DNA of 64,000 bases from Candidatus Babeliales bacterium (GTDB lineage Bacteria; Babelota; Babeliae; Babelales; JBFXEV01), in contig JBFXEV010000001.1 in NCBI GenBank assembly GCA_050179755.1, forward strand, positions 457,994 to 521,993, in the 5' to 3' direction. Numbering within the stretch: the stretch's first letter is position 1; the number at the start of each line of letters is the position of its first letter. The position numbers were made by a program, and so were the translations under genes. Shown one piece after another: positions 1 to 64,000 of the stretch. Under the pieces are notes generated by a model, which saw only the letters and a program-made list of their open reading frames with translations, was not told the origin of the DNA and did no database searches.

Positions 1-420
1 TATAATCATGCGTGCAGAGAGCAAACTTTTGTACGCCAAGCAAGCCAACATCAAGCAAAAAAATCTTAAACGTATGGTATCCGCATAAGCACTTAGCGGA
101 AATTTTGGGACCTCTACAAAATTGTTTTTATAAAGCAAGCCAGCATCAACTAGCCATTGTATAGCATCTACATAATCTCTGCCCCGTGAGCTCTTTCTAA
201 TTGCAGAAAAGCTAAATTTCTTATTTTCTTTTGCAAGTTGCCGATGGACTTGATTCCATACGGTGGTGATCTTCATAACTTCTTGTGGTGGTGCATGCTT
301 TGCAAAGTCGCGCTCATACGCATTCAAAATTTCCAACTGAACAACGCGAGCAACGGAAAAATTATCATGCTTTACATACTCCGCAACCGCTGCTGGCATG
401 CCTCCTATAAAAAAATAAAG
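1..420 (-). pseudogene. Fragment of AAA_14/DUF4143-family ATPase, N-terminus missing, compensated frameshift; runs off window
   Basis: My minus-strand translation gives LYFFIGGMPAAV..QLEILNAYERDFAKHAP..QLAKENKKF..AIQWLVDAGL..PLSAYAD. The family motif FKIFLLDVGLLG appears only in a shifted frame (~pos 35-75). No Walker A region upstream. Confidence 0.75.
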
Positions 421-998
421 AGCGTATTTTGGCTACTGCACAAAAACTTTTTGAGTCTAAAGGTTTTACCAAGGTAACCATTGAGCAGATCGCACAAAAA
501 GCAGAAGTATCAGCTCCCTCAATCTATGCGATCTTTAAATCAAAAACAGGCATCTTAAGAGAGTTAATTGATACCGCTTTGCCAAGCACTGAGCGCGAAG
601 CGCTTATACATCGCGCCAAAACAGAACAGTCTCCTAAAGAACGGCTCAGAATCACCGCCGCCATCACGCGTCAACTCTATGATGCAGAGCGTACGCAAAT
701 AGGGTTGCTGCAAAACGCAGCAATTTTAGATCCCGTATTTAAGAAATTAGAACATGAGCGCGAGCAACGGCGCTATAAACGGCTAGAGGAATCAATGAAT
801 ATCATGGCGCAAGAAAAGGGATTTGCAAAAGACCTTACCACATCACAAGCGCATGATATTTTGTGGGCATTCACCGGTAGAGATCTTTATCGCATGCTCG
901 TTATTGAACGTGGCTGGACATCAGATGACTATGAAGAGTGGCTAACAGAAACATTGATCAAAACACTCATGCAATCAACAAAGTCATATATTATCTAA
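411..998 (+). CDS. TetR/AcrR-family transcriptional regulator, probably 5'-truncated
   Basis: KERILATAQKLFESKGFTKVTIEQIAQKAEVSAPSIYAIFKSK is a TetR HTH. In-frame TAA at 408-410; only a TTG (429) inside helix 1 is available as a start. Confidence 0.85.
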   Translation, partial: KNKERILATAQKLFESKGFTKVTIEQIAQKAEVSAPSIYAIFKSKTGILRELIDTALPSTEREALIHRAKTEQSPKERLRITAAITRQLYDAERTQIGLLQNAAILDPVFKKLEHEREQRRYKRLEESMNIMAQEKGFAKDLTTSQAHDILWAFTGRDLYRMLVIERGWTSDDYEEWLTETLIKTLMQSTKSYII

Positions 999-1022
999 GA
1001 AGGGTAAAATTAATAATTCAGA

Positions 1023-1376
1023 CTATTTTATTGGTTCTTTTTGCATTTTCTGCTGCTCATGTTCATATCGAAGCTTAAGCCTATTATAATGCATTTCGTG
1101 ATTTTCTGTCGTAAAAAAATGACGTTTAACACCTGTCCCAGCTAGTGGGCCACTTACTACTGGCAAAAGCCTACTAAAATGATACTCGTTACTTCTTTTA
1201 CCAAAAGTAGCAACTTGTTCTTCACCATTTGGCAAAGTCAGGTTATATACAATTTTTTCGGAGTCTTCCGACCTACTAACACTTGGATTATGCTCCATAC
1301 TTTGTGTGCTATTAAAGCAAAAAACTAACGCAAATAAGTTGATATATATCAATTTTTTAGAATTTAACAATTTCAT
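1023..1376 (-). CDS. Secreted hypothetical protein
   Basis: Sec-like N-terminus ending STQS-ME; GAGG ribosome-binding site upstream. Confidence 0.7.
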   Translation of the reverse strand: MKLLNSKKLIYINLFALVFCFNSTQSMEHNPSVSRSEDSEKIVYNLTLPNGEEQVATFGKRSNEYHFSRLLPVVSGPLAGTGVKRHFFTTENHEMHYNRLKLRYEHEQQKMQKEPIK

Positions 1377-1390
1377 GGTTACCTCTTGAG

Positions 1391-2227
1391 TTATTTATAG
1401 ATTCCTAAAAGTTTATTCATTATACTATTTTTGAGAGCATCACGTAAAGCCACTCGTATGCTATTATCATCATAAGTGCCCATAGGTACAAACCTTGTAC
1501 TCGGAATTAATGGACTCAGTTTCGCTAACTTCTCATCAACAAGCGCATTAAATTCAGCCGTATTTATTATTCTACGTACGTCTTTAACCATTCCCGCTTT
1601 TTGTAAAGTGAGCGCAATATGCAAAAGACGTTTTTCTTCGTCAGGTGATAGCATAAAATTTCCAAGCATAGCTTTAACTGTTTCATCTGTGGCCAGATCT
1701 ACTGCCATCTTATCTGATGGTGTAACCACATATGGATTTGCGCCTCCTATGAGTAACGGTATGATAAGGTATTTTTTATTGCGCTGTGCTGCAATATGTA
1801 GAGCAGTTTCGCCCTTAGGTGTTAATACATTAGGATTTGCTCCCGCAGCAAGTATGGGAACAATGAGTTGAGGATACTCACGCGTTAGTGTAAACATATT
1901 TAACACGGGATAACCATTTTCAGGGTGTTTAAAGTTTACGTCAGCCCCACTTCGAATTAACAATGCTACTATTTCGGGTGCTTTGTTGCTATCTGTATGC
2001 ATCATTGCCAAAGTATATAATGGCGTGCTTCCCGATTTATTGATAGCATTAACATTAACAAGCTTAAGTAATCTTTCAGTTTCTGGTATATTTCCAGCAA
2101 ACGCTGCCTCGGTCAGTTGATCCGCTAAGCCCGTTTGTGCCGCTGGTTGTACCATTGGTAAAGCCGTGCTAACAATGAAGATTTGAACTATTAATAATAA
2201 TATAATTGATTGCTTCATTTGTTTCAT
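1391..2227 (-). CDS. Secreted ankyrin-repeat protein
   Basis: Signal peptide; GSTPLY, GADVN, GETALHIAA, GANP ankyrin motifs; helical C-terminal tail. Confidence 0.9.
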   Translation of the reverse strand: MKQMKQSIILLLIVQIFIVSTALPMVQPAAQTGLADQLTEAAFAGNIPETERLLKLVNVNAINKSGSTPLYTLAMMHTDSNKAPEIVALLIRSGADVNFKHPENGYPVLNMFTLTREYPQLIVPILAAGANPNVLTPKGETALHIAAQRNKKYLIIPLLIGGANPYVVTPSDKMAVDLATDETVKAMLGNFMLSPDEEKRLLHIALTLQKAGMVKDVRRIINTAEFNALVDEKLAKLSPLIPSTRFVPMGTYDDNSIRVALRDALKNSIMNKLLGIYK

Positions 2228-2416
2228 ACTATTCCTTCTTATCGATACTGATTCTCTCTAATTTAAGATTAGCTATTTATGAGGGGCAAAGTCAATACTA
2301 AAGGAGTCGAAAATCCCGGATTTACGGCCTTTTTCCACTCCTGCAACATTGATCTTATGAACAATAATTAGGTATGCTGATAGTAGAAAAATCAACTGCT
2401 GAAAGGCCTCAAAATC

Positions 2417-3724
2417 ATGTATATTAAAAAGTTACTATGCGTAATCAGTATAAGCATGCTAGCAATGCCACTATACGCCATGGAATCACCCAAAAAAAGT
2501 AATAAATCGGCATATGAAGATCTTGTGGCAGCAGTACAACATAATAACACAGAAAAAGTAATTACTCTTGTAGAGAATGGCATTGATAGTCTAAACAGAG
2601 AAGATCTCTTAAGAATGGCTGAGAGCAATGGAACTGAGCCAATGCTCAAGGCACTCACCACCACATTAGCACCTAGTGAAATCAAACGAGCTTTGCCCAC
2701 CGTTATTAAATCAATTTACGAACAATCCAAGATATCAATGGGCTCAGCGGCAACTGCAGGAATTATATTAAAACCTAAATCCGTGGAAAAAGTATATGAA
2801 TCATACAAAAGAGATGAAAACATAATAAAGGCGATTGCACAAGAAAAATATCAGCTAGCAAAAAAATATTTGCCTCAAGAATCTGATGAAGCAATAAAAA
2901 GTGCCATTCAAAATAGCATGAATAGAGTAATTGCCAAAGTGCCCGAAATACGTGAGGCATTAGATCATGCATTATTGACGGCTCTTGTTAACTGGAAACA
3001 GTACGATGATTATGGGAAAGTAGTAGAAAATGCTCAAACACTTAGAGGCGTACAAACATTACTCGCACTTGGTGCTGATCCAAACGCAATAGATATTTAT
3101 GGATTTGAAAAGGAGAAAATAGATACACCTCTTTTTGCAGCGCGGCGCAAAGGATTGCCAATAAGCATAACCTTACTCATTGAAGCAGGTGCAGATAAAA
3201 GTATGGATTTAAATGCGCCATTAAGAGCACTCCATGGAGACGCAAAGTATCGTGATAAGCAAGTTCTATTTGACAGTGTTATGCGTGTAAGCAAGGAACC
3301 TATAAAACGAGCATTCTTAACAGCAGTCAGCCCCAAAGATGTAAAGCATATCATTCCCGGCATTATTGCATTAACTAAACATTATAGAGAAGCAGGTTTG
3401 CCCAAAGACATGGGTAATTTAATAGCCTCACACATTGTGCCTGATTTATTGAATGAAAAACTAACTTTAGCAAAAAAATATGCTTATAAACCGATTCGCG
3501 AAGAAGCGGCATTACGTAACAGCATTCTTGAAAGCTTCAAAAGAGTTATGCGCAAATCAATAAATAAAATTCCCGCATTTATCACATTATCGACTGAAGA
3601 ATTAACCACGCCACTACCACAACCTGCTGCAGCGCAAGTTCAGCACCCTCAAGTACAACAAGCAGCGCCTGATTATTCACTCAGGGGGTGGGCTGCCTGG
3701 TTATTTGGGACTTCAAGTAAATAA
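2417..3724 (+). CDS. Secreted protein with ankyrin repeats and a duplicated helical domain
   Basis: Signal LYA-ME; LLALGADPN, TPLFAA, LLIEAGAD; two copies of an EK..LAKKY....I.[NE]S..RV block. Confidence 0.85.
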   Translation: MYIKKLLCVISISMLAMPLYAMESPKKSNKSAYEDLVAAVQHNNTEKVITLVENGIDSLNREDLLRMAESNGTEPMLKALTTTLAPSEIKRALPTVIKSIYEQSKISMGSAATAGIILKPKSVEKVYESYKRDENIIKAIAQEKYQLAKKYLPQESDEAIKSAIQNSMNRVIAKVPEIREALDHALLTALVNWKQYDDYGKVVENAQTLRGVQTLLALGADPNAIDIYGFEKEKIDTPLFAARRKGLPISITLLIEAGADKSMDLNAPLRALHGDAKYRDKQVLFDSVMRVSKEPIKRAFLTAVSPKDVKHIIPGIIALTKHYREAGLPKDMGNLIASHIVPDLLNEKLTLAKKYAYKPIREEAALRNSILESFKRVMRKSINKIPAFITLSTEELTTPLPQPAAAQVQHPQVQQAAPDYSLRGWAAWLFGTSSK

Positions 3725-3824
3725 AACTTTCCTTCCCGACCCATTAATCAAATGGCTCATAGAATCTACATTTTCACTGTTTTATGCTATACTAGAAGGA
3801 CAATACATTAAAGGCCATTATCAT

Positions 3825-4382
3825 ATGAATACCAATAAACTATTTCTATTAACATTCTCATATGCCCTCTTTTGTACCACATCTCTTTATTCCATGGAAA
3901 GACTGACTCTTCGCGGTGTATTAAAGGGCCACTACACGCCCACACCATTAGAAGATTTGCAAATGGTAGCCGAAATCATAGCACCAAAACCCTTCACACA
4001 AGATGAGCTTCAAGCGCACCAATGGCACGTGCCTGATACTATACAGAACCTATCTCACATGTTATGGCGTTCAAATGAATTAAGCCAAGATGCCAACGTG
4101 CAGCGACTTGCAGCTTGTCCCCAGGAATTAAAAGATGATACTTTAAAAGTATTTTTTAGAAAAAGCCTTCGGGGTATATCAGTACCACCATTACAAAAAT
4201 ATCAAATATCTTGTTGTCTTGCAGCGGGCGCTCAGCTTGCCGCCATAGAGAAAAAATTTACCGCTTGGTTAGCGCATAAAACTAAGTGCTCACAACCGGC
4301 AGTTCAAGATTGTTGGCAAAGCTTACCTCCTGATATACAAAAAGACCTGTTTGCCATCATCTTTCTATTTACAGAAAAATGA
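3825..4382 (+). CDS. Secreted hypothetical protein with C-terminal WxSLP motif
   Basis: Start moved to MNTNKLF (AAGG RBS, TGCTATACT upstream); signal LYS-ME; ends WQSLPPDIQKDLF. Confidence 0.75.
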   Translation: MNTNKLFLLTFSYALFCTTSLYSMERLTLRGVLKGHYTPTPLEDLQMVAEIIAPKPFTQDELQAHQWHVPDTIQNLSHMLWRSNELSQDANVQRLAACPQELKDDTLKVFFRKSLRGISVPPLQKYQISCCLAAGAQLAAIEKKFTAWLAHKTKCSQPAVQDCWQSLPPDIQKDLFAIIFLFTEK

Positions 4383-4391
4383 GAAGACCAA

Positions 4392-4937
4392 ATGAAAAAA
4401 CTCCTTCTTATTAGTTTACTACTCACAAATTTGGCCTCAGCTATGGAACTAGAACAATTACCGCTAGCTCCCTGTTTCCACCCGCAACGTCCACCCACGT
4501 TCAGAGAACTTTTTAATAACCCCAAAGAACAAGAAAAAGCATTGGCTGCTAAATGTAGACCTTTAATAAGAAAAGCCTGCTTACATGGTTGCATCAGCAG
4601 CGGCGCAGGAATTATAGCTATTCATAGCTTACTCACCTATCTGGGAGAAAACACTTCTTATGCACCTTTATTAGCTTGCGTAATGGCGAGCGGAGCTGCC
4701 GTAATAAGCGCTAATAGATGCATTAAATCGTACAGCAAAGCTATACAAATAAAAAAAGAAGATATATTTGAAAGCCCCAGATTAACACTATCTCTTCTTG
4801 GTCGCTTGGATTCTACAATAGATCCGCTCTATGATGAAAGCAATCTTTATTTTTATAGGCTGAAAAAAGCTCAACAGCGATCAACACGATCATGTAATCT
4901 TTTTGGCATTTTCTCATTTTTCTACAAAAAAAGATAA
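4392..4937 (+). CDS. Secreted/membrane hypothetical protein
   Basis: Signal ASA-ME; two internal hydrophobic segments. Confidence 0.75.
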   Translation: MKKLLLISLLLTNLASAMELEQLPLAPCFHPQRPPTFRELFNNPKEQEKALAAKCRPLIRKACLHGCISSGAGIIAIHSLLTYLGENTSYAPLLACVMASGAAVISANRCIKSYSKAIQIKKEDIFESPRLTLSLLGRLDSTIDPLYDESNLYFYRLKKAQQRSTRSCNLFGIFSFFYKKR

Positions 4938-4967
4938 AAGGCAAAACCACGTTATGCCCTCCACATG

Positions 4968-5455
4968 CTATTGAAATATTCCAAAAATACTGCCACTCGT
5001 CACTTCAGCTTCTAGTAAAGATAATTGTTTTGCTTTTTCGGTAACCAGAGAACGGCGAGCATCATCAGTAATTTGTTGTGATAGCTTATGCATTATTGGA
5101 ATTAAGGCTTCCCGCTCACGAATCGCGGCCTCATAAGAAATCCAGCGAAAGCGACGTGGAATAAATTCTGGACGCCCGACGTACATAATGCTAGCCTTCA
5201 ATCCTTCCATATCCATTATAACTTGTAACAACTTATTCTCAGTTGCAGAGAATTCTGGCTCTGAAAAATAACATGGGTCAAATAATCTATCTTTGCGCTT
5301 TTCTACTTTTGGGGCAGTCTTCTTGGCATGAGCCAAGCTCAGACGCACATAATCAATTTTCGGGCTGTCTTTTTTAGACCGCTTAGTTGCATAGCTTCTG
5401 CTTGAAGAAACAAGCATAGAGTAATCGCAAGTACTAATGAAAATTTGTAAGACAC
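4968..5455 (-). CDS. Secreted hypothetical protein split by a -1 frameshift
   Basis: GTG at 5455 after AAAGGA RBS encodes MSYKFSLVLAITLCLFLQAEA-MQLSGLKK..., stop at 5339-5341. The long ORF 4968..5417 is in the -1 frame. A_AAA_AAG at 5369-5375. Confidence 0.65.
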
Positions 5456-5618
5456 TGGAATTCCTTTGATTTATATTTCTTTACCCCAGATTATAACACA
5501 GGATCCAAAGAAAAAGCAGCTACACAAAAGGCAATCTAGCATTTTTAAACTGCTCCCTTAGACTACTTTTCTCGCTTTTTATGCTATACTAAAAATACCA
5601 AAAAAAGCATAAAAAATT

Positions 5619-6920
5619 ATGGCACACTTCAAAAAACCAGACTTACCCTCTCTGCCTGGGGTATACCTTTTTAAGAACACCCAGCATGAGATCATATACG
5701 TTGGCAAAGCAAAATCCCTCAAAGACAGGGTAGCAAGCTATTTCCATAAGCATGGCACCGACTGGAAAATAGATGGTTTACTCAGTGAATTTGAAACCAT
5801 CGAGCACGTGGTCACCCATACCGAGCATGAGGCCTTGCTTTTGGAAGCCCAGCTCATTCAAGAACATATGCCCAAATATAACGTGCTCCTTAAAAGCGGG
5901 CAGCCATTTGTGTGGGTGGTTTTTACCAATGACCCGGTGCCCCAAGTGGAGCTTGTGCGTGCCAAAAAGCGCAAAGGCACCTACTTTGGCCCTTTTATGC
6001 ATAAAAAGCAAGCTCGCGGCGCCATGGAATATATACGCCATACGTTTAAGCTTTTATGGTGCTCCAAAAAGATTCCAGGCGGGTGCTTGTATTATCACCT
6101 TGATTTGTGTGTGGGCAGCTGCAAAGAAGACTTTGACACCAACGCTTATCTTTTTAGGGTAAACCTGGCTATTAACTTGCTCAAAGGCCGCTATAAAGAA
6201 TCTATCAAAGAGCTTAATGAAAAAATTAAAGAATACACGCATAATTTAGAATATGAAAAAGCGCGTAATTTGCATGGCTACTTGCAAAACTTAGAAGTAA
6301 TTTTTAACACGCTCAAAACACGTTTTACCGAAACTAAATATGATAAAGAAGTCTTTCTGGCAACAACGCCCATTTGGCGTAACACCAAGCCAGACCCCAC
6401 TCTTGCGCATAAAGTGCAAGAACTTTTAAAACTTGATGTAGCACCTCAAACTATTGATTGCTTTGATATCTCACATTTTCAGAGTAATGCTATGGTGGGC
6501 TCGTGTGTGCGCTTTGTAAACGGCGTGCCAGATAAAAATAGCTTCCGTAGATTTAAGATTAAAACGCTTAATGAGCAAAATGATTATGCAGCGCTCCAAG
6601 AGATTGTAAAGCGGCGCTATAAAGACCCTGCCGATATGCCTGACCTGGCAGTTATTGATGGCGGCAAAGGCCAACTTTCTGCGGTGAAAATGGTAATGCC
6701 AAACTTGCGTTGCGTTGCTCTTGCAAAACGAGAAGAGACTATTTATTCACCTGGCGATCCAGTGGGCATTAAACTTGATATCAATAGCGATGTTGGCAAA
6801 CTCATGACGGCTTTGCGTGATTATGCGCACCATTTTGCAATCAGTTATCATCGTTTGAAAAGAAGAAAAGATCAAGAAATTGTTTTTGATATTGTAAGCA
6901 GAGCTAAACATAAAAAATAA
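5619..6920 (+). CDS. uvrC: Excinuclease ABC subunit C (short form)
   Basis: GIY-YIG (PGVYLF..IIYVGKAKSL), Cys-rich segment, UVR domain, RNase H-like domain (DCFDISH, IDGGKGQL, LRDYAHHFA). No C-terminal HhH. Confidence 0.93.
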   Translation: MAHFKKPDLPSLPGVYLFKNTQHEIIYVGKAKSLKDRVASYFHKHGTDWKIDGLLSEFETIEHVVTHTEHEALLLEAQLIQEHMPKYNVLLKSGQPFVWVVFTNDPVPQVELVRAKKRKGTYFGPFMHKKQARGAMEYIRHTFKLLWCSKKIPGGCLYYHLDLCVGSCKEDFDTNAYLFRVNLAINLLKGRYKESIKELNEKIKEYTHNLEYEKARNLHGYLQNLEVIFNTLKTRFTETKYDKEVFLATTPIWRNTKPDPTLAHKVQELLKLDVAPQTIDCFDISHFQSNAMVGSCVRFVNGVPDKNSFRRFKIKTLNEQNDYAALQEIVKRRYKDPADMPDLAVIDGGKGQLSAVKMVMPNLRCVALAKREETIYSPGDPVGIKLDINSDVGKLMTALRDYAHHFAISYHRLKRRKDQEIVFDIVSRAKHKK

Positions 6921-6923
6921 GAT

Positions 6924-7505
6924 GTGAAAATGGCTATAAAGTGTCTAGTATTCGTAACTTTACTACTATCAATACATCTTGCTTGGACTATGGAACAGGC
7001 AACATATAAATATACATGTACTGCCTCATGTAATAGTAACGTATTACATGAACTACACAACAAAATGACCATACCTGAACCTAACTCAGAAGCAGCTGGT
7101 TGTCTCTTAAAAGAAGTTCATATTTGGCATGATAAAGAAATATGTATATTAACTGGAGGGAAACCTTCAAAAGCTCTTAAAGTATTAGAAACAATGCGAG
7201 AGAATTACTTACAAACCAATTCTTGGTATCTGGGGACCACTGTATCTCATCTTCCAGAATTCAATTGCATTACCCCTTGCAGATTACTTATATGGATGGC
7301 AAATTTAATAATGAAAGATAACCAACCGTCAATAACTAATGAGAGCATAGAGTCAGCATGGTATGGACTACCAGACGCAATGCGATCACAAATTTTGTGC
7401 ACTATCAAACATCATAAAAGTGAGCTTACAGAAGCACAAAAAAAGAAACCCGCAACGTTTGATGCATTATGCATGTTTGATCCTTGTGGAAGACTTGATT
7501 TCTAA
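6924..7505 (+). CDS. Secreted hypothetical protein with WxGLP tail motif
   Basis: Signal AWT-ME; WMAN...WYGLPDAMRSQIL near the C-terminus. Confidence 0.7.
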   Translation: MKMAIKCLVFVTLLLSIHLAWTMEQATYKYTCTASCNSNVLHELHNKMTIPEPNSEAAGCLLKEVHIWHDKEICILTGGKPSKALKVLETMRENYLQTNSWYLGTTVSHLPEFNCITPCRLLIWMANLIMKDNQPSITNESIESAWYGLPDAMRSQILCTIKHHKSELTEAQKKKPATFDALCMFDPCGRLDF

Positions 7506-7597
7506 ACCAATTTGATTCCTCAGAGGAACTTATCTTTAACGCAGTGCGACCAACTTTAAACTCAACATATTTACATTACGTCAGTTAAAGGCATTCT

Positions 7598-9133
7598 ATG
7601 CTCTCGCGCAAAAAACTATTCTTAAGCATCGCTCTTCTTTTTAGCAACACCACACTCATGTGCATGAAAAGATTAACTCATGATGCAGCAGAACGCAAAG
7701 AAGGAACTGGTGATCGCAAAACAGCTGCCATGTACGCCCAATTATTTAGAGCTTGTGAAACAGATATTGGAAAGTTACATGAAATTCTCCAAAATCCTCA
7801 TATTGATACAAACATAACAGACGGCGATAGAGGAACACCTTTATGTGTGGCAATCACAGAGCTGGGTTTACACGCGCCCTGGAAAAACGGTTACCAAGCA
7901 ATCATATGCCTTATTACACATCGTGCAGACATTACTATGCCAACAGCAAAAGGTGATACCCCGCTGCATCTTGCTATTAAATTAAAAAAGAAGGTATATC
8001 ACGTACCGCAAGAGGTTGTCTATCTCATTAACTATTTAATTGCCAAAGGTGCCAATGTTGCTGCACAAAATAGACAGGGCAAAACACCACTCCACGGGGC
8101 GGTAGCACTGTCATTTGATGCCGCAATACCAGTGCTCTTAAAAAGAAAAGCATCTCTCCATACATTTGCTCAACATCATACACCTTTACATCTTGCACTT
8201 ATGAAGGGGTCCCTACATACAGCAAAGCTTATTATTGATGAAGAATTAAAACAAAACCCCCTAGAGCATCTAGGCTACGTTTATTGTATACTGGGCGATA
8301 TGTTCAATGCATTAAACTTTGAACAAGCATCAGATTATAATCAGCACCAATCTCGATCTATTCTCACAGCAAAAATTATATATATGCTGCAGCACGGTTG
8401 GCCACTTGATGCCATGGGCCTTTCTAGAGAAGTTGATGGAACAGAACTTGTGATGCAGCATGTCTATAAACCATTTTTTTTAGCAATTCAACGTGGTGAT
8501 GTGCTTGAAGTTAAGCGGCGCCTTAATCAAAAAACGGGTCTCCACCACAATTTTTACCACTGGAATAATGATAATGAGTTAAGGTCTTGGATTAGAAATG
8601 CTGGCTTTGAAAATCATTGCACACCCCTCAGTCTTGCTTTGCATGCAAGAACATTTTCTTGCGACATGGTGCCTCTATTACTCGACAGAGGTGGCTTTAC
8701 ATCGCTCACAAGTGAATCAGTACGCCGAGCATATACTCATGGTCACCTTGAGCATGCACAGCTGCTTTTTAGCTATTTGCCTAAATCATTAATAAAAAGA
8801 TATTGGTACCACATTGCAATTTCACTTTTTCAAAACAGACACGTACGACATTTTTCACGCGACTTGCGCAATCTTTTGGCATTTTATTGCATACAAGAGG
8901 CTTGCATACAAGATAACCTCACTAGATGCAAGGAACTATTTGCGATAAGAACTCTTGTACATGATCATAATCGTGCCTATTATGTCAGAAAAGAGATCAC
9001 ACCACTTGAAAGCAATGACCCACACAGAAACAAACAATATCAGCATGATTATGATCACCTGTTAGATAATATACCGGTTTGGCAAAAGAATATTTATGAG
9101 GCGATTATGCAACATAATGTTAAAAAGGCATAA
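7598..9133 (+). CDS. Secreted ankyrin-repeat protein
   Basis: Signal peptide; GTPLCVA, GDTPLHLA, GKTPLHGA, HTPLHLA, CTPLSLA. Confidence 0.9.
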   Translation: MLSRKKLFLSIALLFSNTTLMCMKRLTHDAAERKEGTGDRKTAAMYAQLFRACETDIGKLHEILQNPHIDTNITDGDRGTPLCVAITELGLHAPWKNGYQAIICLITHRADITMPTAKGDTPLHLAIKLKKKVYHVPQEVVYLINYLIAKGANVAAQNRQGKTPLHGAVALSFDAAIPVLLKRKASLHTFAQHHTPLHLALMKGSLHTAKLIIDEELKQNPLEHLGYVYCILGDMFNALNFEQASDYNQHQSRSILTAKIIYMLQHGWPLDAMGLSREVDGTELVMQHVYKPFFLAIQRGDVLEVKRRLNQKTGLHHNFYHWNNDNELRSWIRNAGFENHCTPLSLALHARTFSCDMVPLLLDRGGFTSLTSESVRRAYTHGHLEHAQLLFSYLPKSLIKRYWYHIAISLFQNRHVRHFSRDLRNLLAFYCIQEACIQDNLTRCKELFAIRTLVHDHNRAYYVRKEITPLESNDPHRNKQYQHDYDHLLDNIPVWQKNIYEAIMQHNVKKA

Positions 9134-9259
9134 GAGCAAAAAATAGCATATAAAGAATGAAGTTCTGAGAAAGGTAGACAGTATCCCCATTTGGCAAGAA
9201 TAAATAGATAGTGCTATCATAAGTTTTATGAATAGAAGAATGATTTCTTAAGGAAGAAC

Positions 9260-10699
9260 ATGATACGTACACGTTATCCACTCTTAGTTCTTTTAAGCAT
9301 ATACACGCAAACTGCATACAGTATGGAGCCCCCAAAACCCCAAACTCTCGGTCAAAAATTGGTTACAAGAACGCTTGCTGCACGAGCGCTACTCGCTACA
9401 CAAAAACAGCAACAATTGCTGGAAACCAAAGAATTGTCGCCCAAAAAACCAAAAACGCAAACACTCTATGAGCATTTTAAAATTCAGGGCGTTGCGCAGA
9501 TGCCTAACGAATTAAGAAACGGGCTCATTGCACCAAGAGTAGTGGGTGAAGGCGAATGGTGGTACGTCTATAAAAAGCTCAAACAGTCTTCTTCTAATAG
9601 CGATATAGAAGCTGTGGGATTTATTGGAGGTGCTGATCTTGTTGCCGTTGTAACAGATAATTTTCAAGCCCTGAGGGATCTCCCTTGTAAAAGAACTTTT
9701 TCTCTCAGGCAATTCGACGACAAACAAGTTGATTATGAGTTTAAAAGCGCTGAAGCTGTAGGGCTCAATGGCACAAATCCAAAGTTTGCCATCTCTGAAG
9801 GAGCTGGCCAAATAATTGCATTAGATAAAAATAATGAAGCGCAAATACTTACACTTGCAGATCCACAACAAAAAATACACTCTATTACTCTCCATGAAAC
9901 CGAACCAATAATCAGCGTAGTTACAAAAAATGGTCAGGCTTCATTATGGGATTTTATCACAAAAAATGTGCTCATAACACTACGTGCATACAAAATAACA
10001 TGCAATGCAAAAAAAACATGCATTACTACTATTCCCAGATACGGCGCAAACAAAGCGTACATCTATAATTTTGCGGGTAACAAACTATTCTCTCTAAAAC
10101 ATAATGCTCAAGTAAATGATGTAGCGTTTAATCCCACGCAAAACATAGTAGCCACTGCATCAAGCGATGGAACTGTCTGTTTATGGAATTTTAGAGGCGA
10201 AAAACTACAAACGCTTCTCCATGCAAGTGCTGTCGCACAAGTAAAATTTCCTGTAGGGGATAATGCGCTTGCCACTAGATTGAACAATGGCCAAATTATT
10301 TGCTTATGGAACGGCGAAGGGCAAAAAGTACGTACATTGAGCCATACTAAATGTGTCAGAGACATAGCAATACATCCGCAGGCACCCCTTTTTGCGAGTG
10401 CGACGCGAGGTGCTGTTTTTATATGGCTTATCCACAAACCCACGCTTGAGCAAGTTTTATTGCGGCAAGTTCTTAAAAATTGGTTTATTGAGCATATCAT
10501 TAAAAATGATTGCGTAGGAGGATTACATTTTATCAATTTTGATTGTACATCAGAGGAAGTGCTGCCAAACTGGATCGCAGGAACATTCAATTTAGATCAA
10601 GAAGAGATCTCAGGTATTTGGCAAACGATGCCAACGGAATTACGAGTAGCAATCTTTAAGTTGATTAAAAGGCGAGTAAAAGATAGAAATGCATTATGA
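9260..10699 (+). CDS. Secreted WD40-repeat protein (tandem paralog 1)
   Basis: VNDVAFNP..VATASSDGTVCLWN repeats; signal AYS-ME; PTLEQVLLRQ tail. Confidence 0.9.
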   Translation: MIRTRYPLLVLLSIYTQTAYSMEPPKPQTLGQKLVTRTLAARALLATQKQQQLLETKELSPKKPKTQTLYEHFKIQGVAQMPNELRNGLIAPRVVGEGEWWYVYKKLKQSSSNSDIEAVGFIGGADLVAVVTDNFQALRDLPCKRTFSLRQFDDKQVDYEFKSAEAVGLNGTNPKFAISEGAGQIIALDKNNEAQILTLADPQQKIHSITLHETEPIISVVTKNGQASLWDFITKNVLITLRAYKITCNAKKTCITTIPRYGANKAYIYNFAGNKLFSLKHNAQVNDVAFNPTQNIVATASSDGTVCLWNFRGEKLQTLLHASAVAQVKFPVGDNALATRLNNGQIICLWNGEGQKVRTLSHTKCVRDIAIHPQAPLFASATRGAVFIWLIHKPTLEQVLLRQVLKNWFIEHIIKNDCVGGLHFINFDCTSEEVLPNWIAGTFNLDQEEISGIWQTMPTELRVAIFKLIKRRVKDRNAL

Positions 10700-10791
10700 T
10701 TAAACAACTTGCATCACACAAGCTCTTGATCCACCGCCCTTATTAGTATTAAACTAGAAGCAACAAAAAAATAATACCTAAGGTAGATCAT

Positions 10792-12243
10792 GTGTTTAAA
10801 AAATACTCTCAGCTTAGCTTTTTAATCATCTTCTTGTCTACGCAATTAACTTATAACATGGATCAGGCACCACTCAACAAACCGCAAACGCTTGGCCAAA
10901 AACTCACAGCACTAACGCTTAGTGCACGTGAATGCAAGCGACAGCAAGCAGCATTAGCAGCACAGCAGCCAAAAACACTCTATGAGTATTTTGGCATGAC
11001 ACAGCTTGCAAGCGCCTCACGCGATGTAAAAGCACTCGTTGCAAAAGCACTTATTGGGAATGGTGGTTGGTGGTGGTTAAAACGACAAAGAATATATGAT
11101 GATCTTTCGGGGAAAATAGCATTCAGTGCAGACGGCAGACTATTTGCAATAGTTCACTACAACGTTGTAGATATATGCAATCTAACTTGCAACGAATCTG
11201 ACATTATATACTTAACTCATAAAGAGCCCGTTACTGCATTTGCATTTCACCCAACCAGCAGATCAATAGCTACAATAGAATCAAACATATGCACTATGTG
11301 GCATTGTACAGGCAAATTAATAAGTACGTTTAATACTGCCTGGCAGCATTCTTCACATATAGCATTTCATCCTACAAAAAATATAATCGCCATTGCAACG
11401 GCTTGCACCGTTTATTTATATGACTATACAGGTAAACGAATGCGAAAGATAAAACATACTACTTATGTTCAAGGAATTGATTTTAATGAAGATGGCGTCC
11501 TTGGCACTACGCCATGGGTTGGAGAGTCTCGTTTATGGAACGATGAGGGCAAACAAATACAAGCGTTGCCACATCGCGGGTTTAATAGTGCAATTGCATT
11601 ACACCCTAATAACAACATAATTGCCACAGCAGAATTAAACAGGGTACTTCTCTGGAATATGCAAGGAGAACAAACATGCACGTTGTTGCATAATGGTCGC
11701 ATTAACCGCGTTAAATTTAATAGTCAAAAAATGCACGTAGGAACCGCGTCATCAGATAAAACTGCTTGTTTATGGAATTTTCGTGGTACAAAGTTAAGAA
11801 CTTTTTATCATCTTAATCCGGTGCGTGGTATAGCGTTTCATCCTTGCGGCACGCTATTTGCAACTGCTGCGACAAAAAATACTGTATGCCTGTGGCAACA
11901 ACACGAACAACCCACATTAGAGCAAGTTTTATTACGGCAATTAATTAAAAACTGGGTGCTAACTTGCATTGCACAAAGAAAAAAGCCTCATTTTCCTTGC
12001 ACAAGCGCAGCAGAAGTGCCAACATGGATGGCTGTTCAATTTAATATACAAAAAGACGAATTAGAGCGCATATGGCAATCAATGAACGAGAGACTACAAA
12101 ACGCGATTGCTTATACGCTGAAAGGGCGCGCGCACCAGATTAGCGCATTATGCAAGCTGTATGAAGACCAAGACACAAAGCGTCAAATCATGAAACCATA
12201 TAACCCTACAGAACCAGTTCCTTTAGAAACGCTTGATTTATAA
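10792..12243 (+). CDS. Secreted WD40-repeat protein (tandem paralog 2)
   Basis: AFHP, TASSDKTACLWN repeats; shared QTLGQKL and PTLEQVLLRQ blocks. Confidence 0.9.
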   Translation: MFKKYSQLSFLIIFLSTQLTYNMDQAPLNKPQTLGQKLTALTLSARECKRQQAALAAQQPKTLYEYFGMTQLASASRDVKALVAKALIGNGGWWWLKRQRIYDDLSGKIAFSADGRLFAIVHYNVVDICNLTCNESDIIYLTHKEPVTAFAFHPTSRSIATIESNICTMWHCTGKLISTFNTAWQHSSHIAFHPTKNIIAIATACTVYLYDYTGKRMRKIKHTTYVQGIDFNEDGVLGTTPWVGESRLWNDEGKQIQALPHRGFNSAIALHPNNNIIATAELNRVLLWNMQGEQTCTLLHNGRINRVKFNSQKMHVGTASSDKTACLWNFRGTKLRTFYHLNPVRGIAFHPCGTLFATAATKNTVCLWQQHEQPTLEQVLLRQLIKNWVLTCIAQRKKPHFPCTSAAEVPTWMAVQFNIQKDELERIWQSMNERLQNAIAYTLKGRAHQISALCKLYEDQDTKRQIMKPYNPTEPVPLETLDL

Positions 12244-12345
12244 CAGCCTAACTAAACTCAAACAAAAATATCTATTGCTCTCACTATCTCTTTGCTATTA
12301 AACTAAGAGTAGTCTCCATAAAAATTGATCTATGATATGGTAACA

Positions 12346-13656
12346 ATGCTAAAAAAATATCAATTTCCAATTTTTTTATTGTACCTTCTATATGCTCCCA
12401 TACTATTTTCAATGGATGTAACTAATTTGGCAATAGCTAAATCTGCCACTAACCCACAAACACTCTATGAATTTTTTGGCATACCACCCACCTTCCCACG
12501 CGACTTGCAACCATTGCTTACAAAAGAAATAATTGGCGAAGGTGGCTGGTGGTATAAGGTTAAAAAATTGAAAATACCTTGCGATGAGAGCGTATGTTCT
12601 GTGCGCTTTTTTGCCGATTATGGGCTGGCCGTATTAACCAATAATCCGGTTAATTTCGAACGCAAAAGATATATTGCTTCCCTATCGCAATTAGACGCTA
12701 CACAAGTTGAGGAATCTGACAAATTTATGGCCGTAGAAGCAATGGATTGTAATTCACAGATTCCAAAAGTAGTTCTTGCTGATGGTGAAGGTAACGTAAT
12801 TGCATTGGATGAACAGTATCAGCCGCATATATTTATAGATGACATAAGAGAACGAGTCACGTCAATTGCGCTACATCCCGTTTTGCCGATAATTAGTATG
12901 GTAGCAGGGCAAAACCGCGCATCATTATGGGATTTCACGGCAAAAAAATTACTCATTACGCTCAATGCCAAAAAAATAACATGTGATTCAGAGCGCACCT
13001 GCATTGGTACATTACAAGGCACTAAAAAAGCATATTTACATAACTTTAACGGCGACAAAGTTGTTTCATTAAAACATGCTGATCATGTGCATGATCTAAC
13101 ATTCCACCCAACGCAAAGAATGGTTGCAACTGCCTCACAAGACAACACAGCTTGTTTGTGGAATTTTAAAGGTGAAAAGTTACATACACTTACGCACCCT
13201 TGGCATGTCTACCAAGCAAAATTTAATCATATAGGCACACTACTTGCCACCAGAGCAGATTCTTCTATCTATTTATGGAATTGCGAAGGCCAAAAACTAC
13301 GCACACTCAGCCATGCGCTACCTGTCTTAGATATAACATTGCATCAACAATTTGCACTCATTGCAAGTGTAACCAGAAAAAAACGTGTACATCTCTGGGC
13401 ATGGCATACCGATCCAACACTGCAGCAAGTTTTACTGCGGCAAGTTCTTAAAAATTGGCTACATTCGTTTATAGGTCGTTCTACATTCATTGATTTTAAA
13501 TGTACGTCAGAAGCGGGCATGCCACAATGGATGGCTACAGAATTTAATTTACAAGAAAAAGAACTGCAAGAGACTTGGCAATCAATGCCGCCAGAACTCT
13601 CGGCTGCAATATTTACTACCATTGCAAAGCGCATAGCTTATAGAAACCTGCTCTAA
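12346..13656 (+). CDS. Secreted WD40-repeat protein (tandem paralog 3)
   Basis: ATASQDNTACLWN; signal LFS-MD; closest to paralog 1. Confidence 0.9.
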   Translation: MLKKYQFPIFLLYLLYAPILFSMDVTNLAIAKSATNPQTLYEFFGIPPTFPRDLQPLLTKEIIGEGGWWYKVKKLKIPCDESVCSVRFFADYGLAVLTNNPVNFERKRYIASLSQLDATQVEESDKFMAVEAMDCNSQIPKVVLADGEGNVIALDEQYQPHIFIDDIRERVTSIALHPVLPIISMVAGQNRASLWDFTAKKLLITLNAKKITCDSERTCIGTLQGTKKAYLHNFNGDKVVSLKHADHVHDLTFHPTQRMVATASQDNTACLWNFKGEKLHTLTHPWHVYQAKFNHIGTLLATRADSSIYLWNCEGQKLRTLSHALPVLDITLHQQFALIASVTRKKRVHLWAWHTDPTLQQVLLRQVLKNWLHSFIGRSTFIDFKCTSEAGMPQWMATEFNLQEKELQETWQSMPPELSAAIFTTIAKRIAYRNLL

Positions 13657-13731
13657 ATATCTATTGCCCAAAACAGTATATTCATATTAAACTAGAAGCA
13701 ACAAAAAAACATATTAACTAAGGTAGATCAT

Positions 13732-15288
13732 ATGCTTAAAAAATACACTCAACTTAGCTTTTTAATCATTTTATTGTCTACACAATGTATTTATAGCATG
13801 GATCATGCAGCAACAGCTCCTGCCTCATCACAAACACTTGGTCAAAAACTCACTGCAATAACGCATGCTGCTCGAGCATCAAAAAGAACTCTCTGTGAAT
13901 CTGCCGGCATATCACAAAGGGAACGTACCCCCAATGAAAAGTCAGCACTAGCTCAAGCATTACTTGGCAAAAAACGTTGGTGGTACGAAACAACACGATT
14001 AGAGCACAGCGATTCTCCGCGCAAAATTAATTTTAATGCCTCAGGCACACGCATTGCGGCAGTAATAGACATCTCTGGCGATGATACAGACGATGAAACA
14101 CCTTCACCTCTTTGTGCATATCAGGGTTTGTCCTGGAACTTGGAAACAGAACAATTCAAACGAACTCAACCTCTGCAAGCAATGGGCCTTAACTCATCAG
14201 ATTTGCAGCAGGCAAACGCTCACGTGGTTATTGTAGATGATACTAACATATGCGTATTTGATAATGAGGGCATACTCTCTGCTGTAATGCCGCTTGTATA
14301 TGACAGTACAATCCATATAGTTGATCCGGATGAAACTATTGTGTTAAAGAATGAATGTCATAAAAAAGTCTGTGATGTTACCTTATATCCAAAACAACAC
14401 CTAGTAAGCCTAACCTTAAAAAAGGTAGGTGCTAGTTTATGGGATTATGCAAGCGGTAAAATGATCTTACATTTGCCCGGCGCGCATAAAATAGCATGTG
14501 ACCCCAAAGGCACTCTTATTGCAAGCATAGAAGATAATGCAAATCGCACGCGTGCAGCATATATACGCGATTACAATGGCACACTGCTGCATGCATTACA
14601 ACAATCTCCCGTGCATGGTGTAGATCGTAACGTATGGGACGTAGCTTTTAACCCTCACCAAAATATGATAGCCACTGCATATTCTGAGGGCGCGTATTTA
14701 TGGAATTATAAGGGTGAATTATTACGCACGTTAGTGCATTCAGCAGAGCCTCTTACGCACGTACTGTATGTAACCTTTAACCCCCAAGGTACCTTGTTAT
14801 GCACCTCAGCCGCGGATGGAACTGTGTGCTTATGGCACTGCCACCTAGGCGATAAATTGCATACGTTCTATAACGATTTAAGTCTCTGTGCTCCAGCATT
14901 TGCCCCGCAAGGGCATACGATCGCCACTGTATCTGGTGCCTATGTGCGTTTATGGCAACAATATGAACAACCCACGCTTGAGCAAGTTTTACTCTATAAA
15001 GTAATTCAACAATGGCTAATATCAGATCAAGCTGAAAAAGAGGCTACAAAATTACAACAAAATCCAGATATAGATCTACCAGCATGGCTTGCCGCTCATT
15101 GCAATTTGCATGAACATGAAGTGCGCCGCACATGGCACACACTGCCTGATAAAGTGCGTAAATCTCTTTTTATGACCATAACTGATCTGGCTGGATTTGG
15201 AAAAAAAAGTATGTATCAAGAAGTTAAGGACGCTGAAACGAGGAAGTGGCTAGAGTTCCTTTTTAAAATAGATGCGGATGATGATTAA
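13732..15288 (+). CDS. Secreted WD40-repeat protein (tandem paralog 4)
   Basis: VAFNP, TSAADGTVCLW; signal peptide nearly identical to paralog 2. Confidence 0.9.
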   Translation: MLKKYTQLSFLIILLSTQCIYSMDHAATAPASSQTLGQKLTAITHAARASKRTLCESAGISQRERTPNEKSALAQALLGKKRWWYETTRLEHSDSPRKINFNASGTRIAAVIDISGDDTDDETPSPLCAYQGLSWNLETEQFKRTQPLQAMGLNSSDLQQANAHVVIVDDTNICVFDNEGILSAVMPLVYDSTIHIVDPDETIVLKNECHKKVCDVTLYPKQHLVSLTLKKVGASLWDYASGKMILHLPGAHKIACDPKGTLIASIEDNANRTRAAYIRDYNGTLLHALQQSPVHGVDRNVWDVAFNPHQNMIATAYSEGAYLWNYKGELLRTLVHSAEPLTHVLYVTFNPQGTLLCTSAADGTVCLWHCHLGDKLHTFYNDLSLCAPAFAPQGHTIATVSGAYVRLWQQYEQPTLEQVLLYKVIQQWLISDQAEKEATKLQQNPDIDLPAWLAAHCNLHEHEVRRTWHTLPDKVRKSLFMTITDLAGFGKKSMYQEVKDAETRKWLEFLFKIDADDD

Positions 15289-15417
15289 AACAAAGCTCTT
15301 GATCCTTAAACCCTGTTGGTATTACACTCTATATTAGTAGTAAAATTATATTTTTTAAAAATTCAACGAGCACAATTTTAGCGCATTTTATGCGCGTTAA
15401 AAAATTGTTTACCTATT

Positions 15418-17979
15418 ATGAACAACGAACAATTTACCAATTCAGCGCAAGAGCTGATCCAGCAAAGCGCAAGCCTTGCACAGCAACTTAATAATCCCAC
15501 CATTCAACCACTCCACACATTGGCAGTAGGGCTTGAAAATTCATTTTGCAAACCGTTCTTTGCCATGCTCAATATCCCACTCGATCAATTGGGCGATTTA
15601 GTATCAGACGAGTTATATAAGTTACCGCAAGTCAAAGGTGGCAAAGTAGGCATGGATTATGCCATGCAAGATTTTTTGACTGAGCTTAAAAAAGAAGCTG
15701 ATCAGCTGGGTGATGCGTATATCAGTTTGGAGCACTTTTTACTCGGGTGGGCGCAGACAAATCATCTGCCTGCAAGCATTAGAAAGTTCTTTAAAGATCA
15801 CAGCTTTACCAAAAATAAAATTGTTTCTTACATGCAAACGCTGCGTAAAGGCAAAACGGTGCAAGATAAATCAGCAGAGCAACAATATGAGGTACTCAAA
15901 AAATATTGCCAAAATATCACGCAACTTGCACGTGAAGGCAAATTAGACCCTGTTATTGGGCGGCATGAAGAAATTCGTAGAGTAATACAAATTTTATCAC
16001 GCAGAACCAAAAACAATCCCGTGCTTATTGGTCAGCCAGGCGTTGGGAAAACTGCCATTGTAGAAGGCATTGCGCAGCGCATTGTAAATAATGACGTGCC
16101 CGAAGGTTTGCAAAATAAAGAAATTTACGCACTTGATTTAGGCCTATTAATTGCTGGCACCAAATATCAAGGTGAATTTGAAGAACGCTTAAAAGGTATT
16201 TTAAAAGCTGTAGAAGAAGATCCTGATCATATTATTTTATTTATTGATGAACTCCACATGCTCATTGGCGCAGGCGCCTCTGGCTCTGGCGGCATGGATG
16301 CAAGCAATTTACTCAAACCAGCACTTGCGCGTGGCACGCTCCATTGCATTGGCGCAACCACACTGGCCGAATACAAAAAATATATAGAAAAAGATGCAGC
16401 CCTTGAGCGCAGATTCCAAAAAGTGCTTGTTGAAGAACCCACCGAAGATGATGCTATTTCCATTTTACGTGGGCTTAAAGAGCGCTATGAATTGCACCAC
16501 GGTATCCGCATTAAAGACCAAGCAATTATTGACGCAGTGCGATTATCTCACAAATATATTCCTGATCGCTTTTTACCTGATAAAGCAATTGATTTAATTG
16601 ATGAAGCAGCTGCTATGGTCAAAATGTCAATTGACTCGTATCCGCCCGAAATTGATCAACTTGACCGCAAAATCCGCCAACTTGAAATTGAAAAAGTTGC
16701 ACTTTCAAAAGAAAAAAATGGTCAAGCCAAAACGCGCCTTGAAGCGCTTGAAAAAGAACTTGCCGATCTTAAAGAAAAACATGCAAACTTGCTCAATCAA
16801 TGGAAGTCAGAGAAAGCACCGCTTGAAAATATTAATAAACTTAAAGAACAAATTGAACAAGCTAATAATGAGTTTGCACGTGCCGAGCGCCAAGGCGATT
16901 ATGCAAAAGCTTCTGAAATTAAATATGGCAAATTGGTCGATTTAGAAAACAAGTTGGCAACCGAGCAAAAAAAGCTTGGCAAACTAGAAATGCAACTCAT
17001 TAAAGAAGAAGTTGACGAGCGTGATATTGCAAAAGTACTTGCCCGCTGGACAGGCATTCCTGCAGAAAAATTGCAAAGCGATGAAACCAAAAAATTGCTC
17101 ACTATGGATACAACACTTAAAGAACGCGTGATTGGCCAAGATGAGGCAATTGATGCTATAACGCACGCAATTCAAATGCACCGCACCGGGCTTACCGACC
17201 CTAATCGCCCTATTGGTTCATTTTTATTTTTAGGACCAACCGGTGTTGGTAAAACTGAAGTTGCAAAAGCTTTGGCAGGTTTTTTGTTTAATGATGATAA
17301 ACGGCTCATTCGCATTGATATGTCTGAATATATGGAAAAACACTCAGTCGCTCGTTTAATCGGCGCGCCTCCAGGATATGTGGGGTATGAAGAAGGTGGG
17401 CAATTGACCGAGCAAGTGCGCAGACACCCCTATTCTGTGGTTTTGTTTGATGAAATTGAAAAAGCACATCCTGACGTGTTTAACATCTTTTTGCAAATTC
17501 TTGATGAAGGCCATTTAACCGATAGCCAAGGAAGAACCGTTTCGTTTAAAAATTGCATTATTATTATGACCTCTAATATCGGTTCAGATATTATTCTTAA
17601 AGCAGATAAAATTGATGATAAAGTAAAGAATCAAATCGAGAAATTGCTCCAAGCGCATTTTAGACCAGAGTTTTTAAATCGCATTGATGCCATTTGCTTC
17701 TTTACACGTTTATCTGAAAAAGATGTAGAAGAGATTGCTGAGCTACAATTGAATGAACTAAAGAAACGCCTTGCGTTACAAGATGTAGATCTTACCTACG
17801 ATGCTAAAGTGATCAAAAAAGTTGCAGAGGTTGGCTATGTGCCAGAATTTGGCGCCCGTCCGCTCAAGCGCGCAGTGCAGCAGTATGTGATGGTGCCGCT
17901 TTCACAGTATTTGCTCAAGAATCCGGGGACTAAGAAAGTGGTTTTGAGTGTTAAAGGTGGTGAGATTACAATAGCCTAA
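15418..17979 (+). CDS. clpB: ClpB disaggregase
   Basis: Clp N domain, NBD1 (GQPGVGKT, IDELH), long coiled-coil middle domain, NBD2 (GPTGVGKTE, GYVGYEEGG, GARPLKR). Confidence 0.96.
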   Translation: MNNEQFTNSAQELIQQSASLAQQLNNPTIQPLHTLAVGLENSFCKPFFAMLNIPLDQLGDLVSDELYKLPQVKGGKVGMDYAMQDFLTELKKEADQLGDAYISLEHFLLGWAQTNHLPASIRKFFKDHSFTKNKIVSYMQTLRKGKTVQDKSAEQQYEVLKKYCQNITQLAREGKLDPVIGRHEEIRRVIQILSRRTKNNPVLIGQPGVGKTAIVEGIAQRIVNNDVPEGLQNKEIYALDLGLLIAGTKYQGEFEERLKGILKAVEEDPDHIILFIDELHMLIGAGASGSGGMDASNLLKPALARGTLHCIGATTLAEYKKYIEKDAALERRFQKVLVEEPTEDDAISILRGLKERYELHHGIRIKDQAIIDAVRLSHKYIPDRFLPDKAIDLIDEAAAMVKMSIDSYPPEIDQLDRKIRQLEIEKVALSKEKNGQAKTRLEALEKELADLKEKHANLLNQWKSEKAPLENINKLKEQIEQANNEFARAERQGDYAKASEIKYGKLVDLENKLATEQKKLGKLEMQLIKEEVDERDIAKVLARWTGIPAEKLQSDETKKLLTMDTTLKERVIGQDEAIDAITHAIQMHRTGLTDPNRPIGSFLFLGPTGVGKTEVAKALAGFLFNDDKRLIRIDMSEYMEKHSVARLIGAPPGYVGYEEGGQLTEQVRRHPYSVVLFDEIEKAHPDVFNIFLQILDEGHLTDSQGRTVSFKNCIIIMTSNIGSDIILKADKIDDKVKNQIEKLLQAHFRPEFLNRIDAICFFTRLSEKDVEEIAELQLNELKKRLALQDVDLTYDAKVIKKVAEVGYVPEFGARPLKRAVQQYVMVPLSQYLLKNPGTKKVVLSVKGGEITIA

Positions 17980-18057
17980 TATTAACGTTCTTTATCAGAA
18001 TAATAAATGGATTCAAAGTAGAAATTTGCTTGATTATATTCCAATTGTTTTTCCCTA

Positions 18058-18422
18058 GTGCCACTCCGCGTGGCAGCGCATGCTTTTTTTTGTGCAAAAA
18101 AAGGACGCAAAAAAGCACCAGCGTTCCGCTGGACCATTCCGCTTAATCGTTGAGCGCTATGCCTCACGTCGTTTCACGACGAGGCATGCATGCAGCGCGC
18201 ATAAGAACTACTAATAAAATTAGTTTTGTGAGCCAGTTGATATCCATCCACCCACACAGCAGGATGCATAGAAACAAATAAACATGGGCGGCACGAATTA
18301 ACCCAATTGAATTAATAATCTACTTGATAAGGTATGGGGTTGTTAGGGATAGCATGCCCTAACTGATTTTTGCACCCTTTTTGTCACCAAAAAGGCGTGT
18401 GCCTGCCGCGGCATGAGCGGCT
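18058..18422. mobile_element. Non-coding MITE-like element with imperfect structured terminal inverted repeats
   Basis: Left end TGCCACTCCGCGTGGCA..TTTTTTTTGTGCAAAAAAAGGACGCAAAAAAGC mirrors right end TTTTTGCACCCTTTTTGTCACCAAAAAGG..TGCCGCGGCATGAGCGGC. Internal hairpins, e.g. ATGCCTCACGTCGTTTCACGACGAGGCAT. Confidence 0.55.
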
Positions 18423-18518
18423 ACAGTAATTATCATTGCCAAAGATACAAACTTTTTCTACAATGATTTGAAACGAAGACCAACCGCAACCGGAAGCAAG
18501 TGTAAAAAGGAGAATCAC

Positions 18519-19052
18519 ATGTTCAAACACGTAATACTTTTAACGAGTTTAATATCATGCATGCAATCACATGCCTGGGATTTTGCTAGCAATTCAAATC
18601 ATCAACCAAAAATAAATCGTTTTCAATGTAGCTCGGTCGATCATTACAAAACCACATTGCAAGAACAGATACGTAACAAAGATTGGCAAGCAGTGCTGCA
18701 GACAGAAAAGAACATGTGGGCATTTTTAGAAGATGAATCAAACAAACGAGGCCAAGCATTCTTGAATGAAGACACATATCACTTAAGAAATATTTTTTAT
18801 GGCGTGCTCACTTTTGCAGCACTCATAATTACGCCACGCACTCCAAGGCTACTTATAGGAACACCTGCGATTTCGCTGTCACTCTATAATGCCGTAAAAG
18901 GCATCACGGTAACTCCTGAAAACGTATATGCCGCAGAAAAGAAATGGCTTGCAAAAACCATGCATGGCATCGACCCACAGCTTCATGAATTTTTGCATCA
19001 CAATACTACTATAAGTGGTGAACATGTAACGCAAAAACATGGCGAGGATTAG
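18519..19052 (+). CDS. Secreted/membrane hypothetical protein
   Basis: AAGGAG RBS before MFKHVILL; signal SHA-WD; hydrophobic hairpin. Confidence 0.75.
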   Translation: MFKHVILLTSLISCMQSHAWDFASNSNHQPKINRFQCSSVDHYKTTLQEQIRNKDWQAVLQTEKNMWAFLEDESNKRGQAFLNEDTYHLRNIFYGVLTFAALIITPRTPRLLIGTPAISLSLYNAVKGITVTPENVYAAEKKWLAKTMHGIDPQLHEFLHHNTTISGEHVTQKHGED

Positions 19053-20165
19053 TTAACCGTAAAGATCTTCGGCATGAAATTGCACAACTTGCTCTTTAGC
19101 CTTTTTATCAAGTTCGCCCGTATATGGTAATTTCTTGATTACTCTATTGATGCTTTGCCTAATTTCTTGTTCAAGCTCTTGCGGTGATGCGCCAGGCAAA
19201 TAAAGCTTTGCAAGAGCAAGGCGTTCACGCACTATTGCAGGAATAAGCTCTTTGGCGATAAGTAAACGAATATCTTTAGGAAGAGCAATCTCAGCCCCTG
19301 ATCTTGTGGCGCCGATAATTGTTGGTATGATATGCTGCACCTGTTGTGGTGATACAGAAGTAATAAATGCCCTTACAACTCTTAATGCTCTTGCAACTCT
19401 TTCTGGTCCTTTTTCCAGAACTTCCATCATCTGTTTTGCTGTTTCATGTTTGTGTAACGCTAGTGCAAATGGCGTAGTTCTGAACTTATCTAGCGCATTT
19501 CCATCGGCGCCAGCTTCAATAAGAGTCACTGCAACAGCAGCATTGCCAACGTTATGCAACGGAGTTTGCCCTACACTATTTCGAGCATTTATATCTATTC
19601 CCTTCTTTAAAAGCAACATGGTCGCTTGAGAGCGGCCGGTTTGTGCTGCATAATGCAATGCAGTATTACCTTCTTTATCCTTTGCCAAGTAATTTGCTCC
19701 TGCTTTGATAAGCAATTCTAATGATAATGTATTATTGGTACGTGCAGGGCCTGCTGCTTTTAATAATGGTGTTTCATCAAATTCATTTACAGCATCTATA
19801 TTGCTGGGACGAGCCTCAAGGATCATCTTAACTGCTTGCGCATTACCACTCTCAACAGCCGCATGCAACGGCGTATTTAATAGATCATCTTTAGCATTCA
19901 CATCAGCACCAGCATTAAGTAAAGCCTGCATGGCGCCAAGATCTGCGCGCAGAGCAGCCAAAATGAGTGGCGTGCTTCTTGCTGGGCCTTCTGGCGCCTC
20001 AATATCTGCGCCATCATTAATAAGTTGCGCAACGGACTTAGATCGATCAATCTGTAAGATTGCTTTTATAAGCCGGTCATCACCTCTTTTTGATCCTTTC
20101 ATTGCATCTAACCTGCCCAATGGCAGACAAAGAAAAAACAAACTTACTAAAATATATTTTTTCAT
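19053..20165 (-). CDS. Secreted ankyrin-repeat protein with LPKDIRLLI tail
   Basis: About six ankyrin repeats (STPLILAA, NTPLHAA, ETPLLKAA, NTALHYAA, QTPLH); signal LDA-MK. Confidence 0.92.
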   Translation of the reverse strand: MKKYILVSLFFLCLPLGRLDAMKGSKRGDDRLIKAILQIDRSKSVAQLINDGADIEAPEGPARSTPLILAALRADLGAMQALLNAGADVNAKDDLLNTPLHAAVESGNAQAVKMILEARPSNIDAVNEFDETPLLKAAGPARTNNTLSLELLIKAGANYLAKDKEGNTALHYAAQTGRSQATMLLLKKGIDINARNSVGQTPLHNVGNAAVAVTLIEAGADGNALDKFRTTPFALALHKHETAKQMMEVLEKGPERVARALRVVRAFITSVSPQQVQHIIPTIIGATRSGAEIALPKDIRLLIAKELIPAIVRERLALAKLYLPGASPQELEQEIRQSINRVIKKLPYTGELDKKAKEQVVQFHAEDLYG

Positions 20166-20472
20166 CAGTAATCTTTCATTGATATTCATACCCAAGTTTT
20201 CATTGAGTACTATTACTCAATTTCAGCATAACACTTTTTTAAGCGCAATATCAATGGTTTGTTGCAGGTTGAATATCCTACCCAGTTTGTAGCCTAACCT
20301 GCAAATAACGAGCAAATGCATAAATAGAAGCAAAACCCTACTGTTTGCCCAATCATTTTTGATATACTAAAAGTGTAGGAATATGCTCCAGAAGCAGATT
20401 TTAAAGGCTACCTGGAATACAAAAAAGCCGCATTAGTTTATTAAAAAATTAATGCGGCCACAAGGAGTAATC

Positions 20473-20874
20473 ATGCCATACAAATCAAATAAACAATTAC
20501 CAAAGGGTGTAAAAGGCCACACGCCAAAACACGCACAAGATACGTACCGTAAAGCATTTAACAGTGCTTTAAAGGAATATGGTCAAGAAGACCGTGCAGC
20601 AAAAGTCGCATGGGCTGCAGTAAAAAAAGCTGGCTATAAAAAATCCGCTTCAACTGGTGAATGGTCTAAAGCCAAGACGAAAAAAGCGTCTTCTAAAACC
20701 ACAACACACAAAAAGAAGACAACTGCAAAGAAGCACACTACTGCCAAAAGAACAACTGCAAAACGTGCCACAACTAAACGTTCTCCGGCAAAACATGCAA
20801 CAAGCAAAAAGCGTGTTACCAAGCGCACTGCAACAAAAAAACGCGCCGTAAAGCGCGCTCCATCGAGACGATAA
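20473..20874 (+). CDS. chaB: ChaB-family protein with histone H1-like Lys/Arg/Thr/Ala-rich tail
   Basis: MPYKS..LP..V....P.HAQD.YRKAFNSA..Y.....A.KVAWAAVKK is the ChaB signature, followed by TTAKK/TTAKR/ATTKR repeats. AAGGAG RBS. Confidence 0.85.
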   Translation: MPYKSNKQLPKGVKGHTPKHAQDTYRKAFNSALKEYGQEDRAAKVAWAAVKKAGYKKSASTGEWSKAKTKKASSKTTTHKKKTTAKKHTTAKRTTAKRATTKRSPAKHATSKKRVTKRTATKKRAVKRAPSRR

Positions 20875-20880
20875 CCTAGT

Positions 20881-20920
20881 AAAAAGAAAGGCGCTCTAAA
20901 AATGGGCGCCTTTCTTTTTA
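20881..20920. terminator. Bidirectional intrinsic terminator
   Basis: AAAAAGAAAGGCGC-loop-GCGCCTTTCTTTTT between convergent genes. Confidence 0.85.
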
Positions 20921-20921
20921 A

Positions 20922-22616
20922 TTAATCTTTTGTTTCAGTTTTACTATAATCAAATTTATCATACGCGGGCGGACCGTAAAGATTGTAAGCCTCTTCACTA
21001 TCAAACCACTTATGCGCAGCATCTTTTAAATAGAGAATTGCTGCAAGCGCCTTATAATAATCCACATTAGATAGATAAGGATCAGGCCGACTGCCACGTA
21101 AATTTGGCTGTAAATGGGCTGCAATGGTTTTTGCCGCAGAACTATCATCAATTGATGAAGCAAGATCAGCCTCATATTCTGCAAACTTATGATACGTTTG
21201 TATTGAAGCTGATTTTAATACTTTATCAACTGAATGACTCTTTTGGCTGTACAAATAGTCAGAAATACAAGCTTGCACTATAGTATGATACGAGCACATA
21301 TGTCCGCCAAGCTCATGCTCTAACGTAGCAAGAATACTATCGGCGGTGGCGGTTCTAAGCCATTCTGCATTTAAAGACAATTTATATATCAATTTATTTG
21401 CCACATGCCCTACACTCACTGAAGCTATTGCCGTTGGGTCTTTCTCCCTTTTAACAACTATTTTTTCCAGAATACCTCTTTTTTTACAAATCGCAGCTAT
21501 TGCTTCTTTAACGTCATCACGCACATCTATCAAATAAATAAATTGAAGTGCTGATGAATCAATACGTAAAAACGCTTGCTTGTGAACTTCTATTGCGTGC
21601 TCTATAGCAACCCAATCTTGTGCAGTAAGTTGAAATTCTTTTGAAATTGCTTGATAGACAAGCGCTCTTTCTTGCTCTATATGTTCATGCAGAGCCTTTA
21701 CCATTTCGCCTTTATTGTAATTATAACGATCTTTAAGATATACCGTCACAATAAATTTTTGTATATGGATAGGGCATGTTTTTAGATATACAAAAAGCTG
21801 GGTTGCATTATACGTTCTAATTGCTCTATTAATACCTAAGTGCTGCGCCAGTTGCTCAGTAGCTTTTGCGCAATAAGCAGGCTTTAAACAATCAACCGCT
21901 TGCGTAAATTGATCTACCGCTTCTGGTTTGAGCGTAGCTTGACTCAGTACAGAAGCTCTTTGGGATACAAAATGCTTATACTGTTTATTCAAGGCGATCG
22001 CAATAACCTCATGCGTTTCATCTTGCGCATCCCCTTTGAGAAGATAAGCAATTTGCTCAAGAGTAAACAACGTGATATTGCTCGCAAGCGCCTGTGCAAG
22101 AATGGTATGCGATTTGGCATCAGAAAGCTGCAGGGCTGTAACAATAACATCAACTGGATACTTTGTAATGCTCTGCGCCATACGTTGCGCTATAACCTGT
22201 TTATGTGCTTGCGTGCCATGTTGAAATACATCAAGCACTGCTTGCATATTGGTTATGTCAACTTTATCAATAGGTAGAGCATCACCCTCCTCCGCCAAGG
22301 CTCCGGCGGGCATGTCTGCTGATGTTTGATCTTGCGCAATGGCCAAACCAACGGCCAATGCACCAATTGGCAACGCATACTGAGTAGAAGATGAACTTTG
22401 AGATTCATTGTGCTCATAACTTTTACTGCCAAGCAGTAAACGCACGGGCGCTTGACTTTTTAGCTCTGCTAGCGGCTTTGCGCTGTGTTTTGCAACCACT
22501 GCAGTGCGCACTGGATGACCGCTTGAAAGCAACTGCTGTGTAGCTCGTCTCATCGCTTGTAGTGGCAAGCAAAAAGTTGCTAACGCTAAGAATAAAATTT
22601 TAAAATACATAATCAT
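20922..22616 (-). CDS. Secreted helical-repeat protein with C-terminal zinc-metalloprotease-like domain
   Basis: Signal LQA-MRR, hydrophobic segment, helical repeats, then LEHELGGH..AEYEAD (M48-like, with an extra residue in HExxH). Confidence 0.7.
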   Translation of the reverse strand: MIMYFKILFLALATFCLPLQAMRRATQQLLSSGHPVRTAVVAKHSAKPLAELKSQAPVRLLLGSKSYEHNESQSSSSTQYALPIGALAVGLAIAQDQTSADMPAGALAEEGDALPIDKVDITNMQAVLDVFQHGTQAHKQVIAQRMAQSITKYPVDVIVTALQLSDAKSHTILAQALASNITLFTLEQIAYLLKGDAQDETHEVIAIALNKQYKHFVSQRASVLSQATLKPEAVDQFTQAVDCLKPAYCAKATEQLAQHLGINRAIRTYNATQLFVYLKTCPIHIQKFIVTVYLKDRYNYNKGEMVKALHEHIEQERALVYQAISKEFQLTAQDWVAIEHAIEVHKQAFLRIDSSALQFIYLIDVRDDVKEAIAAICKKRGILEKIVVKREKDPTAIASVSVGHVANKLIYKLSLNAEWLRTATADSILATLEHELGGHMCSYHTIVQACISDYLYSQKSHSVDKVLKSASIQTYHKFAEYEADLASSIDDSSAAKTIAAHLQPNLRGSRPDPYLSNVDYYKALAAILYLKDAAHKWFDSEEAYNLYGPPAYDKFDYSKTETKD

Positions 22617-22628
22617 AATAACCCTCGT

Positions 22629-22709
22629 GTAGCCCGAATTGGTTTACAAAACTTGTAAACTGAGACGGGATTTAGCCCGAATTAATTTATGTAAATAAAT
22701 TGAGACAGG
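22629..22709. repeat. Two tandem REP-like palindromic units (43-bp period)
   Basis: TAGCCCGAATT-[inner palindrome]-GAGAC(G/A)GG twice; the inner stems differ in sequence but both pair. Confidence 0.8.
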
Positions 22710-22713
22710 TCCA

Positions 22714-25317
22714 TTAGTTTTTCTTCTTCATTAAAACATCTAAAACCGGCTTATAGACTTTATAACTTTGCGCAGGTGTCATCTTACCTTCAAATGATTT
22801 AGGATTCTCTTGTGCAATGCGTGCAATAAGCGCTTCTAATTTAGCAATAAGTGCATCAAGCTTGCTTTGATCAAAATCGCCATAAGCACGAATTTCTGCC
22901 CCCTGCTCACGCAATGTATGCACCGTATCTGGAGTCATGACCACGCAGAATTCTTGCATATCTGAGTTATCAAAAGTCTCAGGTGCAGTTTTTAATGTGT
23001 TAACAATAGTTGCAACATTATCAGTTTCTTCACCGCTGATCTTAAGTTTTTTCTTCATACCACCAGGGAATGCCAAATATACATGCTCATTCAAATTCTC
23101 ATGTGGTATAGTCAGTTGTAAAAGCACGCTTTTTGGCACAATTTCTTTAAATTCTTTTTCTAACTGCTTAAATTCAACATTATATTTACTAAAGAGCGCC
23201 TGATCACCAAATTTATCCAAAATGGTTTGAGTAGTTATTGCTGGATCCCCCACATTATGATTCTTTAAAAAATAGAATATTGAACAACTACCAGTATTAG
23301 TTAAGTTGCCAAAGAGTGCATAATTGGCAAACAGGAGATAAGGCCGCAGTTCATCTTGGCCATACTTTCGGCCTTTTGCAAGCAATTTTGTTTTGGTGCT
23401 TTGACCATAAGCTTGTAATACCGCATTGGAAAATTCAGTTTGTTCATCTGGAAACCGAGTAAAGAGATAATTGCCTACTTTTTGTTGGTATTTTTGCTCC
23501 CATAACTTGGTATAGAGTAATTCTAGCCAATATACCGGGCTACGTTGTGAATGATAAAAGACCGCTGATTTATCAGAAATTGCGTGCTCATGACTTAGTG
23601 CTTCTTGAAAGGCTTCTTTATATTTTGGATTAGTAAGCAGTTTGCTTACATATTCCCATGCTTTTCTGGTATTTTTTCTAAGATGTGCTACAGATTGACT
23701 ATCAATTTTTTGCTCACCGATAAAATCATTTGTTTTCTTTTCTATTGCACGTAAAATTAGTTCTATATAGCCGTCACCCTTGAATTGCAGCCTAGTTAAT
23801 ATAAGATCTATATCGTACTTTTCAATATTATCTACAACAGCTTGGGCAATTTGCAATCTTCTATCTTGTTCCGAAATGCTTTCAAATAATCTTACAACAT
23901 CCCCTGAACTATATCCTCCCATATTCCTTATTATTGCTGCAAAAAGAAGTTCATTCGCACGCCCACTTACTCTGTCTAAAAAATTAATTGCATCTTGTGC
24001 ATTGTATTTTTCTATATTCTGTATAATTACTCCAAAAACAAGATCCCTTATCTGATTATTTTCATGTGTGCCACCGCGTTCAAACCTGTTTAAAACATGC
24101 CATAAAAGTTCGCTTTCATACATAAGAAAATCATCTTCAAAACGCAGCATAAGAGCATCTACTATCATTGCTCCATATTTTTTAGAAAGTTGCATACACC
24201 GTATTAAAACCCGTTGACCTATACGTACGTCTTCTACATATTTCTTAATTTCAGCACATATCGGTGGCACAATAGCCTGCAACACAAGCCCTGCACTTTC
24301 ACCCGAAACGTCTAAAATTTGTTTTTGGTGAGCCATGCTCATCTTCTCAATAATCCCTTTATGGATCATCGCACTAACAAGATCTTTACGAGCAGCCTCG
24401 TTTGTACGTTTTAAAATTCTTAAAATAAATGCTAAAGATAATTGCTCGCTATTGTTTATAATAGCCGAACAAACAACGGCTCTATTTTCAGCGCTGATCG
24501 TAGAATTATAGTTATGTAAAAGAAATACAATTTCATCTATACGATAATGCATGATATCATTGGCAATAACTCGAATGAGTATACTTTGATATTTTTGATT
24601 TAAGACGCTTATAAGAAAAGCAAAATTACCCCGGTTATTTTTATAATGAGGGCTACCAAAAAATTTGCCATAAACGGTATTTCCTATAAGGCTGTCATAA
24701 TGCTTTGCCAGTGCATACGCAAATAGTTCATGAGTTTCTTCTTGATTGTCGCGATACAAGAACCCAGTAATTTGATCGAATGAAAAACTCCTAATATTTT
24801 TAATGAGAGCATTTAATACTATGCGGTGCGGCCTGCCACTTGTTTTACGCAACATCTTAATGATGTCCCAATCTGAATAAGAAGTGATTTTTTTAGCTAT
24901 CTTTTGAGCAAGCTCTCGCTTTTCATCTTCAGTTCCATTTTTGAATATTTCAAGAACAGCCGTTATATCAAATATATCGAGCGTATCAACAATTGATCTG
25001 CTTTCTTCTAAGGCATGCTCTTGCGCCATTGCCAAACCAACAGCAACCGCACCAATAGATGGTATGGCGTATGGATTAAATGCATGGGTGTGCGATTTAT
25101 CTTGAGAGTGGCCTTGTTCATACTTATTGCTACCAGAGAGTGGGCGAATAGGAACTTGGCTTTTTATATCTATTGTTGGTTTTGCAAGATGCTTTGCTAC
25201 CATTGGAGTGCGCACAGGCTTGCTTAAAAGCTGCTGTGTGGCACGCTTCATGGCATGGATAGGAGCAATACCACTAAATAGTGCTAAAAAAAGGGTAATT
25301 TGTTTGAATACGGTCAT
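22714..25317 (-). CDS. Large secreted helical-repeat protein with C-terminal globular (possibly ADP-ribosyltransferase-like) domain
   Basis: N-terminus paralogous to 20922..22616; repeats of type IIxNIExYxxxDxxxxL; C-terminal domain shared with 26086..27534. Confidence 0.75.
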   Translation of the reverse strand: MTVFKQITLFLALFSGIAPIHAMKRATQQLLSKPVRTPMVAKHLAKPTIDIKSQVPIRPLSGSNKYEQGHSQDKSHTHAFNPYAIPSIGAVAVGLAMAQEHALEESRSIVDTLDIFDITAVLEIFKNGTEDEKRELAQKIAKKITSYSDWDIIKMLRKTSGRPHRIVLNALIKNIRSFSFDQITGFLYRDNQEETHELFAYALAKHYDSLIGNTVYGKFFGSPHYKNNRGNFAFLISVLNQKYQSILIRVIANDIMHYRIDEIVFLLHNYNSTISAENRAVVCSAIINNSEQLSLAFILRILKRTNEAARKDLVSAMIHKGIIEKMSMAHQKQILDVSGESAGLVLQAIVPPICAEIKKYVEDVRIGQRVLIRCMQLSKKYGAMIVDALMLRFEDDFLMYESELLWHVLNRFERGGTHENNQIRDLVFGVIIQNIEKYNAQDAINFLDRVSGRANELLFAAIIRNMGGYSSGDVVRLFESISEQDRRLQIAQAVVDNIEKYDIDLILTRLQFKGDGYIELILRAIEKKTNDFIGEQKIDSQSVAHLRKNTRKAWEYVSKLLTNPKYKEAFQEALSHEHAISDKSAVFYHSQRSPVYWLELLYTKLWEQKYQQKVGNYLFTRFPDEQTEFSNAVLQAYGQSTKTKLLAKGRKYGQDELRPYLLFANYALFGNLTNTGSCSIFYFLKNHNVGDPAITTQTILDKFGDQALFSKYNVEFKQLEKEFKEIVPKSVLLQLTIPHENLNEHVYLAFPGGMKKKLKISGEETDNVATIVNTLKTAPETFDNSDMQEFCVVMTPDTVHTLREQGAEIRAYGDFDQSKLDALIAKLEALIARIAQENPKSFEGKMTPAQSYKVYKPVLDVLMKKKN

Positions 25318-25552
25318 TATAACCTCCAGGTTAAACTGCTATATTATTATTTCTAATTGTAAATATTTATACGAAAAAGTCAAGTTTTATGAATTTGAAC
25401 CTGACCAAACCTGCCTTTTTAGAAGAACGCCTTCCCCCCATATAGCATTGAGAAAAGTAAGAGAGAAAGAGAGTATGCTTGACCAGACCTCCCTTAGACG
25501 CATGAACTCACACATGATATACTGCCTATAGATCATTTGCTTCAAGGATTTT

Positions 25553-26089
25553 ATGCACACTCATAACAAAATTGTTTCTTTTTTCTGCTTTCTCATTTTT
25601 TACTCTGCAGTATCCACTGCTATGCACACAACTACTTCACAAAAACACACGCATTTAAGCCGCGTACTATCTAAAGAACTTGATCATACCATGGCACAGT
25701 TATTTGGTGTTACCGAAAATACATCCCACGATATATGTTTAGAAGTGGCGTTATTGAAAGATTCTACGCTTACCCTTATTTTGCAAGAAGCTCAAAAAAC
25801 AACATATACATATAATGCGCAATGCATAGAAGCTGCACGCAAAAGAACTCGCCGTCATCTTACCCATGCCATTGGCAACTTTGCACGCACCATCTATGTT
25901 GCGCATTATGCAAACCCCAATCATCACCAGTTGACAAGCACATCCATTGCAAATGCGCTTTGTATCAAGATACGAGCAGATGCATTAGTTGCCTATGAAC
26001 TATCAACACTAAAATCACCGCTAGCAAGTTTTACGGGCCAAGCATTGCGCGAACGCATAGAAAATTTGCTTGACCCGTTTAAATACTAA
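25553..26089 (+). CDS. Secreted hypothetical protein, same family as 29857 and 30416 genes
   Basis: Signal STA-MH; LF..LEV..LKD.TL and FTGQALRERI blocks. Confidence 0.75.
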   Translation: MHTHNKIVSFFCFLIFYSAVSTAMHTTTSQKHTHLSRVLSKELDHTMAQLFGVTENTSHDICLEVALLKDSTLTLILQEAQKTTYTYNAQCIEAARKRTRRHLTHAIGNFARTIYVAHYANPNHHQLTSTSIANALCIKIRADALVAYELSTLKSPLASFTGQALRERIENLLDPFKY

Positions 26090-27534
26090 ACAGAATCTTT
26101 TTTCTGCTCTAACGTGTAATCCTTCACCTCTTGCGCTATTTCATACATGCGCTGCGTCATTGCCCGCAACTTCTCAGGTTTGCCAAGCAGATAAAACCGC
26201 ATAGATACGTTTTCTGGCTTTGCAAGTTCAGGGTGCAAAAGCACGCGCGCTTGATGTGGCCAGAGCACATTTTGTGTTTCAGGATCCTCAAGCCAACCCA
26301 ATGCTTCTGGATTTCTATGCGTGCGTATACCAAGCGGCTCTGATAAATAGCACCATTTTTTTGCCAGTTCCTCTTTGATGCTTAATTGCAGCAACCCAGC
26401 ACTTGCAAGCGATTCCATTGCATTAAGTTCTGCACGATATTTTTCATATAATGCTTGCGCACCATATTCTTTAAACGTATCATGCATAAATGCATTATGC
26501 GCATCACCCTTAAAGCGTTTATCAAGCAACGCAGGAAATGAAGTAACTAACCGTGGATTTTTTACTAAATCCCATGCAACTTGGCCTGCAAGCAACAAGG
26601 CAACCAGCGGCCCGCCAGCATAACCGGCTATTGCTACATCAAGCGCCTGATAACCCCACGATGAAGGCCGTGTTACAAACTCAGCGCTTGAGTCTTTATA
26701 ACCATCGCGCCACCAGCAATTTTGCCCAAAAAAACCAAGGTTGGTTGAAAGCAAATGCTTTTGCGCAGGCCCTTTATCAAAAAGTACTGTATATTCACCT
26801 GTTGGCATAGATCCGCACCCGGGTATGCGCTGCATCACTTGCTCATGCGGTGCTTTATCTATATTGGCATCATAATATGCATGCACATCGTGATATTCAC
26901 CAAGATCGGCAACGGTTGAATCATCACGCAACTTTACAAAATGTTCACGCTTTTCTTGAGCGCGCAGCACTTCATCAAATATCGTGCGCAATACTATGCT
27001 TGCACCCTGACTGGTGCCATGCACCAAGGTAACGTTACCTGCTAAGCGCTGATCATGCTCCTCGATTGAAAGTTCTTGCACAAGCGCGGTGAGCCGATTA
27101 CGAGATGTGGGTAAAAAGTTCCAAAAATGGGCAAACAACGTGCCATCCACACGATCAACATATTTGTGACTAAACTTAGCCTTTAACTGCGCAAGTGGTG
27201 CATACGTATAGTACCAATCTTGATCAAATTGGCGCTTGGTTACCGAATGTGTTAACGCCTCCATATCACGCTGATCACTCAGCACGGGAGCCAGCGTTTT
27301 TAAACTTAATGGCGTGCTTACGTCTACAAAACGCAGCTTTTTTTCATGCACATGATCATATACCGAGCCTGCAGTATACAAACCCGCGGTAGCAACAATG
27401 CATTTAGTAAGCGCAGGTTTGCTTTTTAGCGTTTCAAAAAATTGAGTACGAGCACCTTTCATAGCCAAAACAGATGGCATAAATAATGCACTTGCCAGCA
27501 TACAAAATGCGGCAAAAAGAGTATTGGTATTCAT
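26086..27534 (-). CDS. Secreted protein sharing the C-terminal domain of 22714..25317
   Basis: Signal VLA-MK; TLVHGTS..HLLSTNLGFFG..YGAQALYEKY..LLQLSI..YLSEPLG aligns with VFYHSQ..YLLFANYALFG..FGDQALFSKY..LLQLTI..YLAFPGG. Confidence 0.75.
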   Translation of the reverse strand: MNTNTLFAAFCMLASALFMPSVLAMKGARTQFFETLKSKPALTKCIVATAGLYTAGSVYDHVHEKKLRFVDVSTPLSLKTLAPVLSDQRDMEALTHSVTKRQFDQDWYYTYAPLAQLKAKFSHKYVDRVDGTLFAHFWNFLPTSRNRLTALVQELSIEEHDQRLAGNVTLVHGTSQGASIVLRTIFDEVLRAQEKREHFVKLRDDSTVADLGEYHDVHAYYDANIDKAPHEQVMQRIPGCGSMPTGEYTVLFDKGPAQKHLLSTNLGFFGQNCWWRDGYKDSSAEFVTRPSSWGYQALDVAIAGYAGGPLVALLLAGQVAWDLVKNPRLVTSFPALLDKRFKGDAHNAFMHDTFKEYGAQALYEKYRAELNAMESLASAGLLQLSIKEELAKKWCYLSEPLGIRTHRNPEALGWLEDPETQNVLWPHQARVLLHPELAKPENVSMRFYLLGKPEKLRAMTQRMYEIAQEVKDYTLEQKKDSV

Positions 27535-27636
27535 AGAAGTACCTATATTAAAAAAATAAATAAAAATTAATAGCTTACATGCCTAAATGAGGCATTAAAC
27601 AAAAAAATGACAAATTTAAAAAATGGAGCTTGTCTC

Positions 27637-27762
27637 TTATGAGACAACAATAATGGGTAAAATGACAGAAGAGACAAGAGAAATAGAAAGGATGCCAGAG
27701 TTGCTGGTTAATGGAAATTGCATGAGTGTATCATTAAGATACTGCAGAGTAAAAGTGGTCAT
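27637..27762 (-). CDS. Possible 41-aa small hydrophobic protein
   Basis: AAAGGG upstream of MTTFTLQYLNDTLMQFPLTSNSGILSISLVSSVILPIIVVS*; the stop lies in a hairpin. Confidence 0.3.
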   Translation of the reverse strand: MTTFTLQYLNDTLMQFPLTSNSGILSISLVSSVILPIIVVS

Positions 27763-27895
27763 AAAAAGCCCTTTCAGCTTTTTGTTAAATATAATTCACT
27801 TTCAGCTTAACTCATTCTCATAAAAATTACAAGAGGAATTTAATTGGCTATTTTGGACTTTCATAGACCATTAAAACCGCAAAAATTAAATCAAA

Positions 27896-28354
27896 TTAAT
27901 TTGCAGGCCATTCATAGATACCTTTTTGCCCAAATACTTCATTAATTTCTTCAATTAAACCTTGAGCATTTGCTTTAATAATCGTAATCACAGACTCAAC
28001 ATCACCGTCATTATAGGTAATTTCCCAACGTATAATGCCAGTTCGCTTATCAGCTGTCTCAAGATATTCATGCACTTTAATTTCTTGAATACCAAACTCT
28101 GTTTTAACCGCATTCATTTGCTTAAGCGTCTCAGCCCAATTAGTAGAAACTTCTCGCAAGTTAACCACTTTTTTAGCTGTTGGCGTAAAAAGAGTTTTTA
28201 TCTCTTTAGAAAGATCAGCATCTTGTGGAGCTGTAAATACACGTAAAAACTCAATATACTTTTCACCAACTGATTTTTCTACAGCCATGTTATATCCTAA
28301 ACAATTAAGAGAACTAACGCACATAATTAACATCATAACATACGTAAACATCAC
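27896..28354 (-). CDS. Secreted protein, probable NTF2/SnoaL-like fold
   Basis: Signal peptide; helix followed by beta meander (LFTP..GIIRWEITY..VITII..GLIEEINEVF). Confidence 0.6.
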   Translation of the reverse strand: MMFTYVMMLIMCVSSLNCLGYNMAVEKSVGEKYIEFLRVFTAPQDADLSKEIKTLFTPTAKKVVNLREVSTNWAETLKQMNAVKTEFGIQEIKVHEYLETADKRTGIIRWEITYNDGDVESVITIIKANAQGLIEEINEVFGQKGIYEWPAN

Positions 28355-28761
28355 TGCAGCCCACTTGGCTGGTCTTGATTCATATCTTTTTCTACCATAG
28401 CAACATTCTCTTTAAGGCGCTCTTGCCATTGTTTATTAAATTCAGCATTATCAAGCTCTCGAGAAATACCTGTTGCAAACCCAGCTTGCAAGTTATCGCG
28501 TATTCTAGTGCGTATACGTTGCATTACCTCAAAAGAACTTGCGCAGTTTTCTTCTTTTTTAAGGCATTCCGCCAACACTTGCCACGCTTTTATATAGTCT
28601 TGCAGTAGCTGGTTACATTCATTATCAAAATTTCCCTGGCAGGTAGCTTGTTCAGATAACTCTATATTGTACTTTGAAAGCATAGGCATCTGAGAGGATT
28701 GGCCTTGAAGGGCATTGGTTATGGCAATGGCCACTACTAGGAATAATTTTTGCATATACAA
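28351..28761 (-). CDS. Secreted helical hypothetical protein
   Basis: Signal peptide, four Cys, 4-nt overlap with the next gene. Confidence 0.7.
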   Translation of the reverse strand: MYMQKLFLVVAIAITNALQGQSSQMPMLSKYNIELSEQATCQGNFDNECNQLLQDYIKAWQVLAECLKKEENCASSFEVMQRIRTRIRDNLQAGFATGISRELDNAEFNKQWQERLKENVAMVEKDMNQDQPSGLQ

Positions 28762-28861
28762 AACCTTATATCAATCGAACAAAAATTAATAATACTAATT
28801 TGAGTATAACATGACCAGATCGATAATTTAAGAGCTTTTTGCTAGCATAGAGTCAAATTTT

Positions 28862-29188
28862 TTACTTATATCCTTTGAAAAGCTCTTGTGGCTCTTTTCC
28901 TATTAAAGCAAAAAGATGAGCCAAACTTGAAAGCGTTAAATTTGCTTCTCCTCTTTGTATTTTTGCAACATGCGTTGGGCTGGAATCTAAGCGACGGACC
29001 AACTCATTAAAGCCAATGTTGTTTTTCTCCATATAATCGGTTAAAGCATCTGAAATAAGATTTTGAATAAACCTCAAAATCGCAACTTCTCGTTTCGCTT
29101 GCCGCGTTATTTGAGCTATTTCTTTCTTATTAAGTCGCTTTTCTAAATATTTCTCAAAATTGGTTTTTTTCATTATCATTCTCCTCAC
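28862..29188 (-). CDS. XRE/HTH antitoxin (HigA-like)
   Basis: ELVRRLDSSPTHVAKIQRGEANLTLSSL HTH; directly downstream of a RelE-type gene. Confidence 0.8.
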   Translation of the reverse strand: MRRMIMKKTNFEKYLEKRLNKKEIAQITRQAKREVAILRFIQNLISDALTDYMEKNNIGFNELVRRLDSSPTHVAKIQRGEANLTLSSLAHLFALIGKEPQELFKGYK

Positions 29189-29523
29189 ACTTCTAGCAAA
29201 CGATCTCTTGCTATCCGAATATCTCTTTCTTGACTACTTTTATCTCCTGCTGCAAGCACAATTATAATGCAGTTCCCTTGAAAGCCATAATACATTCTAT
29301 AACCAAATTTATACTCTCTTAACTCAAAAAGACCTTGGCCTAACGCCTTACTATGCGGCAATCTTAATGTGTTACCTGCAAAACCAAGCATACGCAGCTC
29401 TTTCGAGATAGCTTTAAATTGCTCTTTAGTTAATTTATCAAGCCATTTTTCAATGGGGCTTTGACTACCAGGAGTCTCCCAAAATTTTACCTGCCATTTC
29501 TTCACTCTATACCTTCGCATCAA
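29185..29523 (-). CDS. RelE/HigB (Gp49-like) toxin
   Basis: SPIEKWLDKL..GNTLRLPHSKALGQGLFELR..YRMYYGF..IIVLAAGDKSSQERDI. Confidence 0.88.
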   Translation of the reverse strand: MMRRYRVKKWQVKFWETPGSQSPIEKWLDKLTKEQFKAISKELRMLGFAGNTLRLPHSKALGQGLFELREYKFGYRMYYGFQGNCIIIVLAAGDKSSQERDIRIARDRLLEV

Positions 29524-29692
29524 AGAATCTTATTACTACATTTTAATTTACTACATTTCAGTGGAGCACGTCAAGAGCTCTCACTAAACATCAGCAACTC
29601 ATGCTAAATACTAAAGTAGCGAGTAATTCTTACCTGTTTAAATACTCATAGAAACCCTCCACCAAACAATGTTTTCTTATAGAAACAATTGT

Positions 29693-29759
29693 TTGCTCAA
29701 ATGCGCTCTCTATGCTATACTTCAAACAAATAGGAGTCTTGTTTATGGCTCCTTTTTTT
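29693..29759 (+). promoter_or_regulatory. Sigma70-like promoter followed immediately by a terminator-like hairpin
   Basis: TTGCTC-17 nt-TATACT (with extended TG), then AGGAGTC-N8-GGCTCCT and a T run. Confidence 0.55.
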
Positions 29760-29782
29760 GCATTAAACCTTATTTTTGGATC

Positions 29783-29833
29783 CGACTTCGCTAAAGCTAT
29801 GTCGTGATTCTAATTACGCCAAAGCTCCAGAGG
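29783..29833. repeat. Degenerate REP-like palindromes (CTTCGCTAAAGCTA family)
   Basis: CGACTTCGCTAAAGCTATGTCG and TACGCCAAAGCT match the units at 30567-30628. Confidence 0.6.
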
Positions 29834-29856
29834 AGCGACGGCAAATGGAGGATCTC

Positions 29857-30381
29857 ATGAAAAATAAATCAATTTTAATGCTCTCTTTTTTAATACTCCC
29901 ATTGTCCCAAAATGCTGCGTGCTCCCATGCAAAACAGAGTGTGGTGCGTATAACAAACCGCGAAGCATCACTCTTTGACCCAGAACGGTTAGGCCATTTT
30001 GTTGATGCATTGTTTGCATTTTATGAGCAAGATTATACAACACAACTTGAGATTAATGCTATTAAAGCAACCGCTCTTCATAATGCGCGTAAGCAATACC
30101 AATACATTCAAAGACAGGGGTGGAAAATATGCGTCTGGCCACAAGATCTGTTAGAAGATTATCTTGCCGATGCTCTAGCACAACATGCTCGCCAATGCTA
30201 TGAGCACAAAATCAGGATGTATAAACCCTCTCATTATGTTGATAGAGCAGATGAGGTGGAAACAAGCTTTAAAGAGCAAGCTCGTGAAAAGATTAACTCG
30301 GGCAGGTATGGTTGCCTTCGTTTTTTTGTGGGTGAAAGCCTTGAAAAACAAATAGCGCCTTTTTGCACTATAGTTAAGTAA
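29857..30381 (+). CDS. Secreted hypothetical protein (paralog of the next gene's middle domain)
   Basis: GGAGG RBS + MKNKSILMLS, identical to the next gene; TQLEINAIK and FFVGESLE blocks. Confidence 0.8.
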   Translation: MKNKSILMLSFLILPLSQNAACSHAKQSVVRITNREASLFDPERLGHFVDALFAFYEQDYTTQLEINAIKATALHNARKQYQYIQRQGWKICVWPQDLLEDYLADALAQHARQCYEHKIRMYKPSHYVDRADEVETSFKEQAREKINSGRYGCLRFFVGESLEKQIAPFCTIVK

Positions 30382-30415
30382 ATATTGAAAACTAAATCTT
30401 AGTTTGGAGGATCTC

Positions 30416-31552
30416 ATGAAAAACAAATCTATATTAATGCTTTCTTTATGTGTACTCACCTTTGCAACGCACAACATGCAGGCACGCGATAATAGTTGGT
30501 TTGAATACTTTGTAAGTATTTTTTGGAATACTAATAAAGATGCGGAACAGCCAAAACTAGAACCCAGCCTACGCCAAGGCGCCCAGCCTTCGCATAAAGC
30601 TACGGCGGATATAACCGGCGGTCAGGCCGGCCAACAAAATATGCCAAAGCCGTCGGCACCCCCGCTTGAACAACCGCAACAATACAATGCAAAAGCACCT
30701 ACTGCTAAATCAGCGGGCATCACAAATGCTGAGTATAATACTGTGCGGTATCAGATTGAATCTATTATTGATGGGTTATTTGCGACAAAAGAACAAGAAC
30801 ATGCCACTCAGCTTGAAATTCAAGCGATAAAAGATAAAACGTTGCATTGTATTGGTGAGCGCATACGCAACATTGCCACGTTGCCAGAGTTTCGCCAGGC
30901 AGCAAATCACTATCTGACTGAATATCTTACAAAAACTATTGCTTATAATGCACGGCTTTTGTATCAACAAAAAGCAAATAAGCTTGCTGTGCAATTAGTA
31001 CAGAGTCAGCCACTTGCCGAGCATTTAGAAAAAGAAATCAAAACACACGCACTCAAAGCAATCAACTTAAATGAGCCCGGTGTGCTTGCATTCTTTGTAG
31101 GCAAAGCCTTGGATGAACGCGTTGCAGCACAAATAAAACGGGACTTCGCTCCAATCCTTCGACAAGCTCAGGATGAGCGACAAGTAAATAAAGCAAGCAA
31201 ACAGCCTCAATCAATCGTCCAACACCCTAAGCCTAGTGCGCCGCCGGCAGAGCATCATACAGCGATGCGCCCTGAAATCTATGAAGTGTATGTGCATTCA
31301 AATGCAGCACGGTATGAAGAATCTATAGCAAGAATACAACAAGGCAAAGCATTTCGTGATGAGCCTGAATGTGTTATGTGCTTTGAAGAATTTGGCGGCT
31401 CAAGAAAGCGCGTAACGCTTGTATGCGGGCATACTATATGCCCTGCGTGCTTGCAACTTCATTTGCAAAAAAATGATACGTGCCCAACTTGCGCTGAACC
31501 AATTGCGCCAGATGAGTTCCCGGCAGCATATTTACATAAATACAACAATTAA
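30416..31552 (+). CDS. Secreted RING-finger (C3HC4) protein with two PSAP motifs; putative E3 ligase effector
   Basis: CVMC..CGHTICPAC..CPTC; PKPSAPP occurs twice. Confidence 0.88.
   Translation: MKNKSILMLSLCVLTFATHNMQARDNSWFEYFVSIFWNTNKDAEQPKLEPSLRQGAQPSHKATADITGGQAGQQNMPKPSAPPLEQPQQYNAKAPTAKSAGITNAEYNTVRYQIESIIDGLFATKEQEHATQLEIQAIKDKTLHCIGERIRNIATLPEFRQAANHYLTEYLTKTIAYNARLLYQQKANKLAVQLVQSQPLAEHLEKEIKTHALKAINLNEPGVLAFFVGKALDERVAAQIKRDFAPILRQAQDERQVNKASKQPQSIVQHPKPSAPPAEHHTAMRPEIYEVYVHSNAARYEESIARIQQGKAFRDEPECVMCFEEFGGSRKRVTLVCGHTICPACLQLHLQKNDTCPTCAEPIAPDEFPAAYLHKYNN
30567..30628. repeat. Nested REP/RPE-like palindromes inside the RING gene
   Basis: GCCTACGCCAAGGC[..GCCTTCGCATAAAGCTACGGCGGAT..]CCGGCGGTCAGGCC. 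Confidence 0.7.
31146..31180. repeat. REP/RPE-like palindrome (CCTTCGACAAGCTCAGGATGAGCG) inside the RING gene
   Basis: TCGCTC..ATCCT-TCGACAAGCTC-AGGAT-GAGCGA hairpin, encoding ILRQAQDER. Confidence 0.75.
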
Positions 31553-31586
31553 CTTACATTAATGGGCGCATTTCAAGAACAATAAG

Positions 31587-32645
31587 TTACTGCGATGCGC
31601 CCATTAACCTTTTTACATTCTCGGCAATGCCCTCACGAAAATTCTCTTCACACTTACTGGGATCTAGCAAGTCTAATAGCTTAAAATAGTTAGTGGAATC
31701 CTTCATATTTGCATGTAATTCTGGATGCAATGGACTTAATAATAGAAGCGCCGTATTACGCACAACAACATCATCAACCACTTCTGATTCCATTTTTTTT
31801 GAGCTACACAAATACACGTCTTCTGGGTATACGTAGGTCATGAAGTACCGTATAAGCCCTACATTATTGTCACTTGGTTTTACAATGTTGCATAATGGGC
31901 TTATTCTTGCCACATCATCCCCCATTAGCTGTTCAAACAACGTAAATTTTAAACGCGCACCATGCTCCATCAATAGTTTAATAAGGTCTAAAAGCATTTC
32001 CTTCTCATGTTCAAAAACCATTTCCACCCCTTGGTAATGATCAACTGCATAGTGAAGCGGCGTTAAGCACTGCATAGAGGGCAAATTGGGCAAAGCATTA
32101 TGGTCTAATAATAATTTAACCATAGCATAACGAGTCTTTATACAAGGAAACCCTAGCGCAGTTAACAATGCCGTTGCACCCTGTTCTGTATAACAATTAG
32201 GATTTGCGCGATGAAATAAAGCAAGCGTAGCATTATTTATTTCACCGTTTTTAAGCGCAGCTAATAATTGACGATCAACCATGCGATCGGTTGATCTTAA
32301 ATGTGCCGACGGCGCAGCTGTTAATGATCGCACCAATGTACAAATATCTTCTCGCGTGCGAGGATCATGTATACTATCTATGCCAGCTATAACTTTATAA
32401 TGAGTCAATGCAAAATCATCAAAAAATTGCCGGTGCTTGACAATATCTAGTCTATTAGCTTTTACAAGACGCTTACCTTCTTGATTATTTTTACTTTGCT
32501 GTGCAGTAAATCTTTGAATGACTTTTAAGTCTTTAAAAAACTGTTCATCAATAATTGTTTGCTCAGAATCTACAAAAAAACGCAACATGCCAATTATAAT
32601 GTTAACGTTAAAGAGCACATAACAGAGAAGAACTCTCTTCCACAC
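31587..32645 (-). CDS. Secreted ankyrin-repeat protein
   Basis: GATALLTA, VKLLLDHNALPN, LTPLHYAV, LLMEHGA. Confidence 0.85.
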   Translation of the reverse strand: MWKRVLLCYVLFNVNIIIGMLRFFVDSEQTIIDEQFFKDLKVIQRFTAQQSKNNQEGKRLVKANRLDIVKHRQFFDDFALTHYKVIAGIDSIHDPRTREDICTLVRSLTAAPSAHLRSTDRMVDRQLLAALKNGEINNATLALFHRANPNCYTEQGATALLTALGFPCIKTRYAMVKLLLDHNALPNLPSMQCLTPLHYAVDHYQGVEMVFEHEKEMLLDLIKLLMEHGARLKFTLFEQLMGDDVARISPLCNIVKPSDNNVGLIRYFMTYVYPEDVYLCSSKKMESEVVDDVVVRNTALLLLSPLHPELHANMKDSTNYFKLLDLLDPSKCEENFREGIAENVKRLMGASQ

Positions 32646-32671
32646 AGCACAACCTCCAGTCCGCTATGCTA

Positions 32672-33064
32672 TTATTCAGTCACCGTAACCCTTTGCCCTG
32701 CACTATGGAGCATATGTAACGCAAAATCAGAAATTAAATAGCCGCCAATAAACATGCTTGTATACGGAGCATTGGCAATACTATCCCGCTTAAAAATCAA
32801 AGCCCACAGGGCAAGCGCACTAAAAAAAGGGCAATCAGCTACGGTTTTTAACACACTACTGCCAATGCGCGATAGTAACCCATCGTTATAAACTTTTACT
32901 GCAGATTCATAACCAAGTAGTCGTTCAATTTCTACCGATTGCCCTGGCTCAAGCTTTACCTGGCATATTTCCGTATCATCCGTATGCACATTAACAGTTA
33001 CCGTTTCTTCTTGAGCATGCGCTAAGCACATAACGCATAAAAGTAATCCAAATAATTTTTTCAT
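32672..33064 (-). CDS. Membrane/secreted hypothetical protein
   Basis: Signal AHA-QE; two hydrophobic segments. Confidence 0.7.
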   Translation of the reverse strand: MKKLFGLLLCVMCLAHAQEETVTVNVHTDDTEICQVKLEPGQSVEIERLLGYESAVKVYNDGLLSRIGSSVLKTVADCPFFSALALWALIFKRDSIANAPYTSMFIGGYLISDFALHMLHSAGQRVTVTE

Positions 33065-33169
33065 GGCCAACGCCCTTTCATTTTTAATTTTAATATACAC
33101 ACGTTCTTTTGATTGAGTATACTAAAGAGAAAAATTGAACACTAATGCCCCAAAAATAAAGGAAAGTAT

Positions 33170-33922
33170 ATGCCAGCACTGCTTATTGTGTGTAATTGGA
33201 AAATGTATTTTTTTTATAAACAAGCGCATACATGGCTAAGCACTCATCAATCAGATCTTGTTCAACTTACCAAGCAAACAAATAAACATGTGATATTGTG
33301 CCCCTCTTATGATGCTCTGGGCGAAATTGCAAAACTCCTCGATGCCAAAACAATTGCGCTCGGCGCGCAAGATTGTGCAGCACACATTAACGGCCCCTAT
33401 ACGGGTCAAGTAAGCGCACAATCGCTTAAAGAACTTGGTTGCTCATATGTTCTCATTGGACACAGTGAAACGCGTGGCGCTCATAAAGGAACCATAGAAG
33501 CTTCTGTACTTAAAGCAACGTGTGCTTTGGAACAAAACTTAACGCCCATTGTGTGCATTGGTGAATCAGAAGAAAAATATAAAGCAGGAACGTCCCTTAA
33601 ATTTATTGAAGAGCAAGTGCGACCCATTCTTGAGCTTTCTAAAAGATATTCAGGCCAACAATTTATTATTGCCTATGAGCCTATTTGGTCGATCGGCACC
33701 AGCATAGTACCAAAAAACGCCTATATAGAAAGCGTGTTTACCTATATTATTAGCCGCGCCAAAAAGATAGGGTTGCAACGTGCACCTTTATTACTTTATG
33801 GTGGCAGTGTTGATGAAGTGAGTGCCCCTACACTCAAACAGGTTGTCCACTTGGGAGGATTTCTTATTGGCAAAGCAAGTACAGATTTTCAAAAATTAAA
33901 AAAGATTGTACAATTAGTATAA
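33170..33922 (+). CDS. tpiA: Triosephosphate isomerase
   Basis: NWKM, GAQD, GPYTGQVS, IGHSETR, AYEPIWSIGT, LYGGSV, LIGKAS. Confidence 0.95.
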   Translation: MPALLIVCNWKMYFFYKQAHTWLSTHQSDLVQLTKQTNKHVILCPSYDALGEIAKLLDAKTIALGAQDCAAHINGPYTGQVSAQSLKELGCSYVLIGHSETRGAHKGTIEASVLKATCALEQNLTPIVCIGESEEKYKAGTSLKFIEEQVRPILELSKRYSGQQFIIAYEPIWSIGTSIVPKNAYIESVFTYIISRAKKIGLQRAPLLLYGGSVDEVSAPTLKQVVHLGGFLIGKASTDFQKLKKIVQLV

Positions 33923-33940
33923 GTAACAATTATTTATATT

Positions 33941-33996
33941 CCCGCTCAAAACCCTTCGATACATTTTTCCTCCAGAAAAACACTCAAGGTGGGCGG
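33941..33996. repeat. REP-like palindrome (CCCTTCGATAC..CTCAAGGTGGGCGG)
   Basis: Same CCTTCGA..CTCA(G/A)GG..G(A/G)GCG frame as 31146-31180, with an extra inner TTTTTC/GAAAAA stem. Confidence 0.65.
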
Positions 33997-34030
33997 TAAA
34001 AAAAATTTCTTAACTCATTTTGGAGACAGC

Positions 34031-34366
34031 ATGTTAGTAGGTTTACTCAGCGCCCTTTTTATTATTATGTGCCTCTTTATGGTACTTCTCATCCTCATTC
34101 AACAAGGTAAAGGCAGCATGGGCCTTGGCGCTATGGGCGGCGGGTCTCAAATGCTTTTTGGTGGTTCAGGCGGCCAAGACATGTTCCAGAAAATAACCTG
34201 GTTCTTGGGCGCAGTATTTATTTTTGGCTCACTCGCTCTTTCTATTTTCATAACCAAAGAGCATAAAAAATCTCGCTACGTAAGCCATATGCAGCAGCCA
34301 GCGCAGCCTAGAATGCCTGTAGATATGCCTACCGCACAAGATCAAGCAGCTCAAGAAGCAGAGTAA
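34031..34366 (+). CDS. secG: Preprotein translocase subunit SecG
   Basis: LILIQQGKGSMGLG..GGS..LFGGSG..F.KITW; follows tpiA; GGAG RBS. Confidence 0.92.
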   Translation: MLVGLLSALFIIMCLFMVLLILIQQGKGSMGLGAMGGGSQMLFGGSGGQDMFQKITWFLGAVFIFGSLALSIFITKEHKKSRYVSHMQQPAQPRMPVDMPTAQDQAAQEAE

Positions 34367-34498
34367 GTCTGGCAGTTGCCGGGAATAAACCGCTCTCACT
34401 TTCTTCAGCTCCCAATACTCGCGCAAGTGGAGTGGGAATTGGCGAAAACAGGAAGATGAGTAGCAAAATATATGAGCACTTAAAAAAGGGTATAAACC

Positions 34499-35272
34499 AT
34501 GATCCTACAAGTAATAGATTATGTAGGGGCACTAACGCTCGGATATTGCAATACGCTCGGCACCTTTGTTTTATTTCTCTATACCGCTTTATACACCTTA
34601 CTTACTACCAAACTCAAACTTAAAAAAGTATTTGCTCAAATGGAGCACGTAGGGGTAAACTCCCTTGCCATTGTAATGCTCACGGGCCTTTTTACTGGTG
34701 CCGTTCTTGCTTTTCAAAGTTATATAGGCTTTAAACGCTTTGGCGCAGAAGGCTTTATTGGGCCGGTCGTAGCGCTCAGCTTAACGCGTGAATTAGGGCC
34801 TGTGCTCACTGGCCTTATGGTAACCGGCCGCGCAGGATCTGCAATGACAGCAGAAATTGGCACCATGCGTATTACCGAACAAATTGACGCACTTGAAACA
34901 TTGCGCTTAAACGTGTTCCAATATCTTATTACGCCTCGTCTTATAGCATCAACTATCATTTTGCCTTTCCTTGCGCTATTTACTATGCTTCTTGGCATTA
35001 TTGGTGGCTACATTATCAGCACTCAAGTGCTTGGGCTTAATGGCGTGCAATTTATCAAGGGCATTCAACGCTATGTTGAACTTTCTGATGTGACTAACGG
35101 CCTTATTAAATCAGCAGCATTTGGCCTTATTTTATCATGGGTAGGCTCATATAAAGGTTATTATGCACATGGTGGCGCACGCGGTGTGGGAATCTCTACC
35201 ACGCAAAGCGTGGTGATAAGCTCCATTATGATATTGATCGCAAATTACTTTTTGACTGCCATACTCTTTTAG
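34499..35272 (+). CDS. mlaE: MlaE-family ABC permease
   Basis: RELGPVLTGLMVTGRAGSAMTAEIGTMRITEQIDALE. Confidence 0.94.
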   Translation: MILQVIDYVGALTLGYCNTLGTFVLFLYTALYTLLTTKLKLKKVFAQMEHVGVNSLAIVMLTGLFTGAVLAFQSYIGFKRFGAEGFIGPVVALSLTRELGPVLTGLMVTGRAGSAMTAEIGTMRITEQIDALETLRLNVFQYLITPRLIASTIILPFLALFTMLLGIIGGYIISTQVLGLNGVQFIKGIQRYVELSDVTNGLIKSAAFGLILSWVGSYKGYYAHGGARGVGISTTQSVVISSIMILIANYFLTAILF

Positions 35273-35280
35273 GTCAAGCT

Positions 35281-36054
35281 ATGATACGTATTGAAAATTT
35301 ACGCAAACGATTTGATGATGGCAGATGGATCACCAACGGCGTTAATTTAACTATCCCAGAAGGCAAAATGACGGTGATCATTGGTCTTTCTGGTGAAGGT
35401 AAATCAGTACTCCTTAAGCAAATCATTGGCCTCATTCGTCCCACGTCTGGCCATATTTATATTGATAATGTTGACGTGGCAACACTCCCGCAAAAAGATT
35501 TAGATATTGTCTATAAAGAATGCGGTTACGTGTTCCAATTTGCAGCGCTTCTTGATTCACTCAATATATTTGAAAACGTAGGCATTACATTGCTTGAAAA
35601 GGGTGAGCCAAAAGAAAAAGTATTGCCTATTGTGCAAGAAAAACTGGCGCTGGTAAATCTCTCGCAAGAAGTATTGTATAAATATCCTAATGAAATTTCA
35701 GGTGGTATGCGCAAGCGAGTAGGCCTTGCGCGCACGCTTATTACCAACCCCAAAATTATTCTCTATGACGAGCCCACCACGGGGCTAGATCCAATTACTG
35801 CACGCGTGATTCATGAACTTATGTTTGATATGCAGAAAAAGCTTGATCTTACTTCTGTGGTGATATCGCACGATGTAGAAATATTTAAATATGCAGATTA
35901 CGTTGCATTACTCTTTCAAGGTAAAATTCGCTATGTTGGCGATGCCAAAACAATATGGGAAAGCGATAATCCCTATGTCTTTCAATTTATCCGTGGCCTT
36001 TCTGAAGGCCCTATGAAAACGGAAATTCCTCATACTTCTTTAAGAGAAGGCTAA
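35281..36054 (+). CDS. mlaF: MlaF-family ABC ATPase
   Basis: GLSGEGKS, ISGGMRKRVGLAR, YDEPTTGLDP. Confidence 0.92.
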   Translation: MIRIENLRKRFDDGRWITNGVNLTIPEGKMTVIIGLSGEGKSVLLKQIIGLIRPTSGHIYIDNVDVATLPQKDLDIVYKECGYVFQFAALLDSLNIFENVGITLLEKGEPKEKVLPIVQEKLALVNLSQEVLYKYPNEISGGMRKRVGLARTLITNPKIILYDEPTTGLDPITARVIHELMFDMQKKLDLTSVVISHDVEIFKYADYVALLFQGKIRYVGDAKTIWESDNPYVFQFIRGLSEGPMKTEIPHTSLREG

Positions 36055-36188
36055 GAGTAAAAAACCTCTAGAATAAAGGGTTTTCTACTTCTATATCATT
36101 GCTTTTATACGCCGCTTTTTGCTACTCTAAAGATAGAAGAAGGCCCGCCCAATGGGCCATTTAGGTAACACATAAAAAAGGAAGTACC

Positions 36189-36662
36189 ATGAAAAATATT
36201 ATTACCAAAGCGCTCACGCTTACATTAGCATTACTAACATTAAGCGATATACAAGCGGTAGAAACATTACGGCCAATAGACAAAGCCTTATTGAATGCTG
36301 CAAAAAATGATAAAACTGGCAAATTTGTAATCTTAGCTATTGAAGAAGGTGCTAACGTACATGCGCGTGATGAAGACGGCTACACAGCTATGCATTGGAT
36401 CGCTAGAAATGCCGACATACCTACCTTACTGTATATGTTATCTAAAGTTGATCGAAAAACAGCTTTAAATGATAGAAAGAATAAATTGGGCTTAACACCA
36501 TATGAATTGGCTAAGCTGAGTGGCAATACAAAGTTACTTAACCTAATTGAATTTTATACATTAGTTAAAATCCCTGCGCCAAGTTGTACATATGATAGGC
36601 AAACTGGTGTGGCAAGTTGTTTAGACCACTCAACTGGTGGATCTTACTTAACTATGGGTTAA
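36189..36662 (+). CDS. Small secreted ankyrin-repeat protein
   Basis: GANVHARDEDGYTAMHW, GLTPYELA. Confidence 0.85.
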   Translation: MKNIITKALTLTLALLTLSDIQAVETLRPIDKALLNAAKNDKTGKFVILAIEEGANVHARDEDGYTAMHWIARNADIPTLLYMLSKVDRKTALNDRKNKLGLTPYELAKLSGNTKLLNLIEFYTLVKIPAPSCTYDRQTGVASCLDHSTGGSYLTMG

Positions 36663-36673
36663 TTTAAATAAAA

Positions 36674-36708
36674 ACGTAAAGGGTCGCCAAACGTGCGACT
36701 CTTTACGT
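36674..36708 (+). terminator. Strong intergenic hairpin
   Basis: ACGTAAAGGGTCGC-N7-GCGACTCTTTACGT. Confidence 0.6.
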
Positions 36709-36713
36709 AAATT

Positions 36714-37169
36714 ATGAATATGAAGCAGTTTACTAACAAATTACTTATCATAGCTCTATGGTGCTCTGCAACATATCAAGCGCATGCCGAATACCAAAAA
36801 CAACTAACGCCTCTTGAAGAACGCTTTTTACAAGCTGCCAAAAATGATAACATGCGTGAGCTTAAAGACGCTATTAAAGCCCGAGTTAATGTACTGGTGC
36901 GTGATGGCACGGGGTACCAAGCACTCCATTGGGCCGCTCGCAATGGCAATAATGATGCAATTACCTTACTTGTAGATGAAGGCGCCAACGCAGAAGACGC
37001 TGAAAATAGAGATCATTTAACGCCCGCGCAAGTAGCACACGACATGCACCATAGAGATACAGAAGCTATGCTCACTAAAATTGCAGACGATCAAGCTGCG
37101 CGCCGACGCGTGAAAACACAATATTATATACGCAGCACTGGCAGCATTAAAACAAACCCTCGTGAATAA
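36714..37169 (+). CDS. Small secreted ankyrin-repeat protein (paralog of the previous gene)
   Basis: GYQALHWAARNG, LLVDEGA, LTPAQVA. Confidence 0.85.
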   Translation: MNMKQFTNKLLIIALWCSATYQAHAEYQKQLTPLEERFLQAAKNDNMRELKDAIKARVNVLVRDGTGYQALHWAARNGNNDAITLLVDEGANAEDAENRDHLTPAQVAHDMHHRDTEAMLTKIADDQAARRRVKTQYYIRSTGSIKTNPRE

Positions 37170-37223
37170 ATTCTCCACACAATCTTTTTGATAATGCTAT
37201 ACTGGCATTATTAAGGAGATAAC

Positions 37224-37925
37224 ATGGTGTGGTATATCATTTTTTTATGCATCGCAAGCAATGCACAGCAATGCATGGCAATGGAGCACTCTTGCTCGCA
37301 CGATAAAGCCAACATTGCTCAAAAAGAGCATCAAGCTTGCGCCAATGCTCTGGCGCGCAAACCAAAACCAACTAGAACTTTGGCCAAACCAAAAAAACAG
37401 CCTTTTAATGCTTCAGAACAAGATCCCAAAATACGCGTGGTAATTGAAATTTCAAGTATAGCAGACTATCAAAAAGGAGAAGTTGCCAATACTACTGCAA
37501 TCGATTTTTCAAGTAATAACCTTAGCGAGCTACCGCAGTTACATGGTTATACAAAGCTACAAGAAATTGACTGCTCTGGTAATGAATTCCGTATCGTGCC
37601 ACCACCTTTGTTTCAATGCTTGGGGTTACAGCGAATTTTTTTACAGCATAATCTTATAGAAATCATTCCAAGTGCAATACATATGTTCGGTCACCTTACC
37701 GTGCTTAATCTTGCCCATAATTATCTGAGAGAGTTACCAAATGAGCTTAGTAGATTACAAAAACTAAGAGATTTGAATGTCTCGCACAATGCAATAACTT
37801 CAATTCCTGCCTCTATTGCCCGTCTTGCGCAACTATTTCATTTTAATATCAAAAATAATCAGCTTACTCAAACTCTGGTTGACGCACTTAAACAAAAAAT
37901 GCCCAATACTACCATTACATGGTAA
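37224..37925 (+). CDS. Secreted leucine-rich-repeat protein
   Basis: 23-aa LxxLxLxxNxLxxLP repeats; signal CMA-ME. Confidence 0.9.
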   Translation: MVWYIIFLCIASNAQQCMAMEHSCSHDKANIAQKEHQACANALARKPKPTRTLAKPKKQPFNASEQDPKIRVVIEISSIADYQKGEVANTTAIDFSSNNLSELPQLHGYTKLQEIDCSGNEFRIVPPPLFQCLGLQRIFLQHNLIEIIPSAIHMFGHLTVLNLAHNYLRELPNELSRLQKLRDLNVSHNAITSIPASIARLAQLFHFNIKNNQLTQTLVDALKQKMPNTTITW

Positions 37926-38015
37926 CATACGTTACGTTCCGCTAAAAATTGTAAGAATGCGCTTAAAATGGTATAGTTATTCATTGCAGACGTACGTTCT
38001 TCCACAAAGGTGCAT

Positions 38016-39005
38016 ATGAATACGCAATTACCACAAAACGCTCTTATTGAAAAAATTAAAGATGAAAGCTATCGCTTTTCACAATTAAGCCAAGAAGTTG
38101 CCAAAAAAATTGTTGGGCAAACAGAAAGCATTAATTTTGTTATGATCGCCATTCTATGTAATGGCCATATTTTGCTTGAAGGTGTTCCTGGCGTTGCCAA
38201 AACAACAATGATCAAAGCAATCAATGAAGCGCTTGGCTTAACGTTCAAGCGCATTCAATTTACGCCTGATTTATTGCCAGCCGATCTTATAGGCACTTTA
38301 ATCTATAACCAAAAAACACAAGAATTTGAAACAAAAAAAGGCCCCATTTTTGCCAATTTAATTTTGGCAGATGAAATTAACCGCGCTCCTGCAAAAGTGC
38401 AAGCAGCACTTCTTGAAGCAATGCAAGAACATCAAGTGACCATTGGTTCTAACACGTTTGCCCTTGATGAACCGTTTTTAGTATTTGCAACACAAAACCC
38501 TATTGAGCAAGAAGGCACGTATCAACTTCCCGAGGCGCAAGTTGACCGCTTTATGTTTAAACTCAATGTGGGCTATCCTACGTATGAACAAGAAAAGCAA
38601 ATTATTAATGCTCATACTAATAAACAAGAAATCAAACAAGTACTTTCAAAACAAGATATATTTGAAGCACAAAAGTTAATTAATTCCATTTATATTGATG
38701 AAAAAATTGTAAACTACTTAGTAAATATTGTATTTGCAACTAGAATGCCAGCAGCCTACGGCTTGAAACAATTGGCGCCCTTGATACACTATGGAGTATC
38801 TCCACGCGCAACACTAGCTTTGCATCATGCCGCGCGTGCGCATGCATTTTTAAAACAACGGCATTTTGTAACACCAGACGATGTTAAATTAGTATGTCAG
38901 CCTATTTTACGTCATCGACTCATTCTGACTTACGAAGCCGAAGCGGAAGGCAAAACTTCAGATGATATTATTAAAACCATACTTACGACCATTCCTGCGC
39001 CGTAA
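38016..39005 (+). CDS. moxR: MoxR-family AAA+ ATPase
   Basis: HILLEGVPGVAKT, RIQFTPDLLPAD, DEINRAPAKVQAALLEAM, ATQNPIEQEGTY.LPEAQ.DRF. Confidence 0.93.
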   Translation: MNTQLPQNALIEKIKDESYRFSQLSQEVAKKIVGQTESINFVMIAILCNGHILLEGVPGVAKTTMIKAINEALGLTFKRIQFTPDLLPADLIGTLIYNQKTQEFETKKGPIFANLILADEINRAPAKVQAALLEAMQEHQVTIGSNTFALDEPFLVFATQNPIEQEGTYQLPEAQVDRFMFKLNVGYPTYEQEKQIINAHTNKQEIKQVLSKQDIFEAQKLINSIYIDEKIVNYLVNIVFATRMPAAYGLKQLAPLIHYGVSPRATLALHHAARAHAFLKQRHFVTPDDVKLVCQPILRHRLILTYEAEAEGKTSDDIIKTILTTIPAP

Positions 39006-39038
39006 CAGTGGTAGTGTGAACTAAAAAAGGGAAGCTGG

Positions 39039-40193
39039 ATGAAACATCCATTTTGGTTGATCAATAGTATTTTACTTATTACGCTCTTGCTTGGTGTAAG
39101 CTTGATGCTATTATTTCGTCCAAAAAAACTTGCACTTGAATCATTCGAACCAGAAAAAGAAGAAATAAAACTACCGCAACAAAGTTTACCTAAAATTGAT
39201 CTTGCAAAGATTTATACTAACGACATTTTTAATACCTATAGCGCACCCACAACACCAACGGAACAACAAGCCGCTGAAATTCCTGCCGTGCCACAACCGC
39301 CACGCCCTGAGCCTATTAAACCTGCGGTTAAACCAACACCAAAATTACTCGAACCACTCAAAGTTACGCTTAAAGGGATCATGCTCACTGGCAATGATGC
39401 TACCAATATGGCAGTCATTGAAAATACACAAACAAAGCAATCAAAAAACTATCGCGTTGGTGATAAGATAGAAGACGCTCAACTCATACGCATTATGAAA
39501 AACAAAATAAGCATAGTACGCTCAAATGGCCAACAAGAAACGCTCTATGTTAATAAACGAGATGCACAGCTTGATCAATTAGTGCAGCCGCAGGGTGATT
39601 GGTCAACTATTATCGCCAAAGTGCAAGAAGGTGCCTATACGATTGATCCAAATGCATTCATTATCAAAGTGCGTAACTTGGCGCAATTTATAGACTTGCT
39701 TAATCTTACTACGGTGTATAAATCAGGCAAAAGCATTGGCGTACGCGTTGGCAAAGTGCAAAGCAATGGACTTGCAACAGCGCTTGGGCTCCAGATGGGT
39801 GACATTATCACGCAAGTAAATGAAATGCCTGCCGACACCACAGATAATCGTTATGCAATTTATCAAACACTCACCAAGTTAAAACTAGATGCTACCATTA
39901 AGTTGCACTTACAACGCAATGGCATTGATCAAACAATAAGTTATACACTTAAAGAAATGGACATTTTGGAAGAAGAGCCACAAAAATCTACTATGCAAGA
40001 TGTGGTATATCCTGAAAAAACTATGGCTGATGTGCAAGCAGAGCGGCAACGCATTATGCGCGAACAATATCGCTTTGCGCCAACTGCTCAAGAACTAGAC
40101 AGAGAAAAGAAACGTACTATGCTTGATACCGCCCCCCAATCAACGCCACGTAAGCGCAATGTACTCACCGAGTTGGTGGAATCACCACATTAA
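39039..40193 (+). CDS. gspC: Type II secretion protein C with PDZ-like domain
   Basis: N-terminal TM, Pro-rich linker, LKGI..AVI..YRVGDKI HR domain, LGLQMGDIITQVN PDZ; upstream of a secretin. Confidence 0.85.
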   Translation: MKHPFWLINSILLITLLLGVSLMLLFRPKKLALESFEPEKEEIKLPQQSLPKIDLAKIYTNDIFNTYSAPTTPTEQQAAEIPAVPQPPRPEPIKPAVKPTPKLLEPLKVTLKGIMLTGNDATNMAVIENTQTKQSKNYRVGDKIEDAQLIRIMKNKISIVRSNGQQETLYVNKRDAQLDQLVQPQGDWSTIIAKVQEGAYTIDPNAFIIKVRNLAQFIDLLNLTTVYKSGKSIGVRVGKVQSNGLATALGLQMGDIITQVNEMPADTTDNRYAIYQTLTKLKLDATIKLHLQRNGIDQTISYTLKEMDILEEEPQKSTMQDVVYPEKTMADVQAERQRIMREQYRFAPTAQELDREKKRTMLDTAPQSTPRKRNVLTELVESPH

Positions 40194-40208
40194 ACGAATG
40201 AGCCAAAC

Positions 40209-42761
40209 ATGAGAACAGAGTTTACCGCTAAATTATACCATATCATACTATGCTCGCTTATTGCCCTCCCGTTGCATGCTGTCATAAAAGAAGAAGCCAC
40301 CGCTGAACAAAAAGTTCCTTTAAAGCGTCAAGGCATCATGGCAAATATGGCTGATCAACAAGATGCAGATATTCCACTTGAAGGCCCTGGCCTTGCAACC
40401 ATAGAAGAGCGCGGACCAGGGCAAGCAAATCGTGTGCAACAATCGGTAGAGGAATTTACCCAGCCACCTGTGCGGCCCGATACTGCCGTGGATGATGAAC
40501 AGAATAAAGTAGAAGTAAATTTTGAAGAAACCGATTTATCAAATATCACCAGCTGGATCTCAAAATTATTTGGTGTTTCGTTTATATCAAACGATGCAAT
40601 TAATCCACCACCAAAGACGGGTGGGCTTATTGGAAACAATAAATTAACCTTTAAATCTCACATACCTCTTACCAAGCGGCAAGTTTGGGATTTATTTGTT
40701 ATCTTCTTGGACCTTTCTGGACTTGCAGTACGTTCATCTTCGATACGATCTAATTTTTATCAAGTAGCCCCCGTCTCGCGCCAGTCGCCAGACCCTATTA
40801 CCAACCAACCATTGCCTTCATTTGTAAACGTCGATTGGCATGCATTGCCTGATAACGATCAGTATGTGCGTTATGTTTACTTTTTACAAAACATGCGCTT
40901 GCAAGCAATCATGGATGTGCTCAATGATTTAAAAAGCAAAAATGCGCAAATAGCTCAATTGCCCTATCTTGATGCATTTATGATCACGGATAAAGCGTAT
41001 AATATTCGTACGCTTATGCAGGTAGTTGAAGAGCTTGATGGTGTAGCATTGCCTGAAGCAATGTCCGTTTTAAAACTAAAAAATGCTGATGCAGAAGAGG
41101 TGGGTCAACTTTACAAATCGCTCACATCTGGCGATCAGCAAGAGCGGCGAATTGCATCATTCTTGGGCCAACGTAACGTGCCTACTAAAAAGTATTTTCC
41201 TGAACATGTAAAAATAATTGTAGAAAAACGCACAAACTCCTTAATTATTTTAGGCGACCGTAAAAGTATTCGCAAAATAGAAAATTTTATTTCAAATTAC
41301 GTTGATACAGAATTAAAACAACCCTATTCACCGCTCTATGTCTATGACTTGCAATATACTAATGCAAAAGATATGGCACAAATACTTGATGAAGTAGTAA
41401 ACAGCTATAATAAAGATTCGGTGGCTCGTGAATATGGCAGCGTACGCCGGGGCGAAAAATATTTACAACCGATGGTGTTTGAGCCAGAGCAAGAAGGTAA
41501 TCGCTTGCTCATTAAAGGTGAAAAGGAAGATTGGCTTATGGTGCGCCGTATCATAGAACAACTTGACGTACCGCAACCACAAATTGCTATTGAAGTGCTG
41601 GTGGTCAACGTAACAGGTGATGATAATAAAGAGCTTGGCGTACAAATCAGAAATAAAACACCCGAGCAAATTAACCCTAATATTGATTGGCAATCTTCTG
41701 GTTTGCCTGATGGCGTTGGCAACTTTAATCAACCAGTAGTGCGACCTGCAGGAAGCGTTAATCCTGGTAGCATTGCAGCAGACTTAATCACGCTTGCACA
41801 ATCACAAACAGTAGGTTCAACACTTGTTTCTATTGGAACAGCCGCAACCGGTGGCGTGTGGGCATTATTAAAAATGCTTCAAACACACACGCGTACCGAA
41901 ATTTTATCAAACCCTTACTTGGTAACTACCAATAATTACGAAGCACTCATTTCACTTGGTGAAACACGACGTGTAGTATCATCTACCGTTGTTTCTGGTA
42001 GCACGAGTGAAAGCTCGCAAACTGATAAAACAGCGGCACTCACCGTGCGCGTAAAACCACAAATTAATCGTGAAGGCATCATTAATCTTGATATATTCTT
42101 TGAACTAAGTGCATTTACCGCTGCTGCAAACAGCTCAGAAGCTGCAAACACTGTTGAACATAAATCGCGCACCAATGCCAACATTGCCGATGGTGAAGTG
42201 CTTGCCTTTGGTGGTTTTATGCGTAGTGAAGTGGATGAATCTGTTGCCAAAACGCCGTTGCTTGGTGATGTGCCCGTGCTTGGTTGGTTCTTTAAAAACA
42301 AAACCAAACGAAAAACAGTTAATAATGTTATGGTGTTTATTTCACCGCACATTATTGAGCCTCGTCTGCAAGGGGGTTTAAGCTCGTATTCAGAACATAA
42401 AGTAAATACGGCGCGAGAAACATTATGCTATGGTGAACGAGCAAACCAAAAGAGAGACCCTATCCATAGATGGTTCTTTAAAGATAACGTTCGCTTTGAA
42501 CAAGATAAAATTGATAATTTTATTTTAGAAAAAGAAGAAGCTGGTATTATTTCTGCAAAAGAAATAATTGAGGCCGGCGAATCTGAGCCATTGCTCACCA
42601 ATATTCCCGATGAAACGGCACCACCTTCTATTACACCTGATGCGCCAAGACCAGTACTTGCCCAGAATAAAGAACCGCGCACGCGTAAGCAAAAAAAGAA
42701 ATCTATTTTTACTACGTTTGAACCAGATAAAACCACTAAACCTACGGGAGTAACTGCATGA
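40209..42761 (+). CDS. gspD: Type II secretion secretin
   Basis: N0/N domains (VNFEETD, RTNSLII), LDVPQPQIAIEVLV, secretin core KTPLLGDVPVLGWFFK..VFISPHII. Confidence 0.92.
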   Translation: MRTEFTAKLYHIILCSLIALPLHAVIKEEATAEQKVPLKRQGIMANMADQQDADIPLEGPGLATIEERGPGQANRVQQSVEEFTQPPVRPDTAVDDEQNKVEVNFEETDLSNITSWISKLFGVSFISNDAINPPPKTGGLIGNNKLTFKSHIPLTKRQVWDLFVIFLDLSGLAVRSSSIRSNFYQVAPVSRQSPDPITNQPLPSFVNVDWHALPDNDQYVRYVYFLQNMRLQAIMDVLNDLKSKNAQIAQLPYLDAFMITDKAYNIRTLMQVVEELDGVALPEAMSVLKLKNADAEEVGQLYKSLTSGDQQERRIASFLGQRNVPTKKYFPEHVKIIVEKRTNSLIILGDRKSIRKIENFISNYVDTELKQPYSPLYVYDLQYTNAKDMAQILDEVVNSYNKDSVAREYGSVRRGEKYLQPMVFEPEQEGNRLLIKGEKEDWLMVRRIIEQLDVPQPQIAIEVLVVNVTGDDNKELGVQIRNKTPEQINPNIDWQSSGLPDGVGNFNQPVVRPAGSVNPGSIAADLITLAQSQTVGSTLVSIGTAATGGVWALLKMLQTHTRTEILSNPYLVTTNNYEALISLGETRRVVSSTVVSGSTSESSQTDKTAALTVRVKPQINREGIINLDIFFELSAFTAAANSSEAANTVEHKSRTNANIADGEVLAFGGFMRSEVDESVAKTPLLGDVPVLGWFFKNKTKRKTVNNVMVFISPHIIEPRLQGGLSSYSEHKVNTARETLCYGERANQKRDPIHRWFFKDNVRFEQDKIDNFILEKEEAGIISAKEIIEAGESEPLLTNIPDETAPPSITPDAPRPVLAQNKEPRTRKQKKKSIFTTFEPDKTTKPTGVTA

Positions 42762-44386
42762 TCAAAGATCTCTTTATTCCCCAAAAAATAGATGGGTATT
42801 ATATTTTATCCCAAGACATCCTTGGCGTAGTTATAAATAAAACGCACGTGCGTGCAGCGCTGGTTACTGCACAGGCAAAAACATTAACCATTAAAGATTT
42901 TTTTGAAGAACCGCTCAGTACAAACAATGAACTTTCTTATCAAGAACGCGTTGCTAATGCTCTTACTGCTCTACGTGCAAAAGTAGGTACAAACGTTACT
43001 ATACGATCTTCGCTTTCAAGTGCTCAGGTCACCTTTAAACAATTAAAGCTGCCATTTGCTGATCCTGAAAAAATAAAAATGATCTTACCTTTTGAAATTG
43101 CACCCCAACTGCCTTTTGCAATCGAAAACGCCATTATTGATTTTATAGTAGTAAGCGTGGACGAAGAGCGCAAAGAAAGCACTGTCATGGTTGCAGCAAT
43201 TTTAAAAGAACATGTAGCACAGCATATGGCGCTCTTTGCAGCAGCACAAATTGAACCAGATCAGATTACTATTGATCTTTTTGATCTTTATGGCTTATAT
43301 CTTATGGTTCCTGCATATCGAGCACGCAAAGGCGTAACCGTTTTACTTGAACTACAAGCAAGCTCCACACGCCTGATGTACCTGATTGATAACAAACTTG
43401 AGCGTATCAGAACTATTGGCCAGGGCATTGCCCATCTTGCCAAAATTGTAGGGCAAGAATTAAATATTGAAAATGGCGATGCGCTAGAACAGGTTTTGCG
43501 CTTTGGCACCGGGTCTCATGCCCAAAGCAATTATACAACTGCCATGCATCAGGCTGTAGGTTCTTTATGGCAAGCAGTACAGTTTACGCTCAGCTCATTT
43601 GCCGATCAAACAGGCGCTGCACGACCTATTGACACCATTTTACTCGTGGGAGCGTTTGCAACTCTGCCCGGCATTGCAGAATATATCACCGAGCGTAGTG
43701 GCATACCCTGCATGCCATTTGACATACAACTGTTGTTTGAAAATCCACATATAATACAAGGCACAAAAGCAATAACGCCCGATCAAATTGCAAGCTTAAG
43801 CACAGCGCTGCCAAAACCAACCACTGAAAATTTGAACATGCTGCAAGGTGAATTTGCGCCGCAAACCACCAGTTTGTTTGCCAAACAAATAATTTTACTT
43901 GCGGCATTACTATTGCTTTTACTTGGCGGATTACTTGGCATTAGTATATGGCAAACAAGCGCATTACGCTCACAAGAACGCAGAGCAAGCAAAGAAGCTC
44001 TTATTTATTTGCAAGAACTGGCACTCGTCGACGAAGACGTAATGAATTTAACACAAGCAGTAGAAGATGCGAAACTGAAACTCAATAAGCAAGAAGATCA
44101 ATGGTTCCCGTTTTCGCGCCAAGCACGTACCTCACCGCTTAATGTGTTGCAAGCTTTAAGTGCTGCTATGAATCGCGAAAGCCTTGGCCTGCTATTAAAG
44201 CGCCTCGTGATTGCCGAAGATCATGTGACAATTGAAGGTTCAGTAAAAAACTGGGAAGCTCTCACTACACTTCAAAACGAACTTGAAAAATCAAAATTAT
44301 TTGCCTATATACCAAAAGAAGAATTTCAAGATTTTTCCACCTTTAATGTAAAATTGTTATTAAAAAAGAAAAAGGGCGCACTATGA
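42758..44386 (+). CDS. gspL: GspL/PilM-PilN-like assembly platform protein
   Basis: Actin-like cytoplasmic domain (LKLPF..KI..ILPFEI..LPF), one TM, periplasmic ferredoxin-like domain. Confidence 0.8.
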   Translation: MIKDLFIPQKIDGYYILSQDILGVVINKTHVRAALVTAQAKTLTIKDFFEEPLSTNNELSYQERVANALTALRAKVGTNVTIRSSLSSAQVTFKQLKLPFADPEKIKMILPFEIAPQLPFAIENAIIDFIVVSVDEERKESTVMVAAILKEHVAQHMALFAAAQIEPDQITIDLFDLYGLYLMVPAYRARKGVTVLLELQASSTRLMYLIDNKLERIRTIGQGIAHLAKIVGQELNIENGDALEQVLRFGTGSHAQSNYTTAMHQAVGSLWQAVQFTLSSFADQTGAARPIDTILLVGAFATLPGIAEYITERSGIPCMPFDIQLLFENPHIIQGTKAITPDQIASLSTALPKPTTENLNMLQGEFAPQTTSLFAKQIILLAALLLLLLGGLLGISIWQTSALRSQERRASKEALIYLQELALVDEDVMNLTQAVEDAKLKLNKQEDQWFPFSRQARTSPLNVLQALSAAMNRESLGLLLKRLVIAEDHVTIEGSVKNWEALTTLQNELEKSKLFAYIPKEEFQDFSTFNVKLLLKKKKGAL

Positions 44387-44958
44387 AAATATTCGAGCCT
44401 TTAGAGCAGCGTATTGCGCAACTTGATGCCACCACGTTCCGTAATTATCTTATTGCTTTTTTTGCAGTAATTACGCTCATTATAGGGCTTATCTTATGGC
44501 GCTATTATGCTTCGGTACGGTCGCTCCATAAAAATATACGGCGCATTAATGAAGAGCGTGAAGAAGTAAAAGAAATAACCATACGCAGTGAACGGGTGAA
44601 AGGACAACAACGTGTTGTAGAGACTCTTATTAATAAAGATCCTAATTTCAAGATTCTTGGTTATTTTGATAGAGTGCTTGCACAGCATAACTTGATGAAC
44701 AACCTAGTGCGCAGGCCTGATACACGACCAACTGACCTTGATACGGGGCATACTGAAGTTACACTCTTTGCAAGTTTAACTAACTTAAACATGGAATCTA
44801 TTGCTAAACTTCTGGACACCTTAGAGCGTAATGAACGCATAAACACAAAAGAAATTGAAATAACCAAACCTCTTTCTGGGCGCACGGTTAACTTGAGCCT
44901 TACTATTGCAACGCTTGAGCCTGCAAGCCAAGCTGCCGCAGAAACTTCGGAGGAATAA
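44383..44958 (+). CDS. gspM: GspM-like protein
   Basis: TM + coiled coil + small alpha/beta domain, translationally coupled to gspL. Confidence 0.65.
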   Translation: MKIFEPLEQRIAQLDATTFRNYLIAFFAVITLIIGLILWRYYASVRSLHKNIRRINEEREEVKEITIRSERVKGQQRVVETLINKDPNFKILGYFDRVLAQHNLMNNLVRRPDTRPTDLDTGHTEVTLFASLTNLNMESIAKLLDTLERNERINTKEIEITKPLSGRTVNLSLTIATLEPASQAAAETSEE

Positions 44959-44962
44959 TACT

Positions 44963-47497
44963 ATGAACTACATTTCACGCTTCTGTATACTGCTTTTTAG
45001 TTTCTTTTTTTTAGTACCGCGCACATGCGCAGTCGTCCAAGAAGATGCGACCAACACCACGGTAACTGATCGCGTTGCAAAGAAAGAAAAGGATCTTGAT
45101 CTTAATGCGGAATTTATTCGCGTAAATTATACTGATAAACCGGTCTCAGAAGCAGTTAATGAAGTGGCAGCTCTTCTTGGTATTAATATTATGATGCCGC
45201 AAGATGGCAAGGGGCTTGATAAAATATTTTATGAATCAAAACTAACGTATCACTTGCCTGAAAAGATCTCGCTTAAAGAACTCTGGGAATTATTGCTCGT
45301 CTCGCTCCATACCTTAGGTTATATGACACACCAACAAGGCGATTTGCTTGCAATAACTCTGTATCCTAATGCAAAAGACGCTGCGCGTCAGCCGCTCACA
45401 CTTTATCATGATGTGCCGCCAAGCGATTTGCCTAATACTAATCAGATTATTAGATATATTTACCATTTGCGCAATCTAAGTTTGGATATCAGCAAAGATG
45501 GTATTAAAAACATTCTTGAAGGCGTGCTTTCAAAAAACCCTAGCTATCAATTTCTTACGCAAACTAATGCGATTGTGATCACCGATCGTGCTGCTAATAT
45601 TAAAAATGCTATGACTATTATTGCAGAACTTGATGAAGGTGGCTTACGTGATGCGATTGAAGTAATCCCACTCTATTATACGTCTGCAGCATTAGTAGAT
45701 GATTTATTTAACAAACAATTATTTCTTGATCAATCAAAAAAAGGTGCAAGTTCAAAACCAGAGGAAAAACAAATACCTTATTTTCCTCAAAACACTAAAG
45801 TTGCCAAACTAGAACGAAGCAACTCTATTGTTATCATGGGCACCACGCGCTCAATTGATATTGTAAAAGACTTTATTGTTAAATACATTGACCGACCGCT
45901 TGAAACTGGTGATTCAATGCTCCATGTCTATGATTTACAATATTTACGAGCAACAGATTTTGCAAAAGTATTACAAAATATTGTTAAAGGCAGCCAAAAA
46001 CAACAAACAAAAACAGCAGAAGCGCAAGGGCCACAACAATATTTTGAAGATGTGGTAATTATTGCAGAAATTTCTACCAAGGAAGCAGCGCTTACGCCTG
46101 AAACGCAAATTACACAAGTTATTAAAGATGCAGCATCTAGCCAAAAAGATGCCACCATTCAAATTGGTGGTAATAGACTTATTATTGCTGCTCGCAAAAA
46201 TGACTGGGTGCGTATCAAGAAATTAATTGATGAACTTGATAAACCGCAATTGCAAGTGGCTATAGAAGTTCTTATTCTTGATTTAACCGTGGACCACACT
46301 ATGTTTTTGGGAGGTCAAACGCGTAATAAATCAGGATTTAATAACAGTACGTCAGAAGCTATTAACTGGCAATCTGCGCAACTTGCTCAACCAGTTCTTA
46401 AACGCGATGCTAATGGCAACTTGCTTCCTGATGCTCTTATGGCAAATTTATTACAACTGGTTTCCACCACCACCGGATCGGCGATTAATATTGCATCCAA
46501 CTCAGAGCCTGGCTCGTTTATTATATCATTTAAAGATAAAGATAATCTTGGCGTATGGAGCATTCTCCAAATGTTAAACACGTTCTTTAAGACTAACATT
46601 CTTGCGCAGCCATTTTTAGTACTGCAAAATCACAAGCCTGGCTGGGTGTTTACGCAAGAAAATAGATATTTGCAATCAGAAACACAAGGTGGTACTGGTC
46701 AGATTGCTCGTGTAAACTTTGAAGACGTGAGTGCTGGTATTACGCTTGATGTGTTACCACATATTAGTGAAACTGGCAACGTGAATATGCAAATTATTAT
46801 TCAAATAGGTAGATTCCTTACCGCAGCCGGTACCAATAGCCCAAATAACCGCTCAGATCGCGTGATAAGAACTAATGCCAACGTGGGCAATGGTGAAGTG
46901 CTCGTGCTTGGCGGCCTTACGCGTGATGAAGAAGATGTAACTATTACCGAATCACCACTTTTAGGGCAAGTACCCGTGCTTGGATGGTTCTTTAAATCAA
47001 AGCGTAAACAAAAAGTTAAAAACCATCTTATGGTGTTAATTAGCCCTACCATTGTAAAACCATACGTAGAAGGCGGCATGGACGTATTTACTGCGGGTAA
47101 AATGAGTGACGCGCGCGACTCTATTACCGAAGATCTGGCCTTTATCAATAAACGCGATCCTATTACACGATGGTTCTTTAAACCAAATCTTGATTGCCCG
47201 TATCAGGGTCTTGATGATTATCTTGATCAATCATATTATGATGAAGATGTAACGCCAGAAACAGAACTGGGTGCAAGCGCGTTAGAAGCGCCATCCAAAA
47301 TTCTTAAATCAGTAGCAGAACGCTCAAGAACAATTGATTTTGATGCGCCAAATAGTGCACCGCTTGCAACAAACAGCGTGGCCAAACCGGTAACTCAAGC
47401 ACAACCTAGAGAGAATCAACTTAAACAATTGATGCAAAACGAAGATAATCCATTACTCGTCAAGCAACGTAAAGACCAAGCGGTCCTCAATACGTAA
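44963..47497 (+). CDS. gspD: Second type II secretion secretin
   Basis: GGAGG RBS before MNYISRF; LDKPQLQVAIEV, PLLGQVPVLGWFFK; collinear with the first gspD. Confidence 0.9.
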   Translation: MNYISRFCILLFSFFFLVPRTCAVVQEDATNTTVTDRVAKKEKDLDLNAEFIRVNYTDKPVSEAVNEVAALLGINIMMPQDGKGLDKIFYESKLTYHLPEKISLKELWELLLVSLHTLGYMTHQQGDLLAITLYPNAKDAARQPLTLYHDVPPSDLPNTNQIIRYIYHLRNLSLDISKDGIKNILEGVLSKNPSYQFLTQTNAIVITDRAANIKNAMTIIAELDEGGLRDAIEVIPLYYTSAALVDDLFNKQLFLDQSKKGASSKPEEKQIPYFPQNTKVAKLERSNSIVIMGTTRSIDIVKDFIVKYIDRPLETGDSMLHVYDLQYLRATDFAKVLQNIVKGSQKQQTKTAEAQGPQQYFEDVVIIAEISTKEAALTPETQITQVIKDAASSQKDATIQIGGNRLIIAARKNDWVRIKKLIDELDKPQLQVAIEVLILDLTVDHTMFLGGQTRNKSGFNNSTSEAINWQSAQLAQPVLKRDANGNLLPDALMANLLQLVSTTTGSAINIASNSEPGSFIISFKDKDNLGVWSILQMLNTFFKTNILAQPFLVLQNHKPGWVFTQENRYLQSETQGGTGQIARVNFEDVSAGITLDVLPHISETGNVNMQIIIQIGRFLTAAGTNSPNNRSDRVIRTNANVGNGEVLVLGGLTRDEEDVTITESPLLGQVPVLGWFFKSKRKQKVKNHLMVLISPTIVKPYVEGGMDVFTAGKMSDARDSITEDLAFINKRDPITRWFFKPNLDCPYQGLDDYLDQSYYDEDVTPETELGASALEAPSKILKSVAERSRTIDFDAPNSAPLATNSVAKPVTQAQPRENQLKQLMQNEDNPLLVKQRKDQAVLNT

Positions 47498-48703
47498 GAG
47501 TTGATTATATTTAGAAAGTCGTTCGCCCCGAGAGCAACCACCAGATTTAAACTGGCCCGCGCTCGTGCCCACTGAAAGGTCTGCGATAAACGTGTCTTCC
47601 GTTTCGCCAGAACGATGCGATACTATGGTACCCATACCATATTGTTGGCATAAGCCAATCGATTGGATTGCTTCGGTAACAGTGCCTATTTGATTTGGTT
47701 TAATAATTGCAGCGTTGGCAAGTTGCAATTCAATGCCCTCTGCAATACGCTCTGGATCAGTTGCAAATAGATCATCACCAACAATTTGAATTTTTTCGCC
47801 AAGACGTGCGGTCATGCGCTGCCACCCTTCTTTATCATGAAAGGCAAGACCATCTTCTATAGAATAGATTGGATAATTTTTAAGAAGCTTTGCATAAATA
47901 TCTATCATTTGATCAGCAGTATATTTTTTATCGCCCCATTGATATTTTTCAGACTTTGCATCATAGAGCGTTGTTGCAGCAACATCAAGTGCTATATGGA
48001 ACTCATCTTCTGCATCAAGCGCAACTATTGCTTCCATGAGATAATCAAGAGCTTCTCGGGGATCTTGCACTATTGGACAAAAGCCGCCTTCATCACCAAC
48101 CAAGAGGCGCTGACCATGTGCTTCCATAACTTCTTTGAGCATATAAAAAAGCGTTACAGTAAAATCCATGCCTTGGCGCAAACTTTTGGCACCCACGGGC
48201 ATCACCAATATTTCTTGCAACGATAATCCATTATCGGCATGCAAGCCACCATTAATAAGATTAAATAAAGGATAGGGAACAGATACGGTGCTTGCTTCAC
48301 TTAGTGTTGCAATCATTTCATAAAGATCAACGCCAGCAACATGAGCTTGCGCTCGACACACCGCATAACTTACCGCAAGCAGCGTATTGGCACCAAGCTT
48401 TTCTTTATGCTCAGTGCCATCAAGTTCAATAAGACGCAAATCAGATTGCACTACGTTGGGTTCAGTTTCAAGAATTTCTGGTGCGATCGTGCGTTCAATA
48501 ACATCAATGGCTTTGTGCACACTGAGCCCGAGTAAGCGATCACCACCGTCACGTAATTCTTTCGCTTCATAATCACCGCGAGAGATTCCGCTTGCAGCTG
48601 ACCCTAATGCAACAAAATCATCTTCTAGCGTTATTTCACATTCAATGGTAGGTAAACCACGCGAATCAAAAATTTCGCGCCCTACAACCTTTTTAATCTT
48701 CAT
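47453..48703 (-). CDS. eno: Enolase
   Basis: DSRG.PT, NGGLH, GDEGGF, IEDG, VGDDL, IKPNQIG, SHRSGETED. Confidence 0.96.
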   Translation of the reverse strand: MKIKKVVGREIFDSRGLPTIECEITLEDDFVALGSAASGISRGDYEAKELRDGGDRLLGLSVHKAIDVIERTIAPEILETEPNVVQSDLRLIELDGTEHKEKLGANTLLAVSYAVCRAQAHVAGVDLYEMIATLSEASTVSVPYPLFNLINGGLHADNGLSLQEILVMPVGAKSLRQGMDFTVTLFYMLKEVMEAHGQRLLVGDEGGFCPIVQDPREALDYLMEAIVALDAEDEFHIALDVAATTLYDAKSEKYQWGDKKYTADQMIDIYAKLLKNYPIYSIEDGLAFHDKEGWQRMTARLGEKIQIVGDDLFATDPERIAEGIELQLANAAIIKPNQIGTVTEAIQSIGLCQQYGMGTIVSHRSGETEDTFIADLSVGTSAGQFKSGGCSRGERLSKYNQLLRIEDRLVFTLLDE

Positions 48704-48721
48704 TAGTACTGCTCCCTTTTC

Positions 48722-50482
48722 TTACTTTTCTAAAACCTTTAATCCATATTCACGTAGCTGCTTAGGATCGGCTTGGCTTGGAGCTTCCATCATCGCTTCT
48801 ATGCCACGCTGTGTTTTAGGAAACGCAATGACTTCACGGATGGACTTACTCCCTGTTAATAACATTAATACACGATCAAGGCCAAAAGCAATACCCCCGA
48901 GCGGAGGAAAGCCCAACTCCTGAGATTCCAACAAGAAGCCAAACTTATTTTGCACTTCTTCATTTGAAAGACCCAAGAAATCAAATACTTTTTGTTGCAT
49001 GTCGCGGTGATAAATACGAATCGAACCACCACCAAGCTCCACGCCGTTAAGCACTAAGTCATAAGCGCGCGCTTTCATGTCAGCAGGTTGTTGTGACTCC
49101 CAACCTTGTTGCGGCGCAGTAAACGGATGATGCACTGCAGACCAACTCTTGGTATCTTCGTTGTATTCTAAAAGTGGAAAATCTGTAACCCACAAGAAGT
49201 TAAACTGATCTTCAGGAATCATGTTTAGTTCTTTTGCAATATCAATGCGTAGTCTGCCAAGCAAAGTCCATGCAGCAGCATAAGGGCCTGCAATAACAAA
49301 AAGCGTATCTCCAACGGCAAGCGTGGGGATATTTTTTTGTAACCGAACAAAAAAGTCTGTTGGTAAAAATTTAGATACGGGCGAATCAACTTGGCCATTT
49401 TCTTGCACACGCATCCACAATAAACCTTTTGCACCAAATTGTTGCGCCTTATCAACCCAACTATCAAGTTCTGAGCGCGTAAATTTGTGCGCTGGCACAT
49501 GCACACAGCCCACTTTGCCACCGGCATCGAGCACCGCACGCATAAATTTTAATTCTGTACCTTCAAACGCCGATGAAATATCTTTTAAGCGTAAATCAAA
49601 ACGCGTATCCGGTTTGTCAGAACCATAATCTGCAAGCGCTTGATCAAACGTCATACGTGGCACTGCAACAGGAAACTGCTTATTCAGCACTTTTTTAAAG
49701 ACGTACGTATATAAACCTTCAACAAGTTTTTGAATGTCAGATTCATCAACAAATGCCATTTCCATATCAAGCTGTGTAAACTCTGGCTGACGATCAGCAC
49801 GCGTATCTTCGTCGCGGAAACAACGCGCAATCTGGAAATATTTATCAAGGCCAGCTGCCATTAACAACTGCTTATAAAGCTGAGGCGATTGCGGCAATGC
49901 ATATACGTGCCCCGCTTTAATGCGAGAAGGCACCAAGAATTCACGCGCACCTTCTGGCGTATTTTTGGTAAGTATGGGTGTTTCAATTTCATAAAAGCCT
50001 TGCTCATGCAAATATTCGCGCATAGCAAAACAAATTTTATCTCGCAAGATAAGCTTTTCTAGCATTTCAGGTCGGCGCAAATCAAGGTATCTATACTTAA
50101 GACGCACTTCTTCATCAACCGTTGCTGCTTCACTGAGCATAAATGGCAATGTTTTTGCTGTATTTAAAACTTTTAATTTAGTAACTTGCAGCTCAAAGGC
50201 ACCGGTAGGCAAATCTGCATTAACTGTTTCTGGGCTGCGTTTCACTACTTTGCCCTCTACTTCAATCACATACTCAGAACGTAACGTATGAGCCAAGTCA
50301 TGTGCTTCTTTAGAAATATCAGGATTAAACACAAGCTGCATGATACCCGCGCGGTCACGAATATCAATAAAAATAAGACCGCCATGGTCTCGGCGTTTAT
50401 TCACCCAACCGGCAAGTTGAATGGTTTTGCCAAGATCACCAGCTGACACGTTACCACAATACATTGTTCTATAAAGAGCCAT
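48722..50482 (-). CDS. aspS: Aspartate-tRNA ligase (possibly non-discriminating)
   Basis: RRDHGG, RLKYRYLDLRR, LPQSPQ, FRDED.RADRQPEFTQLD, HHPFT, GGIAFGLDR; GAD insert. Confidence 0.96.
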   Translation of the reverse strand: MALYRTMYCGNVSAGDLGKTIQLAGWVNKRRDHGGLIFIDIRDRAGIMQLVFNPDISKEAHDLAHTLRSEYVIEVEGKVVKRSPETVNADLPTGAFELQVTKLKVLNTAKTLPFMLSEAATVDEEVRLKYRYLDLRRPEMLEKLILRDKICFAMREYLHEQGFYEIETPILTKNTPEGAREFLVPSRIKAGHVYALPQSPQLYKQLLMAAGLDKYFQIARCFRDEDTRADRQPEFTQLDMEMAFVDESDIQKLVEGLYTYVFKKVLNKQFPVAVPRMTFDQALADYGSDKPDTRFDLRLKDISSAFEGTELKFMRAVLDAGGKVGCVHVPAHKFTRSELDSWVDKAQQFGAKGLLWMRVQENGQVDSPVSKFLPTDFFVRLQKNIPTLAVGDTLFVIAGPYAAAWTLLGRLRIDIAKELNMIPEDQFNFLWVTDFPLLEYNEDTKSWSAVHHPFTAPQQGWESQQPADMKARAYDLVLNGVELGGGSIRIYHRDMQQKVFDFLGLSNEEVQNKFGFLLESQELGFPPLGGIAFGLDRVLMLLTGSKSIREVIAFPKTQRGIEAMMEAPSQADPKQLREYGLKVLEK

Positions 50483-50595
50483 ACAAGTTCCTTGTTCACA
50501 CGAATACGAGCTGTGCTTGCGCGTTTTTAGAATATTAAGCACAAGCGTTTTAAGTCACCCGTCTAGTGTAGCACAGAGAGCCTAAAAGCTCTAGA

Positions 50596-51330
50596 TTAAA
50601 ATGGAGGAATGCCCGCGAATGGGTTTTTTTTATCAAGTACATTTTGCACTATCATGGTGCATGTGGGCTTATGACGCTCAATAAGCCCTTCTGGAATTAG
50701 TGCATCAACCAAGCTTTGAAGCTGCTGTATTTGGTCTGCTGGCGCATTCTGTTTTTTAAAGAAATTTAAGGTGTTAAGTGCCCCAGTATAAGCCGTATAA
50801 CTTGCAGCCATTTCTCTCCAATTAAGCAATTGTTGTGCGCGCTCAAGGCGATAGCCTGCAATTTCCGCAGCTGTTTTACCGTCTGTTGATTGGCCATACG
50901 TAGGTAATGCAAGCCCACTTAACAGATTCTTTAACGGGAAAAATCCCTTTTCAGGGTCTTTTACATAATGACTTTGCAATACTATCCAGTGAAAAAATGT
51001 TCTCTTAAGAAATGTATGAGTTGAGTCTATTTGCGCTCCAGTCAATAAAGCAGTGGCCACCAAATCAGATGAAAAAACTTCTTGAAGAATTGCTTCAAGC
51101 GGATACACCCCGCCTGTTCCTTGAATATTTTCGCTACTATTAAGCTCGGCTCCCTTTTCTACAAAAGGCCAAAGGCCCGTTATATCACCAGTTTGTGCAG
51201 CATGTTCCCATGCTTGATTAAAAGTTATTTGTTTAACTGCTGGCTGATTTGACGCACTATCCATGCCGCATGCAAAAGGCATCATGCCTAAAGAATAAGT
51301 TAGCACAGTTACTTGTAATGTTTTATTCAT
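50596..51330 (-). CDS. Secreted protein with degenerate ankyrin repeats
   Basis: Signal ACG-MD; VEKGAELN, YPLEA, LLTGAQID, DGKTAAEIA. Confidence 0.65.
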   Translation of the reverse strand: MNKTLQVTVLTYSLGMMPFACGMDSASNQPAVKQITFNQAWEHAAQTGDITGLWPFVEKGAELNSSENIQGTGGVYPLEAILQEVFSSDLVATALLTGAQIDSTHTFLKRTFFHWIVLQSHYVKDPEKGFFPLKNLLSGLALPTYGQSTDGKTAAEIAGYRLERAQQLLNWREMAASYTAYTGALNTLNFFKKQNAPADQIQQLQSLVDALIPEGLIERHKPTCTMIVQNVLDKKNPFAGIPPF

Positions 51331-51416
51331 AATCTATCTGCTTTGTTTTTAGTTGAACCATCACACAAATCGTGCTTAGTTTAGCACAAGGATAAATAGT
51401 TGATAGCAAAAAATAA

Positions 51417-51443
51417 CCCTTAAGTATGTTACGTACTTAAGGG
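51417..51443 (-). terminator. Intrinsic terminator
   Basis: CCCTTAAGTA-loop-TACTTAAGGG followed by a T-rich tract on the minus strand. Confidence 0.7.
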
Positions 51444-51468
51444 CTCATAACCAATTTGCTAACGAAAA

Positions 51469-52083
51469 TTACTGGCCGAGTGCTTTTCTTAAAGCCTCAA
51501 GCCCGGCTTGCTTTTGATACCTTTGCGCCATTTCATAAATTGTTTGACCATCAGCATCACGAACATTTGGATCAGCACCAGCTTCTATTAGCGCTTCAAT
51601 TTCACTTGCATTTTCATTATACACCGCTTGGAATAATGGTGTTTGTTTAAGCGCATTTTGCATATCAACTGGCGTACCAGATTGGGCAAGGAATCTAATA
51701 ATATCGCCGTTGCGTTCAGTAAGAACCGCCAAGTGCATTAACGTTGAACCATCATCAAATACTACTGCGGCGTCAGCGCCGGCATCAACAAGCTCTTTAA
51801 TAATACTTACATCGCTACCAGTCCCATTTGAGACAGGAAATGATAGTGGCGTAATAAAACCTATTTGCGGCCCTTCAGGTTGTGTGGTATAAGGCACTTC
51901 ATAGCGCTTATTTACATCAGCACCCTGCTCTATAAGATCACGCACTGTTGATAAAGAGGCCTTATCTTTTAACGCAACACGCAACTCCTCATCTAATTGA
52001 TCTTGCGTTTTTTCTTCTGGTTCCATGCATCCTGCAAGAAAAATACCGCCAATCAACGTTAAAAAAACAATACTTTTTTTCAT
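51469..52083 (-). CDS. Ankyrin-repeat lipoprotein
   Basis: Lipobox LAGC; GADVN, QTPLFQAV, LIEAGADPN. Confidence 0.88.
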   Translation of the reverse strand: MKKSIVFLTLIGGIFLAGCMEPEEKTQDQLDEELRVALKDKASLSTVRDLIEQGADVNKRYEVPYTTQPEGPQIGFITPLSFPVSNGTGSDVSIIKELVDAGADAAVVFDDGSTLMHLAVLTERNGDIIRFLAQSGTPVDMQNALKQTPLFQAVYNENASEIEALIEAGADPNVRDADGQTIYEMAQRYQKQAGLEALRKALGQ

Positions 52084-52392
52084 AAGTACTCCTTGGGATT
52101 GTTACATGATCTCTCATGAGAATCATCTCATATCTAGAAGATACTTAAATTGGAAATGAAAATGCTAGAGTTTATGCACTTCTTTATTGAACTCAAAACT
52201 TAAAGGGGTCATTGCCAAGTATCATATTCTTAATAAGGCGTGTGCAATCTGGCATAGTGCGCTCAATAAATCATTTGGCTCCAAAGCCTCAATCATTTTT
52301 TATGCATCTTTAATTTCCCCCAGTTTTTAGTACGCTACCCCATTTGCTAAATCACGTAACTCTTGGCACCTTTAAATTACACAGGAGACATT

Positions 52393-53874
52393 ATGAAATC
52401 AATAACTTTAATCTTCCCTCATCAACTTTTTACTGATCATCCCGCTTTAGCCGCTGATCGGCCTGTCTATCTGGTTGAACTTGCATATTTCTTTACGCGC
52501 TACAAATTTCATAAACATAAACTTATTCTGCACCGTGCGAGCATGCAAGATTACGCGCAAAGCCTTCAAAGGCAAGGTTATAACGTTACCTATTTTGAAT
52601 ATAACGACGCGCCTACTATCACCTCTTTAATAAACAAGCTCTCTAAAAACAATATAAGGGAACTACATTATACCGAACTTATTGAAACTGAATTAATAGA
52701 TGAATTACTTATAACCGCCAGCAAACAAGATCTTGAACTTTTTGCATATGAGTCACCTTACTTTATGTCAGACAGAAAGCTTCTTGAAGAGTTTTTTAAA
52801 CCTCAAAAGAAACAATATCTCATGGCATCTTTTTATCGCAAGCAACGTATTTCCTTAGACATCTTAGTGACCAAGGCAGGTAAACCTATAGGAGGATCAT
52901 GGAGTTATGACGCGCTTAATCGAGAGCGACTCAAAAATAATGTAGCGGCCCCCCGCGTGCCCCGAATAACCAAAACAGAATTTGTTAAAAATGCAATCAC
53001 CTGGGTAGATTTAAAATTTGCTGATAATCCGGGAAAGAGTGCAACCTTTTTGTATCCGACAAATCATAAGCAGGCGCAAGCTTGGCTTAAAAACTTTATC
53101 GAAAAAAGATTCGCCTTATTTGGACCTTACCAAGACGCGATAGATAAAGAAAACTCTGTGTTATTTCATTCAGTACTTACGCCGATTTTAAACATTGGCC
53201 TTCTTACACCCCGTCACATTATTGATACTGCACTTGCCTATACATATAAGCACAAGGTGCCCCTACAAAGTACAGAGGGCTTTATCCGCCAAATTATTGG
53301 CTGGCGGGAATACATGTATGGCATGTACTTGTTCCACGGCAAAAAGCAAAAGAAAAGTAATTTCTTTAAACACACGCGCTCTATCCCTAAATCTTTCTGG
53401 AACGGCGCAACCGGCATTATGCCGCTCGACCAGACCATTCAAAAAGTAGTTGCCGATTCATATGCTCATCATATAGAGCGCCTTATGGTTTTAGGCAACT
53501 TTATGCTTTTATGCCAGTTTAACCCACAGCAAGTCTATGACTGGTTTATGGAACTTTTTGTCGACGCATATGATTGGGTGATGACACCAAATGTATTTGG
53601 AATGAGTCAATATGCAGACGGTGGCCTTATTGCTACAAAACCATATATTTGTGGCTCAAACTATATACTTAAGATGAGCAATTACCAAAAAGGCGCGTGG
53701 TGTAAACAATGGGATGCTCTTTTTTGGCACTTTATTGATACCAATATCAAAACGTTTTCATCTAATTCACGCTGCGCATTCATGGTACGTTCCTTAGAAC
53801 GCATGAATACGAAAAAGCGTCAGGAGCATACTGCATGCGCCCGACGCTTTTTAAAATTAATAACTAAGCAGTAG
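52393..53874 (+). CDS. Cryptochrome/photolyase of the PhrB/CryB class (prokaryotic 6-4 photolyase)
   Basis: FPHQLF, FHKHKL, GGSWSYD..NR, FGPYQDA, EGFIRQIIGWREY, YAHHIERLM, DAYDWVM.PNV.GM. Confidence 0.9.
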   Translation: MKSITLIFPHQLFTDHPALAADRPVYLVELAYFFTRYKFHKHKLILHRASMQDYAQSLQRQGYNVTYFEYNDAPTITSLINKLSKNNIRELHYTELIETELIDELLITASKQDLELFAYESPYFMSDRKLLEEFFKPQKKQYLMASFYRKQRISLDILVTKAGKPIGGSWSYDALNRERLKNNVAAPRVPRITKTEFVKNAITWVDLKFADNPGKSATFLYPTNHKQAQAWLKNFIEKRFALFGPYQDAIDKENSVLFHSVLTPILNIGLLTPRHIIDTALAYTYKHKVPLQSTEGFIRQIIGWREYMYGMYLFHGKKQKKSNFFKHTRSIPKSFWNGATGIMPLDQTIQKVVADSYAHHIERLMVLGNFMLLCQFNPQQVYDWFMELFVDAYDWVMTPNVFGMSQYADGGLIATKPYICGSNYILKMSNYQKGAWCKQWDALFWHFIDTNIKTFSSNSRCAFMVRSLERMNTKKRQEHTACARRFLKLITKQ

Positions 53875-53945
53875 CGGCTTGAGTCTAGAAACCGCCCGTT
53901 GCATTAACATGTTTGCGCGGTCAAGATGAACCGGATTCTAAGAAA

Positions 53946-56090
53946 TTAGAATTTAGCTTCCATACCAATGTTAATAGTCCATGCAACATCAGTGCCAAGA
54001 AGTGGCAATAAATCTAAATCAAAGCCTGTTTTATCAGCACGATCAAGAATGCGTTGTTGCTCAGCATTCAATGGTTTACCTCTAATGTCTTTGTAATGCC
54101 CACCCGGTATAAATACAGAACCCACTGCAAACATAGAAAAGTCTTTAAACAATGCCGTATCAACAAAACAGTTCACTTCAGTGCCAAGATATGCACGCGC
54201 AAATCTCGTGGGCGAAGACTGCCCTGTCACACGATCAAACGCCTTAGTGCGGTGTTGCTGCCAATAACCAAGAAGATTTGGTTTTACTTGAAAATACCTG
54301 CCACCACAACACGGCTTCCAATCAAGGCCAGTACCAACATATGCTATGTTAGTAAAGTTAGACGTTTGTGATGGTATCGTATCATTAGTCACACCAGGTC
54401 GTGGAGTGGAAAGTGGTCGCGGCAAACGGCCTGCTCCACCAAGCAAGAATACGCTTTTCACGCGATTACCGGTATAAATTTCTTGTAAACCAATGAATCC
54501 TTTATAATTACCATCTTTACGACTATCGTTTGGATCTTCTAAATCCTTGTTTGGATCTTCATCGCCAGATGCAATACCCGTTTCTACTGCAAGCTTAAGA
54601 TCGTCACACGATTCAAACGTATATGCAGCATCAATTACAAACATCCAACCATCAAACTTATTGCGATAGTCATTACGGAATCTATCCAAATCATTATAAA
54701 GCTGTGGCGTGGTGCCAGGAATTGGCAAACCGTTATTTGCTAATGCTATTTGCACGTCTTCAATTGCTTTTTGATTTGGCGAATTTGGTACAAAAATTGC
54801 TTTAGTGGTTCTAGCGCCAGAACGCGGGTCTTCATTCACCACGCGGCTATTAACCTCAAACACGCCGCCATTAATAATTGCGGTAGTCGGCACACCACTT
54901 ATGATCACACTATCAGCAGCACCCGCATTGGTATTTTGTAGTTGCACTCTATTGCGATCCCACCCACGCACGTGCTGAGAGCCAGCGTTAAACGCACCAT
55001 CAAAGCCCCATTCAAAATTACCAAAAGCAAATTCCCCTGCACACCCAAACGTTGCAAGCTTGGCAGAAGAATCGCCTATAAACTCAAGGCGAAGTTCTGG
55101 GCTATTGTTATACATTACATACGGTTCATATGAAATAGTTATATCATCATTATCAATTGGCACCCATTTCAAGCGACCTGCAATCACGTAATCAACGCGG
55201 CCTGGTCCACGTTCTGGGTTCAAGCGATGCCCTAGCTCTTGTGCACGAATTTTGGCAGTTGTAGTACGAAACGAATCCATTTGATCTTGTAAAATAGCAC
55301 CATACAAGTCATACGCTAATATATCTTCTACAAATTCACCAGAAAAGTTATATCCATAGGCAAACTGATCAATGGTATTATCTGAGAAAAAGCCAAGCAC
55401 GCCTTGGTTAACCGCATATGCAGCACCCAATGAAATACCCCGACCCAATTGGAACGGGAATGATCCTAACGTAAACGTATGTTGATTTCTAAATGAAAGA
55501 CCCAACGCGTCATTAATATTAAAGCGCACCCAAACTTCACGAATCCACGGGAATTGCCGAGCGAGCGTATGATTATGCGGGCCTGTTAAACTATTTACTA
55601 TTTTTACTTCATCATTGCTGGTGCCTAACGTACCTTGCGCATTACCCCATAACGCTTTAGAACGCCATGTCATAAAAAATTCTAAAGCTTCGTGCCCATA
55701 GCATGCTTTGCCATATTCAAGCGCAAAGTTAATATCTAATGTTGAGCGCGAGAAAAAAACACGATCTGCTCGAACATTATTGTTAAGCAAATTAATGTTT
55801 TTACCAAAAAATGATTCTGGTTTAAATTTTATTTTTACAAAGCCGCGCATATTGCCAAGATCAAAACTCAATTGCTCGCGCGTATAATCAGCATCAGGAA
55901 CATCTACAGAAGGATTTGTCGCTTGAATAGAAATTTCGCGCGTATATAAATCAGACGTTCCTGGTATTTCCAGTAAATCTGATTCCATAGCAACTTGTTT
56001 TTGGCCACCCAATTCAATTGAAGGTTCACCGGCAATCGCTATTCCTGCTGTACACGCAAGAATAATCAATAGCCTAATTTTGGAAAACAT
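53946..56090 (-). CDS. Outer-membrane beta-barrel protein (alginate-export-like)
   Basis: Signal peptide, amphipathic beta-strands, ASGD, YLGTEVN, terminal Phe. Confidence 0.7.
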   Translation of the reverse strand: MFSKIRLLIILACTAGIAIAGEPSIELGGQKQVAMESDLLEIPGTSDLYTREISIQATNPSVDVPDADYTREQLSFDLGNMRGFVKIKFKPESFFGKNINLLNNNVRADRVFFSRSTLDINFALEYGKACYGHEALEFFMTWRSKALWGNAQGTLGTSNDEVKIVNSLTGPHNHTLARQFPWIREVWVRFNINDALGLSFRNQHTFTLGSFPFQLGRGISLGAAYAVNQGVLGFFSDNTIDQFAYGYNFSGEFVEDILAYDLYGAILQDQMDSFRTTTAKIRAQELGHRLNPERGPGRVDYVIAGRLKWVPIDNDDITISYEPYVMYNNSPELRLEFIGDSSAKLATFGCAGEFAFGNFEWGFDGAFNAGSQHVRGWDRNRVQLQNTNAGAADSVIISGVPTTAIINGGVFEVNSRVVNEDPRSGARTTKAIFVPNSPNQKAIEDVQIALANNGLPIPGTTPQLYNDLDRFRNDYRNKFDGWMFVIDAAYTFESCDDLKLAVETGIASGDEDPNKDLEDPNDSRKDGNYKGFIGLQEIYTGNRVKSVFLLGGAGRLPRPLSTPRPGVTNDTIPSQTSNFTNIAYVGTGLDWKPCCGGRYFQVKPNLLGYWQQHRTKAFDRVTGQSSPTRFARAYLGTEVNCFVDTALFKDFSMFAVGSVFIPGGHYKDIRGKPLNAEQQRILDRADKTGFDLDLLPLLGTDVAWTINIGMEAKF

Positions 56091-56396
56091 GAAGTCTCCT
56101 CTCTTAACGAAAAATAAATATCAATTTTTTAAACAACTCTGCTGCATGCTACACTCGTTTTTTGAAAGGAAATTGGTGAGATGATAAAGGTTAGACAAGC
56201 TTTGAATCTACTAGTACTGCAATATTTGTCAACAAAAGCTAAAGTAAAAGTTATTATTTTTTTGTATTATGTGCAACAATACCATGTTAAACTAAAGAAA
56301 TTACACAAAATCATTCGCTCAAAACCCTTGATATGTTCACTTTGTAAAACATTCAAGGAGAGCGCTTTTAAATGCTTTTTAATCAGGAAAACCTTT

Positions 56397-57284
56397 ATGA
56401 CAACTTCATCACAAAAACGCCTCGTGCTTGGTGCACATATATCTGGCGCTGGCCATCTTTCATATGCCTTGGATCGTGCAGAATCAATTGGCTGCACCAC
56501 TATGCAAATATTTAGCAAAAGCAATAGGCAATGGTATGCAAAGCAAATTGAACAGGCTGATGCACAACAATTTATAGAACGCAGCAAAAATTCACCCGTA
56601 CGCCCTGTTGCCGTACATGCAAGTTATATTATTAATATAGGAGCAGAAAATCCCGAAATTGAACAAAAATCAATTGCCGCCCTCAAAGAAGAAGTTGCGC
56701 GTTGCGAGCAACTTACTATCCCCTATTTAGTATTACATCCTGGCTCTGCGGGCAGCCAAACCGAAACGCAATGCTTAGAGCGTATTGCCAAAAATCTTTC
56801 AAATGTGCTAGAAATAAGCGGATCAACAATAATCTGCCTTGAAAATATGGCAGGCCAAGGAACAATTGTAGGCCACACCTTTGAACAACTTAAATTTATA
56901 CGCGATAGTGTGCCACAAAAAAACCGTATTGGCTTTTGTTTTGACACGTGCCACGCCTTTGCAGCAGGTTACGATTTGCGCACTTCAGAAACTTACCAAG
57001 CTACCATGCAACGATTTGATGCCATTTTAAGACTGGACAATCTTAAAATCATGCATTTAAATGACTCCAAAAAAGGCCTTGGTTCGCGTGTGGACCGCCA
57101 TGAAAACATTGGCAAGGGGTTGCTTGGCCTAGAAGCTTTTCGCTGCATTATGAATGATCCTCGCCTTTTTGATGTTGCAAAGATACTGGAGATTCCCGAT
57201 GACAACTTGCCTGGCTATGCTGCAAATATGGCGGTGCTTAAGGAATTATTAACGGACGAGACTAAAAAATTCCTACATATATAA
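56397..57284 (+). CDS. nfo: Endonuclease IV
   Basis: GAHIS, HASYIIN, LHPGS, LENMAGQG, CFDTCHAFAAGYD, HLNDSK, DRHENIG. Confidence 0.95.
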   Translation: MTTSSQKRLVLGAHISGAGHLSYALDRAESIGCTTMQIFSKSNRQWYAKQIEQADAQQFIERSKNSPVRPVAVHASYIINIGAENPEIEQKSIAALKEEVARCEQLTIPYLVLHPGSAGSQTETQCLERIAKNLSNVLEISGSTIICLENMAGQGTIVGHTFEQLKFIRDSVPQKNRIGFCFDTCHAFAAGYDLRTSETYQATMQRFDAILRLDNLKIMHLNDSKKGLGSRVDRHENIGKGLLGLEAFRCIMNDPRLFDVAKILEIPDDNLPGYAANMAVLKELLTDETKKFLHI

Positions 57285-57324
57285 ATTTTTATGAAGAAAA
57301 AAGCTCATGCCGAGTGTTCTACAA

Positions 57325-57400
57325 AGCCCCTTTAGGGCCAAGCAGAATGTATCGAGGCACAGCCGAAGTTTTTTAGAATCACTTGGGGTGAGCGGAGAAT
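57325..57400. repeat. Degenerate REP-like element
   Basis: AATGTATCGAGG (reverse complement CCTCGATACATT) and GGGTGAGCGG match the 33941 element. Confidence 0.4.
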
Positions 57401-57773
57401 CAATAGGTATCAGGAGATACGAGTGGTGAAGTAATAGCCTCGCCTTTGTAGCTAAGAAGGAATTGTAGTATTTCCTCAAGAACGTAAGCTATTACTTCCC
57501 CCCATATAAAGCAGCGCTTCTAACCATACCATCAAGAACTCATCACAGGAGATGGATATGCGGCATATTTAAGAATTATGCCAAGGAGCTCTATCAATGT
57601 TGCGCAAATTAGAATAAAAGACAACAAAATTTTTTTCATTAAAATCGCAACAACGCACAAAGCCCTAAATAAAGGCGTTTTCTTTATTGTAACGCTGCTT
57701 TCAACAAAAAACAACAAAAAAGCAACAAAATAATGGTTTTGAGGCTATAATTGTGCAAGAATGCAAGATTTGG

Positions 57774-58772
57774 TCAGTTGCGCAGCAAAATGGCATACCA
57801 CATTGCCAGGAATAAAGTGCCCAGCGCAACAATACCCCCCCATGGCAGTATATGTAAGAATACAAGGGCTGATGCGGCACACAGCACTACCGAGAGCAAT
57901 GCAACATAGATAAGAATTTGAATCTTAGTCCATTTTTTTTGTTGTAAGTAGATAGAAAAGTGATCAGGGCTCCCATTATAAAAAGGAATTCCCTTATAGG
58001 TGCGCACCACAATAAGCGTGCCTACCTCCAAAAGTGGAATAGCAAGTATAATAAGTGGGGTTAAAAAACCATAGGGCCCATAGGTGCCCCAGTTAAACAG
58101 GAAAGGGATGACCGATAAAAAGCCGCCAATCACCAAAGAACCAGTATCTCCCAAATAAATCTGTGCTTTTGGCCTATTATACCAAAGAAAAGCAAGCAGC
58201 GATCCCAAAAAAGGGGCCAGCAGCAAGAGCACGCTCGCCTGACCGGAAATTACTGCAATAACACCAAAAGAAATTGTTGCACAAATAGCCAACGTGCTTG
58301 CAAGGCCATCCATAACATCCACCAAATTAAATGCATTTATGACCGTGGCGATCCAAAGCAACGAGAACCCCATGCTCCACCAGTTGGATAAAAAAAATGT
58401 TGTCTTGAGGTAAAATCCGGCCTTTAAAAAGCAAAACGCAACAAGCGCCTGCCCGCCGAACTTTTGATATGCTTTGAGCGGAATAAGATCATCTATAAGG
58501 CCGATAAAGAAAAGAAGAGTTAGCCCTACCACAATGAGCATCATGTGGTTGTTAAAAGGAAAGATAAAAGCCAAAGCGGTCAAAAAACCAATGTATACGG
58601 CCATGCCACCCAAGTAAGGCGTAGGTTCTTTATGGAGCTTAATCTGCCCGTCTGGCATATCCATAATATTATGCTTTTTGGCAATAAGTTGCATCAAGGG
58701 GATAAGGTAGAAAGTAATAAGAAATGAGATCAGAACACCAAACAATAGTCGAATGCCCAAAACGTATACCAT
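57774..58772 (-). CDS. MraY/WecA-family undecaprenyl-phosphate GlcNAc-1-P transferase
   Basis: KLH..PTPYLGG, GLIDD, NAFNLVDVMDGL, IYLGDTGS, DHF; multiple TM segments. Confidence 0.9.
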   Translation of the reverse strand: MVYVLGIRLLFGVLISFLITFYLIPLMQLIAKKHNIMDMPDGQIKLHKEPTPYLGGMAVYIGFLTALAFIFPFNNHMMLIVVGLTLLFFIGLIDDLIPLKAYQKFGGQALVAFCFLKAGFYLKTTFFLSNWWSMGFSLLWIATVINAFNLVDVMDGLASTLAICATISFGVIAVISGQASVLLLLAPFLGSLLAFLWYNRPKAQIYLGDTGSLVIGGFLSVIPFLFNWGTYGPYGFLTPLIILAIPLLEVGTLIVVRTYKGIPFYNGSPDHFSIYLQQKKWTKIQILIYVALLSVVLCAASALVFLHILPWGGIVALGTLFLAMWYAILLRN

Positions 58773-58852
58773 GAAGCTCCCTCTTTATGTAAAACAACAC
58801 TGTTGATCTAATGTAGTAAGTCTAAAAGGAACACAAGAATTTATCAAGTATC

Positions 58853-58886
58853 AAAAAAAAGTCGCGCCCATTGCTGAACGCGACTC
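58853..58886 (-). terminator. Terminator downstream of infB
   Basis: AGTCGCG/CGCGACT stem followed by a T run on the minus strand. Confidence 0.7.
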
Positions 58887-58911
58887 AATTAATTATCAAA
58901 AATTATAAAAT

Positions 58912-60807
58912 TTAAGAAATAGGCTTTTCAAGATAGCATTCCACACGGTCATCTACCTGAAAGCCATCAAAGCCTTCAACTAAGAAACCGCATTCATAAC
59001 CACTATGCACCTCTTTAACCGTTTTACGATCACGTTGCAAGCTCTTGATTTTACCTTCGCCCACCACTTGGCGGCCGCGGCGCACTTTTACCGTGCCATT
59101 ATTGGCAATAGTGCCTTCGTTCACAATGCAACCGGCAATAACGCCAATATTCTTAATATCAAACACACGCAATACGGTTGCTTCACCAATTTTCTTAATT
59201 TCGGTAGCAACTACCACTGGCGCTTTAACATGCACTTCTATTTCTTCAAGAAGCTTATAAATAATATCAAACAAGCGAATTGCAAGTTTATCTTTACGTG
59301 CAAGCACTGCGGCGCTTGGCTCCACTTTTACATGTAGTCCATAAATTACTGCGCCGGTGTTGGCAGCAAGCGAAATATCGCTTTCATTAATATTTCCTAC
59401 GGCTGCATGCACTATGTTAAATGACTTATCACCTTTTTTCGATAGCTTTTCAAGCGCACCGATTAATGCTTCTTTAGTTGAGTTTGTATCCGTTTTTATA
59501 ATAATATGGAACGCATCCTCATCTACTTTTTTAGGAACAAATGCTTTGGTGGAAACATCAGTTTTTAAATCACGTAATTTATCTTTTGAAACCACTTCAA
59601 AGTAATCACCGGCGTCGGGCAATTGCTCAAAGCCAGAAATTCGCACAGGCTCAGATGGGCCAATTTTCATAACGCGCTTGCCAAAAGAATCAACCATCGA
59701 GTTAACTTTACCCGTAGTTTTTCCCGCAGAAAAATGGTCGCCAACCTTCAATGTTCCTTGATGGCATAATACGGTGGCCACAACGCCACGGCCTTTTTCA
59801 AGCATTGATTCCAGCACTATGCCTGATGCTGTTTTATTAACATCGGCAGTCAGTTCCATTACATCTGCTTGAAGCAGAATCATTTCTAGAAGCTGATCAA
59901 TACCAGTACCCACTTTTGCAGAAATTGGCACCACAACTACTTGGCCGCCCCAATCTTCTGGGAGCAATTCATATTGCGCAAGATCTTGTTTTACACGCTC
60001 AATTTGAGCTGGCTGTGCTTTATCAATTTTATTTACCGCTACAATAATGGGAATCTCTGCAGACTTTGCATGTTTAATAGCTTCTACCGTTTGCGGTTTT
60101 ACGCTATCATCGGCAGCTACCACCAAAATAGCAATATCTGCAACTTTTACGCCACGCGACCTAATTTGTGAGAATGCAGCATGACCCGGAGTATCTAAAA
60201 AAACAATGTCGCCATGCTTGGTGTGTGCCTTATATGCACCAATGTGCTGCGTAATACCACCTTTTTCGCGAGCAACCACACGAGTTTTTCTAATATAATC
60301 AAGAAGCGTTGTTTTGCCATGGTCAACGTGGCCAATAACCACCACCACAGGCATTCTTTTTTCCGCACCGCCAACGTTTTTAAGTACAACTTCTTCTTTT
60401 TCTTTTGGCACTTCTTTGGATTGCTTGCTGCTTATTGTTTCTATGCCAAAATGATCTGCAAGCTCTTTTACAAGCTCTGCATCAACTACTTGGTTCATAG
60501 TATACATGCGGCCACTGCGCAACAAATGAATAATAATTTCATTTGCAGGAATATGTGTTATTTGAGCAAATTGCCCTACAGACATAGCCTCAACAATAAG
60601 GACTGGCGCTTGCACCGGCTCTTTTGCTTTAATTTTTGAAATAGGAGCTTTTTTTTCTTTTGAGCCAAACTGTTTTTGTAAAAACTTTACTGCTTCCGCA
60701 GAAAGCACAGACATATGGCTTTGGACTTCAAATCCGTGGCCTAACAGCGCATCAATAAGCTCTTTGCTACCAACATTAAGTTGTTTGGAAATTTCGTGTA
60801 CACGCAT
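58912..60807 (-). CDS. infB: Translation initiation factor IF-2
   Basis: GHVDHGKTTLLD, GGITQHIGAY, DTPGH, NKID; IF2 C-terminal domains. Confidence 0.97.
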   Translation of the reverse strand: MRVHEISKQLNVGSKELIDALLGHGFEVQSHMSVLSAEAVKFLQKQFGSKEKKAPISKIKAKEPVQAPVLIVEAMSVGQFAQITHIPANEIIIHLLRSGRMYTMNQVVDAELVKELADHFGIETISSKQSKEVPKEKEEVVLKNVGGAEKRMPVVVVIGHVDHGKTTLLDYIRKTRVVAREKGGITQHIGAYKAHTKHGDIVFLDTPGHAAFSQIRSRGVKVADIAILVVAADDSVKPQTVEAIKHAKSAEIPIIVAVNKIDKAQPAQIERVKQDLAQYELLPEDWGGQVVVVPISAKVGTGIDQLLEMILLQADVMELTADVNKTASGIVLESMLEKGRGVVATVLCHQGTLKVGDHFSAGKTTGKVNSMVDSFGKRVMKIGPSEPVRISGFEQLPDAGDYFEVVSKDKLRDLKTDVSTKAFVPKKVDEDAFHIIIKTDTNSTKEALIGALEKLSKKGDKSFNIVHAAVGNINESDISLAANTGAVIYGLHVKVEPSAAVLARKDKLAIRLFDIIYKLLEEIEVHVKAPVVVATEIKKIGEATVLRVFDIKNIGVIAGCIVNEGTIANNGTVKVRRGRQVVGEGKIKSLQRDRKTVKEVHSGYECGFLVEGFDGFQVDDRVECYLEKPIS

Positions 60808-60812
60808 AAACC

Positions 60813-61901
60813 TTATTCCTCTTCATAATGAGATTCAGAAGGCTGTGAATCTTCCTCATCAAGAACTATTTCTTGATCTGATTCAGGCTTATCAGATTGT
60901 ACAAGTTTTATTTCATAACCACTCAAACGCGAAGCAAGCGATATGTTTTGCCCACCCTTGCCAATAGCAAGTGATCGCTGATCTTCGTCAACCCATACGT
61001 TGGCCACTGAATCGCTTACAATTTCAACACGGTTAACCACTGCTGGTTTTAACGCATCAGTAATCAATTTTTCGGGAACTTCACGCCAGGCAATAATATC
61101 AATTTTCTCAGAACCAAGTTCCTTTAATACCGGCCGAATACGCACGCCACCAACACCCACACAAGTGCCTACAGGATCAATGTTTTCATCGTGAGAGATT
61201 ACCGCCACTTTTGATTTATAACCTGGAATACGCACAATTTTTTTGATTTCAACCAAGCGCTCAAACACTTCAGGAATTTCTAGTTCAAATAATTGCTCTA
61301 AAAACTCAGAAGAAGCACGATCAAGAATAAGCTGATTGTCGTGACGTGGCTCAAGAAGCACCTCTTTTAAAAGAGCGCGCACAGAAAAACCAACCACGCA
61401 TTTATCACCAGGAACAATTAATGATTTAGGCAAGAAGGCAAGGGTTTCGCCAAGCTTTACTGTCATACCATTGCGCTCGCATTTATGCACAACGCCATGC
61501 ACTATGGTGCCAACTTTGTCTTTAAATTCATCATAGACAGCTTGAGCTTCAATTGCGCGAATCTTAGTAGCAACAACTTGTTTTGCACGCAGCACGTCTA
61601 CCCGCCCTATTGGCCCAGTAAATGGCACCCAAATAGTCTCACCAGCTTGCGCCTTAGGATTTATATTACGAGCCTTACGCACGCTAATTTGAGTTTCTTC
61701 GTCTTCAACCGTAGAAACCACTTCCATCTGGACGCTTACTTCTAGCTCGTCAGTTTTTTTGTTATAGCCCACATCAAAGACAAGATCAGGATAGTGCTTT
61801 TCATAGGCAGCTTTCATGCCCTCGCAAATGATATTGCTTAAAACGGTAGAATCAAGACCTCGTTCTTCAACAAGGCTTTCAATGACTTGAGATAGTTTCA
61901 C
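60813..61901 (-). CDS. nusA: Transcription factor NusA
   Basis: S1 + KH domains; LFELEIPEV, DPVGTCVG..G.RI, SLAIGKGGQN. Confidence 0.96.
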   Translation of the reverse strand: MKLSQVIESLVEERGLDSTVLSNIICEGMKAAYEKHYPDLVFDVGYNKKTDELEVSVQMEVVSTVEDEETQISVRKARNINPKAQAGETIWVPFTGPIGRVDVLRAKQVVATKIRAIEAQAVYDEFKDKVGTIVHGVVHKCERNGMTVKLGETLAFLPKSLIVPGDKCVVGFSVRALLKEVLLEPRHDNQLILDRASSEFLEQLFELEIPEVFERLVEIKKIVRIPGYKSKVAVISHDENIDPVGTCVGVGGVRIRPVLKELGSEKIDIIAWREVPEKLITDALKPAVVNRVEIVSDSVANVWVDEDQRSLAIGKGGQNISLASRLSGYEIKLVQSDKPESDQEIVLDEEDSQPSESHYEEE

Positions 61902-62109
61902 AGTGCCCTTTATGCGTCATAAAATCGGATAAAATATAGTTTGAGTCCTTAGTGTATCAAAAAAAAGGCCAATGCGCAAAGCAATTTAGGCCCAAAAACT
62001 AGGCTCGCGCAATTCCTGGGTGCTTTGCCAGGCTCTTTTCTGACAATACCCTGCACTGCCCATAACCGTATAACCTTCAAACCTTGTTTTTTGGTTTTTT
62101 GAAAAAATG

Positions 62110-62445
62110 GAAAACTATTAATCATTATAATTTAATAGTTATATATTTATATAATTAGTAGTAATAGGTATGTGGAAAGATGTGGATAACTCGGCGGCAA
62201 AACGCTGTATTGTGTGATCTGGAGCAGATTTCTTTTTAAAAAAGTTATGTGGATAACCTGTGGATAACTATGTGGATAAATTGTGGATAACTTTCGATCT
62301 TGCTTGAAATGGTGCATGAATAGAGGCGTTTCAGCGTGCCCCTTGGGATAGCGCCTTCTGGAGCCATTATTGTTAGAGTGGGGTAAAGTTATCCACATCT
62401 TTCCACATAGTTATCCACAGGTTATCCACATAGTTATCCACAATT
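62110..62445. other. Replication origin oriC (DnaA boxes, DnaA-trios, AT-rich DUE)
   Basis: TGTGGATAA at 62181, 62248, 62259, 62271, 62282; TTATCCACA at 62389, 62411, 62422, 62434; AT-rich tract and TAGTAGTAATAG at ~62115-62168. Confidence 0.9.
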
Positions 62446-62476
62446 TCTATGTGTATTTATGCACAGCAGAACGGTG

Positions 62477-63064
62477 TTATTTAGCGGGAAGTTTTTTTGC
62501 AATGTTGGCGGCTGATATTATGTCAACATACAACAAATCTCGTGCCTTGGGATTTCTGAGAATATAGGCTGGATGGAATGTTGGCAGTAGATCGATGCCA
62601 AGAACCTGGTGTAGTTTGCCGCGATATGAGCTAATGGGGTCCTTTTTTTCAAGGAGCGCTTCATAGGGAGTTGCCCCTAAGGTGATGATTATAGAAGGTT
62701 GTATGATCTTAATTTGATTGAATAATAATAGGTTTTTGCACGTTCCTGATTCTATGGGCTTAGGTTTTCTGTTTTTTGGTGGTCTGCATTTGACTACGTT
62801 GGTAATAAAGACGTCTTCTCGATTTATGCCTGCGACCTTGAGGCCTTCATCAAGCACTTTGCCTGCTCTTCCTATAAAAGGCTTGCCGCCTTCATCTTCA
62901 TTTTTCCCTGGCGCTTCACCAATTATCATTATGCGCGCATCTGGGTTGCCATCACCAAACACCACCGTAGTGCGCCCGAGTGTGCCGAGTGGGCATTCTA
63001 CACAGTTGAGATAAGGTTCATATAATTTGTTGAGAAGATATTGTTTAAATTGTTTTATATCCAT
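62477..63064 (-). CDS. Uracil-DNA glycosylase family 4
   Basis: C..C.L..R..VFG.G, GEAPG..ED..GKPFIGRAG, NVVKCRPP.NR.P, FHPAYILRN. Confidence 0.93.
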   Translation of the reverse strand: MDIKQFKQYLLNKLYEPYLNCVECPLGTLGRTTVVFGDGNPDARIMIIGEAPGKNEDEGGKPFIGRAGKVLDEGLKVAGINREDVFITNVVKCRPPKNRKPKPIESGTCKNLLLFNQIKIIQPSIIITLGATPYEALLEKKDPISSYRGKLHQVLGIDLLPTFHPAYILRNPKARDLLYVDIISAANIAKKLPAK

Positions 63065-63169
63065 AATTATTATAATAATGAAATCAATTGTAAAAAACAA
63101 TTATAAACCAATCGATTAATTGGTGCAAAAGTAGGCATTTACACAGCTATCAGGAATTAGTCGTGAGCG

Positions 63170-64000
63170 TTAACACTGTGGGTCTGATTTAGTATTCTTA
63201 GAAAGTCTATGTAAAATGTGATACATAATTTCTTTTCTTGCAGCAACAGGCAGTGATCGCCATGTCATTGTTAATTCATTTTGGTGAAGTTTAAACTGAC
63301 TGGCAATTTGTTCAAATAAGCTTTCCATGCTATGGAATTTTTGTGGTTGTTTTGGCAACTTACTATATTTATCAAGAATGAGAAAAAGCAAAACTTGCTT
63401 AAGGATTAAATGGTGTTGCAACCATAGAGAGGCGGTTTTGTCACCTGAAGCTGTGGCTACCAGTGCTCCTTGTGGGTTGAATGCAACGGAATTGACTGCT
63501 CCACTATGCTGCAAGGTGTGTAACTTATTGCCATTGGCAGCATCCCATAAGCAAGTGGTGTTGTCACTTGAAGCTGTGGCTACCATTGTACCTTGTGGGT
63601 TGAATGCAACGGAATTGATTGCTCGACTATGATGCAAAGTGCGCAATTTATTGCCATTGGCAGCATCCCATAAACAAGCGGTGTTATCATTTGAAGCTGT
63701 GGCTACTATTGTTCCTTGTGGATTAATTGCAACTGAGTTGATCCAATCAGTATGATGCAAAGTACGCAATTTATTGCCATTGGCAGCATCCCATAAACAA
63801 GCGGTGTTATCATCTGAAGCTGTGGCTACTATTGTTCCTTGCGGGTTGAATGCAATTGACCTGACCCAATCAGTATGCTGCAAGGTGTGTAACTTATTGC
63901 CATTGGCAGCATCCCATAAACAAGCGGTGTTATCATTTGAAGCTGTGGCTACCATTGTTCCTTGTGGATTAATTGCAACTGAGATGATCCAATTAGCATG
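63170..64000 (-). CDS. WD40-repeat protein (5' end outside window)
   Basis: Near-identical 41-aa repeats ATASxDNTACLWDAANGNKL; C-terminal LKQVLL..WRSLP tail like the 9-15 kb family. Confidence 0.92.
   Translation of the reverse strand, partial: HANWIISVAINPQGTMVATASNDNTACLWDAANGNKLHTLQHTDWVRSIAFNPQGTIVATASDDNTACLWDAANGNKLRTLHHTDWINSVAINPQGTIVATASNDNTACLWDAANGNKLRTLHHSRAINSVAFNPQGTMVATASSDNTTCLWDAANGNKLHTLQHSGAVNSVAFNPQGALVATASGDKTASLWLQHHLILKQVLLFLILDKYSKLPKQPQKFHSMESLFEQIASQFKLHQNELTMTWRSLPVAARKEIMYHILHRLSKNTKSDPQC

Follow-up and report, generated by a model that had tools for sequence, protein, structure and literature searches.

Why do so many leader-bearing proteins in one part of the genome of a Dependentiae protist parasite carry a Met exactly where the leader should be removed? 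In the stretch of 64,000 nucleotides analyzed here (the window; contig JBFXEV010000001.1 of Candidatus Babeliales bacterium), a small residue followed by Met stands at the predicted leader cut in about three-quarters of the leader-bearing proteins. A preliminary description had listed about 20 such secreted proteins and proposed that the Met flags effectors that enter a host; its interpretation as a whole is partly supported by the results below.

Anatomy of the leader-methionine junctions

All 20 junctions of the preliminary description, which located each protein by its ORF start codon, were found letter for letter in the sequence, and three (GYN↓MA, THN↓MQ, and AGC↓ME) were added to give a total of 23 (Table 1). 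One of the three belongs to the RING-finger protein, which had been thought to lack the Met. The ORFs run from a positively charged n-region through a hydrophobic core to the small residue and Met, with leaders of 17-26 aa. Position -1 is occupied by Ala (nine), Ser (five), Gly (two), Cys (two), and Thr (one), that is, by a small residue in 19 of 23 junctions, and by Asn (three) or Pro (one) in the rest; position -3 is A, L, I, V, T, S, C, or G in 23/23, and position -2 is large in most. The register of the Met agrees with the -3/-1 rule, which would place the predicted cut at the Met, as had been claimed. Canonical signal peptidase I should refuse Asn or Pro at -1. Several of the noncanonical junctions are preceded by a canonical site at a distance of 2-3 residues (STA↓LPM, for example), so that the Met may lie near the new N-terminus and not at it.

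Table 1. Leader-bearing genes of the window. ↓, predicted cut; Met codon, first position of the junction ATG.
Position	Strand	Product	Leader (aa)	Junction	Met codon	Remark
1023-1376	-	ORFan	26	TQS↓ME	1298	no match in Pfam/NCBIfam
1391-2227	-	ankyrin	24	ALP↓MV	2155	Pro at -1; canonical alternative STA↓LP
2417-3724	+	weak ankyrin	21	LYA↓ME	2480	
3825-4382	+	ORFan	23	LYS↓ME	3894	under detector's hydrophobicity cut-off
4392-4937	+	ORFan	17	ASA↓ME	4443	
4968-5455	-	probably frameshifted gene	21	AEA↓MQ	5392	38-aa leader ORF 5339-5455 continues in another frame as ORF 4968-5417
6924-7505	+	ORFan	22	AWT↓ME	6990	
7598-9133	+	ankyrin	22	LMC↓MK	7664	
9260-15288	+	four WD40 paralogues				in tandem, next four rows
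9260-10699	+	WD40		AYS↓ME	9323	
10792-12243	+	WD40		TYN↓MD	10858	
12346-13656	+	WD40		LFS↓MD	12412	
13732-15288	+	WD40		IYS↓MD	13798	
19053-20165	-	ankyrin	21	LDA↓MK	20102	
20922-22616	-	ORFan paralogue	21	LQA↓MRRATQQLL	22553	post-Met part basic, acid-free
22714-25317	-	867-aa paralogue	22	IHA↓MKRATQQLL	25251	large unnamed family
25553-26089	+	ORFan	23	STA↓MH	25622	
26086-27534	-	ORFan	24	VLA↓MK	27462	
27896-28354	-	ORFan	22	GYN↓MA	28288	added; Asn at -1
30416-31552	+	RING finger	20	THN↓MQ	30476	added; canonical alternative TFA↓TH
31587-32645	-	ankyrin	19	IIG↓ML	32588	
37224-37925	+	leucine-rich repeat	19	CMA↓ME	37281	
50596-51330	-	ORFan	22	ACG↓MD	51264	under detector's hydrophobicity cut-off
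51469-52083	-	ankyrin		AGC↓ME	52026	added; LAGC then ME; cut either here or, as in a lipoprotein, ahead of the Cys, Met then being +2
40209-42761	+	secretin GspD		LHA↓VI		no Met
44963-47497	+	secretin GspD2		TCA↓VV		no Met; paralogue of GspD
53946-56090	-	714-aa putative outer-membrane protein		AIA↓GE		no Met; ends ...EAKF
36189-36662	+	small ankyrin		IQA↓VE		no Met
36714-37169	+	small ankyrin		AHA↓EY		no Met
29857-30381	+	leader protein		NAAC↓SH		no Met; leader near copy of RING protein's (MKNKSILMLS...)
32672-33064	-	small, unassigned		AHA↓QE		no Met
18519-19052	+	unassigned				ambiguous: canonical SHA↓WD or short-leader ISC↓MQ
28351-28761	-	leader protein		QGQSSQ↓MPM		ambiguous; Gln at -1

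The possibility, raised in the preliminary description, that the Met is the true translation start was examined through Shine-Dalgarno (SD)-like motifs, which were seen ahead of 16 leader starts and of two Met codons in the 23 genes (background at internal ATGs, 28/323). Because these motifs favor the upstream starts, the junction Met is not the translation start, and initiation occurs at the upstream codon. It is true that every junction is ATG and that gene callers start there in a few relatives; still, chance could not keep 23 in-frame extensions open in stop-rich DNA and give each an n-, an h-, and a c-region, and the leaders are conserved between paralogues, which makes it very improbable that the Met serves as the real or a second start, with the leader untranslated or confined to a second isoform. 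The -1 Ala is encoded by GCC, GCT, GCA, and GCG, and although 5 of the 23 Met-leader genes start with GTG, neither GTG nor TTG was found at their post-leader position. Thus, it is the amino acid that is constrained, rather than DNA or initiation. Val at +1 of non-Met leaders (n = 3) is encoded by GTC, GTC, and GTA.

The exceptions named previously, namely both secretins, the 714-aa protein, and the two small ankyrins, do lack the Met. The secretin genes flank pilM-like genes, with gspC upstream at 39039-40193. Met is found in 0/3 envelope proteins, of which two are paralogous secretins and the third is a putative outer-membrane protein, versus 23/27 other leader proteins (Fisher p = 0.009); the proposed absence from envelope residents was therefore borne out within this small sample. 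The 714-aa protein was assigned to the outer membrane by its C-terminal Phe alone, its AF2 model (pLDDT 31) being unusable. Leaders without Met also occur in the two small ankyrins and in three proteins of unassigned function, so that the Met-after-leader rule, although it marks likely host-directed proteins, is no clean effector flag. The two kinds of leader differ at -1 as well, Ala being present in 7/7 non-Met versus 9/23 Met leaders (p = 0.007).

Enrichment and conservation of the methionine

To compare the window with other bacteria, a single home-made leader detector, not SignalP, was applied to ORFs of at least 100 aa, and a Met with allowed -1/-3 residues lying 2-12 residues past the hydrophobic core was scored as cleavage-compatible. 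Such a Met is present in 22 of 33 leader-like N-termini of the window, compared with 11 of 201 from 79 loci of unrelated bacteria (L002-L080; Fisher p = 5e-15), confirming that the enrichment is real and far above chance and that, as previously claimed, Met is uncommon at this place in other bacteria. The window positives comprise 20 curated junctions, one ambiguous case (18468, ISC↓MQ), and SecG, a false positive; the 11 control positives are mostly membrane- or cytoplasmic-looking proteins. Low-GC controls alone gave 5/55. Similar results were obtained for any Met in the 2-12 stretch (25/33 versus 32/201; p = 1.3e-11) and for Met right before the first charged residue (14/33 versus 5/201; p = 5e-10). 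Among 19 residues tested at the same place, Met alone was enriched in the window; of the other 18, K (p = 0.018) and G (p = 0.004) showed a nominal depletion. Inside the proteins, Met has an ordinary frequency, 2.0% for the window as against 1.8% for the controls, and only 5 of 68 leader-bearing generic ankyrin proteins have the Met. In a related Babeliales locus (L001), a cleavage-compatible Met was found in 0/10 leader-like N-termini; judged from this single locus, the rule is not phylum-wide.

Homologues of the 867-aa protein (22714-25317) number 433 matches, and the best 149, distant relatives each less than 50% identical to the others, were analyzed. A leader is present in 104 of these 149, and 58 of the 104 keep the Met. 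The 30 residues past the Met have a median pairwise identity of 7%, and in a phylogeny built from the C-terminal domain, Met carriers occur on all major branches. The retention of Met across so diverse a family argues for function. The four WD40 paralogues are 32-46% identical, and within the first 40 alignment columns nothing but M1 and M22 is invariant. The rule is conserved, and apparently no earlier description of it exists. With Gly at -1 in 18/58 and Leu at -3 in 17/58, the family junctions follow a lipobox-like pattern, [L/A/T]-x-[A/G]↓M; six of the 58 have Pro at -1, which canonical signal peptidase I should refuse. Some family members, among them P0134 (the closest homologue) and P0211, have no leader and start exactly at the Met; such cases may stem from miscalled gene starts, and the called start of P0210 falls within a c-region.

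In 34 of the 58 family junctions, the 25 residues from the Met onward are basic and free of Asp/Glu, as against 6/43 family members without Met, 5/188 controls, and 3/23 window Met proteins. This composition is that of a mitochondrial presequence, which the post-Met sequence of the family thus often resembles. Because only three of the 23 window proteins are presequence-like, targeting to mitochondria cannot account for the Met in general. A cultured member of the phylum is described as rearranging the host mitochondrion around itself (PMC6561590).

Possible reasons for the methionine

The explanation that we favor, tentatively and at a little under even confidence, is that a Sec leader fronts a complete Met-first protein and is cut off there, and that the Met is read by host machinery. 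In this view, the upstream start codon opens a leader of the Sec type, with its n-region, hydrophobic core, and small residues at -3 and -1, which would directly abut a complete protein with its own Met; a signal peptidase of type I, or an enzyme related to it, would cut at the leader/Met junction. Whatever their type (ankyrin, WD40, LRR, RING, or orphan), the exported proteins would then be Met-first, and selection on the amino acid would keep the Met, most likely because the proteins act in the host cytoplasm, where N-terminal machinery (targeting presequences, Met-aminopeptidase, and N-acetyltransferases) may read such ends. The leader and the Met-first end would together be akin to a bipartite targeting signal, and the host would see a eukaryote-style N-terminus. 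Export past the periplasm is presumed in this scheme; purely from the adjoining gspC-gspD genes, we infer that the type II system could be the route.

This explanation is favored by the small -1 residues (19/23), the allowed -3 residues (23/23), the Met enrichment, the SD-like motifs ahead of the leader starts, the constraint on the amino acid, and the Met in 58/104 family leaders, as well as by the presequence-like composition past the Met in the family and by the precedent of diatom transit peptides (PMC3774753). Against it stand the lack of Met in both small ankyrins and in further proteins that are likely secreted, the small share of presequence-like starts in the window (3/23), the unacceptable -1 residues of 4/23 window and 6/58 family junctions, and the 0/10 of locus L001. 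Moreover, we know of no host import receptor that needs Met itself, and basic residues just past a leader impede Sec export in E. coli. The preliminary description had also invoked Met as stabilizing in the Arg/N-degron pathway, an argument that is weak because 20/58 family junctions are Met plus L/I/F/Y/W; if unacetylated, Met plus a bulky hydrophobic residue is a eukaryotic Arg/N-degron, which likewise counts against the favored explanation. The NatB-type ends (Met-Asp/Glu/Asn/Gln) to which it had pointed are seen in 14/23 window junctions but in just 8/58 of the family.

A bacterial reader of the Met is a less likely, though serious, alternative. Here, Met at P1' would be recognized by a dedicated leader peptidase, or by a periplasmic receptor that feeds the secretin system or vesicles, and host-directed cargo would in this way be sorted from envelope residents, a job like that of the lipobox Cys for lipoproteins. 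The leader classes do differ before the cut, since -1 is uniformly Ala in non-Met leaders while Met leaders admit Asn, Pro, Cys, and Thr; the family pattern is lipobox-like, the secretins and putative outer-membrane protein lack the Met, and Met alone is conserved, whatever comes after. One residue alone, however, makes a thin signal, the window contains no candidate for either the peptidase or the receptor, some likely secreted ankyrins lack the Met, and to our knowledge no linear signal exists for type II secretion. Rather improbable is a lineage-wide bias by which signal peptidase I substrates of every kind tend to have Met at +1, with no link to effectors and with old, slow-evolving envelope proteins as the exceptions. 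About 23 of 31 window leader proteins conform regardless of domain type, the envelope sample that speaks against it is just three proteins, two of them paralogous, and the Q-rule is described as a lineage-wide +1 rule (PMC5837995). Nevertheless, the split between envelope and other proteins is significant, the non-Met leaders differ in the c-region, and the Q-rule applies to the outer membrane as to every other compartment, whereas both secretins here lack Met. We give little credence to a neutral relic, in which the leader was added by 5' extension and the Met is an old initiator yet to mutate away. P0134 and P0211 begin at the Met, AT-rich upstream DNA would easily encode Lys- and Leu/Ile/Phe-rich peptides, and diatom transit peptides offer a precedent (PMC3774753); yet the Met outlasts 30 neighbors that have diverged to 7% identity and persists across the WD40 paralogues, it keeps a constant register relative to positions -3 and -1, GTG/TTG relics are absent, and the leaderless relatives may be artefacts.

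Comparison with known N-terminal rules

The closest analogue of the Met rule appears to be the Bacteroidetes Q-rule, likewise a lineage-restricted one-residue rule right after the Sec leader that most leader proteins obey, with the function residing in the new N-terminus. Automatic predictions for Porphyromonas species place Gln at +1 in 59-77%, and the rule extends to every compartment, outer membrane included (PMC5837995), and the title of a further report names protein stability (PMC10653852). The Q-rule belongs to another phylum, and its residue is Gln, which occupies +1 in substrates of signal peptidase I and is cyclized to pyroglutamate; here the residue is Met, both secretins and the putative outer-membrane protein are without it, and the single related Babeliales locus in the analysis does not follow the rule. 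No modifying enzyme for Met is visible in the window, and we know of none for such a rule.

Algae with complex plastids also place a second N-terminal signal immediately after a leader and have an informative first post-cut residue, which is Phe at the diatom signal-peptide junction. In the diatom Thalassiosira pseudonana, the residue exposed by transit-peptide cleavage is described as being most often Met, Ala, or Ser and as being followed by acidic residues, and a plastid Met-aminopeptidase as acting after the cut (PMC3774753). Those, however, are eukaryotic proteins crossing membranes of their own organelles, whereas the present ones would pass from a bacterium to another organism, and the presequence-like second part is seen in one family (34/58) but in no more than three of the 23 window proteins.

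The lipobox of lipoproteins, L-[A/S]-[G/A]↓C, shares with the Met junctions an invariant sulfur residue at +1, Leu/Ala at -3, Ala/Gly at -1, and a separate leader class. Unlike that of Cys, the sulfur of Met cannot be diacylated, position -2 at Met junctions is polar or aromatic (Gln, His, Asn, and Tyr), and a true lipobox (LAGC) occurs only in 51469-52083, where the Met comes after the Cys. In the PEXEL system of Plasmodium, cleavage in the secretory pathway creates a defined new N-terminus that marks host-destined proteins. That parasite is a eukaryote that uses another motif and another protease, and the N-terminus so created is acetylated; the likeness would lie in the cleavage-exposed N-terminus, which here, too, may mark the proteins bound for the host.

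Leader-Met junctions and their setting

The preliminary description had listed 20 secreted proteins in which Met directly follows the apparent signal-peptidase site, and all 20 junctions were found in the sequence (the coordinates attached to them were ORF start codons). We added three more, in the 27896-28354 protein, the RING protein and the 51469-52083 protein, to give a total of 23. All 23 leaders have the anatomy of a type I signal peptide, for which we took a positively charged n-region, a core of ~7-15 hydrophobic residues and a total of ~17-30 aa; they are 17-26 aa long, and 20/23 passed a hydrophobicity detector, with two below the cut-off and one ORF too short. The von Heijne -3/-1 rule calls for small uncharged residues at positions -1 and -3. 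Position -1 of the 23 junctions is Ala in nine, Ser in five, Asn in three, Gly and Cys in two each and Thr and Pro in one each, that is, A/S/G/C/T in 19/23, and an allowed small or aliphatic residue occupies -3 in 23/23, while -2 is mostly large (Tyr in six). A cut directly before Met, as had been predicted, is the register that would fit this rule, with Asn or Pro at -1 departing from it in four junctions.

The same description had named exceptions without Met, which was borne out for both secretins, the 53946-56090 protein and two small ankyrins but not for the RING protein. Together with the 32672-33064, 29857-30381 and 18519-19052 proteins, the five confirmed exceptions make up eight leader proteins that lack Met or are ambiguous, and the 28351-28761 protein is likewise ambiguous. 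Ala occupies -1 in 7/7 non-Met leaders versus 9/23 Met leaders (p=0.007). Met at +1 (hereafter the Met rule) was found in 0/3 envelope proteins versus 23/27 others (p=0.009), a small sample whose envelope side consists of two paralogous secretins and the 53946-56090 protein, assigned to the outer membrane by its C-terminal Phe alone. The latter had no family match, and its AlphaFold2 model was unusable at pLDDT 31.

The window has a G+C content of 39-42% and contains housekeeping genes (uvrC, clpB, tpiA, secG, mlaEF, eno, aspS, infB, and nusA) and a gspC-gspD-pilM-...-gspD cluster; genes encoding ankyrin, WD40, LRR, RING and orphan proteins are numerous. NCBIfam searches on 20 window proteins returned names for gspC and gspD only, and both secretins scored below the GspD cut-off (285 and 245 versus 351 bits). 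The gene order of the cluster agrees with the two gspD copies reported to occur in every TM6 genome (PMC4776705). On this basis, and on the ClpB identity given below, we place the organism in Dependentiae (TM6), probably Babeliales.

Several further features lie among the leader genes. In the seemingly broken leader-Met gene, a 38-aa ORF (leader and MQLSGLKK...) stops and reading resumes in another frame; frameshift, pseudogene and sequencing error are all possible explanations. Two neighboring genes share a near-identical leader (MEDLMKNKSILMLS...) and diverge past it; the first ends its leader in NAAC-SH without Met, the second encodes the RING protein, and the pair look like a tandem duplicate seen with and without Met. 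A Gp49/HigB-like toxin gene overlapping an HTH antitoxin-like gene is likely a toxin-antitoxin pair within the effector-rich region. The leaderless ChaB-domain protein lies between two leader-Met genes, an unusual setting for this domain.

Coordinates of the features discussed (hyphen in a junction, predicted cut)
Position	Strand	Feature	Junction
4968-5455	-	Leader-Met gene, seemingly broken; resumed ORF 4968-5417	
18519-19052	+	Leader protein with two readings	SHA-WD (canonical) or ISC-MQ (very short; would follow the Met rule)
20452-20874	+	Leaderless ChaB-domain protein	
20922-22616		Paralogue of the 867-aa protein	
22714-25317	-	867-aa protein	IHA-MK
27896-28354		Protein with added junction	GYN-MA
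28351-28761		Ambiguous leader protein	
28862-29523	-	HTH antitoxin-like gene (28862-29188) and Gp49/HigB-like toxin gene (29185-29523)	
29776-31552	+	Gene pair with near-identical leaders	
29857-30381		Leader protein without Met or ambiguous	
30416-31552	+	RING-finger protein	THN-MQ; canonical alternative TFA-TH
32672-33064		Leader protein without Met or ambiguous	
39039-47497	+	gspC, gspD, pilM/gspL-like gene, small membrane protein (44383-44958), second gspD, in that order	
40209-42761	+	First gspD	LHA-VI
44963-47497	+	Second gspD	TCA-VV
51469-52083		Protein with added junction	LAGC, then ME
53946-56090		Putative outer-membrane protein, comparator	AIA-GE
63170-64000	-	Fifth WD40-repeat gene, cut by the window end; N-terminus outside the window	

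Enrichment over control loci

Control loci were obtained by a genome scan with ClpB and comprised one relative (L001, a Babeliales MAG) and 79 unrelated bacteria (L002-L080); the window ClpB shares 68% identity with that of L001, and all other matches were at or below 58% and from other phyla. A home-made detector, which differs from SignalP and looks for an 8-residue hydrophobic core near the start codon and a non-negative n-region, was run identically on the window, L001 and L002-L080 for ORFs of at least 100 aa. Within this scope of one window and one related locus, Met with allowed -1 and -3 residues occurred 2-12 positions past the core in 22/33 window leaders versus 11/201 control leaders (p=5e-15). 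The 22 window positives consist of 20 curated junctions, one ambiguous protein and SecG, a false positive; most of the 11 control positives resemble membrane or cytoplasmic proteins. Any Met in the 2-12 stretch was counted in 25/33 versus 32/201, and Met immediately ahead of the first charged residue in 14/33 versus 5/201. None of 18 other residues was enriched at the same position in the window; two, K (p=0.018) and G (p=0.004), showed nominal depletion. A rule-based predictor placed Met at +1 in 12 and Gln in 3 of 32 window sites. Among the best 120 of 4197 matches to a profile of eight ankyrin proteins, which served as a generic ankyrin control, Met was present in 5/68 leader-bearing proteins of other organisms.

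The Met rule was seen in 0/10 leaders of L001, and thus is not common to that relative. Leaders of L001 often end in Asn-Cys, and four belong to collagen-like paralogues. These paralogues (494-13879 of L001) carry GATGATG... (Gly-X-Y) repeats behind leaders ending in LVNC, LLNC or FFNC, none with a post-leader Met. The G+C content of L001 is 31.8%, versus ~40% in the window.

Conservation and the predicted new N-termini

Among four tandem WD40 paralogues (32-46% identity), M1 and M22 are the sole invariant positions in the first 40 alignment columns. The 20922-22616 protein and the 867-aa protein are 44% identical over 217 residues and have A-M[R/K]RATQQLL in common. Word-based searches with the effectors returned no relatives from elsewhere, and the 20922-22616 protein matched only itself. 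A WD40 family profile retrieved only copies from the same genome and generic WD40 proteins, and generic ankyrins dominated the 120 of 4197 ankyrin-profile matches. A HMMER search with the 867-aa protein against 1.84 billion cluster representatives gave 433 matches at E<=0.001, 223 of them at E<=1e-10, which share a C-terminal domain of ~300 aa (residues ~540-866). None of Pfam, NCBIfam and the PDB sequence search matched this domain: Pfam gave nothing above threshold for 12 family members, the PDB search gave 0 matches, and the Atlas search produced no usable look-alikes. The C-terminal domain is a large unnamed family.

The best 150 of the 433 matches contained 149 new proteins, of which 104 had leader-like N-termini by the same detector, and a rule-compatible Met was present in 58/104 (p=9e-23 versus controls). 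At these 58 junctions, -1 is Ala in 24, Gly in 18, Pro in six, Ser in five, Thr in three and Cys in two, and -3 is chiefly Leu (17), Ala (15), Thr (10) and Ile (7), while median pairwise identity over the 30 residues past Met is 7%. In a FastTree phylogeny of the shared domain (134 rows), Met leaders (58) and non-Met leaders (47) are both scattered across the branches. The minimum under parsimony was 24 changes (well-supported branches force at least 13), versus a mean of 34.7 with shuffled labels, and 0/500 shuffles were as low as 24; thus, the Met trait is clustered but was lost or gained repeatedly. The close pair P0140 (G-MRRT) and P0141 (G-TGRA) differ only at the junction residue. A few members (such as P0134 and P0211) begin exactly at Met without a leader, which is either real or a gene-calling effect, and P0210 begins inside the c-region, suggesting that gene-calling artefacts occur.

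The residues past Met differ between the two sets. At +2, the window proteins have Glu in eight, Asp and Lys in four each, Gln in two and Arg, His, Val, Ala and Leu in one each, and the family has Arg and Phe in eight each, Asn in seven, Lys and Leu in six each, Trp and Gly in five each, and others. NatB-type ends, mentioned in the preliminary description, make up 14/23 in the window and only 8/58 in the family; a bulky hydrophobic residue stands behind Met in 1/23 and 20/58, respectively. As a presequence-type end, we counted a new N-terminus that is Arg/Lys-rich and Asp/Glu-free over ~20-30 residues. Judged by composition alone, the 25 residues from Met are basic and Asp/Glu-free in 34/58 Met family members versus 6/43 non-Met members, and in 5/188 controls and 3/23 window proteins. 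Many family members combine a leader-Met junction with a basic, acid-free start, and starts such as MLSQVSRRL, MFARRVSRL and MKRALVPIARSL have what we take to be mitochondrial-presequence composition. Chromulinavorax, a Dependentiae in culture, is reported to reshape the mitochondrion of its host so that it surrounds the bacterium (PMC6561590).

Interpretation and comparison with known leader signals

The safest reading of these sequences is that the lineage follows a selected rule, by which most exported non-envelope proteins have Met as their predicted new N-terminus or no more than a few residues from it. As to its meaning, we tentatively favor, at somewhat less than an even chance, a Sec leader standing ahead of a complete protein that begins with its own Met, so that the host would meet an exported protein with a eukaryote-style N-terminus. 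The presequence-like family speaks for this, as does a precedent from a diatom, where Met is the residue most often left at the front by transit-peptide cleavage and Met-aminopeptidase then acts (PMC3774753). Against it stand Asn or Pro at -1 in 4/23 window and 6/58 family junctions, the presequence look in only 3/23 window proteins, and the many family ends that would be degrons if unacetylated.

That Met is simply the true translation start, a concern of the preliminary description, is scarcely credible: SD-like tetramers lie 4-18 bases ahead of the upstream start in 16/23 genes (11/19 other window genes) and ahead of the post-leader ATG in 2/23, against a background of 28/323 for internal in-frame ATGs; in its favor, a few relatives are called from this Met. 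GTG starts 5/23 genes, yet neither GTG nor TTG occurs as the post-leader codon; the three non-Met leaders with Val at +1 use GTC, GTC and GTA, which rejects these Val as hidden GTG starts, and -1 Ala uses all four codons. This pattern places the constraint on the amino acid. A DNA-level motif around the ATG was rejected, because synonymous positions of the flanking codons vary. A neutral relic of appended leaders we regard as very improbable. A general lineage rule in which effectors play no part is improbable; the 0/3 envelope proteins speak against it. A sorting or processing mark read by the bacterium appears somewhat unlikely, with the envelope split on one side and, on the other, no candidate peptidase or receptor within the 64-kb window. 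A bolder form is unlikely: in it, Dependentiae would possess a further Sec leader class not yet described, the "Met-box" [L/A/T]-x-[A/G/S]-M, and a dedicated processing or sorting step would recognize its P1' Met and so route host-directed proteins from the periplasm. If true, cargo of a secretin-based system would for the first time have a linear N-terminal signal, and sequence would suffice to read the effectors of an uncultured phylum.

Dependentiae are widespread, mostly uncultured protist parasites, and we know of no means of telling their effectors from envelope proteins. With a one-residue junction rule, the host-directed set could be approached from sequence only, and the rule would point to a step, in bacterium or host, that reads an N-terminal Met; in one large family, the presequence-like ends open mitochondrial targeting by these parasites to direct test. 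Signal peptides are reported on ~44% of coding sequences in one cultured member (PMC6561590).

Known leader signals were compared with the 23 junctions. The lipobox (Cys at +1 after L-[A/S/T]-[G/A/S]) was rejected, with LAGC only in the 51469-52083 protein and Met without +1 Cys in the other 22; the Tat signal was rejected as well, with no twin arginine in 23/23 n-regions. Type IV prepilin leaders are short and basic and are cut after a Gly; Phe or Met is then the first mature residue, Glu the fifth, and the hydrophobic segment lies on the mature side. A prepilin- or pseudopilin-type cut was rejected, since here the hydrophobic segment precedes Met and polar or charged residues follow it. Some effectors injected by plant pathogens have their own Met-Gly ends myristoylated by host enzymes. 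No description of the Met rule was found in the passages covered of the Chromulinavorax (PMC6561590), Babela, TM6 comparative (PMC4776705) and Q-rule (PMC5837995, without the word "methionine") papers, or in full-text literature outside subscription journals.

The Bacteroidetes Q-rule is the closest system and likewise governs the +1 residue (PMC5837995; see also PMC10653852). Gln at +1 was seen in one leader (AHA-QE), versus Met in the 23 curated junctions, and validity in all extracytoplasmic compartments, as for the Q-rule, does not extend to the envelope proteins of our small sample (0/3 versus 23/27 others). The Met rule differs from the Q-rule in residue and phylum. In the Q-rule, glutaminyl cyclase acts as partner enzyme on the new N-terminus, a role for which the window offers no candidate, and compartments are treated alike (PMC5837995). 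After the Q-rule, the Met rule would be the second case in which a lineage has imposed its own choice on +1 of signal peptidase I substrates, a position that is otherwise permissive.

Follow-up and report, generated by a model that had tools for sequence, protein, structure and literature searches.

In proteins of complex plastids, the bipartite topogenic signal places a transit peptide behind a signal peptide, and the +1 residue of the former matters. Among bacteria, the phylum Dependentiae exports much of its proteome; the accessible part of the published account gives signal peptides for 44% of CDS and, for one isolate, remodeling of a host mitochondrion, which wraps around the bacterium (PMC6561590). 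Here we compare with such systems three genes of a Candidatus Babeliales (Dependentiae) bacterium, located in a window of 64,000 nucleotides (the whole stretch of DNA that was analyzed). An initial annotation had interpreted their products as effectors targeted to host mitochondria by a presequence placed behind a Sec signal; this interpretation is partly supported by our analysis.

The locus and its putatively exported proteins

Three minus-strand ORFs, g1, g2, and g3, appear in the ORF list at exactly the limits below, and every peptide quoted in the initial annotation was found verbatim in them, which confirms the observation itself.

20922..22616, minus strand: g1, 564 aa; leader, N-terminal module, divergent M48-like metallopeptidase domain
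22714..25317, minus strand: g2, 867 aa; leader, N-terminal module, 31-aa repeats, conserved C-terminal domain
25553..26089, plus strand: 178-aa ORF between g2 and g3, with its own leader/Met junction (STA followed by MHTT)
26086..27534, minus strand: g3, 482 aa; leader, short basic stretch, small patch, unassigned domain
39039..47497, plus strand: type II secretion or pilus-like genes; GspC-like, two GspD-like secretins, PilM/GspL-like (NCBIfam matches)

The products of g1, g2, and g3 belong to unnamed families. The 178-aa ORF is convergent with g3, overlaps its end by 4 nt, and has no match in Pfam or NCBIfam. Other neighbors of the trio in the window are leader-bearing ankyrin, RING, LRR, and WD40 proteins. 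ClpB (15418-17979) is 68% identical to its counterpart in a MAG of Candidatus Babeliales; identity is at most 58% for the 79 other loci kept. The type II-like genes are a candidate second export step for the trio; two gspD copies are named as a TM6 trait in the part of the source available (PMC4776705).

Each protein of the trio begins with a putative Sec-type leader followed by Met. The signal peptides were assigned from their form, that is, a basic n-region, an h-region of 12-15 residues, Pro at -5 or -6, and a small residue at -1.

22554..22616, minus strand: g1 putative Sec-type leader, aa 1-21, ending in LQA
25252..25317, minus strand: g2 putative Sec-type leader, aa 1-22, ending in IHA
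27463..27534, minus strand: g3 putative Sec-type leader, aa 1-24, ending in VLA

In g1 the hydrophobic 15-residue windows of the leader have a Kyte-Doolittle (KD) value of about 2.0, and the residue at -1 is small. The sequence GAGGG lies 8 nt 5' of the g1 ATG, and GGAGG precedes that of g2. Because such Shine-Dalgarno-like purine runs stand at the real 5' starts and are absent at the junction ATGs, the leaders are evidently translated. The Met behind the signal peptide is present as originally noted, but it is not special to the trio: Met follows the leader in 21 of the 29 leader-bearing ORFs of the window, and in the g3 family a small -1 residue is followed by Met in 10/10 members having an N-terminus. 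Exported proteins of this genome habitually have Met in that place, so that it does not mark out the trio.

The N-terminal module shared by g1 and g2

Residues 8-219 of g1 and 9-213 of g2 are 44% identical (95/217, E 6e-46). The common module of about 215 aa is far larger than the presequence-like stretch. Its elements run from a Sec-type leader and Met through an acid-free basic segment and a polar linker to a Gly/Ala-rich patch of 15 aa, which is followed by an acidic cluster and then by a helical domain that begins a solenoid.

22467..22553, minus strand: g1 junction Met and acid-free basic segment, aa 22-50 (29 aa, net +5, 3 R, 2 K)
22335..22379, minus strand: g1 Gly/Ala-rich, weakly hydrophobic patch, aa 80-94 (KD 1.99 over 15 residues, 1.27 over the best 19)
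21957..22274, minus strand: g1 helical domain of the module, aa 115-220 (all-helical, pLDDT ~88-96; 44% identical to g2)
25171..25251, minus strand: g2 junction Met and acid-free basic segment, aa 23-49 (27 aa, net +6)
25024..25068, minus strand: g2 Gly/Ala-rich patch, aa 84-98 (KD 1.93 over 15 residues, 1.33 over the best 19)

An exhaustive phmmer search with g1 yielded 21 proteins at E<=1e-3, g1 included. Five matches cover the g1 C-terminal domain and, in part, the module, one covers the C-terminal domain only, and 14 (277-850 aa long) cover the module only. In relatives from other genomes the module precedes at least three different C-termini. Leader, Met, and an acid-free basic run of 13-54 aa follow one another in 20 of the 21 members scanned, and all 20 then have the Gly/Ala-rich patch with 2-6 acidic residues in the next 15. 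The layout proposed for g1 and g2 is real, and relatives in other genomes have kept it. It is this conserved layout, and not composition alone, that goes beyond chance.

By itself an acid-free composition is unremarkable here, as the 51 ORFs of the window, with 11.0% D+E, contain 106 acid-free runs of at least 25 aa. With the count starting at the Met that follows the leader, the run of about 26-29 aa claimed initially holds for g1 (29 aa) and g2 (27 aa); in g3 it has 9 aa, with Glu as the tenth residue. The presequence-type composition of the basic segment was nevertheless borne out. Over the first 35 mature residues the 21 members together have R:K at 88:40, versus 374:891 for the remainder of these proteins (odds ratio 5.2; shift seen in 19/21), although in this and the other pooled statistics the members are related, so that independence is overstated. 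Arg makes up 12.0% of the segment versus 3.2% of the rest of the proteins, Lys 5.4% versus 7.7%, and D+E 2.6% versus 12.4%, while Ala, Ser, and Thr are raised. The proteome of the window is Lys-biased overall (R share 0.39), and the least Arg-biased members are g1 and g2 themselves (3R:3K and 2R:5K). Residues 25-113 of g1 have pLDDT <50 in the AlphaFold model, the segment being modeled as disordered. Its amphipathicity exceeds that of shuffled sequences only modestly (mean z +0.87; 18/21 above 0; shuffle fraction <=0.05 in 3/21), and the processing motif R-x-[YFL]-[SAT] shows no enrichment (7/21 members versus 4.6 expected).

The hydrophobic stretch had been taken for a stop-transfer anchor, a reading that is not supported. 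The best 19-residue KD window reaches 1.6 in one of the 21 module members and in none of the 10 g3-family members, whereas true membrane proteins of the window score 1.6-2.8. In g1 the patch is modeled as low-confidence coil; in the g2-family alignment P86, A92, and G94 are invariant. The hydrophobicity of the patch is too low for retention in the bacterial membrane.

C-terminal domains and the separate position of g3

The domain shuffling described earlier is confirmed: g1 and g2 have only the N-terminal module in common, and g2 and g3 share a C-terminal region.

20967..21929, minus strand: g1 C-terminal domain, putative Zn-metallopeptidase, aa 230-550 (pLDDT ~85-97)
21285..21320, minus strand: g1 motif EHELGGHMCSYH (HExxxHxxxxH), aa 433-444, invariant in 7/7 family members
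21165..21179, minus strand: g1 motif EYEAD, candidate third metal ligand, aa 480-484
23746..24069, minus strand: g2 31-aa helical repeat, three clear copies, motif starts at aa 430, 461, and 493
22717..23700, minus strand: g2 conserved C-terminal domain, aa 540-867, where invariant columns of the g2-family alignment are most densely packed
22825..23271, minus strand: part of the g2 C-terminal domain homologous to g3, aa 683-831 (hhalign)
26134..26526, minus strand: part of g3 homologous to the g2 C-terminal domain, aa 337-467 (hhalign)
27358..27462, minus strand: g3 junction Met and short basic stretch (aa 25-44), then "GLYxAG" patch (aa 45-59)

The C-terminal domain of g1 looks like a divergent M48-type metallopeptidase, an assignment made from leads. 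Its look-alikes in the Atlas are M48/M56 proteins, and the best fold match in PDB is Ste24p (Foldseek, E 3.2e-3, TM 0.16-0.20); a sequence search of PDB gave no match, and Pfam M48 was found in one of seven members at E 0.007, below the Pfam cut-off. M48 zinc metallopeptidases include BepA, HtpX, and Ste24, and, as far as the available part of that source describes them, the g1 domain resembles them in a helix motif of the His-Glu...His type with an invariant Glu 46-76 residues downstream (PMC7950410), the latter within EY[EQ]AD in 7/7 members. The HPx4R motif occurs in one distant member, at a spacing like that in BepA in the same partial source (PMC7950410), and is missing in g1 and 6/7 members. 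A further difference is the form HExxxH, with one extra residue, in all seven.

The g2 repeats are spaced by 31-32 residues (regular-expression search), and the relative P0036 has seven consecutive copies. Eight homologs of g2 (42-65% identity) and 10 of g3 (39-55%) were found. The C-terminal domain of g2 has no family match in Pfam or NCBIfam. When the family profiles are aligned by hhalign, g2 683-831 matches g3 337-467 over 122 columns (probability 83.6%, E 8.2e-6), and BLASTP gives a 54-aa match (E 6e-5). g2 and g3 share only an unassigned region of some 130-150 C-terminal residues. The fold relatives of this domain are two giant-virus proteins only.

No similarity was found between g1 and g3 (best E 5.5). 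The inclusion of g3 in the same bipartite design is contradicted by the lack of homology to the g1/g2 module and by its 9-aa acid-free run. Half of the g3-family members (5/10, including g3) have a run from Met of at most nine residues, with the first acidic residue at position 2-10. The g3 patch has a best 19-residue KD window of 1.05, with L52 and D60 nearly invariant in the family; the AlphaFold model of g3 has pLDDT 70.7 and pTM 0.74. Most probably g3 represents a separate family, without a convincing presequence.

Possible roles of the module and comparison with known systems

The explanation that we prefer, although we hold it tentatively and short of calling it probable, is that an obligately intracellular Babeliales bacterium exports the trio by Sec as modular effectors directed at its host, the Arg-rich N-terminus of g1 and g2 being an organelle address with mitochondria as the leading candidate. 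The leader would carry the proteins through SecYEG, and signal peptidase I would cut immediately before Met. They could leave the cell in vesicles or by way of the type II-like machinery, whose genes lie 11 kb away; type II-secreted proteins are folded on release, which is unfavorable for mitochondrial import. Once inside the host cytosol, proteins of the g1/g2 family would display their Arg-rich N-terminus as the address that directs the solenoid and enzyme domain to the organelle. Rather than spanning a membrane as a stop-transfer anchor, the Gly/Ala patch more likely binds membranes at their surface or interface, and g3 may be exported by the same route. Host-mitochondrial targeting by the g1/g2 segment is plausible but unproven.

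Other readings of the module seem less likely. It could be a general tether to host membranes, or a device for crossing the vacuolar membrane, with no organelle specificity: the Arg stretch would bind acidic lipids, and the fusion-peptide-like patch would insert shallowly. The Arg-specific enrichment agrees with this, since it is also typical of lipid-binding and cell-penetrating peptides, as do the patch, Gly/Ala-rich, conserved at P86, A92, and G94, and too short or weak for a transmembrane helix, the acidic cluster always coming after it, and the secretion genes seen within the window, which are type II-like only, with none of type III or type IV. We consider this explanation unlikely, as the module is confined to one family and is missing from some 19 further effector-like proteins with leaders in the window, so that it is not a general route into the host cytosol; moreover, raised Ala, Ser, and Thr and the lack of acids over 13-54 residues are more in keeping with an import signal than with a short lipid-binding motif. 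Retention in the bacterial envelope is rather improbable. Here the first segment would be an uncleaved reverse anchor, the basic loop cytoplasmic by the positive-inside rule, the patch would re-cross the membrane, and the C-terminal domains would be periplasmic. The flank charge, +3 to +10 after the first hydrophobic segment versus about +1 before it, fits this topology, as does the acidic cluster after the second patch. Furthermore, basic residues right after the cleavage site hinder Sec export in E. coli, so either this lineage tolerates them or the leader works differently. However, the second patch falls below the 19-residue KD threshold in 20/21 members, a threshold that the window's true membrane proteins do reach; Hessa scale values summed over the patch come to +4.8 to +13.2 kcal/mol; and the first segment is shaped like a signal peptide, a form that recurs in about 19 other proteins of the window without a second hydrophobic segment.

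The basic segment could also be a flexible spacer or pro-region, for example keeping the enzyme inactive or aiding a second export step, with a composition that carries no address. Its modeled disorder, the abundance of acid-free runs in the window, and the unenriched processing motif are consistent with such a role. Nevertheless, a Lys-biased proteome would predict filling with Lys, and instead Lys is depleted and Arg raised almost fourfold (19/21 members); the order of elements is also kept across proteins with three different C-termini. We judge the spacer no more credible than envelope retention. Least likely of all is binding of host RNA by an Arg-rich motif followed by a PUF/ARM-like solenoid. 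The g2-family profile does match PUM-HD chains weakly (E 1.3e-4), and a Foldseek search with the g1 model brings up Pumilio domains (probability as high as 0.99, E about 0.011). However, the repeat period is 31 aa rather than 36, Pfam PUF was not found at E<=0.1 in any of nine members scanned, and all Foldseek E-values exceed 1e-3, alpha-solenoids matching one another easily.

Returning to the organelle address, the g1/g2 segment resembles matrix and bipartite mitochondrial presequences in its place at the presumed mature N-terminus, its length (13-54 aa), its disorder, its richness in Arg with almost no Asp or Glu, its raised Ala, Ser, and Thr, and the hydrophobic element downstream. It differs in standing behind a bacterial Sec-type leader, in its modest amphipathicity and unenriched processing motif, and in a hydrophobic element too weak for a sorting or stop-transfer helix. 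As in complex plastids, removal of a signal peptide would expose a further N-terminal address that is basic, poor in acids, and fixed in its first residue; there both steps take place inside one eukaryotic cell, whereas here they would involve the bacterium and then the host, and the fixed residue is Met.

The closest described secretome is that of Chromulinavorax destructans, with many ORFan and ankyrin proteins bearing signal peptides, assumed Sec-based export, and close dealing with the host mitochondrion; the g1/g2 module, the families of the trio, and the leader/Met rule are not described in the accessible part of that account (PMC6561590). Bacterial proteins with a eukaryotic organelle address share the same idea, and a Nocardia case also joins a signal peptide to predicted mitochondrial targeting. 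As far as the available portions of these accounts go, they use other delivery systems or come from other phyla, and the likeness is one of idea only; the present case is unlike these in that a Dependentiae lineage has the address-like segment within a shuffled cassette.

Gene trio and genomic setting

The three ORFs considered here (g1, g2, and g3), which encode presumed exported effectors, appear in the ORF listing of the window at the coordinates claimed by the initial annotation, all on the minus strand, and every peptide quoted for the trio was found in their translations.

Genes of the trio region
20922-22616, minus strand: g1, ORF of 564 aa
22714-25317, minus strand: g2, ORF of 867 aa
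25553-26089, plus strand: intervening ORF of 178 aa between g2 and g3
26086-27534, minus strand: g3, ORF of 482 aa

The starts of g1 and g2 are preceded by the purine runs GAGGG and GGAGG, respectively, and there is no Shine-Dalgarno-like run upstream of the ATG for the Met that directly follows the Sec-type leader (the junction Met). Thus, translation takes in the hydrophobic leaders, the inner Met being an unlikely start; internal initiation at the junction Met was accordingly rejected.

Leader-bearing ankyrin, RING, LRR, and WD40 proteins are also encoded in the window. The following features were noted around the trio.

Other features of the window
9260-10699, 10792-12243, 12325-13656, and 13732-15288, plus strand: four tandem WD40 beta-propeller paralogues of 443-518 aa (Pfam WD40, E 1e-12 to 2e-19), each with M[DE] directly after the leader, and three with a basic stretch 'PQTLGQKL...AR' after this junction
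20452-20874, plus strand: ChaB-domain protein (Pfam E 8.6e-18) with a 70-aa Lys/Thr/Ala-rich histone-H1-like tail
20880-20920: hairpin with a 17-bp stem between the ChaB-domain gene and the convergent end of g1
28862-29188 and 29185-29523, minus strand: overlapping small ORFs, Gp49/HigB-like (Pfam PF05973, E 1.2e-10) and Cro/C1-type HTH (weak match, E 9.6e-4), whose layout is that of a putative toxin-antitoxin pair
29776-30381 and 30404-31552, plus strand: adjoining leader-bearing paralogues with the common start MKNKSILMLS, the second with a C-terminal RING finger (zf-RING_2, E 1.4e-8)
39039-47497, plus strand: one row of a GspC-like gene, two GspD-like secretins, a PilM/GspL-like gene, and a small membrane ORF

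According to one study, two gspD copies are a trait of all TM6 genomes studied (PMC4776705); another reports signal peptides on 44% of CDS in Chromulinavorax and a host mitochondrion wrapped around the bacterium (PMC6561590). With its two GspD-like secretins and leader-bearing proteins, the gene content of the window matches these published TM6/Dependentiae traits.

The ClpB protein encoded near the trio (15418-17979) is 68% identical to that of a Candidatus Babeliales MAG, and identity does not exceed 58% for the other 79 loci kept. The locus of this MAG (L001), the sole Babeliales locus from the ClpB scan, has no synteny to the window, and its leader-bearing families are unrelated ones that look collagen-like and MYND-type by eye.

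Features of locus L001
14795-19369, minus strand: tandem family of leader-bearing proteins whose terminal Cys-rich motif looks by eye like a MYND-type zinc finger, alongside several proteins with collagen-like GxT repeats

The N-terminal module and its basic segment

The g1 and g2 proteins match over residues 8-219 and 9-213, respectively (44% identity, E 6e-46). The claim of domain shuffling in the trio is borne out, with the correction that the part common to g1 and g2 is a module of ~215 aa that includes a folded helical domain. An exhaustive search with g1 yielded 21 proteins at E<=1e-3, g1 counted in; a word-indexed protein search returned g1 itself only. Fourteen of the 21 match the module only and continue into other C-termini; these proteins are 277-850 aa long. 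The C-terminal domain of g1 is matched by five proteins (P0021-P0025), and P0038 matches this domain only. At least three C-terminal types stand behind the module: (i) the g1 type, (ii) the g2 type, preceded by 31-aa helical repeats that vary in number, and (iii) a short type of ~380-420 aa. A contig scan of genomes with the module alignment gave 86 pattern matches, none of them confirmed.

The layout of the module is constant. In 20 of the 21 members with an N-terminus, the leader ends in a small residue followed by Met, the twenty-first having Ile-Pro. Likewise in 20 of 21, an acid-free run of 13-54 aa with a net charge of +3 to +10 is followed by a polar His/Asn/Glu/Tyr linker, a Gly/Ala-rich patch of ~15 aa (Kyte-Doolittle 0.95-1.99), and 2-6 acidic residues within the next 15. 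In the AlphaFold model of g1, based on a 7-sequence alignment, residues 25-113 are disordered (pLDDT <50), and the helical domain (115-220) and C-terminal domain (230-550) are modeled at pLDDT ~90. By inspection and hydropathy, the leaders have the form of a Sec/SPase I signal peptide, with a basic n-region, an h-region of ~10-15 residues, and a small residue at -1. A Tat signal, which has an RR motif directly before the h-region and then an AxA site, was rejected: RR is found in g1, P0030, and P0031 only, most members having RxR or KR instead, and 30-60 residues separate the motif from the next hydrophobic patch. A bilobed hydrophobic domain of the chlamydial Inc type was also rejected, as both segments are too short and 20-60 residues separate them.

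The composition of the basic segment provides the strongest support for the presequence reading. In the first 35 mature residues of the 21 module members, Arg makes up 12.0% vs 3.2% in the remainder of these proteins, Lys 5.4% vs 7.7%, and Asp plus Glu 2.6% vs 12.4%; Ala, Ser, and Thr are also more frequent. Arg and Lys stand at 88:40 in these residues vs 374:891 in the remainder, the shift being observed in 19 of 21 members (Fisher p 7e-18, a value inflated by the kinship of the members). Because the proteome of the window is Lys-biased (R share 0.39), Arg is specifically selected in the basic segment. The least Arg-biased members are g1 (3R:3K) and g2 (2R:5K). The presequence-like composition proposed for these proteins is upheld for the family, whose segments are Arg-rich and net positive with acid-free runs of 13-54 aa, in agreement with mitochondrial presequences (net positive, Arg-rich, free of acidic residues, raised in Ala/Leu/Ser/Thr, 15-60 aa long). 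Acid-free runs of at least 25 aa are common in the window (106 in 51 ORFs); the signal lies in a position that is conserved and in the preference for Arg rather than in the run as such.

Other presequence features are less pronounced. The maximum hydrophobic moment ranges from 0.49 to 0.81 across the 21 basic segments, and amphipathicity relative to shuffled segments is modest (mean z +0.87, above zero in 18 of 21, shuffle fraction <=0.05 in 3 of 21). The motif R-x-[YFL]-[SAT], a processing-peptidase motif with Arg at -2 or -3, occurs in seven of 21 members vs 4.6 expected from shuffles.

The Gly/Ala-rich patch had been proposed as a stop-transfer anchor, and this proposal fails. A stretch of ~19 residues with a mean Kyte-Doolittle value of at least 1.6 is absent from 20 of the 21 module members and from all ten members of the g3 family, and real membrane proteins of the window reach 1.6-2.8 over 19 residues. 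The position-independent Hessa sum for the patch is +4.8 to +13.2 kcal/mol. Such weak hydropathy counts against retention in the bacterial membrane and equally against a classical mitochondrial stop-transfer helix. The inclusion of g3 in the same design did not hold either. Met directly follows the leader in all ten g3-family members with an N-terminus, and the basic stretch is short: in five of ten, including g3, the Met-initiated run does not exceed nine residues, with the first acidic residue at 2-10.

Met after the leader and the mitochondrial reading

Met stands directly after the leader in 21 of the 29 leader-bearing ORFs of the window, against a background Met frequency of 1.97% (P<=2e-14 even with a six-position tolerance). 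The set of 29 was curated by hand: 34 hydrophobic N-termini were flagged, eight (polytopic, internal, or spurious) were dropped, and three sub-threshold leaders were added; two ambiguous ORFs are counted among the eight without Met.

Examples of window ORFs with Met directly after the leader
2417-3724
4392-4937
6924-7505
7598-9133
9260-15288 (the WD40 paralogues)
19053-20195
25553-26089 (the ORF between g2 and g3)
27896-28354
30404-31552 (the RING-finger paralogue)
37224-37925
50596-52083

The residue at -1 is A, S, G, C, or T at 17 of the 21 junctions, N at three, and P at one. The residue after Met is Asp or Glu at most junctions and Lys or Arg in the trio, 19053-20195, and 7598-9133. None of these ATGs is preceded by a Shine-Dalgarno-like sequence, and the arrangement is retained in relatives from other genomes. 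Exported housekeeping proteins such as the secretins, and a few other exported proteins, have no Met after the leader, and in L001 at most one of nine leaders has it, by eye. This Met is thus a lineage habit and no evidence for the mitochondrial reading, in which a Met-initiated targeting peptide had been proposed. The habit could reflect a fossil start codon that selection has retained, a preference of signal peptidase or of a second sorting step, or a host need for an N-terminal Met in the mature protein. As a sequence rule, it could make it easier to predict effectors in these genomes.

Dependentiae are widespread obligate parasites of protists. To our knowledge, almost none of their effectors have been characterized, and delivery of their proteins to the host would have to do without type III and type IV secretion. 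Overall, the initial observation is borne out and extended, and its reading as mitochondrial targeting is partly supported. Judged from sequence, the g1/g2 family is characterized by a conserved segment of presequence-like composition behind a predicted export leader. A mitochondrial role would make sense in this phylum, one isolate of which is reported to remodel the host mitochondrion (PMC6561590). A more far-reaching scenario, which we consider possible but rather doubtful, is a cross-kingdom bipartite address. Bacterial signal peptidase would remove the Sec leader, exposing a Met-started mitochondrial presequence, and the shuffled cassette would then bring varied enzyme domains, including an M48-like protease, to host mitochondria; Met after the leader would mark a lineage-specific way to build or sort exported effectors. 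We found no mention of mitochondrial targeting or presequences in the Dependentiae/TM6 papers surveyed, and those surveyed on this question did not describe a conserved module with a presequence-like segment. A portable N-terminal cassette with import-signal composition offers a handle on effector addressing in one lineage and may bear on the origin of the mitochondrial association seen in Dependentiae.

C-terminal domains

No Pfam or NCBIfam family was found for g1, g2, or g3, nor for the ORF between g2 and g3 or the sets of homologues of g2 (eight proteins, 42-65% identity) and g3 (ten proteins, 39-55% identity). The match of g1 to IL6 (E 3e-4) is sub-threshold (20.9 bits vs a cut-off of 27) and was taken as chance. 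PDB sequence searches with g1, the g3 and g2 family alignments (A3 and A4), and A5 gave nothing meaningful beyond a weak PUM-HD match; two type II substrates of Legionella, Lpg0189 and NttE, were among the insignificant matches (E 0.12-0.19). PUF/Pumilio repeats, defined as eight ~36-aa three-helix repeats matching PF00806, were rejected, given the repeat period of 31 aa vs ~36, weak profile and fold matches only, and the absence of a Pfam PUF match at E<=0.1 in all nine members.

The C-terminal homology claimed for g2 and g3 is real and can be demonstrated over the last 130-150 residues. BLASTP detects a 54-aa match (E 6e-5), and the g3 family profile scores against the g2 sequence alone with probability 24.8% (E 7.8e-4); comparison of the two family profiles raises this to 83.6% (E 8.2e-6) over 122 columns (g2 683-831, g3 337-467). 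No match between g1 and g3 was found. The g3 model (pLDDT 70.7, pTM 0.74) has no relative in PDB (best E 0.14) and nothing usable in Atlas. Its only significant fold relatives are two uncharacterized proteins of metagenomic giant viruses, Mimivirus LCMiAC02 (E 8.4e-6, TM 0.44/0.45) and Hokovirus (E 1.6e-5), which hints at gene sharing among parasites of protists. A 2OG-oxygenase fold recurs among the insignificant matches and was set aside, the candidate His not being kept in the g2 family. Three unnamed protein families emerge, one apparently a divergent metallopeptidase and one sharing its fold only with giant-virus proteins.

The metallopeptidase candidate is the C-terminal domain of g1. 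The M48 family is defined by HEXXH on the active-site helix, a zinc-binding Glu ~60 residues on, and the active-site plug HPX4R (PMC7950410). HExxxHxxxxH and EY[EQ]AD are invariant in all seven members of the domain, the latter lying 46-76 residues beyond the first His, and we infer that its Glu is a zinc ligand, in agreement with the downstream Glu of M48. HExxH is found in none of the seven, and HPx4R is present in the most distant member (P0038) only and is absent from g1. Pfam PF01435 is matched by one of the seven members at E 0.007, below the cut-off. The Atlas look-alikes are M48/M56 proteins (feature scores 0.89-0.91, TM 0.42-0.46), and the best PDB fold match by Foldseek is Ste24p (E 3.2e-3, probability 0.92, TM 0.16-0.20). 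We read this domain as a putative divergent M48-like metallopeptidase, not a member of the M48 family: like that family, it has a His-Glu...His motif with a downstream Glu, and it differs in carrying HExxxH and in the absence of HPx4R.

Follow-up and report, generated by a model that had tools for sequence, protein, structure and literature searches.

A RING protein with a signal-peptide-like N-terminus and two conserved PSAP motifs in a Babeliales bacterium: a possible mimic of Tsg101/Vps23-directed ubiquitin ligases

The DNA analysed here, referred to as the window, is a 64-kb stretch (64,000 nucleotides) of the genome of a Candidatus Babeliales bacterium. The Babeliales (Dependentiae) are intracellular parasites of protists, and the window is rich in genes for eukaryote-like repeat proteins (Ank, WD40, LRR). 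Among these lies a gene encoding a protein with a C-terminal RING domain, and the features of its locus are as follows.

29848..30381, forward strand: open reading frame of a tandem RING-less paralogue, which on alignment shares the helical domain and the type of signal peptide with the RING protein and lacks both PSAP and RING
30406..30411, forward strand: GGAGGA box resembling a ribosome-binding site, five bases 5' of ATG 30416 (sequence reading)
30416..31552, forward strand: coding sequence of the RING protein, 378 amino acids, stop codon included; an open frame, identical in translation to stored protein P0001
31559..31607, no strand assigned: hairpin where the RING and ankyrin genes converge, fold energy -24.8 kcal/mol
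31587..32645, reverse strand: ankyrin-repeat protein, a conserved neighbour (Pfam Ank_2, 3.1e-7; 34% identity to its positional counterpart in locus L001 of a Babeliales MAG)
39039..47497, forward strand: cluster resembling type II secretion or type IV pilus genes (GspC-like, secretin, PilM-like and second secretin; Pfam T2SSC, Secretin (twice) and PilM_2)

The ATG at 30416 is favoured as start codon over the in-frame TTG at 30404 because the GGAGGA box occupies 30406-30411. The string GGAGGATCTCATGAAAAA is found 5' of both the RING gene and the upstream paralogue. A promoter scan gave sites no commoner than in shuffled sequence (4 vs 4.8). The hairpin that follows the gene (z -5.77, with equally good folding in none of 200 shuffles) is likely a bidirectional terminator. 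The helical domain of the RING protein is 30% identical to that of the upstream paralogue, and locus L001 carries two RING-less paralogues 5' of its own RING gene. An orthologue with 45% identity is present in Babeliales MAG OY970310.1 and is syntenic, the common gene order being paralogues, RING, ankyrin, small membrane protein, tpiA, secG and mlaEF; the TpiA proteins of the two loci share 60% identity.

Within the RING protein the following segments can be distinguished, all on the forward strand.

30416..30484: signal-peptide-like N-terminus, residues 1-23 (MKNK, a hydrophobic core, then MQA followed by RD)
30494..30529: short aromatic-rich helix, residues 27-38 (SWFEYFVSIFWN), with a conserved SW, from alignment and model
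30644..30670: first motif PKPSAPPLE, residues 77-85, in disordered linker 1 (residues 41-100), from sequence, alignment and model
30725..31198: helical domain, residues 104-261, an orphan fold common to the RING-less paralogues
31226..31252: second motif PKPSAPPAE, residues 271-279, in linker 2, 46 residues ahead of the first RING cysteine
31277..31549: RING module, residues 288-378, with a conserved IYEVYV strand, a helix at 300-308, the C3HC4 RING at 319-359 and a C-terminal DEFPAAYL tail (pLDDT 88-97, Pfam)

The initial annotation had described two PSAP motifs in Pro/Gln-rich disordered linkers, a helical domain and a C3HC4 RING, and every part of this anatomy proved correct. The linkers contain 15% Pro and 15% Gln (residues 41-100) and 23% Pro and 12% Gln (residues 262-287), compared with only 3% Pro in the helical domain. 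In the AlphaFold2 model both PSAP copies fall in low-confidence coil (mean pLDDT of 51, 52 and 57 for the 10-residue blocks), in linkers placed between well-modelled domains.

The RING module is of the eukaryote type, an RNF4-like C3HC4. Under the RING-HC pattern C-x2-C-x(9-39)-C-x(1-3)-H-x(2-3)-C-x2-C-x(4-48)-C-x2-C, residues 319-359 (nt 31370-31492) have the spacing C-x2-C-x14-C-x-H-x2-C-x2-C-x10-C-x2-C, with all eight ligands present. Three Pfam models match above their cut-offs: zf-RING_2 (35.3 vs 27.3 bits, E 1.4e-8), zf-RING_5 (30.7 vs 27.9) and zf-C3HC4_3 (29.8 vs 27); Prok-RING_4 (PF14447) falls below (21.3 vs 27 bits). C319, C337, H339, C342, C356 and C359 are invariant over 33 sequences, and E290, Y292 and L373 nearly so in the family. 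The best PDB profile match of the module is the RING of RNF4 (7.8e-20). RNF4 also gives the best PDB fold match in Foldseek (3ng2_B, probability 1.00, rmsd 2.0 A over 56 columns), at an E value of only 0.039 because the query was the whole 378-residue model; the top matches are RING domains, active E3 RINGs of the RNF4/TRIM32 type among them. The conserved C-terminal [D/E]FPxxYL of the family aligns with the C-terminal tail of RNF4. Unlike the RING protein, RNF4 has SUMO-interaction motifs and no PSAP.

In RINGs that activate E2~Ub, C1 and C2 flank a hydrophobic residue, C7 is followed by Pro, and C8 by a basic 'linchpin' residue. The RING protein has CVMC and CPTC, and the residue after C8 is Ala360, where 29 of the 32 relatives with a RING match have Arg after the last zinc ligand. 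This site we take to be the linchpin position, which helps many RINGs to activate E2~Ub, and with Ala in place of Arg the RING protein may be a weak ligase. The Arg is present in P0007, the orthologue from the MAG. One relative, P0012, has two RING modules in tandem.

Residues 104-261 are modelled by AlphaFold2 as helices with pLDDT >90 in the full-length protein, and when modelled alone the domain reaches pLDDT 94.5 and pTM 0.86. A PDB fold search with the domain gave no structural match (best E 0.55, TM at most 0.28), nor did the domain find a usable match within the whole-model PDB search or a match among the viral structures of BFVD (best E 0.72). A search of the ESM Atlas returned only generic helical bundles (TM by query no higher than 0.56), with no feature match. 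On these predicted structures, the fold of the helical domain may be a new one.

At the N-terminus, two Lys precede a hydrophobic segment whose 10-residue Kyte-Doolittle mean peaks at 2.68 (residue 6). By a hydrophobicity heuristic, signal-peptide-like N-termini are found in 32 of the 33 family members; the cleavage-site region xQA/xRA is aligned across the close relatives, with A/V/I/L-x-A there, and the candidate site in the RING protein reads MQA|RD, in which Met at -3 is unusual. The initial annotation had called the protein secreted, a description for which this heuristic reading of the N-terminus is the basis. In the short helix that follows, S27 and W28 are invariant in alignment A1; residues 28-38 are modelled as helix at modest confidence by AlphaFold2, and for residues 27-38 the mean hydrophobicity is 0.46 and the hydrophobic moment 0.38; a role in membrane contact would be conjectural. 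A bilobed Inc-like membrane anchor was considered and rejected, since hydrophobic stretches of about 14 and 11 residues are too short for one; a lipoprotein reading was likewise rejected, the lipobox being absent and the Cys not conserved. The gene cluster at 39039..47497 is a candidate export route. A type II system is the sole secretion system reported in the account of Babela massiliensis, a bacterium there described as vacuole-dwelling (PMC4378268). For Chromulinavorax, another member of the Dependentiae, signal peptides are given for 44% of coding sequences and 78% of ankyrin proteins, and vesicles were seen (PMC6561590).

The two PSAP cores occupy residues 79-82 (nt 30650-30661, context MPKPSAPPLEQ) and 273-276 (nt 31232-31243, context HPKPSAPPAEH). 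Across the window, stop-to-stop frames of at least 100 residues (90 frames, 24,123 residues) contain three P[ST]AP in all, two of them in the RING protein. When the single linkers were shuffled, P[ST]AP arose in 2.5% and 1.0% of trials. The two copies are not a recent DNA duplication, since their Ser codons, TCG and AGT, come from different codon boxes. The Pfam model Gag_p6 matches weakly (E 0.083) exactly at residues 271-280. An ALIX-type YPxnL motif beside PSAP was sought and rejected, the window protein having YVHS there. YPNL, YPDL or YPKSGL follows the conserved EIYE[I/L] in some relatives, and YPx(1-3)L occurs in 7 of 33 family members and 8 of 123 other RING matches, which is no enrichment; within the RING module this segment is modelled with confidence as a strand (pLDDT 97), a further reason for not reading it as a linear motif in this protein.

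Conservation of the motif was assessed in a family of 33 proteins, with 123 other RING matches as comparison set; a second homologue search with the family profile gave 11 proteins and a single new member (P0157, nearly identical to P0009), and the sample was not enlarged. The 33 proteins hold 28 instances of P[ST]AP against 0.31 expected, a number equalled in none of 2000 shuffles, and the motif is carried by 19 of the 33, compared with 9 of the 123. It is not there by chance. The first core is identical in all nine close relatives, in a linker where most surrounding positions are common to at most three of the nine. The second is kept in six of the eight sequences P0001-P0008 (the query counted), is absent from P0006, P0007 and P0010, and is found at the equivalent alignment position in relatives that are only 20-30% identical. 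In 15 of the 33 members PSAP lies 35-60 residues ahead of the RING, and this pre-RING motif is found on both sides of the midpoint root of the tree. Conservation of PSAP among homologues had been proposed as a check on the initial annotation, and its outcome is favourable: across the family, selection acts on the motif. The interpretation put forward in the initial annotation is thus partly borne out, while the place of action that it names, the vacuole or exit, gains no support from the data. It is also dispensable in evolution, 15 of 34 rows of the tree having no PSAP at either position.

The family consensus is PxPSAPP[L/A][E/D]. Among the 28 instances, Pro stands two residues ahead of the core in 22, Pro at +1 in 24, Leu or Ala at +2 in 22, and Glu or Asp at +3 in 21. 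The phage-display ligands of the TSG101 UEV domain PD1 (PSAPPWE) and PD2 (PSAPPMP) have PSAPP followed by a hydrophobic residue, the published ligand set also holds PTAPPEY, and positions +2 and +3 are described as key to tight UEV binding (bioRxiv 10.1101/2024.11.15.623737). Judged by sequence, the flanks of the family motif resemble these ligands, for which the reference is human TSG101, a protein that may differ from that of the host.

The same combination of motif and domain is known from three eukaryotic ligases. For TAL (LRSAM1; tandem PTAP), MGRN1 (one PSAP) and plant XBAT35 (two PSAP, as in the RING protein), TSG101/VPS23 is both a binding partner, through its UEV domain, and a substrate for ubiquitination (PMC9400068). 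All three, like the RING protein, have a C-terminal RING together with P[ST]AP in one or two copies. The initial comparison with MGRN1 and LRSAM1/TAL was apt, and XBAT35 adds a third case (PMC9400068). What sets the RING protein apart is its signal peptide, its orphan helical domain and its bacterial genome context. Outside the RING, Pfam and PDB profile searches found no homology to the LRR-SAM region, the MGRN1 N-terminal domain or the ankyrin repeats of these ligases; MGRN1 was matched in the PDB profile search at only E 2e-4, around the RING, and in the relatives the XB3/XBAT31 RING model scores under its cut-off. The likeness is an analogy, of design and not of descent.

Mimicry of ESCRT-I ligands through P[ST]AP is characteristic of enveloped viruses, and Toxoplasma is a later addition. 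Among the viruses, arenavirus Z is small and myristoylated and has its late domain C-terminal to the RING. In the RING protein the motifs are N-terminal to the RING, and the protein would be exported from a bacterium, whereas the viral late-domain proteins are structural and bud virions. Its likeness to HIV-1 Gag p6 and Ebola VP40 lies in a P[ST]AP that has Pro and then an acidic residue after it, within a disordered segment (PMC10159163), and to arenavirus Z in the joining of a RING to a late domain of PSAP/PTAP type (PMC7561441). Toxoplasma gondii GRA14 and RON are secreted parasite proteins in which P[ST]AP recruits host TSG101 at the vacuole (PMC10159163). GRA14 differs in being a transmembrane dense-granule protein of a eukaryotic parasite, with no RING.

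In bacteria, the RING and U-box effectors and the ESCRT interactors work on the same principle, an intracellular bacterium sending a eukaryote-like E3 or an ESCRT binder into its host. Known bacterial E3 effectors reach the host through type III or type IV secretion and are not known to carry late-domain motifs; the RING protein differs from them in its putative Sec/T2SS route and in having P[ST]AP on a ligase-like protein. A RING protein of Babela massiliensis has been noted as a potential E3 (PMC4378268), the NleG effectors are U-box E3s (PMC2891834), and EsxG/EsxH and other bacterial factors touch ESCRT; in Table 2 of a 2023 review the recruiting motif is entered as 'N.I.' (not identified) for every bacterial ESCRT interactor (PMC10159163). 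The literature searched described no bacterial P[ST]AP effector and no PSAP-bearing RING protein in Dependentiae.

The best explanation of these observations, a tentative one that we judge to be a little short of an even call, is that the RING protein is an exported, host-directed effector that mimics the Tsg101/Vps23-directed RING ligases TAL, MGRN1 and XBAT35. It would be exported through Sec, with the type II-like system or outer-membrane vesicles as the next step, and reach the host cytosol. There the PSAPP motifs would dock, like viral late domains, onto host ESCRT-I, in the groove for P[ST]AP on the UEV domain of Vps23/Tsg101, the RING would recruit host E2~ubiquitin, and Vps23 or its neighbours on endosomes or phagosomes would be ubiquitinated. 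The parasite would in this way be able to shut down or divert the sorting of endosomal cargo and the maturation of phagosomes. A second contact, with a substrate or with membrane, is probably made by the helical domain. It counts against this explanation that a Sec/T2SS substrate of a vacuolar bacterium would be delivered to the lumen of the vacuole and not to the cytosol.

UEV domains take both PSAP and PTAP, and among the 33 family proteins PSAP is carried by 19 and PTAP by none, so that the motif could have a proline-binding domain of another kind as its reader. The protein would then still be an exported RING effector, with PxPSAPP[L/A][E/D] read by a host partner other than ESCRT-I (an SH3, WW, EVH1 or GYF domain, or profilin), or serving as a site for a host kinase or protease or as a bacterial export or processing signal. 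We think this unlikely, while granting that the Pro before the core and the Pro at +1 make a longer PxPxxPP stretch that many classes of domain could bind. SH3 ligands of class I and II have a basic residue in register, PPxY requires its Tyr and EVH1 ligands are of the form aromatic-PPPP, and the family motif has none of these. An xP pocket is indeed common to SH3, WW, EVH1 and GYF domains, but the acidic +3 and hydrophobic +2 residues fit published UEV ligands (both bioRxiv 10.1101/2024.11.15.623737), and three unrelated eukaryotic RING ligases already use P[ST]AP toward the UEV domain (PMC9400068).

It is tempting to ask also whether the protein is an enzyme at all. As an ESCRT adaptor it would use PSAP to bring ESCRT-I to a membrane for budding or repair, and its RING would serve self-assembly or partner binding, with no transfer of ubiquitin. 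There are precedents in arenavirus Z, a small RING protein with late domains of PSAP/PTAP type that drives budding (PMC7561441), and in GRA14, which at the parasitophorous vacuole works through motifs of the P[ST]AP and YPXnL types (PMC10159163). Ala360, in place of the Arg that most relatives keep, is in keeping with such a role, and the aromatic N-terminal helix could hold the protein on a membrane; however, apart from the signal peptide there is no transmembrane anchor. The remaining RINGs of the family, moreover, keep the Arg, the CPxC Pro and the RNF4-like C-terminal tail, which points to selection for handling of E2~Ub, and the tandem modules of P0012 are as expected of a RING working as a dimer. 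An adaptor is, on balance, quite improbable. Least probable of all, and in our view very unlikely, is that the protein takes no part in the host and stays in the periplasm or envelope, its zinc-binding treble-clef and proline-rich linker having a structural or other bacterial role. The Sec-type N-terminus is the only demonstrable targeting feature, and prokaryotic RING-like families exist, of which Prok-RING_4 gives a weak match; yet this match lies below its cut-off where the eukaryote-type RING models lie above theirs, it is well established that bacteria lack an E2~Ub with which a RING could work, and the gene is placed among eukaryote-like Ank, WD40 and LRR genes. Signal peptides, furthermore, are the rule on presumed effectors in the phylum (PMC6561590).

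Returning to the effector that mimics Tsg101/Vps23-directed ligases, a fuller version of this explanation is possible, though we would sooner doubt it than assert it: the family may be the founding one of bacterial 'late-domain' effectors, made up of Sec/T2SS-exported RING ligases of Dependentiae in which PxPSAPP[L/A][E/D] would bind the UEV domain of protist ESCRT-I. Vps23 would be ubiquitinated and disabled, maturation of phagosomes and multivesicular bodies (MVB) would be blocked, and the helical domain, of a putatively new fold and also made as stand-alone paralogues that would be secreted, would be the second host contact.

If binding to a UEV domain were confirmed, this would be the first such late-domain mimic in a bacterium. 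Should the effector explanation be true, bacteria, here of an ancient phylum, would have reached the same solution as viruses, and the RING-plus-PSAP design by which animals and plants regulate Tsg101/Vps23 could be said to be open to copying by a pathogen. Short motifs could then serve in the search for effector functions in uncultured lineages lacking both type III and type IV secretion. For the biology of the Dependentiae, the PSAP-RING protein provides a concrete candidate host target.

The open reading frame at 30416-31552 on the forward strand is a real gene that reads as the initial annotation described, and the layout claimed for its 378-residue product (the RING protein) is borne out: Pro/Gln-rich linkers holding PKPSAPPLE and PKPSAPPAE flank a helical region, and a C3HC4 RING follows. 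The string formed by the box and start of this gene is found also ahead of the gene directly upstream. The features read from the sequence are as follows.

5 bases upstream of the ATG at 30416, forward strand: GGAGGA box
Residues 1-23: N-terminus, basic then hydrophobic, ending MQA/RD
Residues 27-37: short aromatic stretch SWFEYFVSIFW
Linker 1 (60 residues, 15% Pro and 15% Gln): holds PKPSAPPLE at residues 77-85
Residues 104-261: helical region
Linker 2: holds PKPSAPPAE at residues 271-279
Residues 319-359: C3HC4 RING with canonical spacing
29848-30381, forward strand: RING-less paralog, with a like putative signal peptide and helical domain (30% identity), no PSAP and no RING
39039-47497, forward strand: type II secretion/type IV pilus-like cluster encoding two secretins (each about 850 residues), GspC-like and PilM-like proteins and, between them, an unassigned 191-residue ORF

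In a Pfam search the C-terminus scored above the cut-off of several RING families and below that of prokaryotic RING family 4, and a weak match to Gag_p6 (E 0.083) fell exactly over the second motif. A hairpin with a perfect 14-bp stem (31559-31607; -24.8 kcal/mol, z -5.8), probably a bidirectional terminator, stands where the RING and ankyrin genes converge.

A word-indexed search returned nine relatives, eight of them close (42-47% identity) and the other distant. Exhaustive phmmer searching of 1.84 billion cluster representatives gave 193 matches at E ≤ 0.001, 19 of them at E ≤ 1e-10, and most of the best 150 of the 193 match in the RING only. From the 156 proteins in hand, 33 were picked by eye for alignment, on the basis either of a match extending N-terminal of the RING or of equal length together with a like N-terminus; the remaining 123 RING matches served as the comparison set. 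The architecture common to the 33 comprises a signal peptide-like N-terminus (32/33 by a hydropathy heuristic), often an SW motif, the helical domain, the proline motif and the RING. E-x-Y is nearly invariant within an 'EIYE[I/V]Y' stretch ahead of the RING, and the C-terminal tail reads [D/E]FPxxYL.

Conservation of PSAP among homologs, which the initial annotation had set as a check, came out positive. P[ST]AP occurs 28 times in the 33 proteins against 0.31 expected when each protein is shuffled, a count reached in 0 of 2000 shuffles; the presence of PSAP in this family is beyond chance. PSAP is found in 19 of the 33 and PTAP in none, while only 9 of the 123 other RING matches have P[ST]AP; for PSAPP the corresponding figures are 18/33 and 3/123. 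The first PSAP core (residues 79-82) is identical in all nine relatives of the ten-member close clade, where most surrounding linker positions are common to three or fewer of the nine. The second (residues 273-276) is kept in six of the eight proteins P0001-P0008, counting the RING protein itself (P0001), with PVAAP in P0006 and PVVAP in P0007 at this site; in the wider family, 15/33 have a PSAP 35-60 residues ahead of the first RING cysteine. Mapped on a maximum-likelihood tree (34 rows), the N-terminal copy defines one clade of ten members (support 96/91). The pre-RING copy is found to either side of the arbitrary midpoint root and requires about five changes; this distribution is compatible with an ancient motif that was lost several times, repeated gain at one site being the alternative. 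Taken together, the 28 occurrences define a nine-residue consensus: 22 have a Pro at the second position ahead of the core, 24 have Pro at +1, 22 have Leu or Ala at +2 and 21 have Glu or Asp at +3. The serine codons of the two copies in the window gene, TCG and AGT, differ, so the copies are held by selection on the peptide and do not reflect recent duplication.

Four relatives (P0015, P0016, P0019 and P0025) carry YPNL, YPDL or YPKSGL after the conserved EIYE[I/L]; this YPxnL-like string lies downstream of a PSAP in P0015, P0016 and P0025, and P0019 has no PSAP. An ALIX-type YPxnL motif was rejected: the strings are not enriched relative to other RING matches, are missing from the window protein and lie inside a modelled strand, and are therefore probably structural.

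The AlphaFold2 model computed from the 33-sequence alignment has a mean pLDDT of 80.5, with high confidence for the helices of residues 104-261 and the entire segment 288-378, and both PSAP motifs lie in low-confidence coil (block mean pLDDT 51, 52 and 57). In the model the conserved IYEVYV forms, with high confidence, a strand belonging to the RING module rather than standing free as a linear motif. Foldseek comparison of the whole model retrieved RING domains only, led by RNF4 (34% identity, rmsd 2.0 Å over 56 columns), which was first also in a profile search of PDB sequences (7.8e-20). Ligands, profile and fold thus all place the domain among the RING-HC fingers. In the PDB profile alignment the family tail pairs with the C-terminal tail of RNF4, which takes part in the RING dimer. 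P0012 (438 residues) contains two complete modules of IYEIYP, RING and tail in tandem, an arrangement consistent with a RING that acts as a dimer. The residue after the last zinc ligand (residue 360; 31493-31495) is Ala in the window protein and Arg in 29/32 relatives, with I in P0018 and G in P0032; because Ala replaces this Arg, the window protein may be a weak ligase, with reduced E2~Ub activation.

The helical domain modelled alone has a pLDDT of 94.5 and a pTM of 0.86. It had no structural match in the PDB (best E 0.55) or among predicted viral structures (best E 0.72), and an ESM Atlas search yielded nothing usable; on the model, it appears to be an orphan fold. Since it is encoded alone behind a like putative signal peptide in tandem RING-less paralogs, of which the window has one and the syntenic locus in the Babeliales MAG OY970310.1 has two (4672-5214 and 5229-5831), it is an independent and probably secreted module.

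That MAG, which emerged when one genome per species was scanned with a pattern, encodes a full-length relative of 45% identity (P0007), and its locus shares the gene order of the window. RING-less paralogs (one or two) come first, followed by the RING gene, an ankyrin gene convergent with it, a gene for a small membrane protein, and tpiA, secG, mlaE and mlaF. Identity between the loci is 60% for TpiA and 34% for the ankyrin neighbour. The small signal peptide-like protein adjoining the ankyrin gene in both (window 32672-33100, reverse strand, 142 residues; MAG locus 8008-8400, reverse strand, 130 residues) has a hydrophobic C-terminal half and matches no Pfam family. The taxon is secure, and the window's seven ankyrin genes, five WD40 genes, one LRR gene and secretin-bearing type II secretion/type IV pilus-like cluster correspond to the gene repertoire reported from Dependentiae, which live as obligate intracellular parasites in amoebae and flagellates. 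Four of the WD40 genes are in tandem (9260-15288, forward strand; 479, 483, 443 and 518 residues) and the fifth is at the window edge (63170-64000, reverse strand); they form a locally expanded eukaryote-like repeat family. Just upstream of the paralog and RING genes, a pair overlapping by 4 bases (28862-29523, reverse strand) encodes a 112-residue Gp49-like (DUF891) protein and a 108-residue protein with a weak Cro/C1 HTH match (E 9.6e-4), and resembles a toxin-antitoxin module of the HigB/HigA type.

In eukaryotes, three RING ligases unrelated to one another reach and ubiquitinate TSG101/VPS23 through P[ST]AP: TAL has tandem PTAP, MGRN1 a single PSAP and plant XBAT35 a pair of PSAP motifs (PMC9400068). 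The comparison with MGRN1 and LRSAM1 (TAL) made in the initial annotation is upheld. The bacterial protein is like these in design, combining RING and P[ST]AP; membership of the TAL, MGRN1 or XBAT families was rejected, there being no homology outside the RING. XBAT35, which binds VPS23A via its two PSAP motifs, belongs by name to the same plant XBAT group as the Pfam XB3/XBAT31 RING model, to which P0059, P0157 and P0012 give sub-threshold matches; at 23-30 bits against a cut-off of 50, these were rejected as evidence of descent from a plant XBAT RING. Bacterial RING/U-box effectors are already known, as is late-domain mimicry by viruses and Toxoplasma; what is new is their combination in a bacterium. 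No description of a bacterial P[ST]AP effector was found in the library searched, and the table of a 2023 review gives the recruiting motif as 'not identified' for every bacterial ESCRT interactor that it lists (PMC10159163). For Babela massiliensis, a single line names 'a RING finger domain protein' as a potential E3 (PMC4378268).

We propose that the protein would leave the bacterium through Sec, followed by the type II-like system or vesicles; that in the host cytosol its PSAPP motifs would fill the groove in which the UEV domain of ESCRT-I binds P[ST]AP; and that the RING would bring host E2~ubiquitin. For export there are parallels in Chromulinavorax, in which signal peptides are carried by 44% of coding sequences and by 78% of ankyrin proteins, vesicles were seen and a Sec system is inferred (PMC6561590), and in Babela massiliensis, which grows inside a vacuole and in which type II is the only secretion system found (PMC4378268). 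Docking and E2 recruitment are suggested by three comparisons: with P[ST]AP as an established TSG101-UEV ligand exploited by viruses and Toxoplasma (PMC10159163), with the flanks of phage-display ligands, and with the eukaryotic RING ligases. The two quoted phage-display ligands of human TSG101-UEV, PD1 (PSAPPWE) and PD2 (PSAPPMP), are both PSAPP followed by a hydrophobic residue, and positions +2/+3 are reported to be key to affinity (bioRxiv 10.1101/2024.11.15.623737); the bacterial consensus PSAPP[L/A][E/D] resembles them in sequence. In Amoebozoa the Vps23 UEV domain overlays on its human counterpart (PMC8588831), and Dictyostelium Tom1 binds Tsg101 (PMC7952518).

Against UEV docking, PTAP would be acceptable to a UEV domain yet occurs nowhere in the family, and about half of the wider family has lost the motif; binding of the motif by another proline-binding domain is therefore kept as a rival, to be set against the likeness to the phage-display ligands. 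The Ala after the last zinc ligand of the window protein counts against a strong ligase. We also retain as a rival an adaptor for ESCRT, comparable to arenavirus Z or GRA14 and acting without ligase activity (PMC7561441). If the organism lives in a vacuole, as Babela does, a substrate of the type II system would have the vacuolar membrane left to cross, which counts against action in the host cytosol. A purely bacterial envelope role is the least likely of the rivals.

By analogy with the eukaryotic ligases, endosomal sorting and phagosome maturation are the host processes that a bacterial copy of their design would plausibly turn off or divert.
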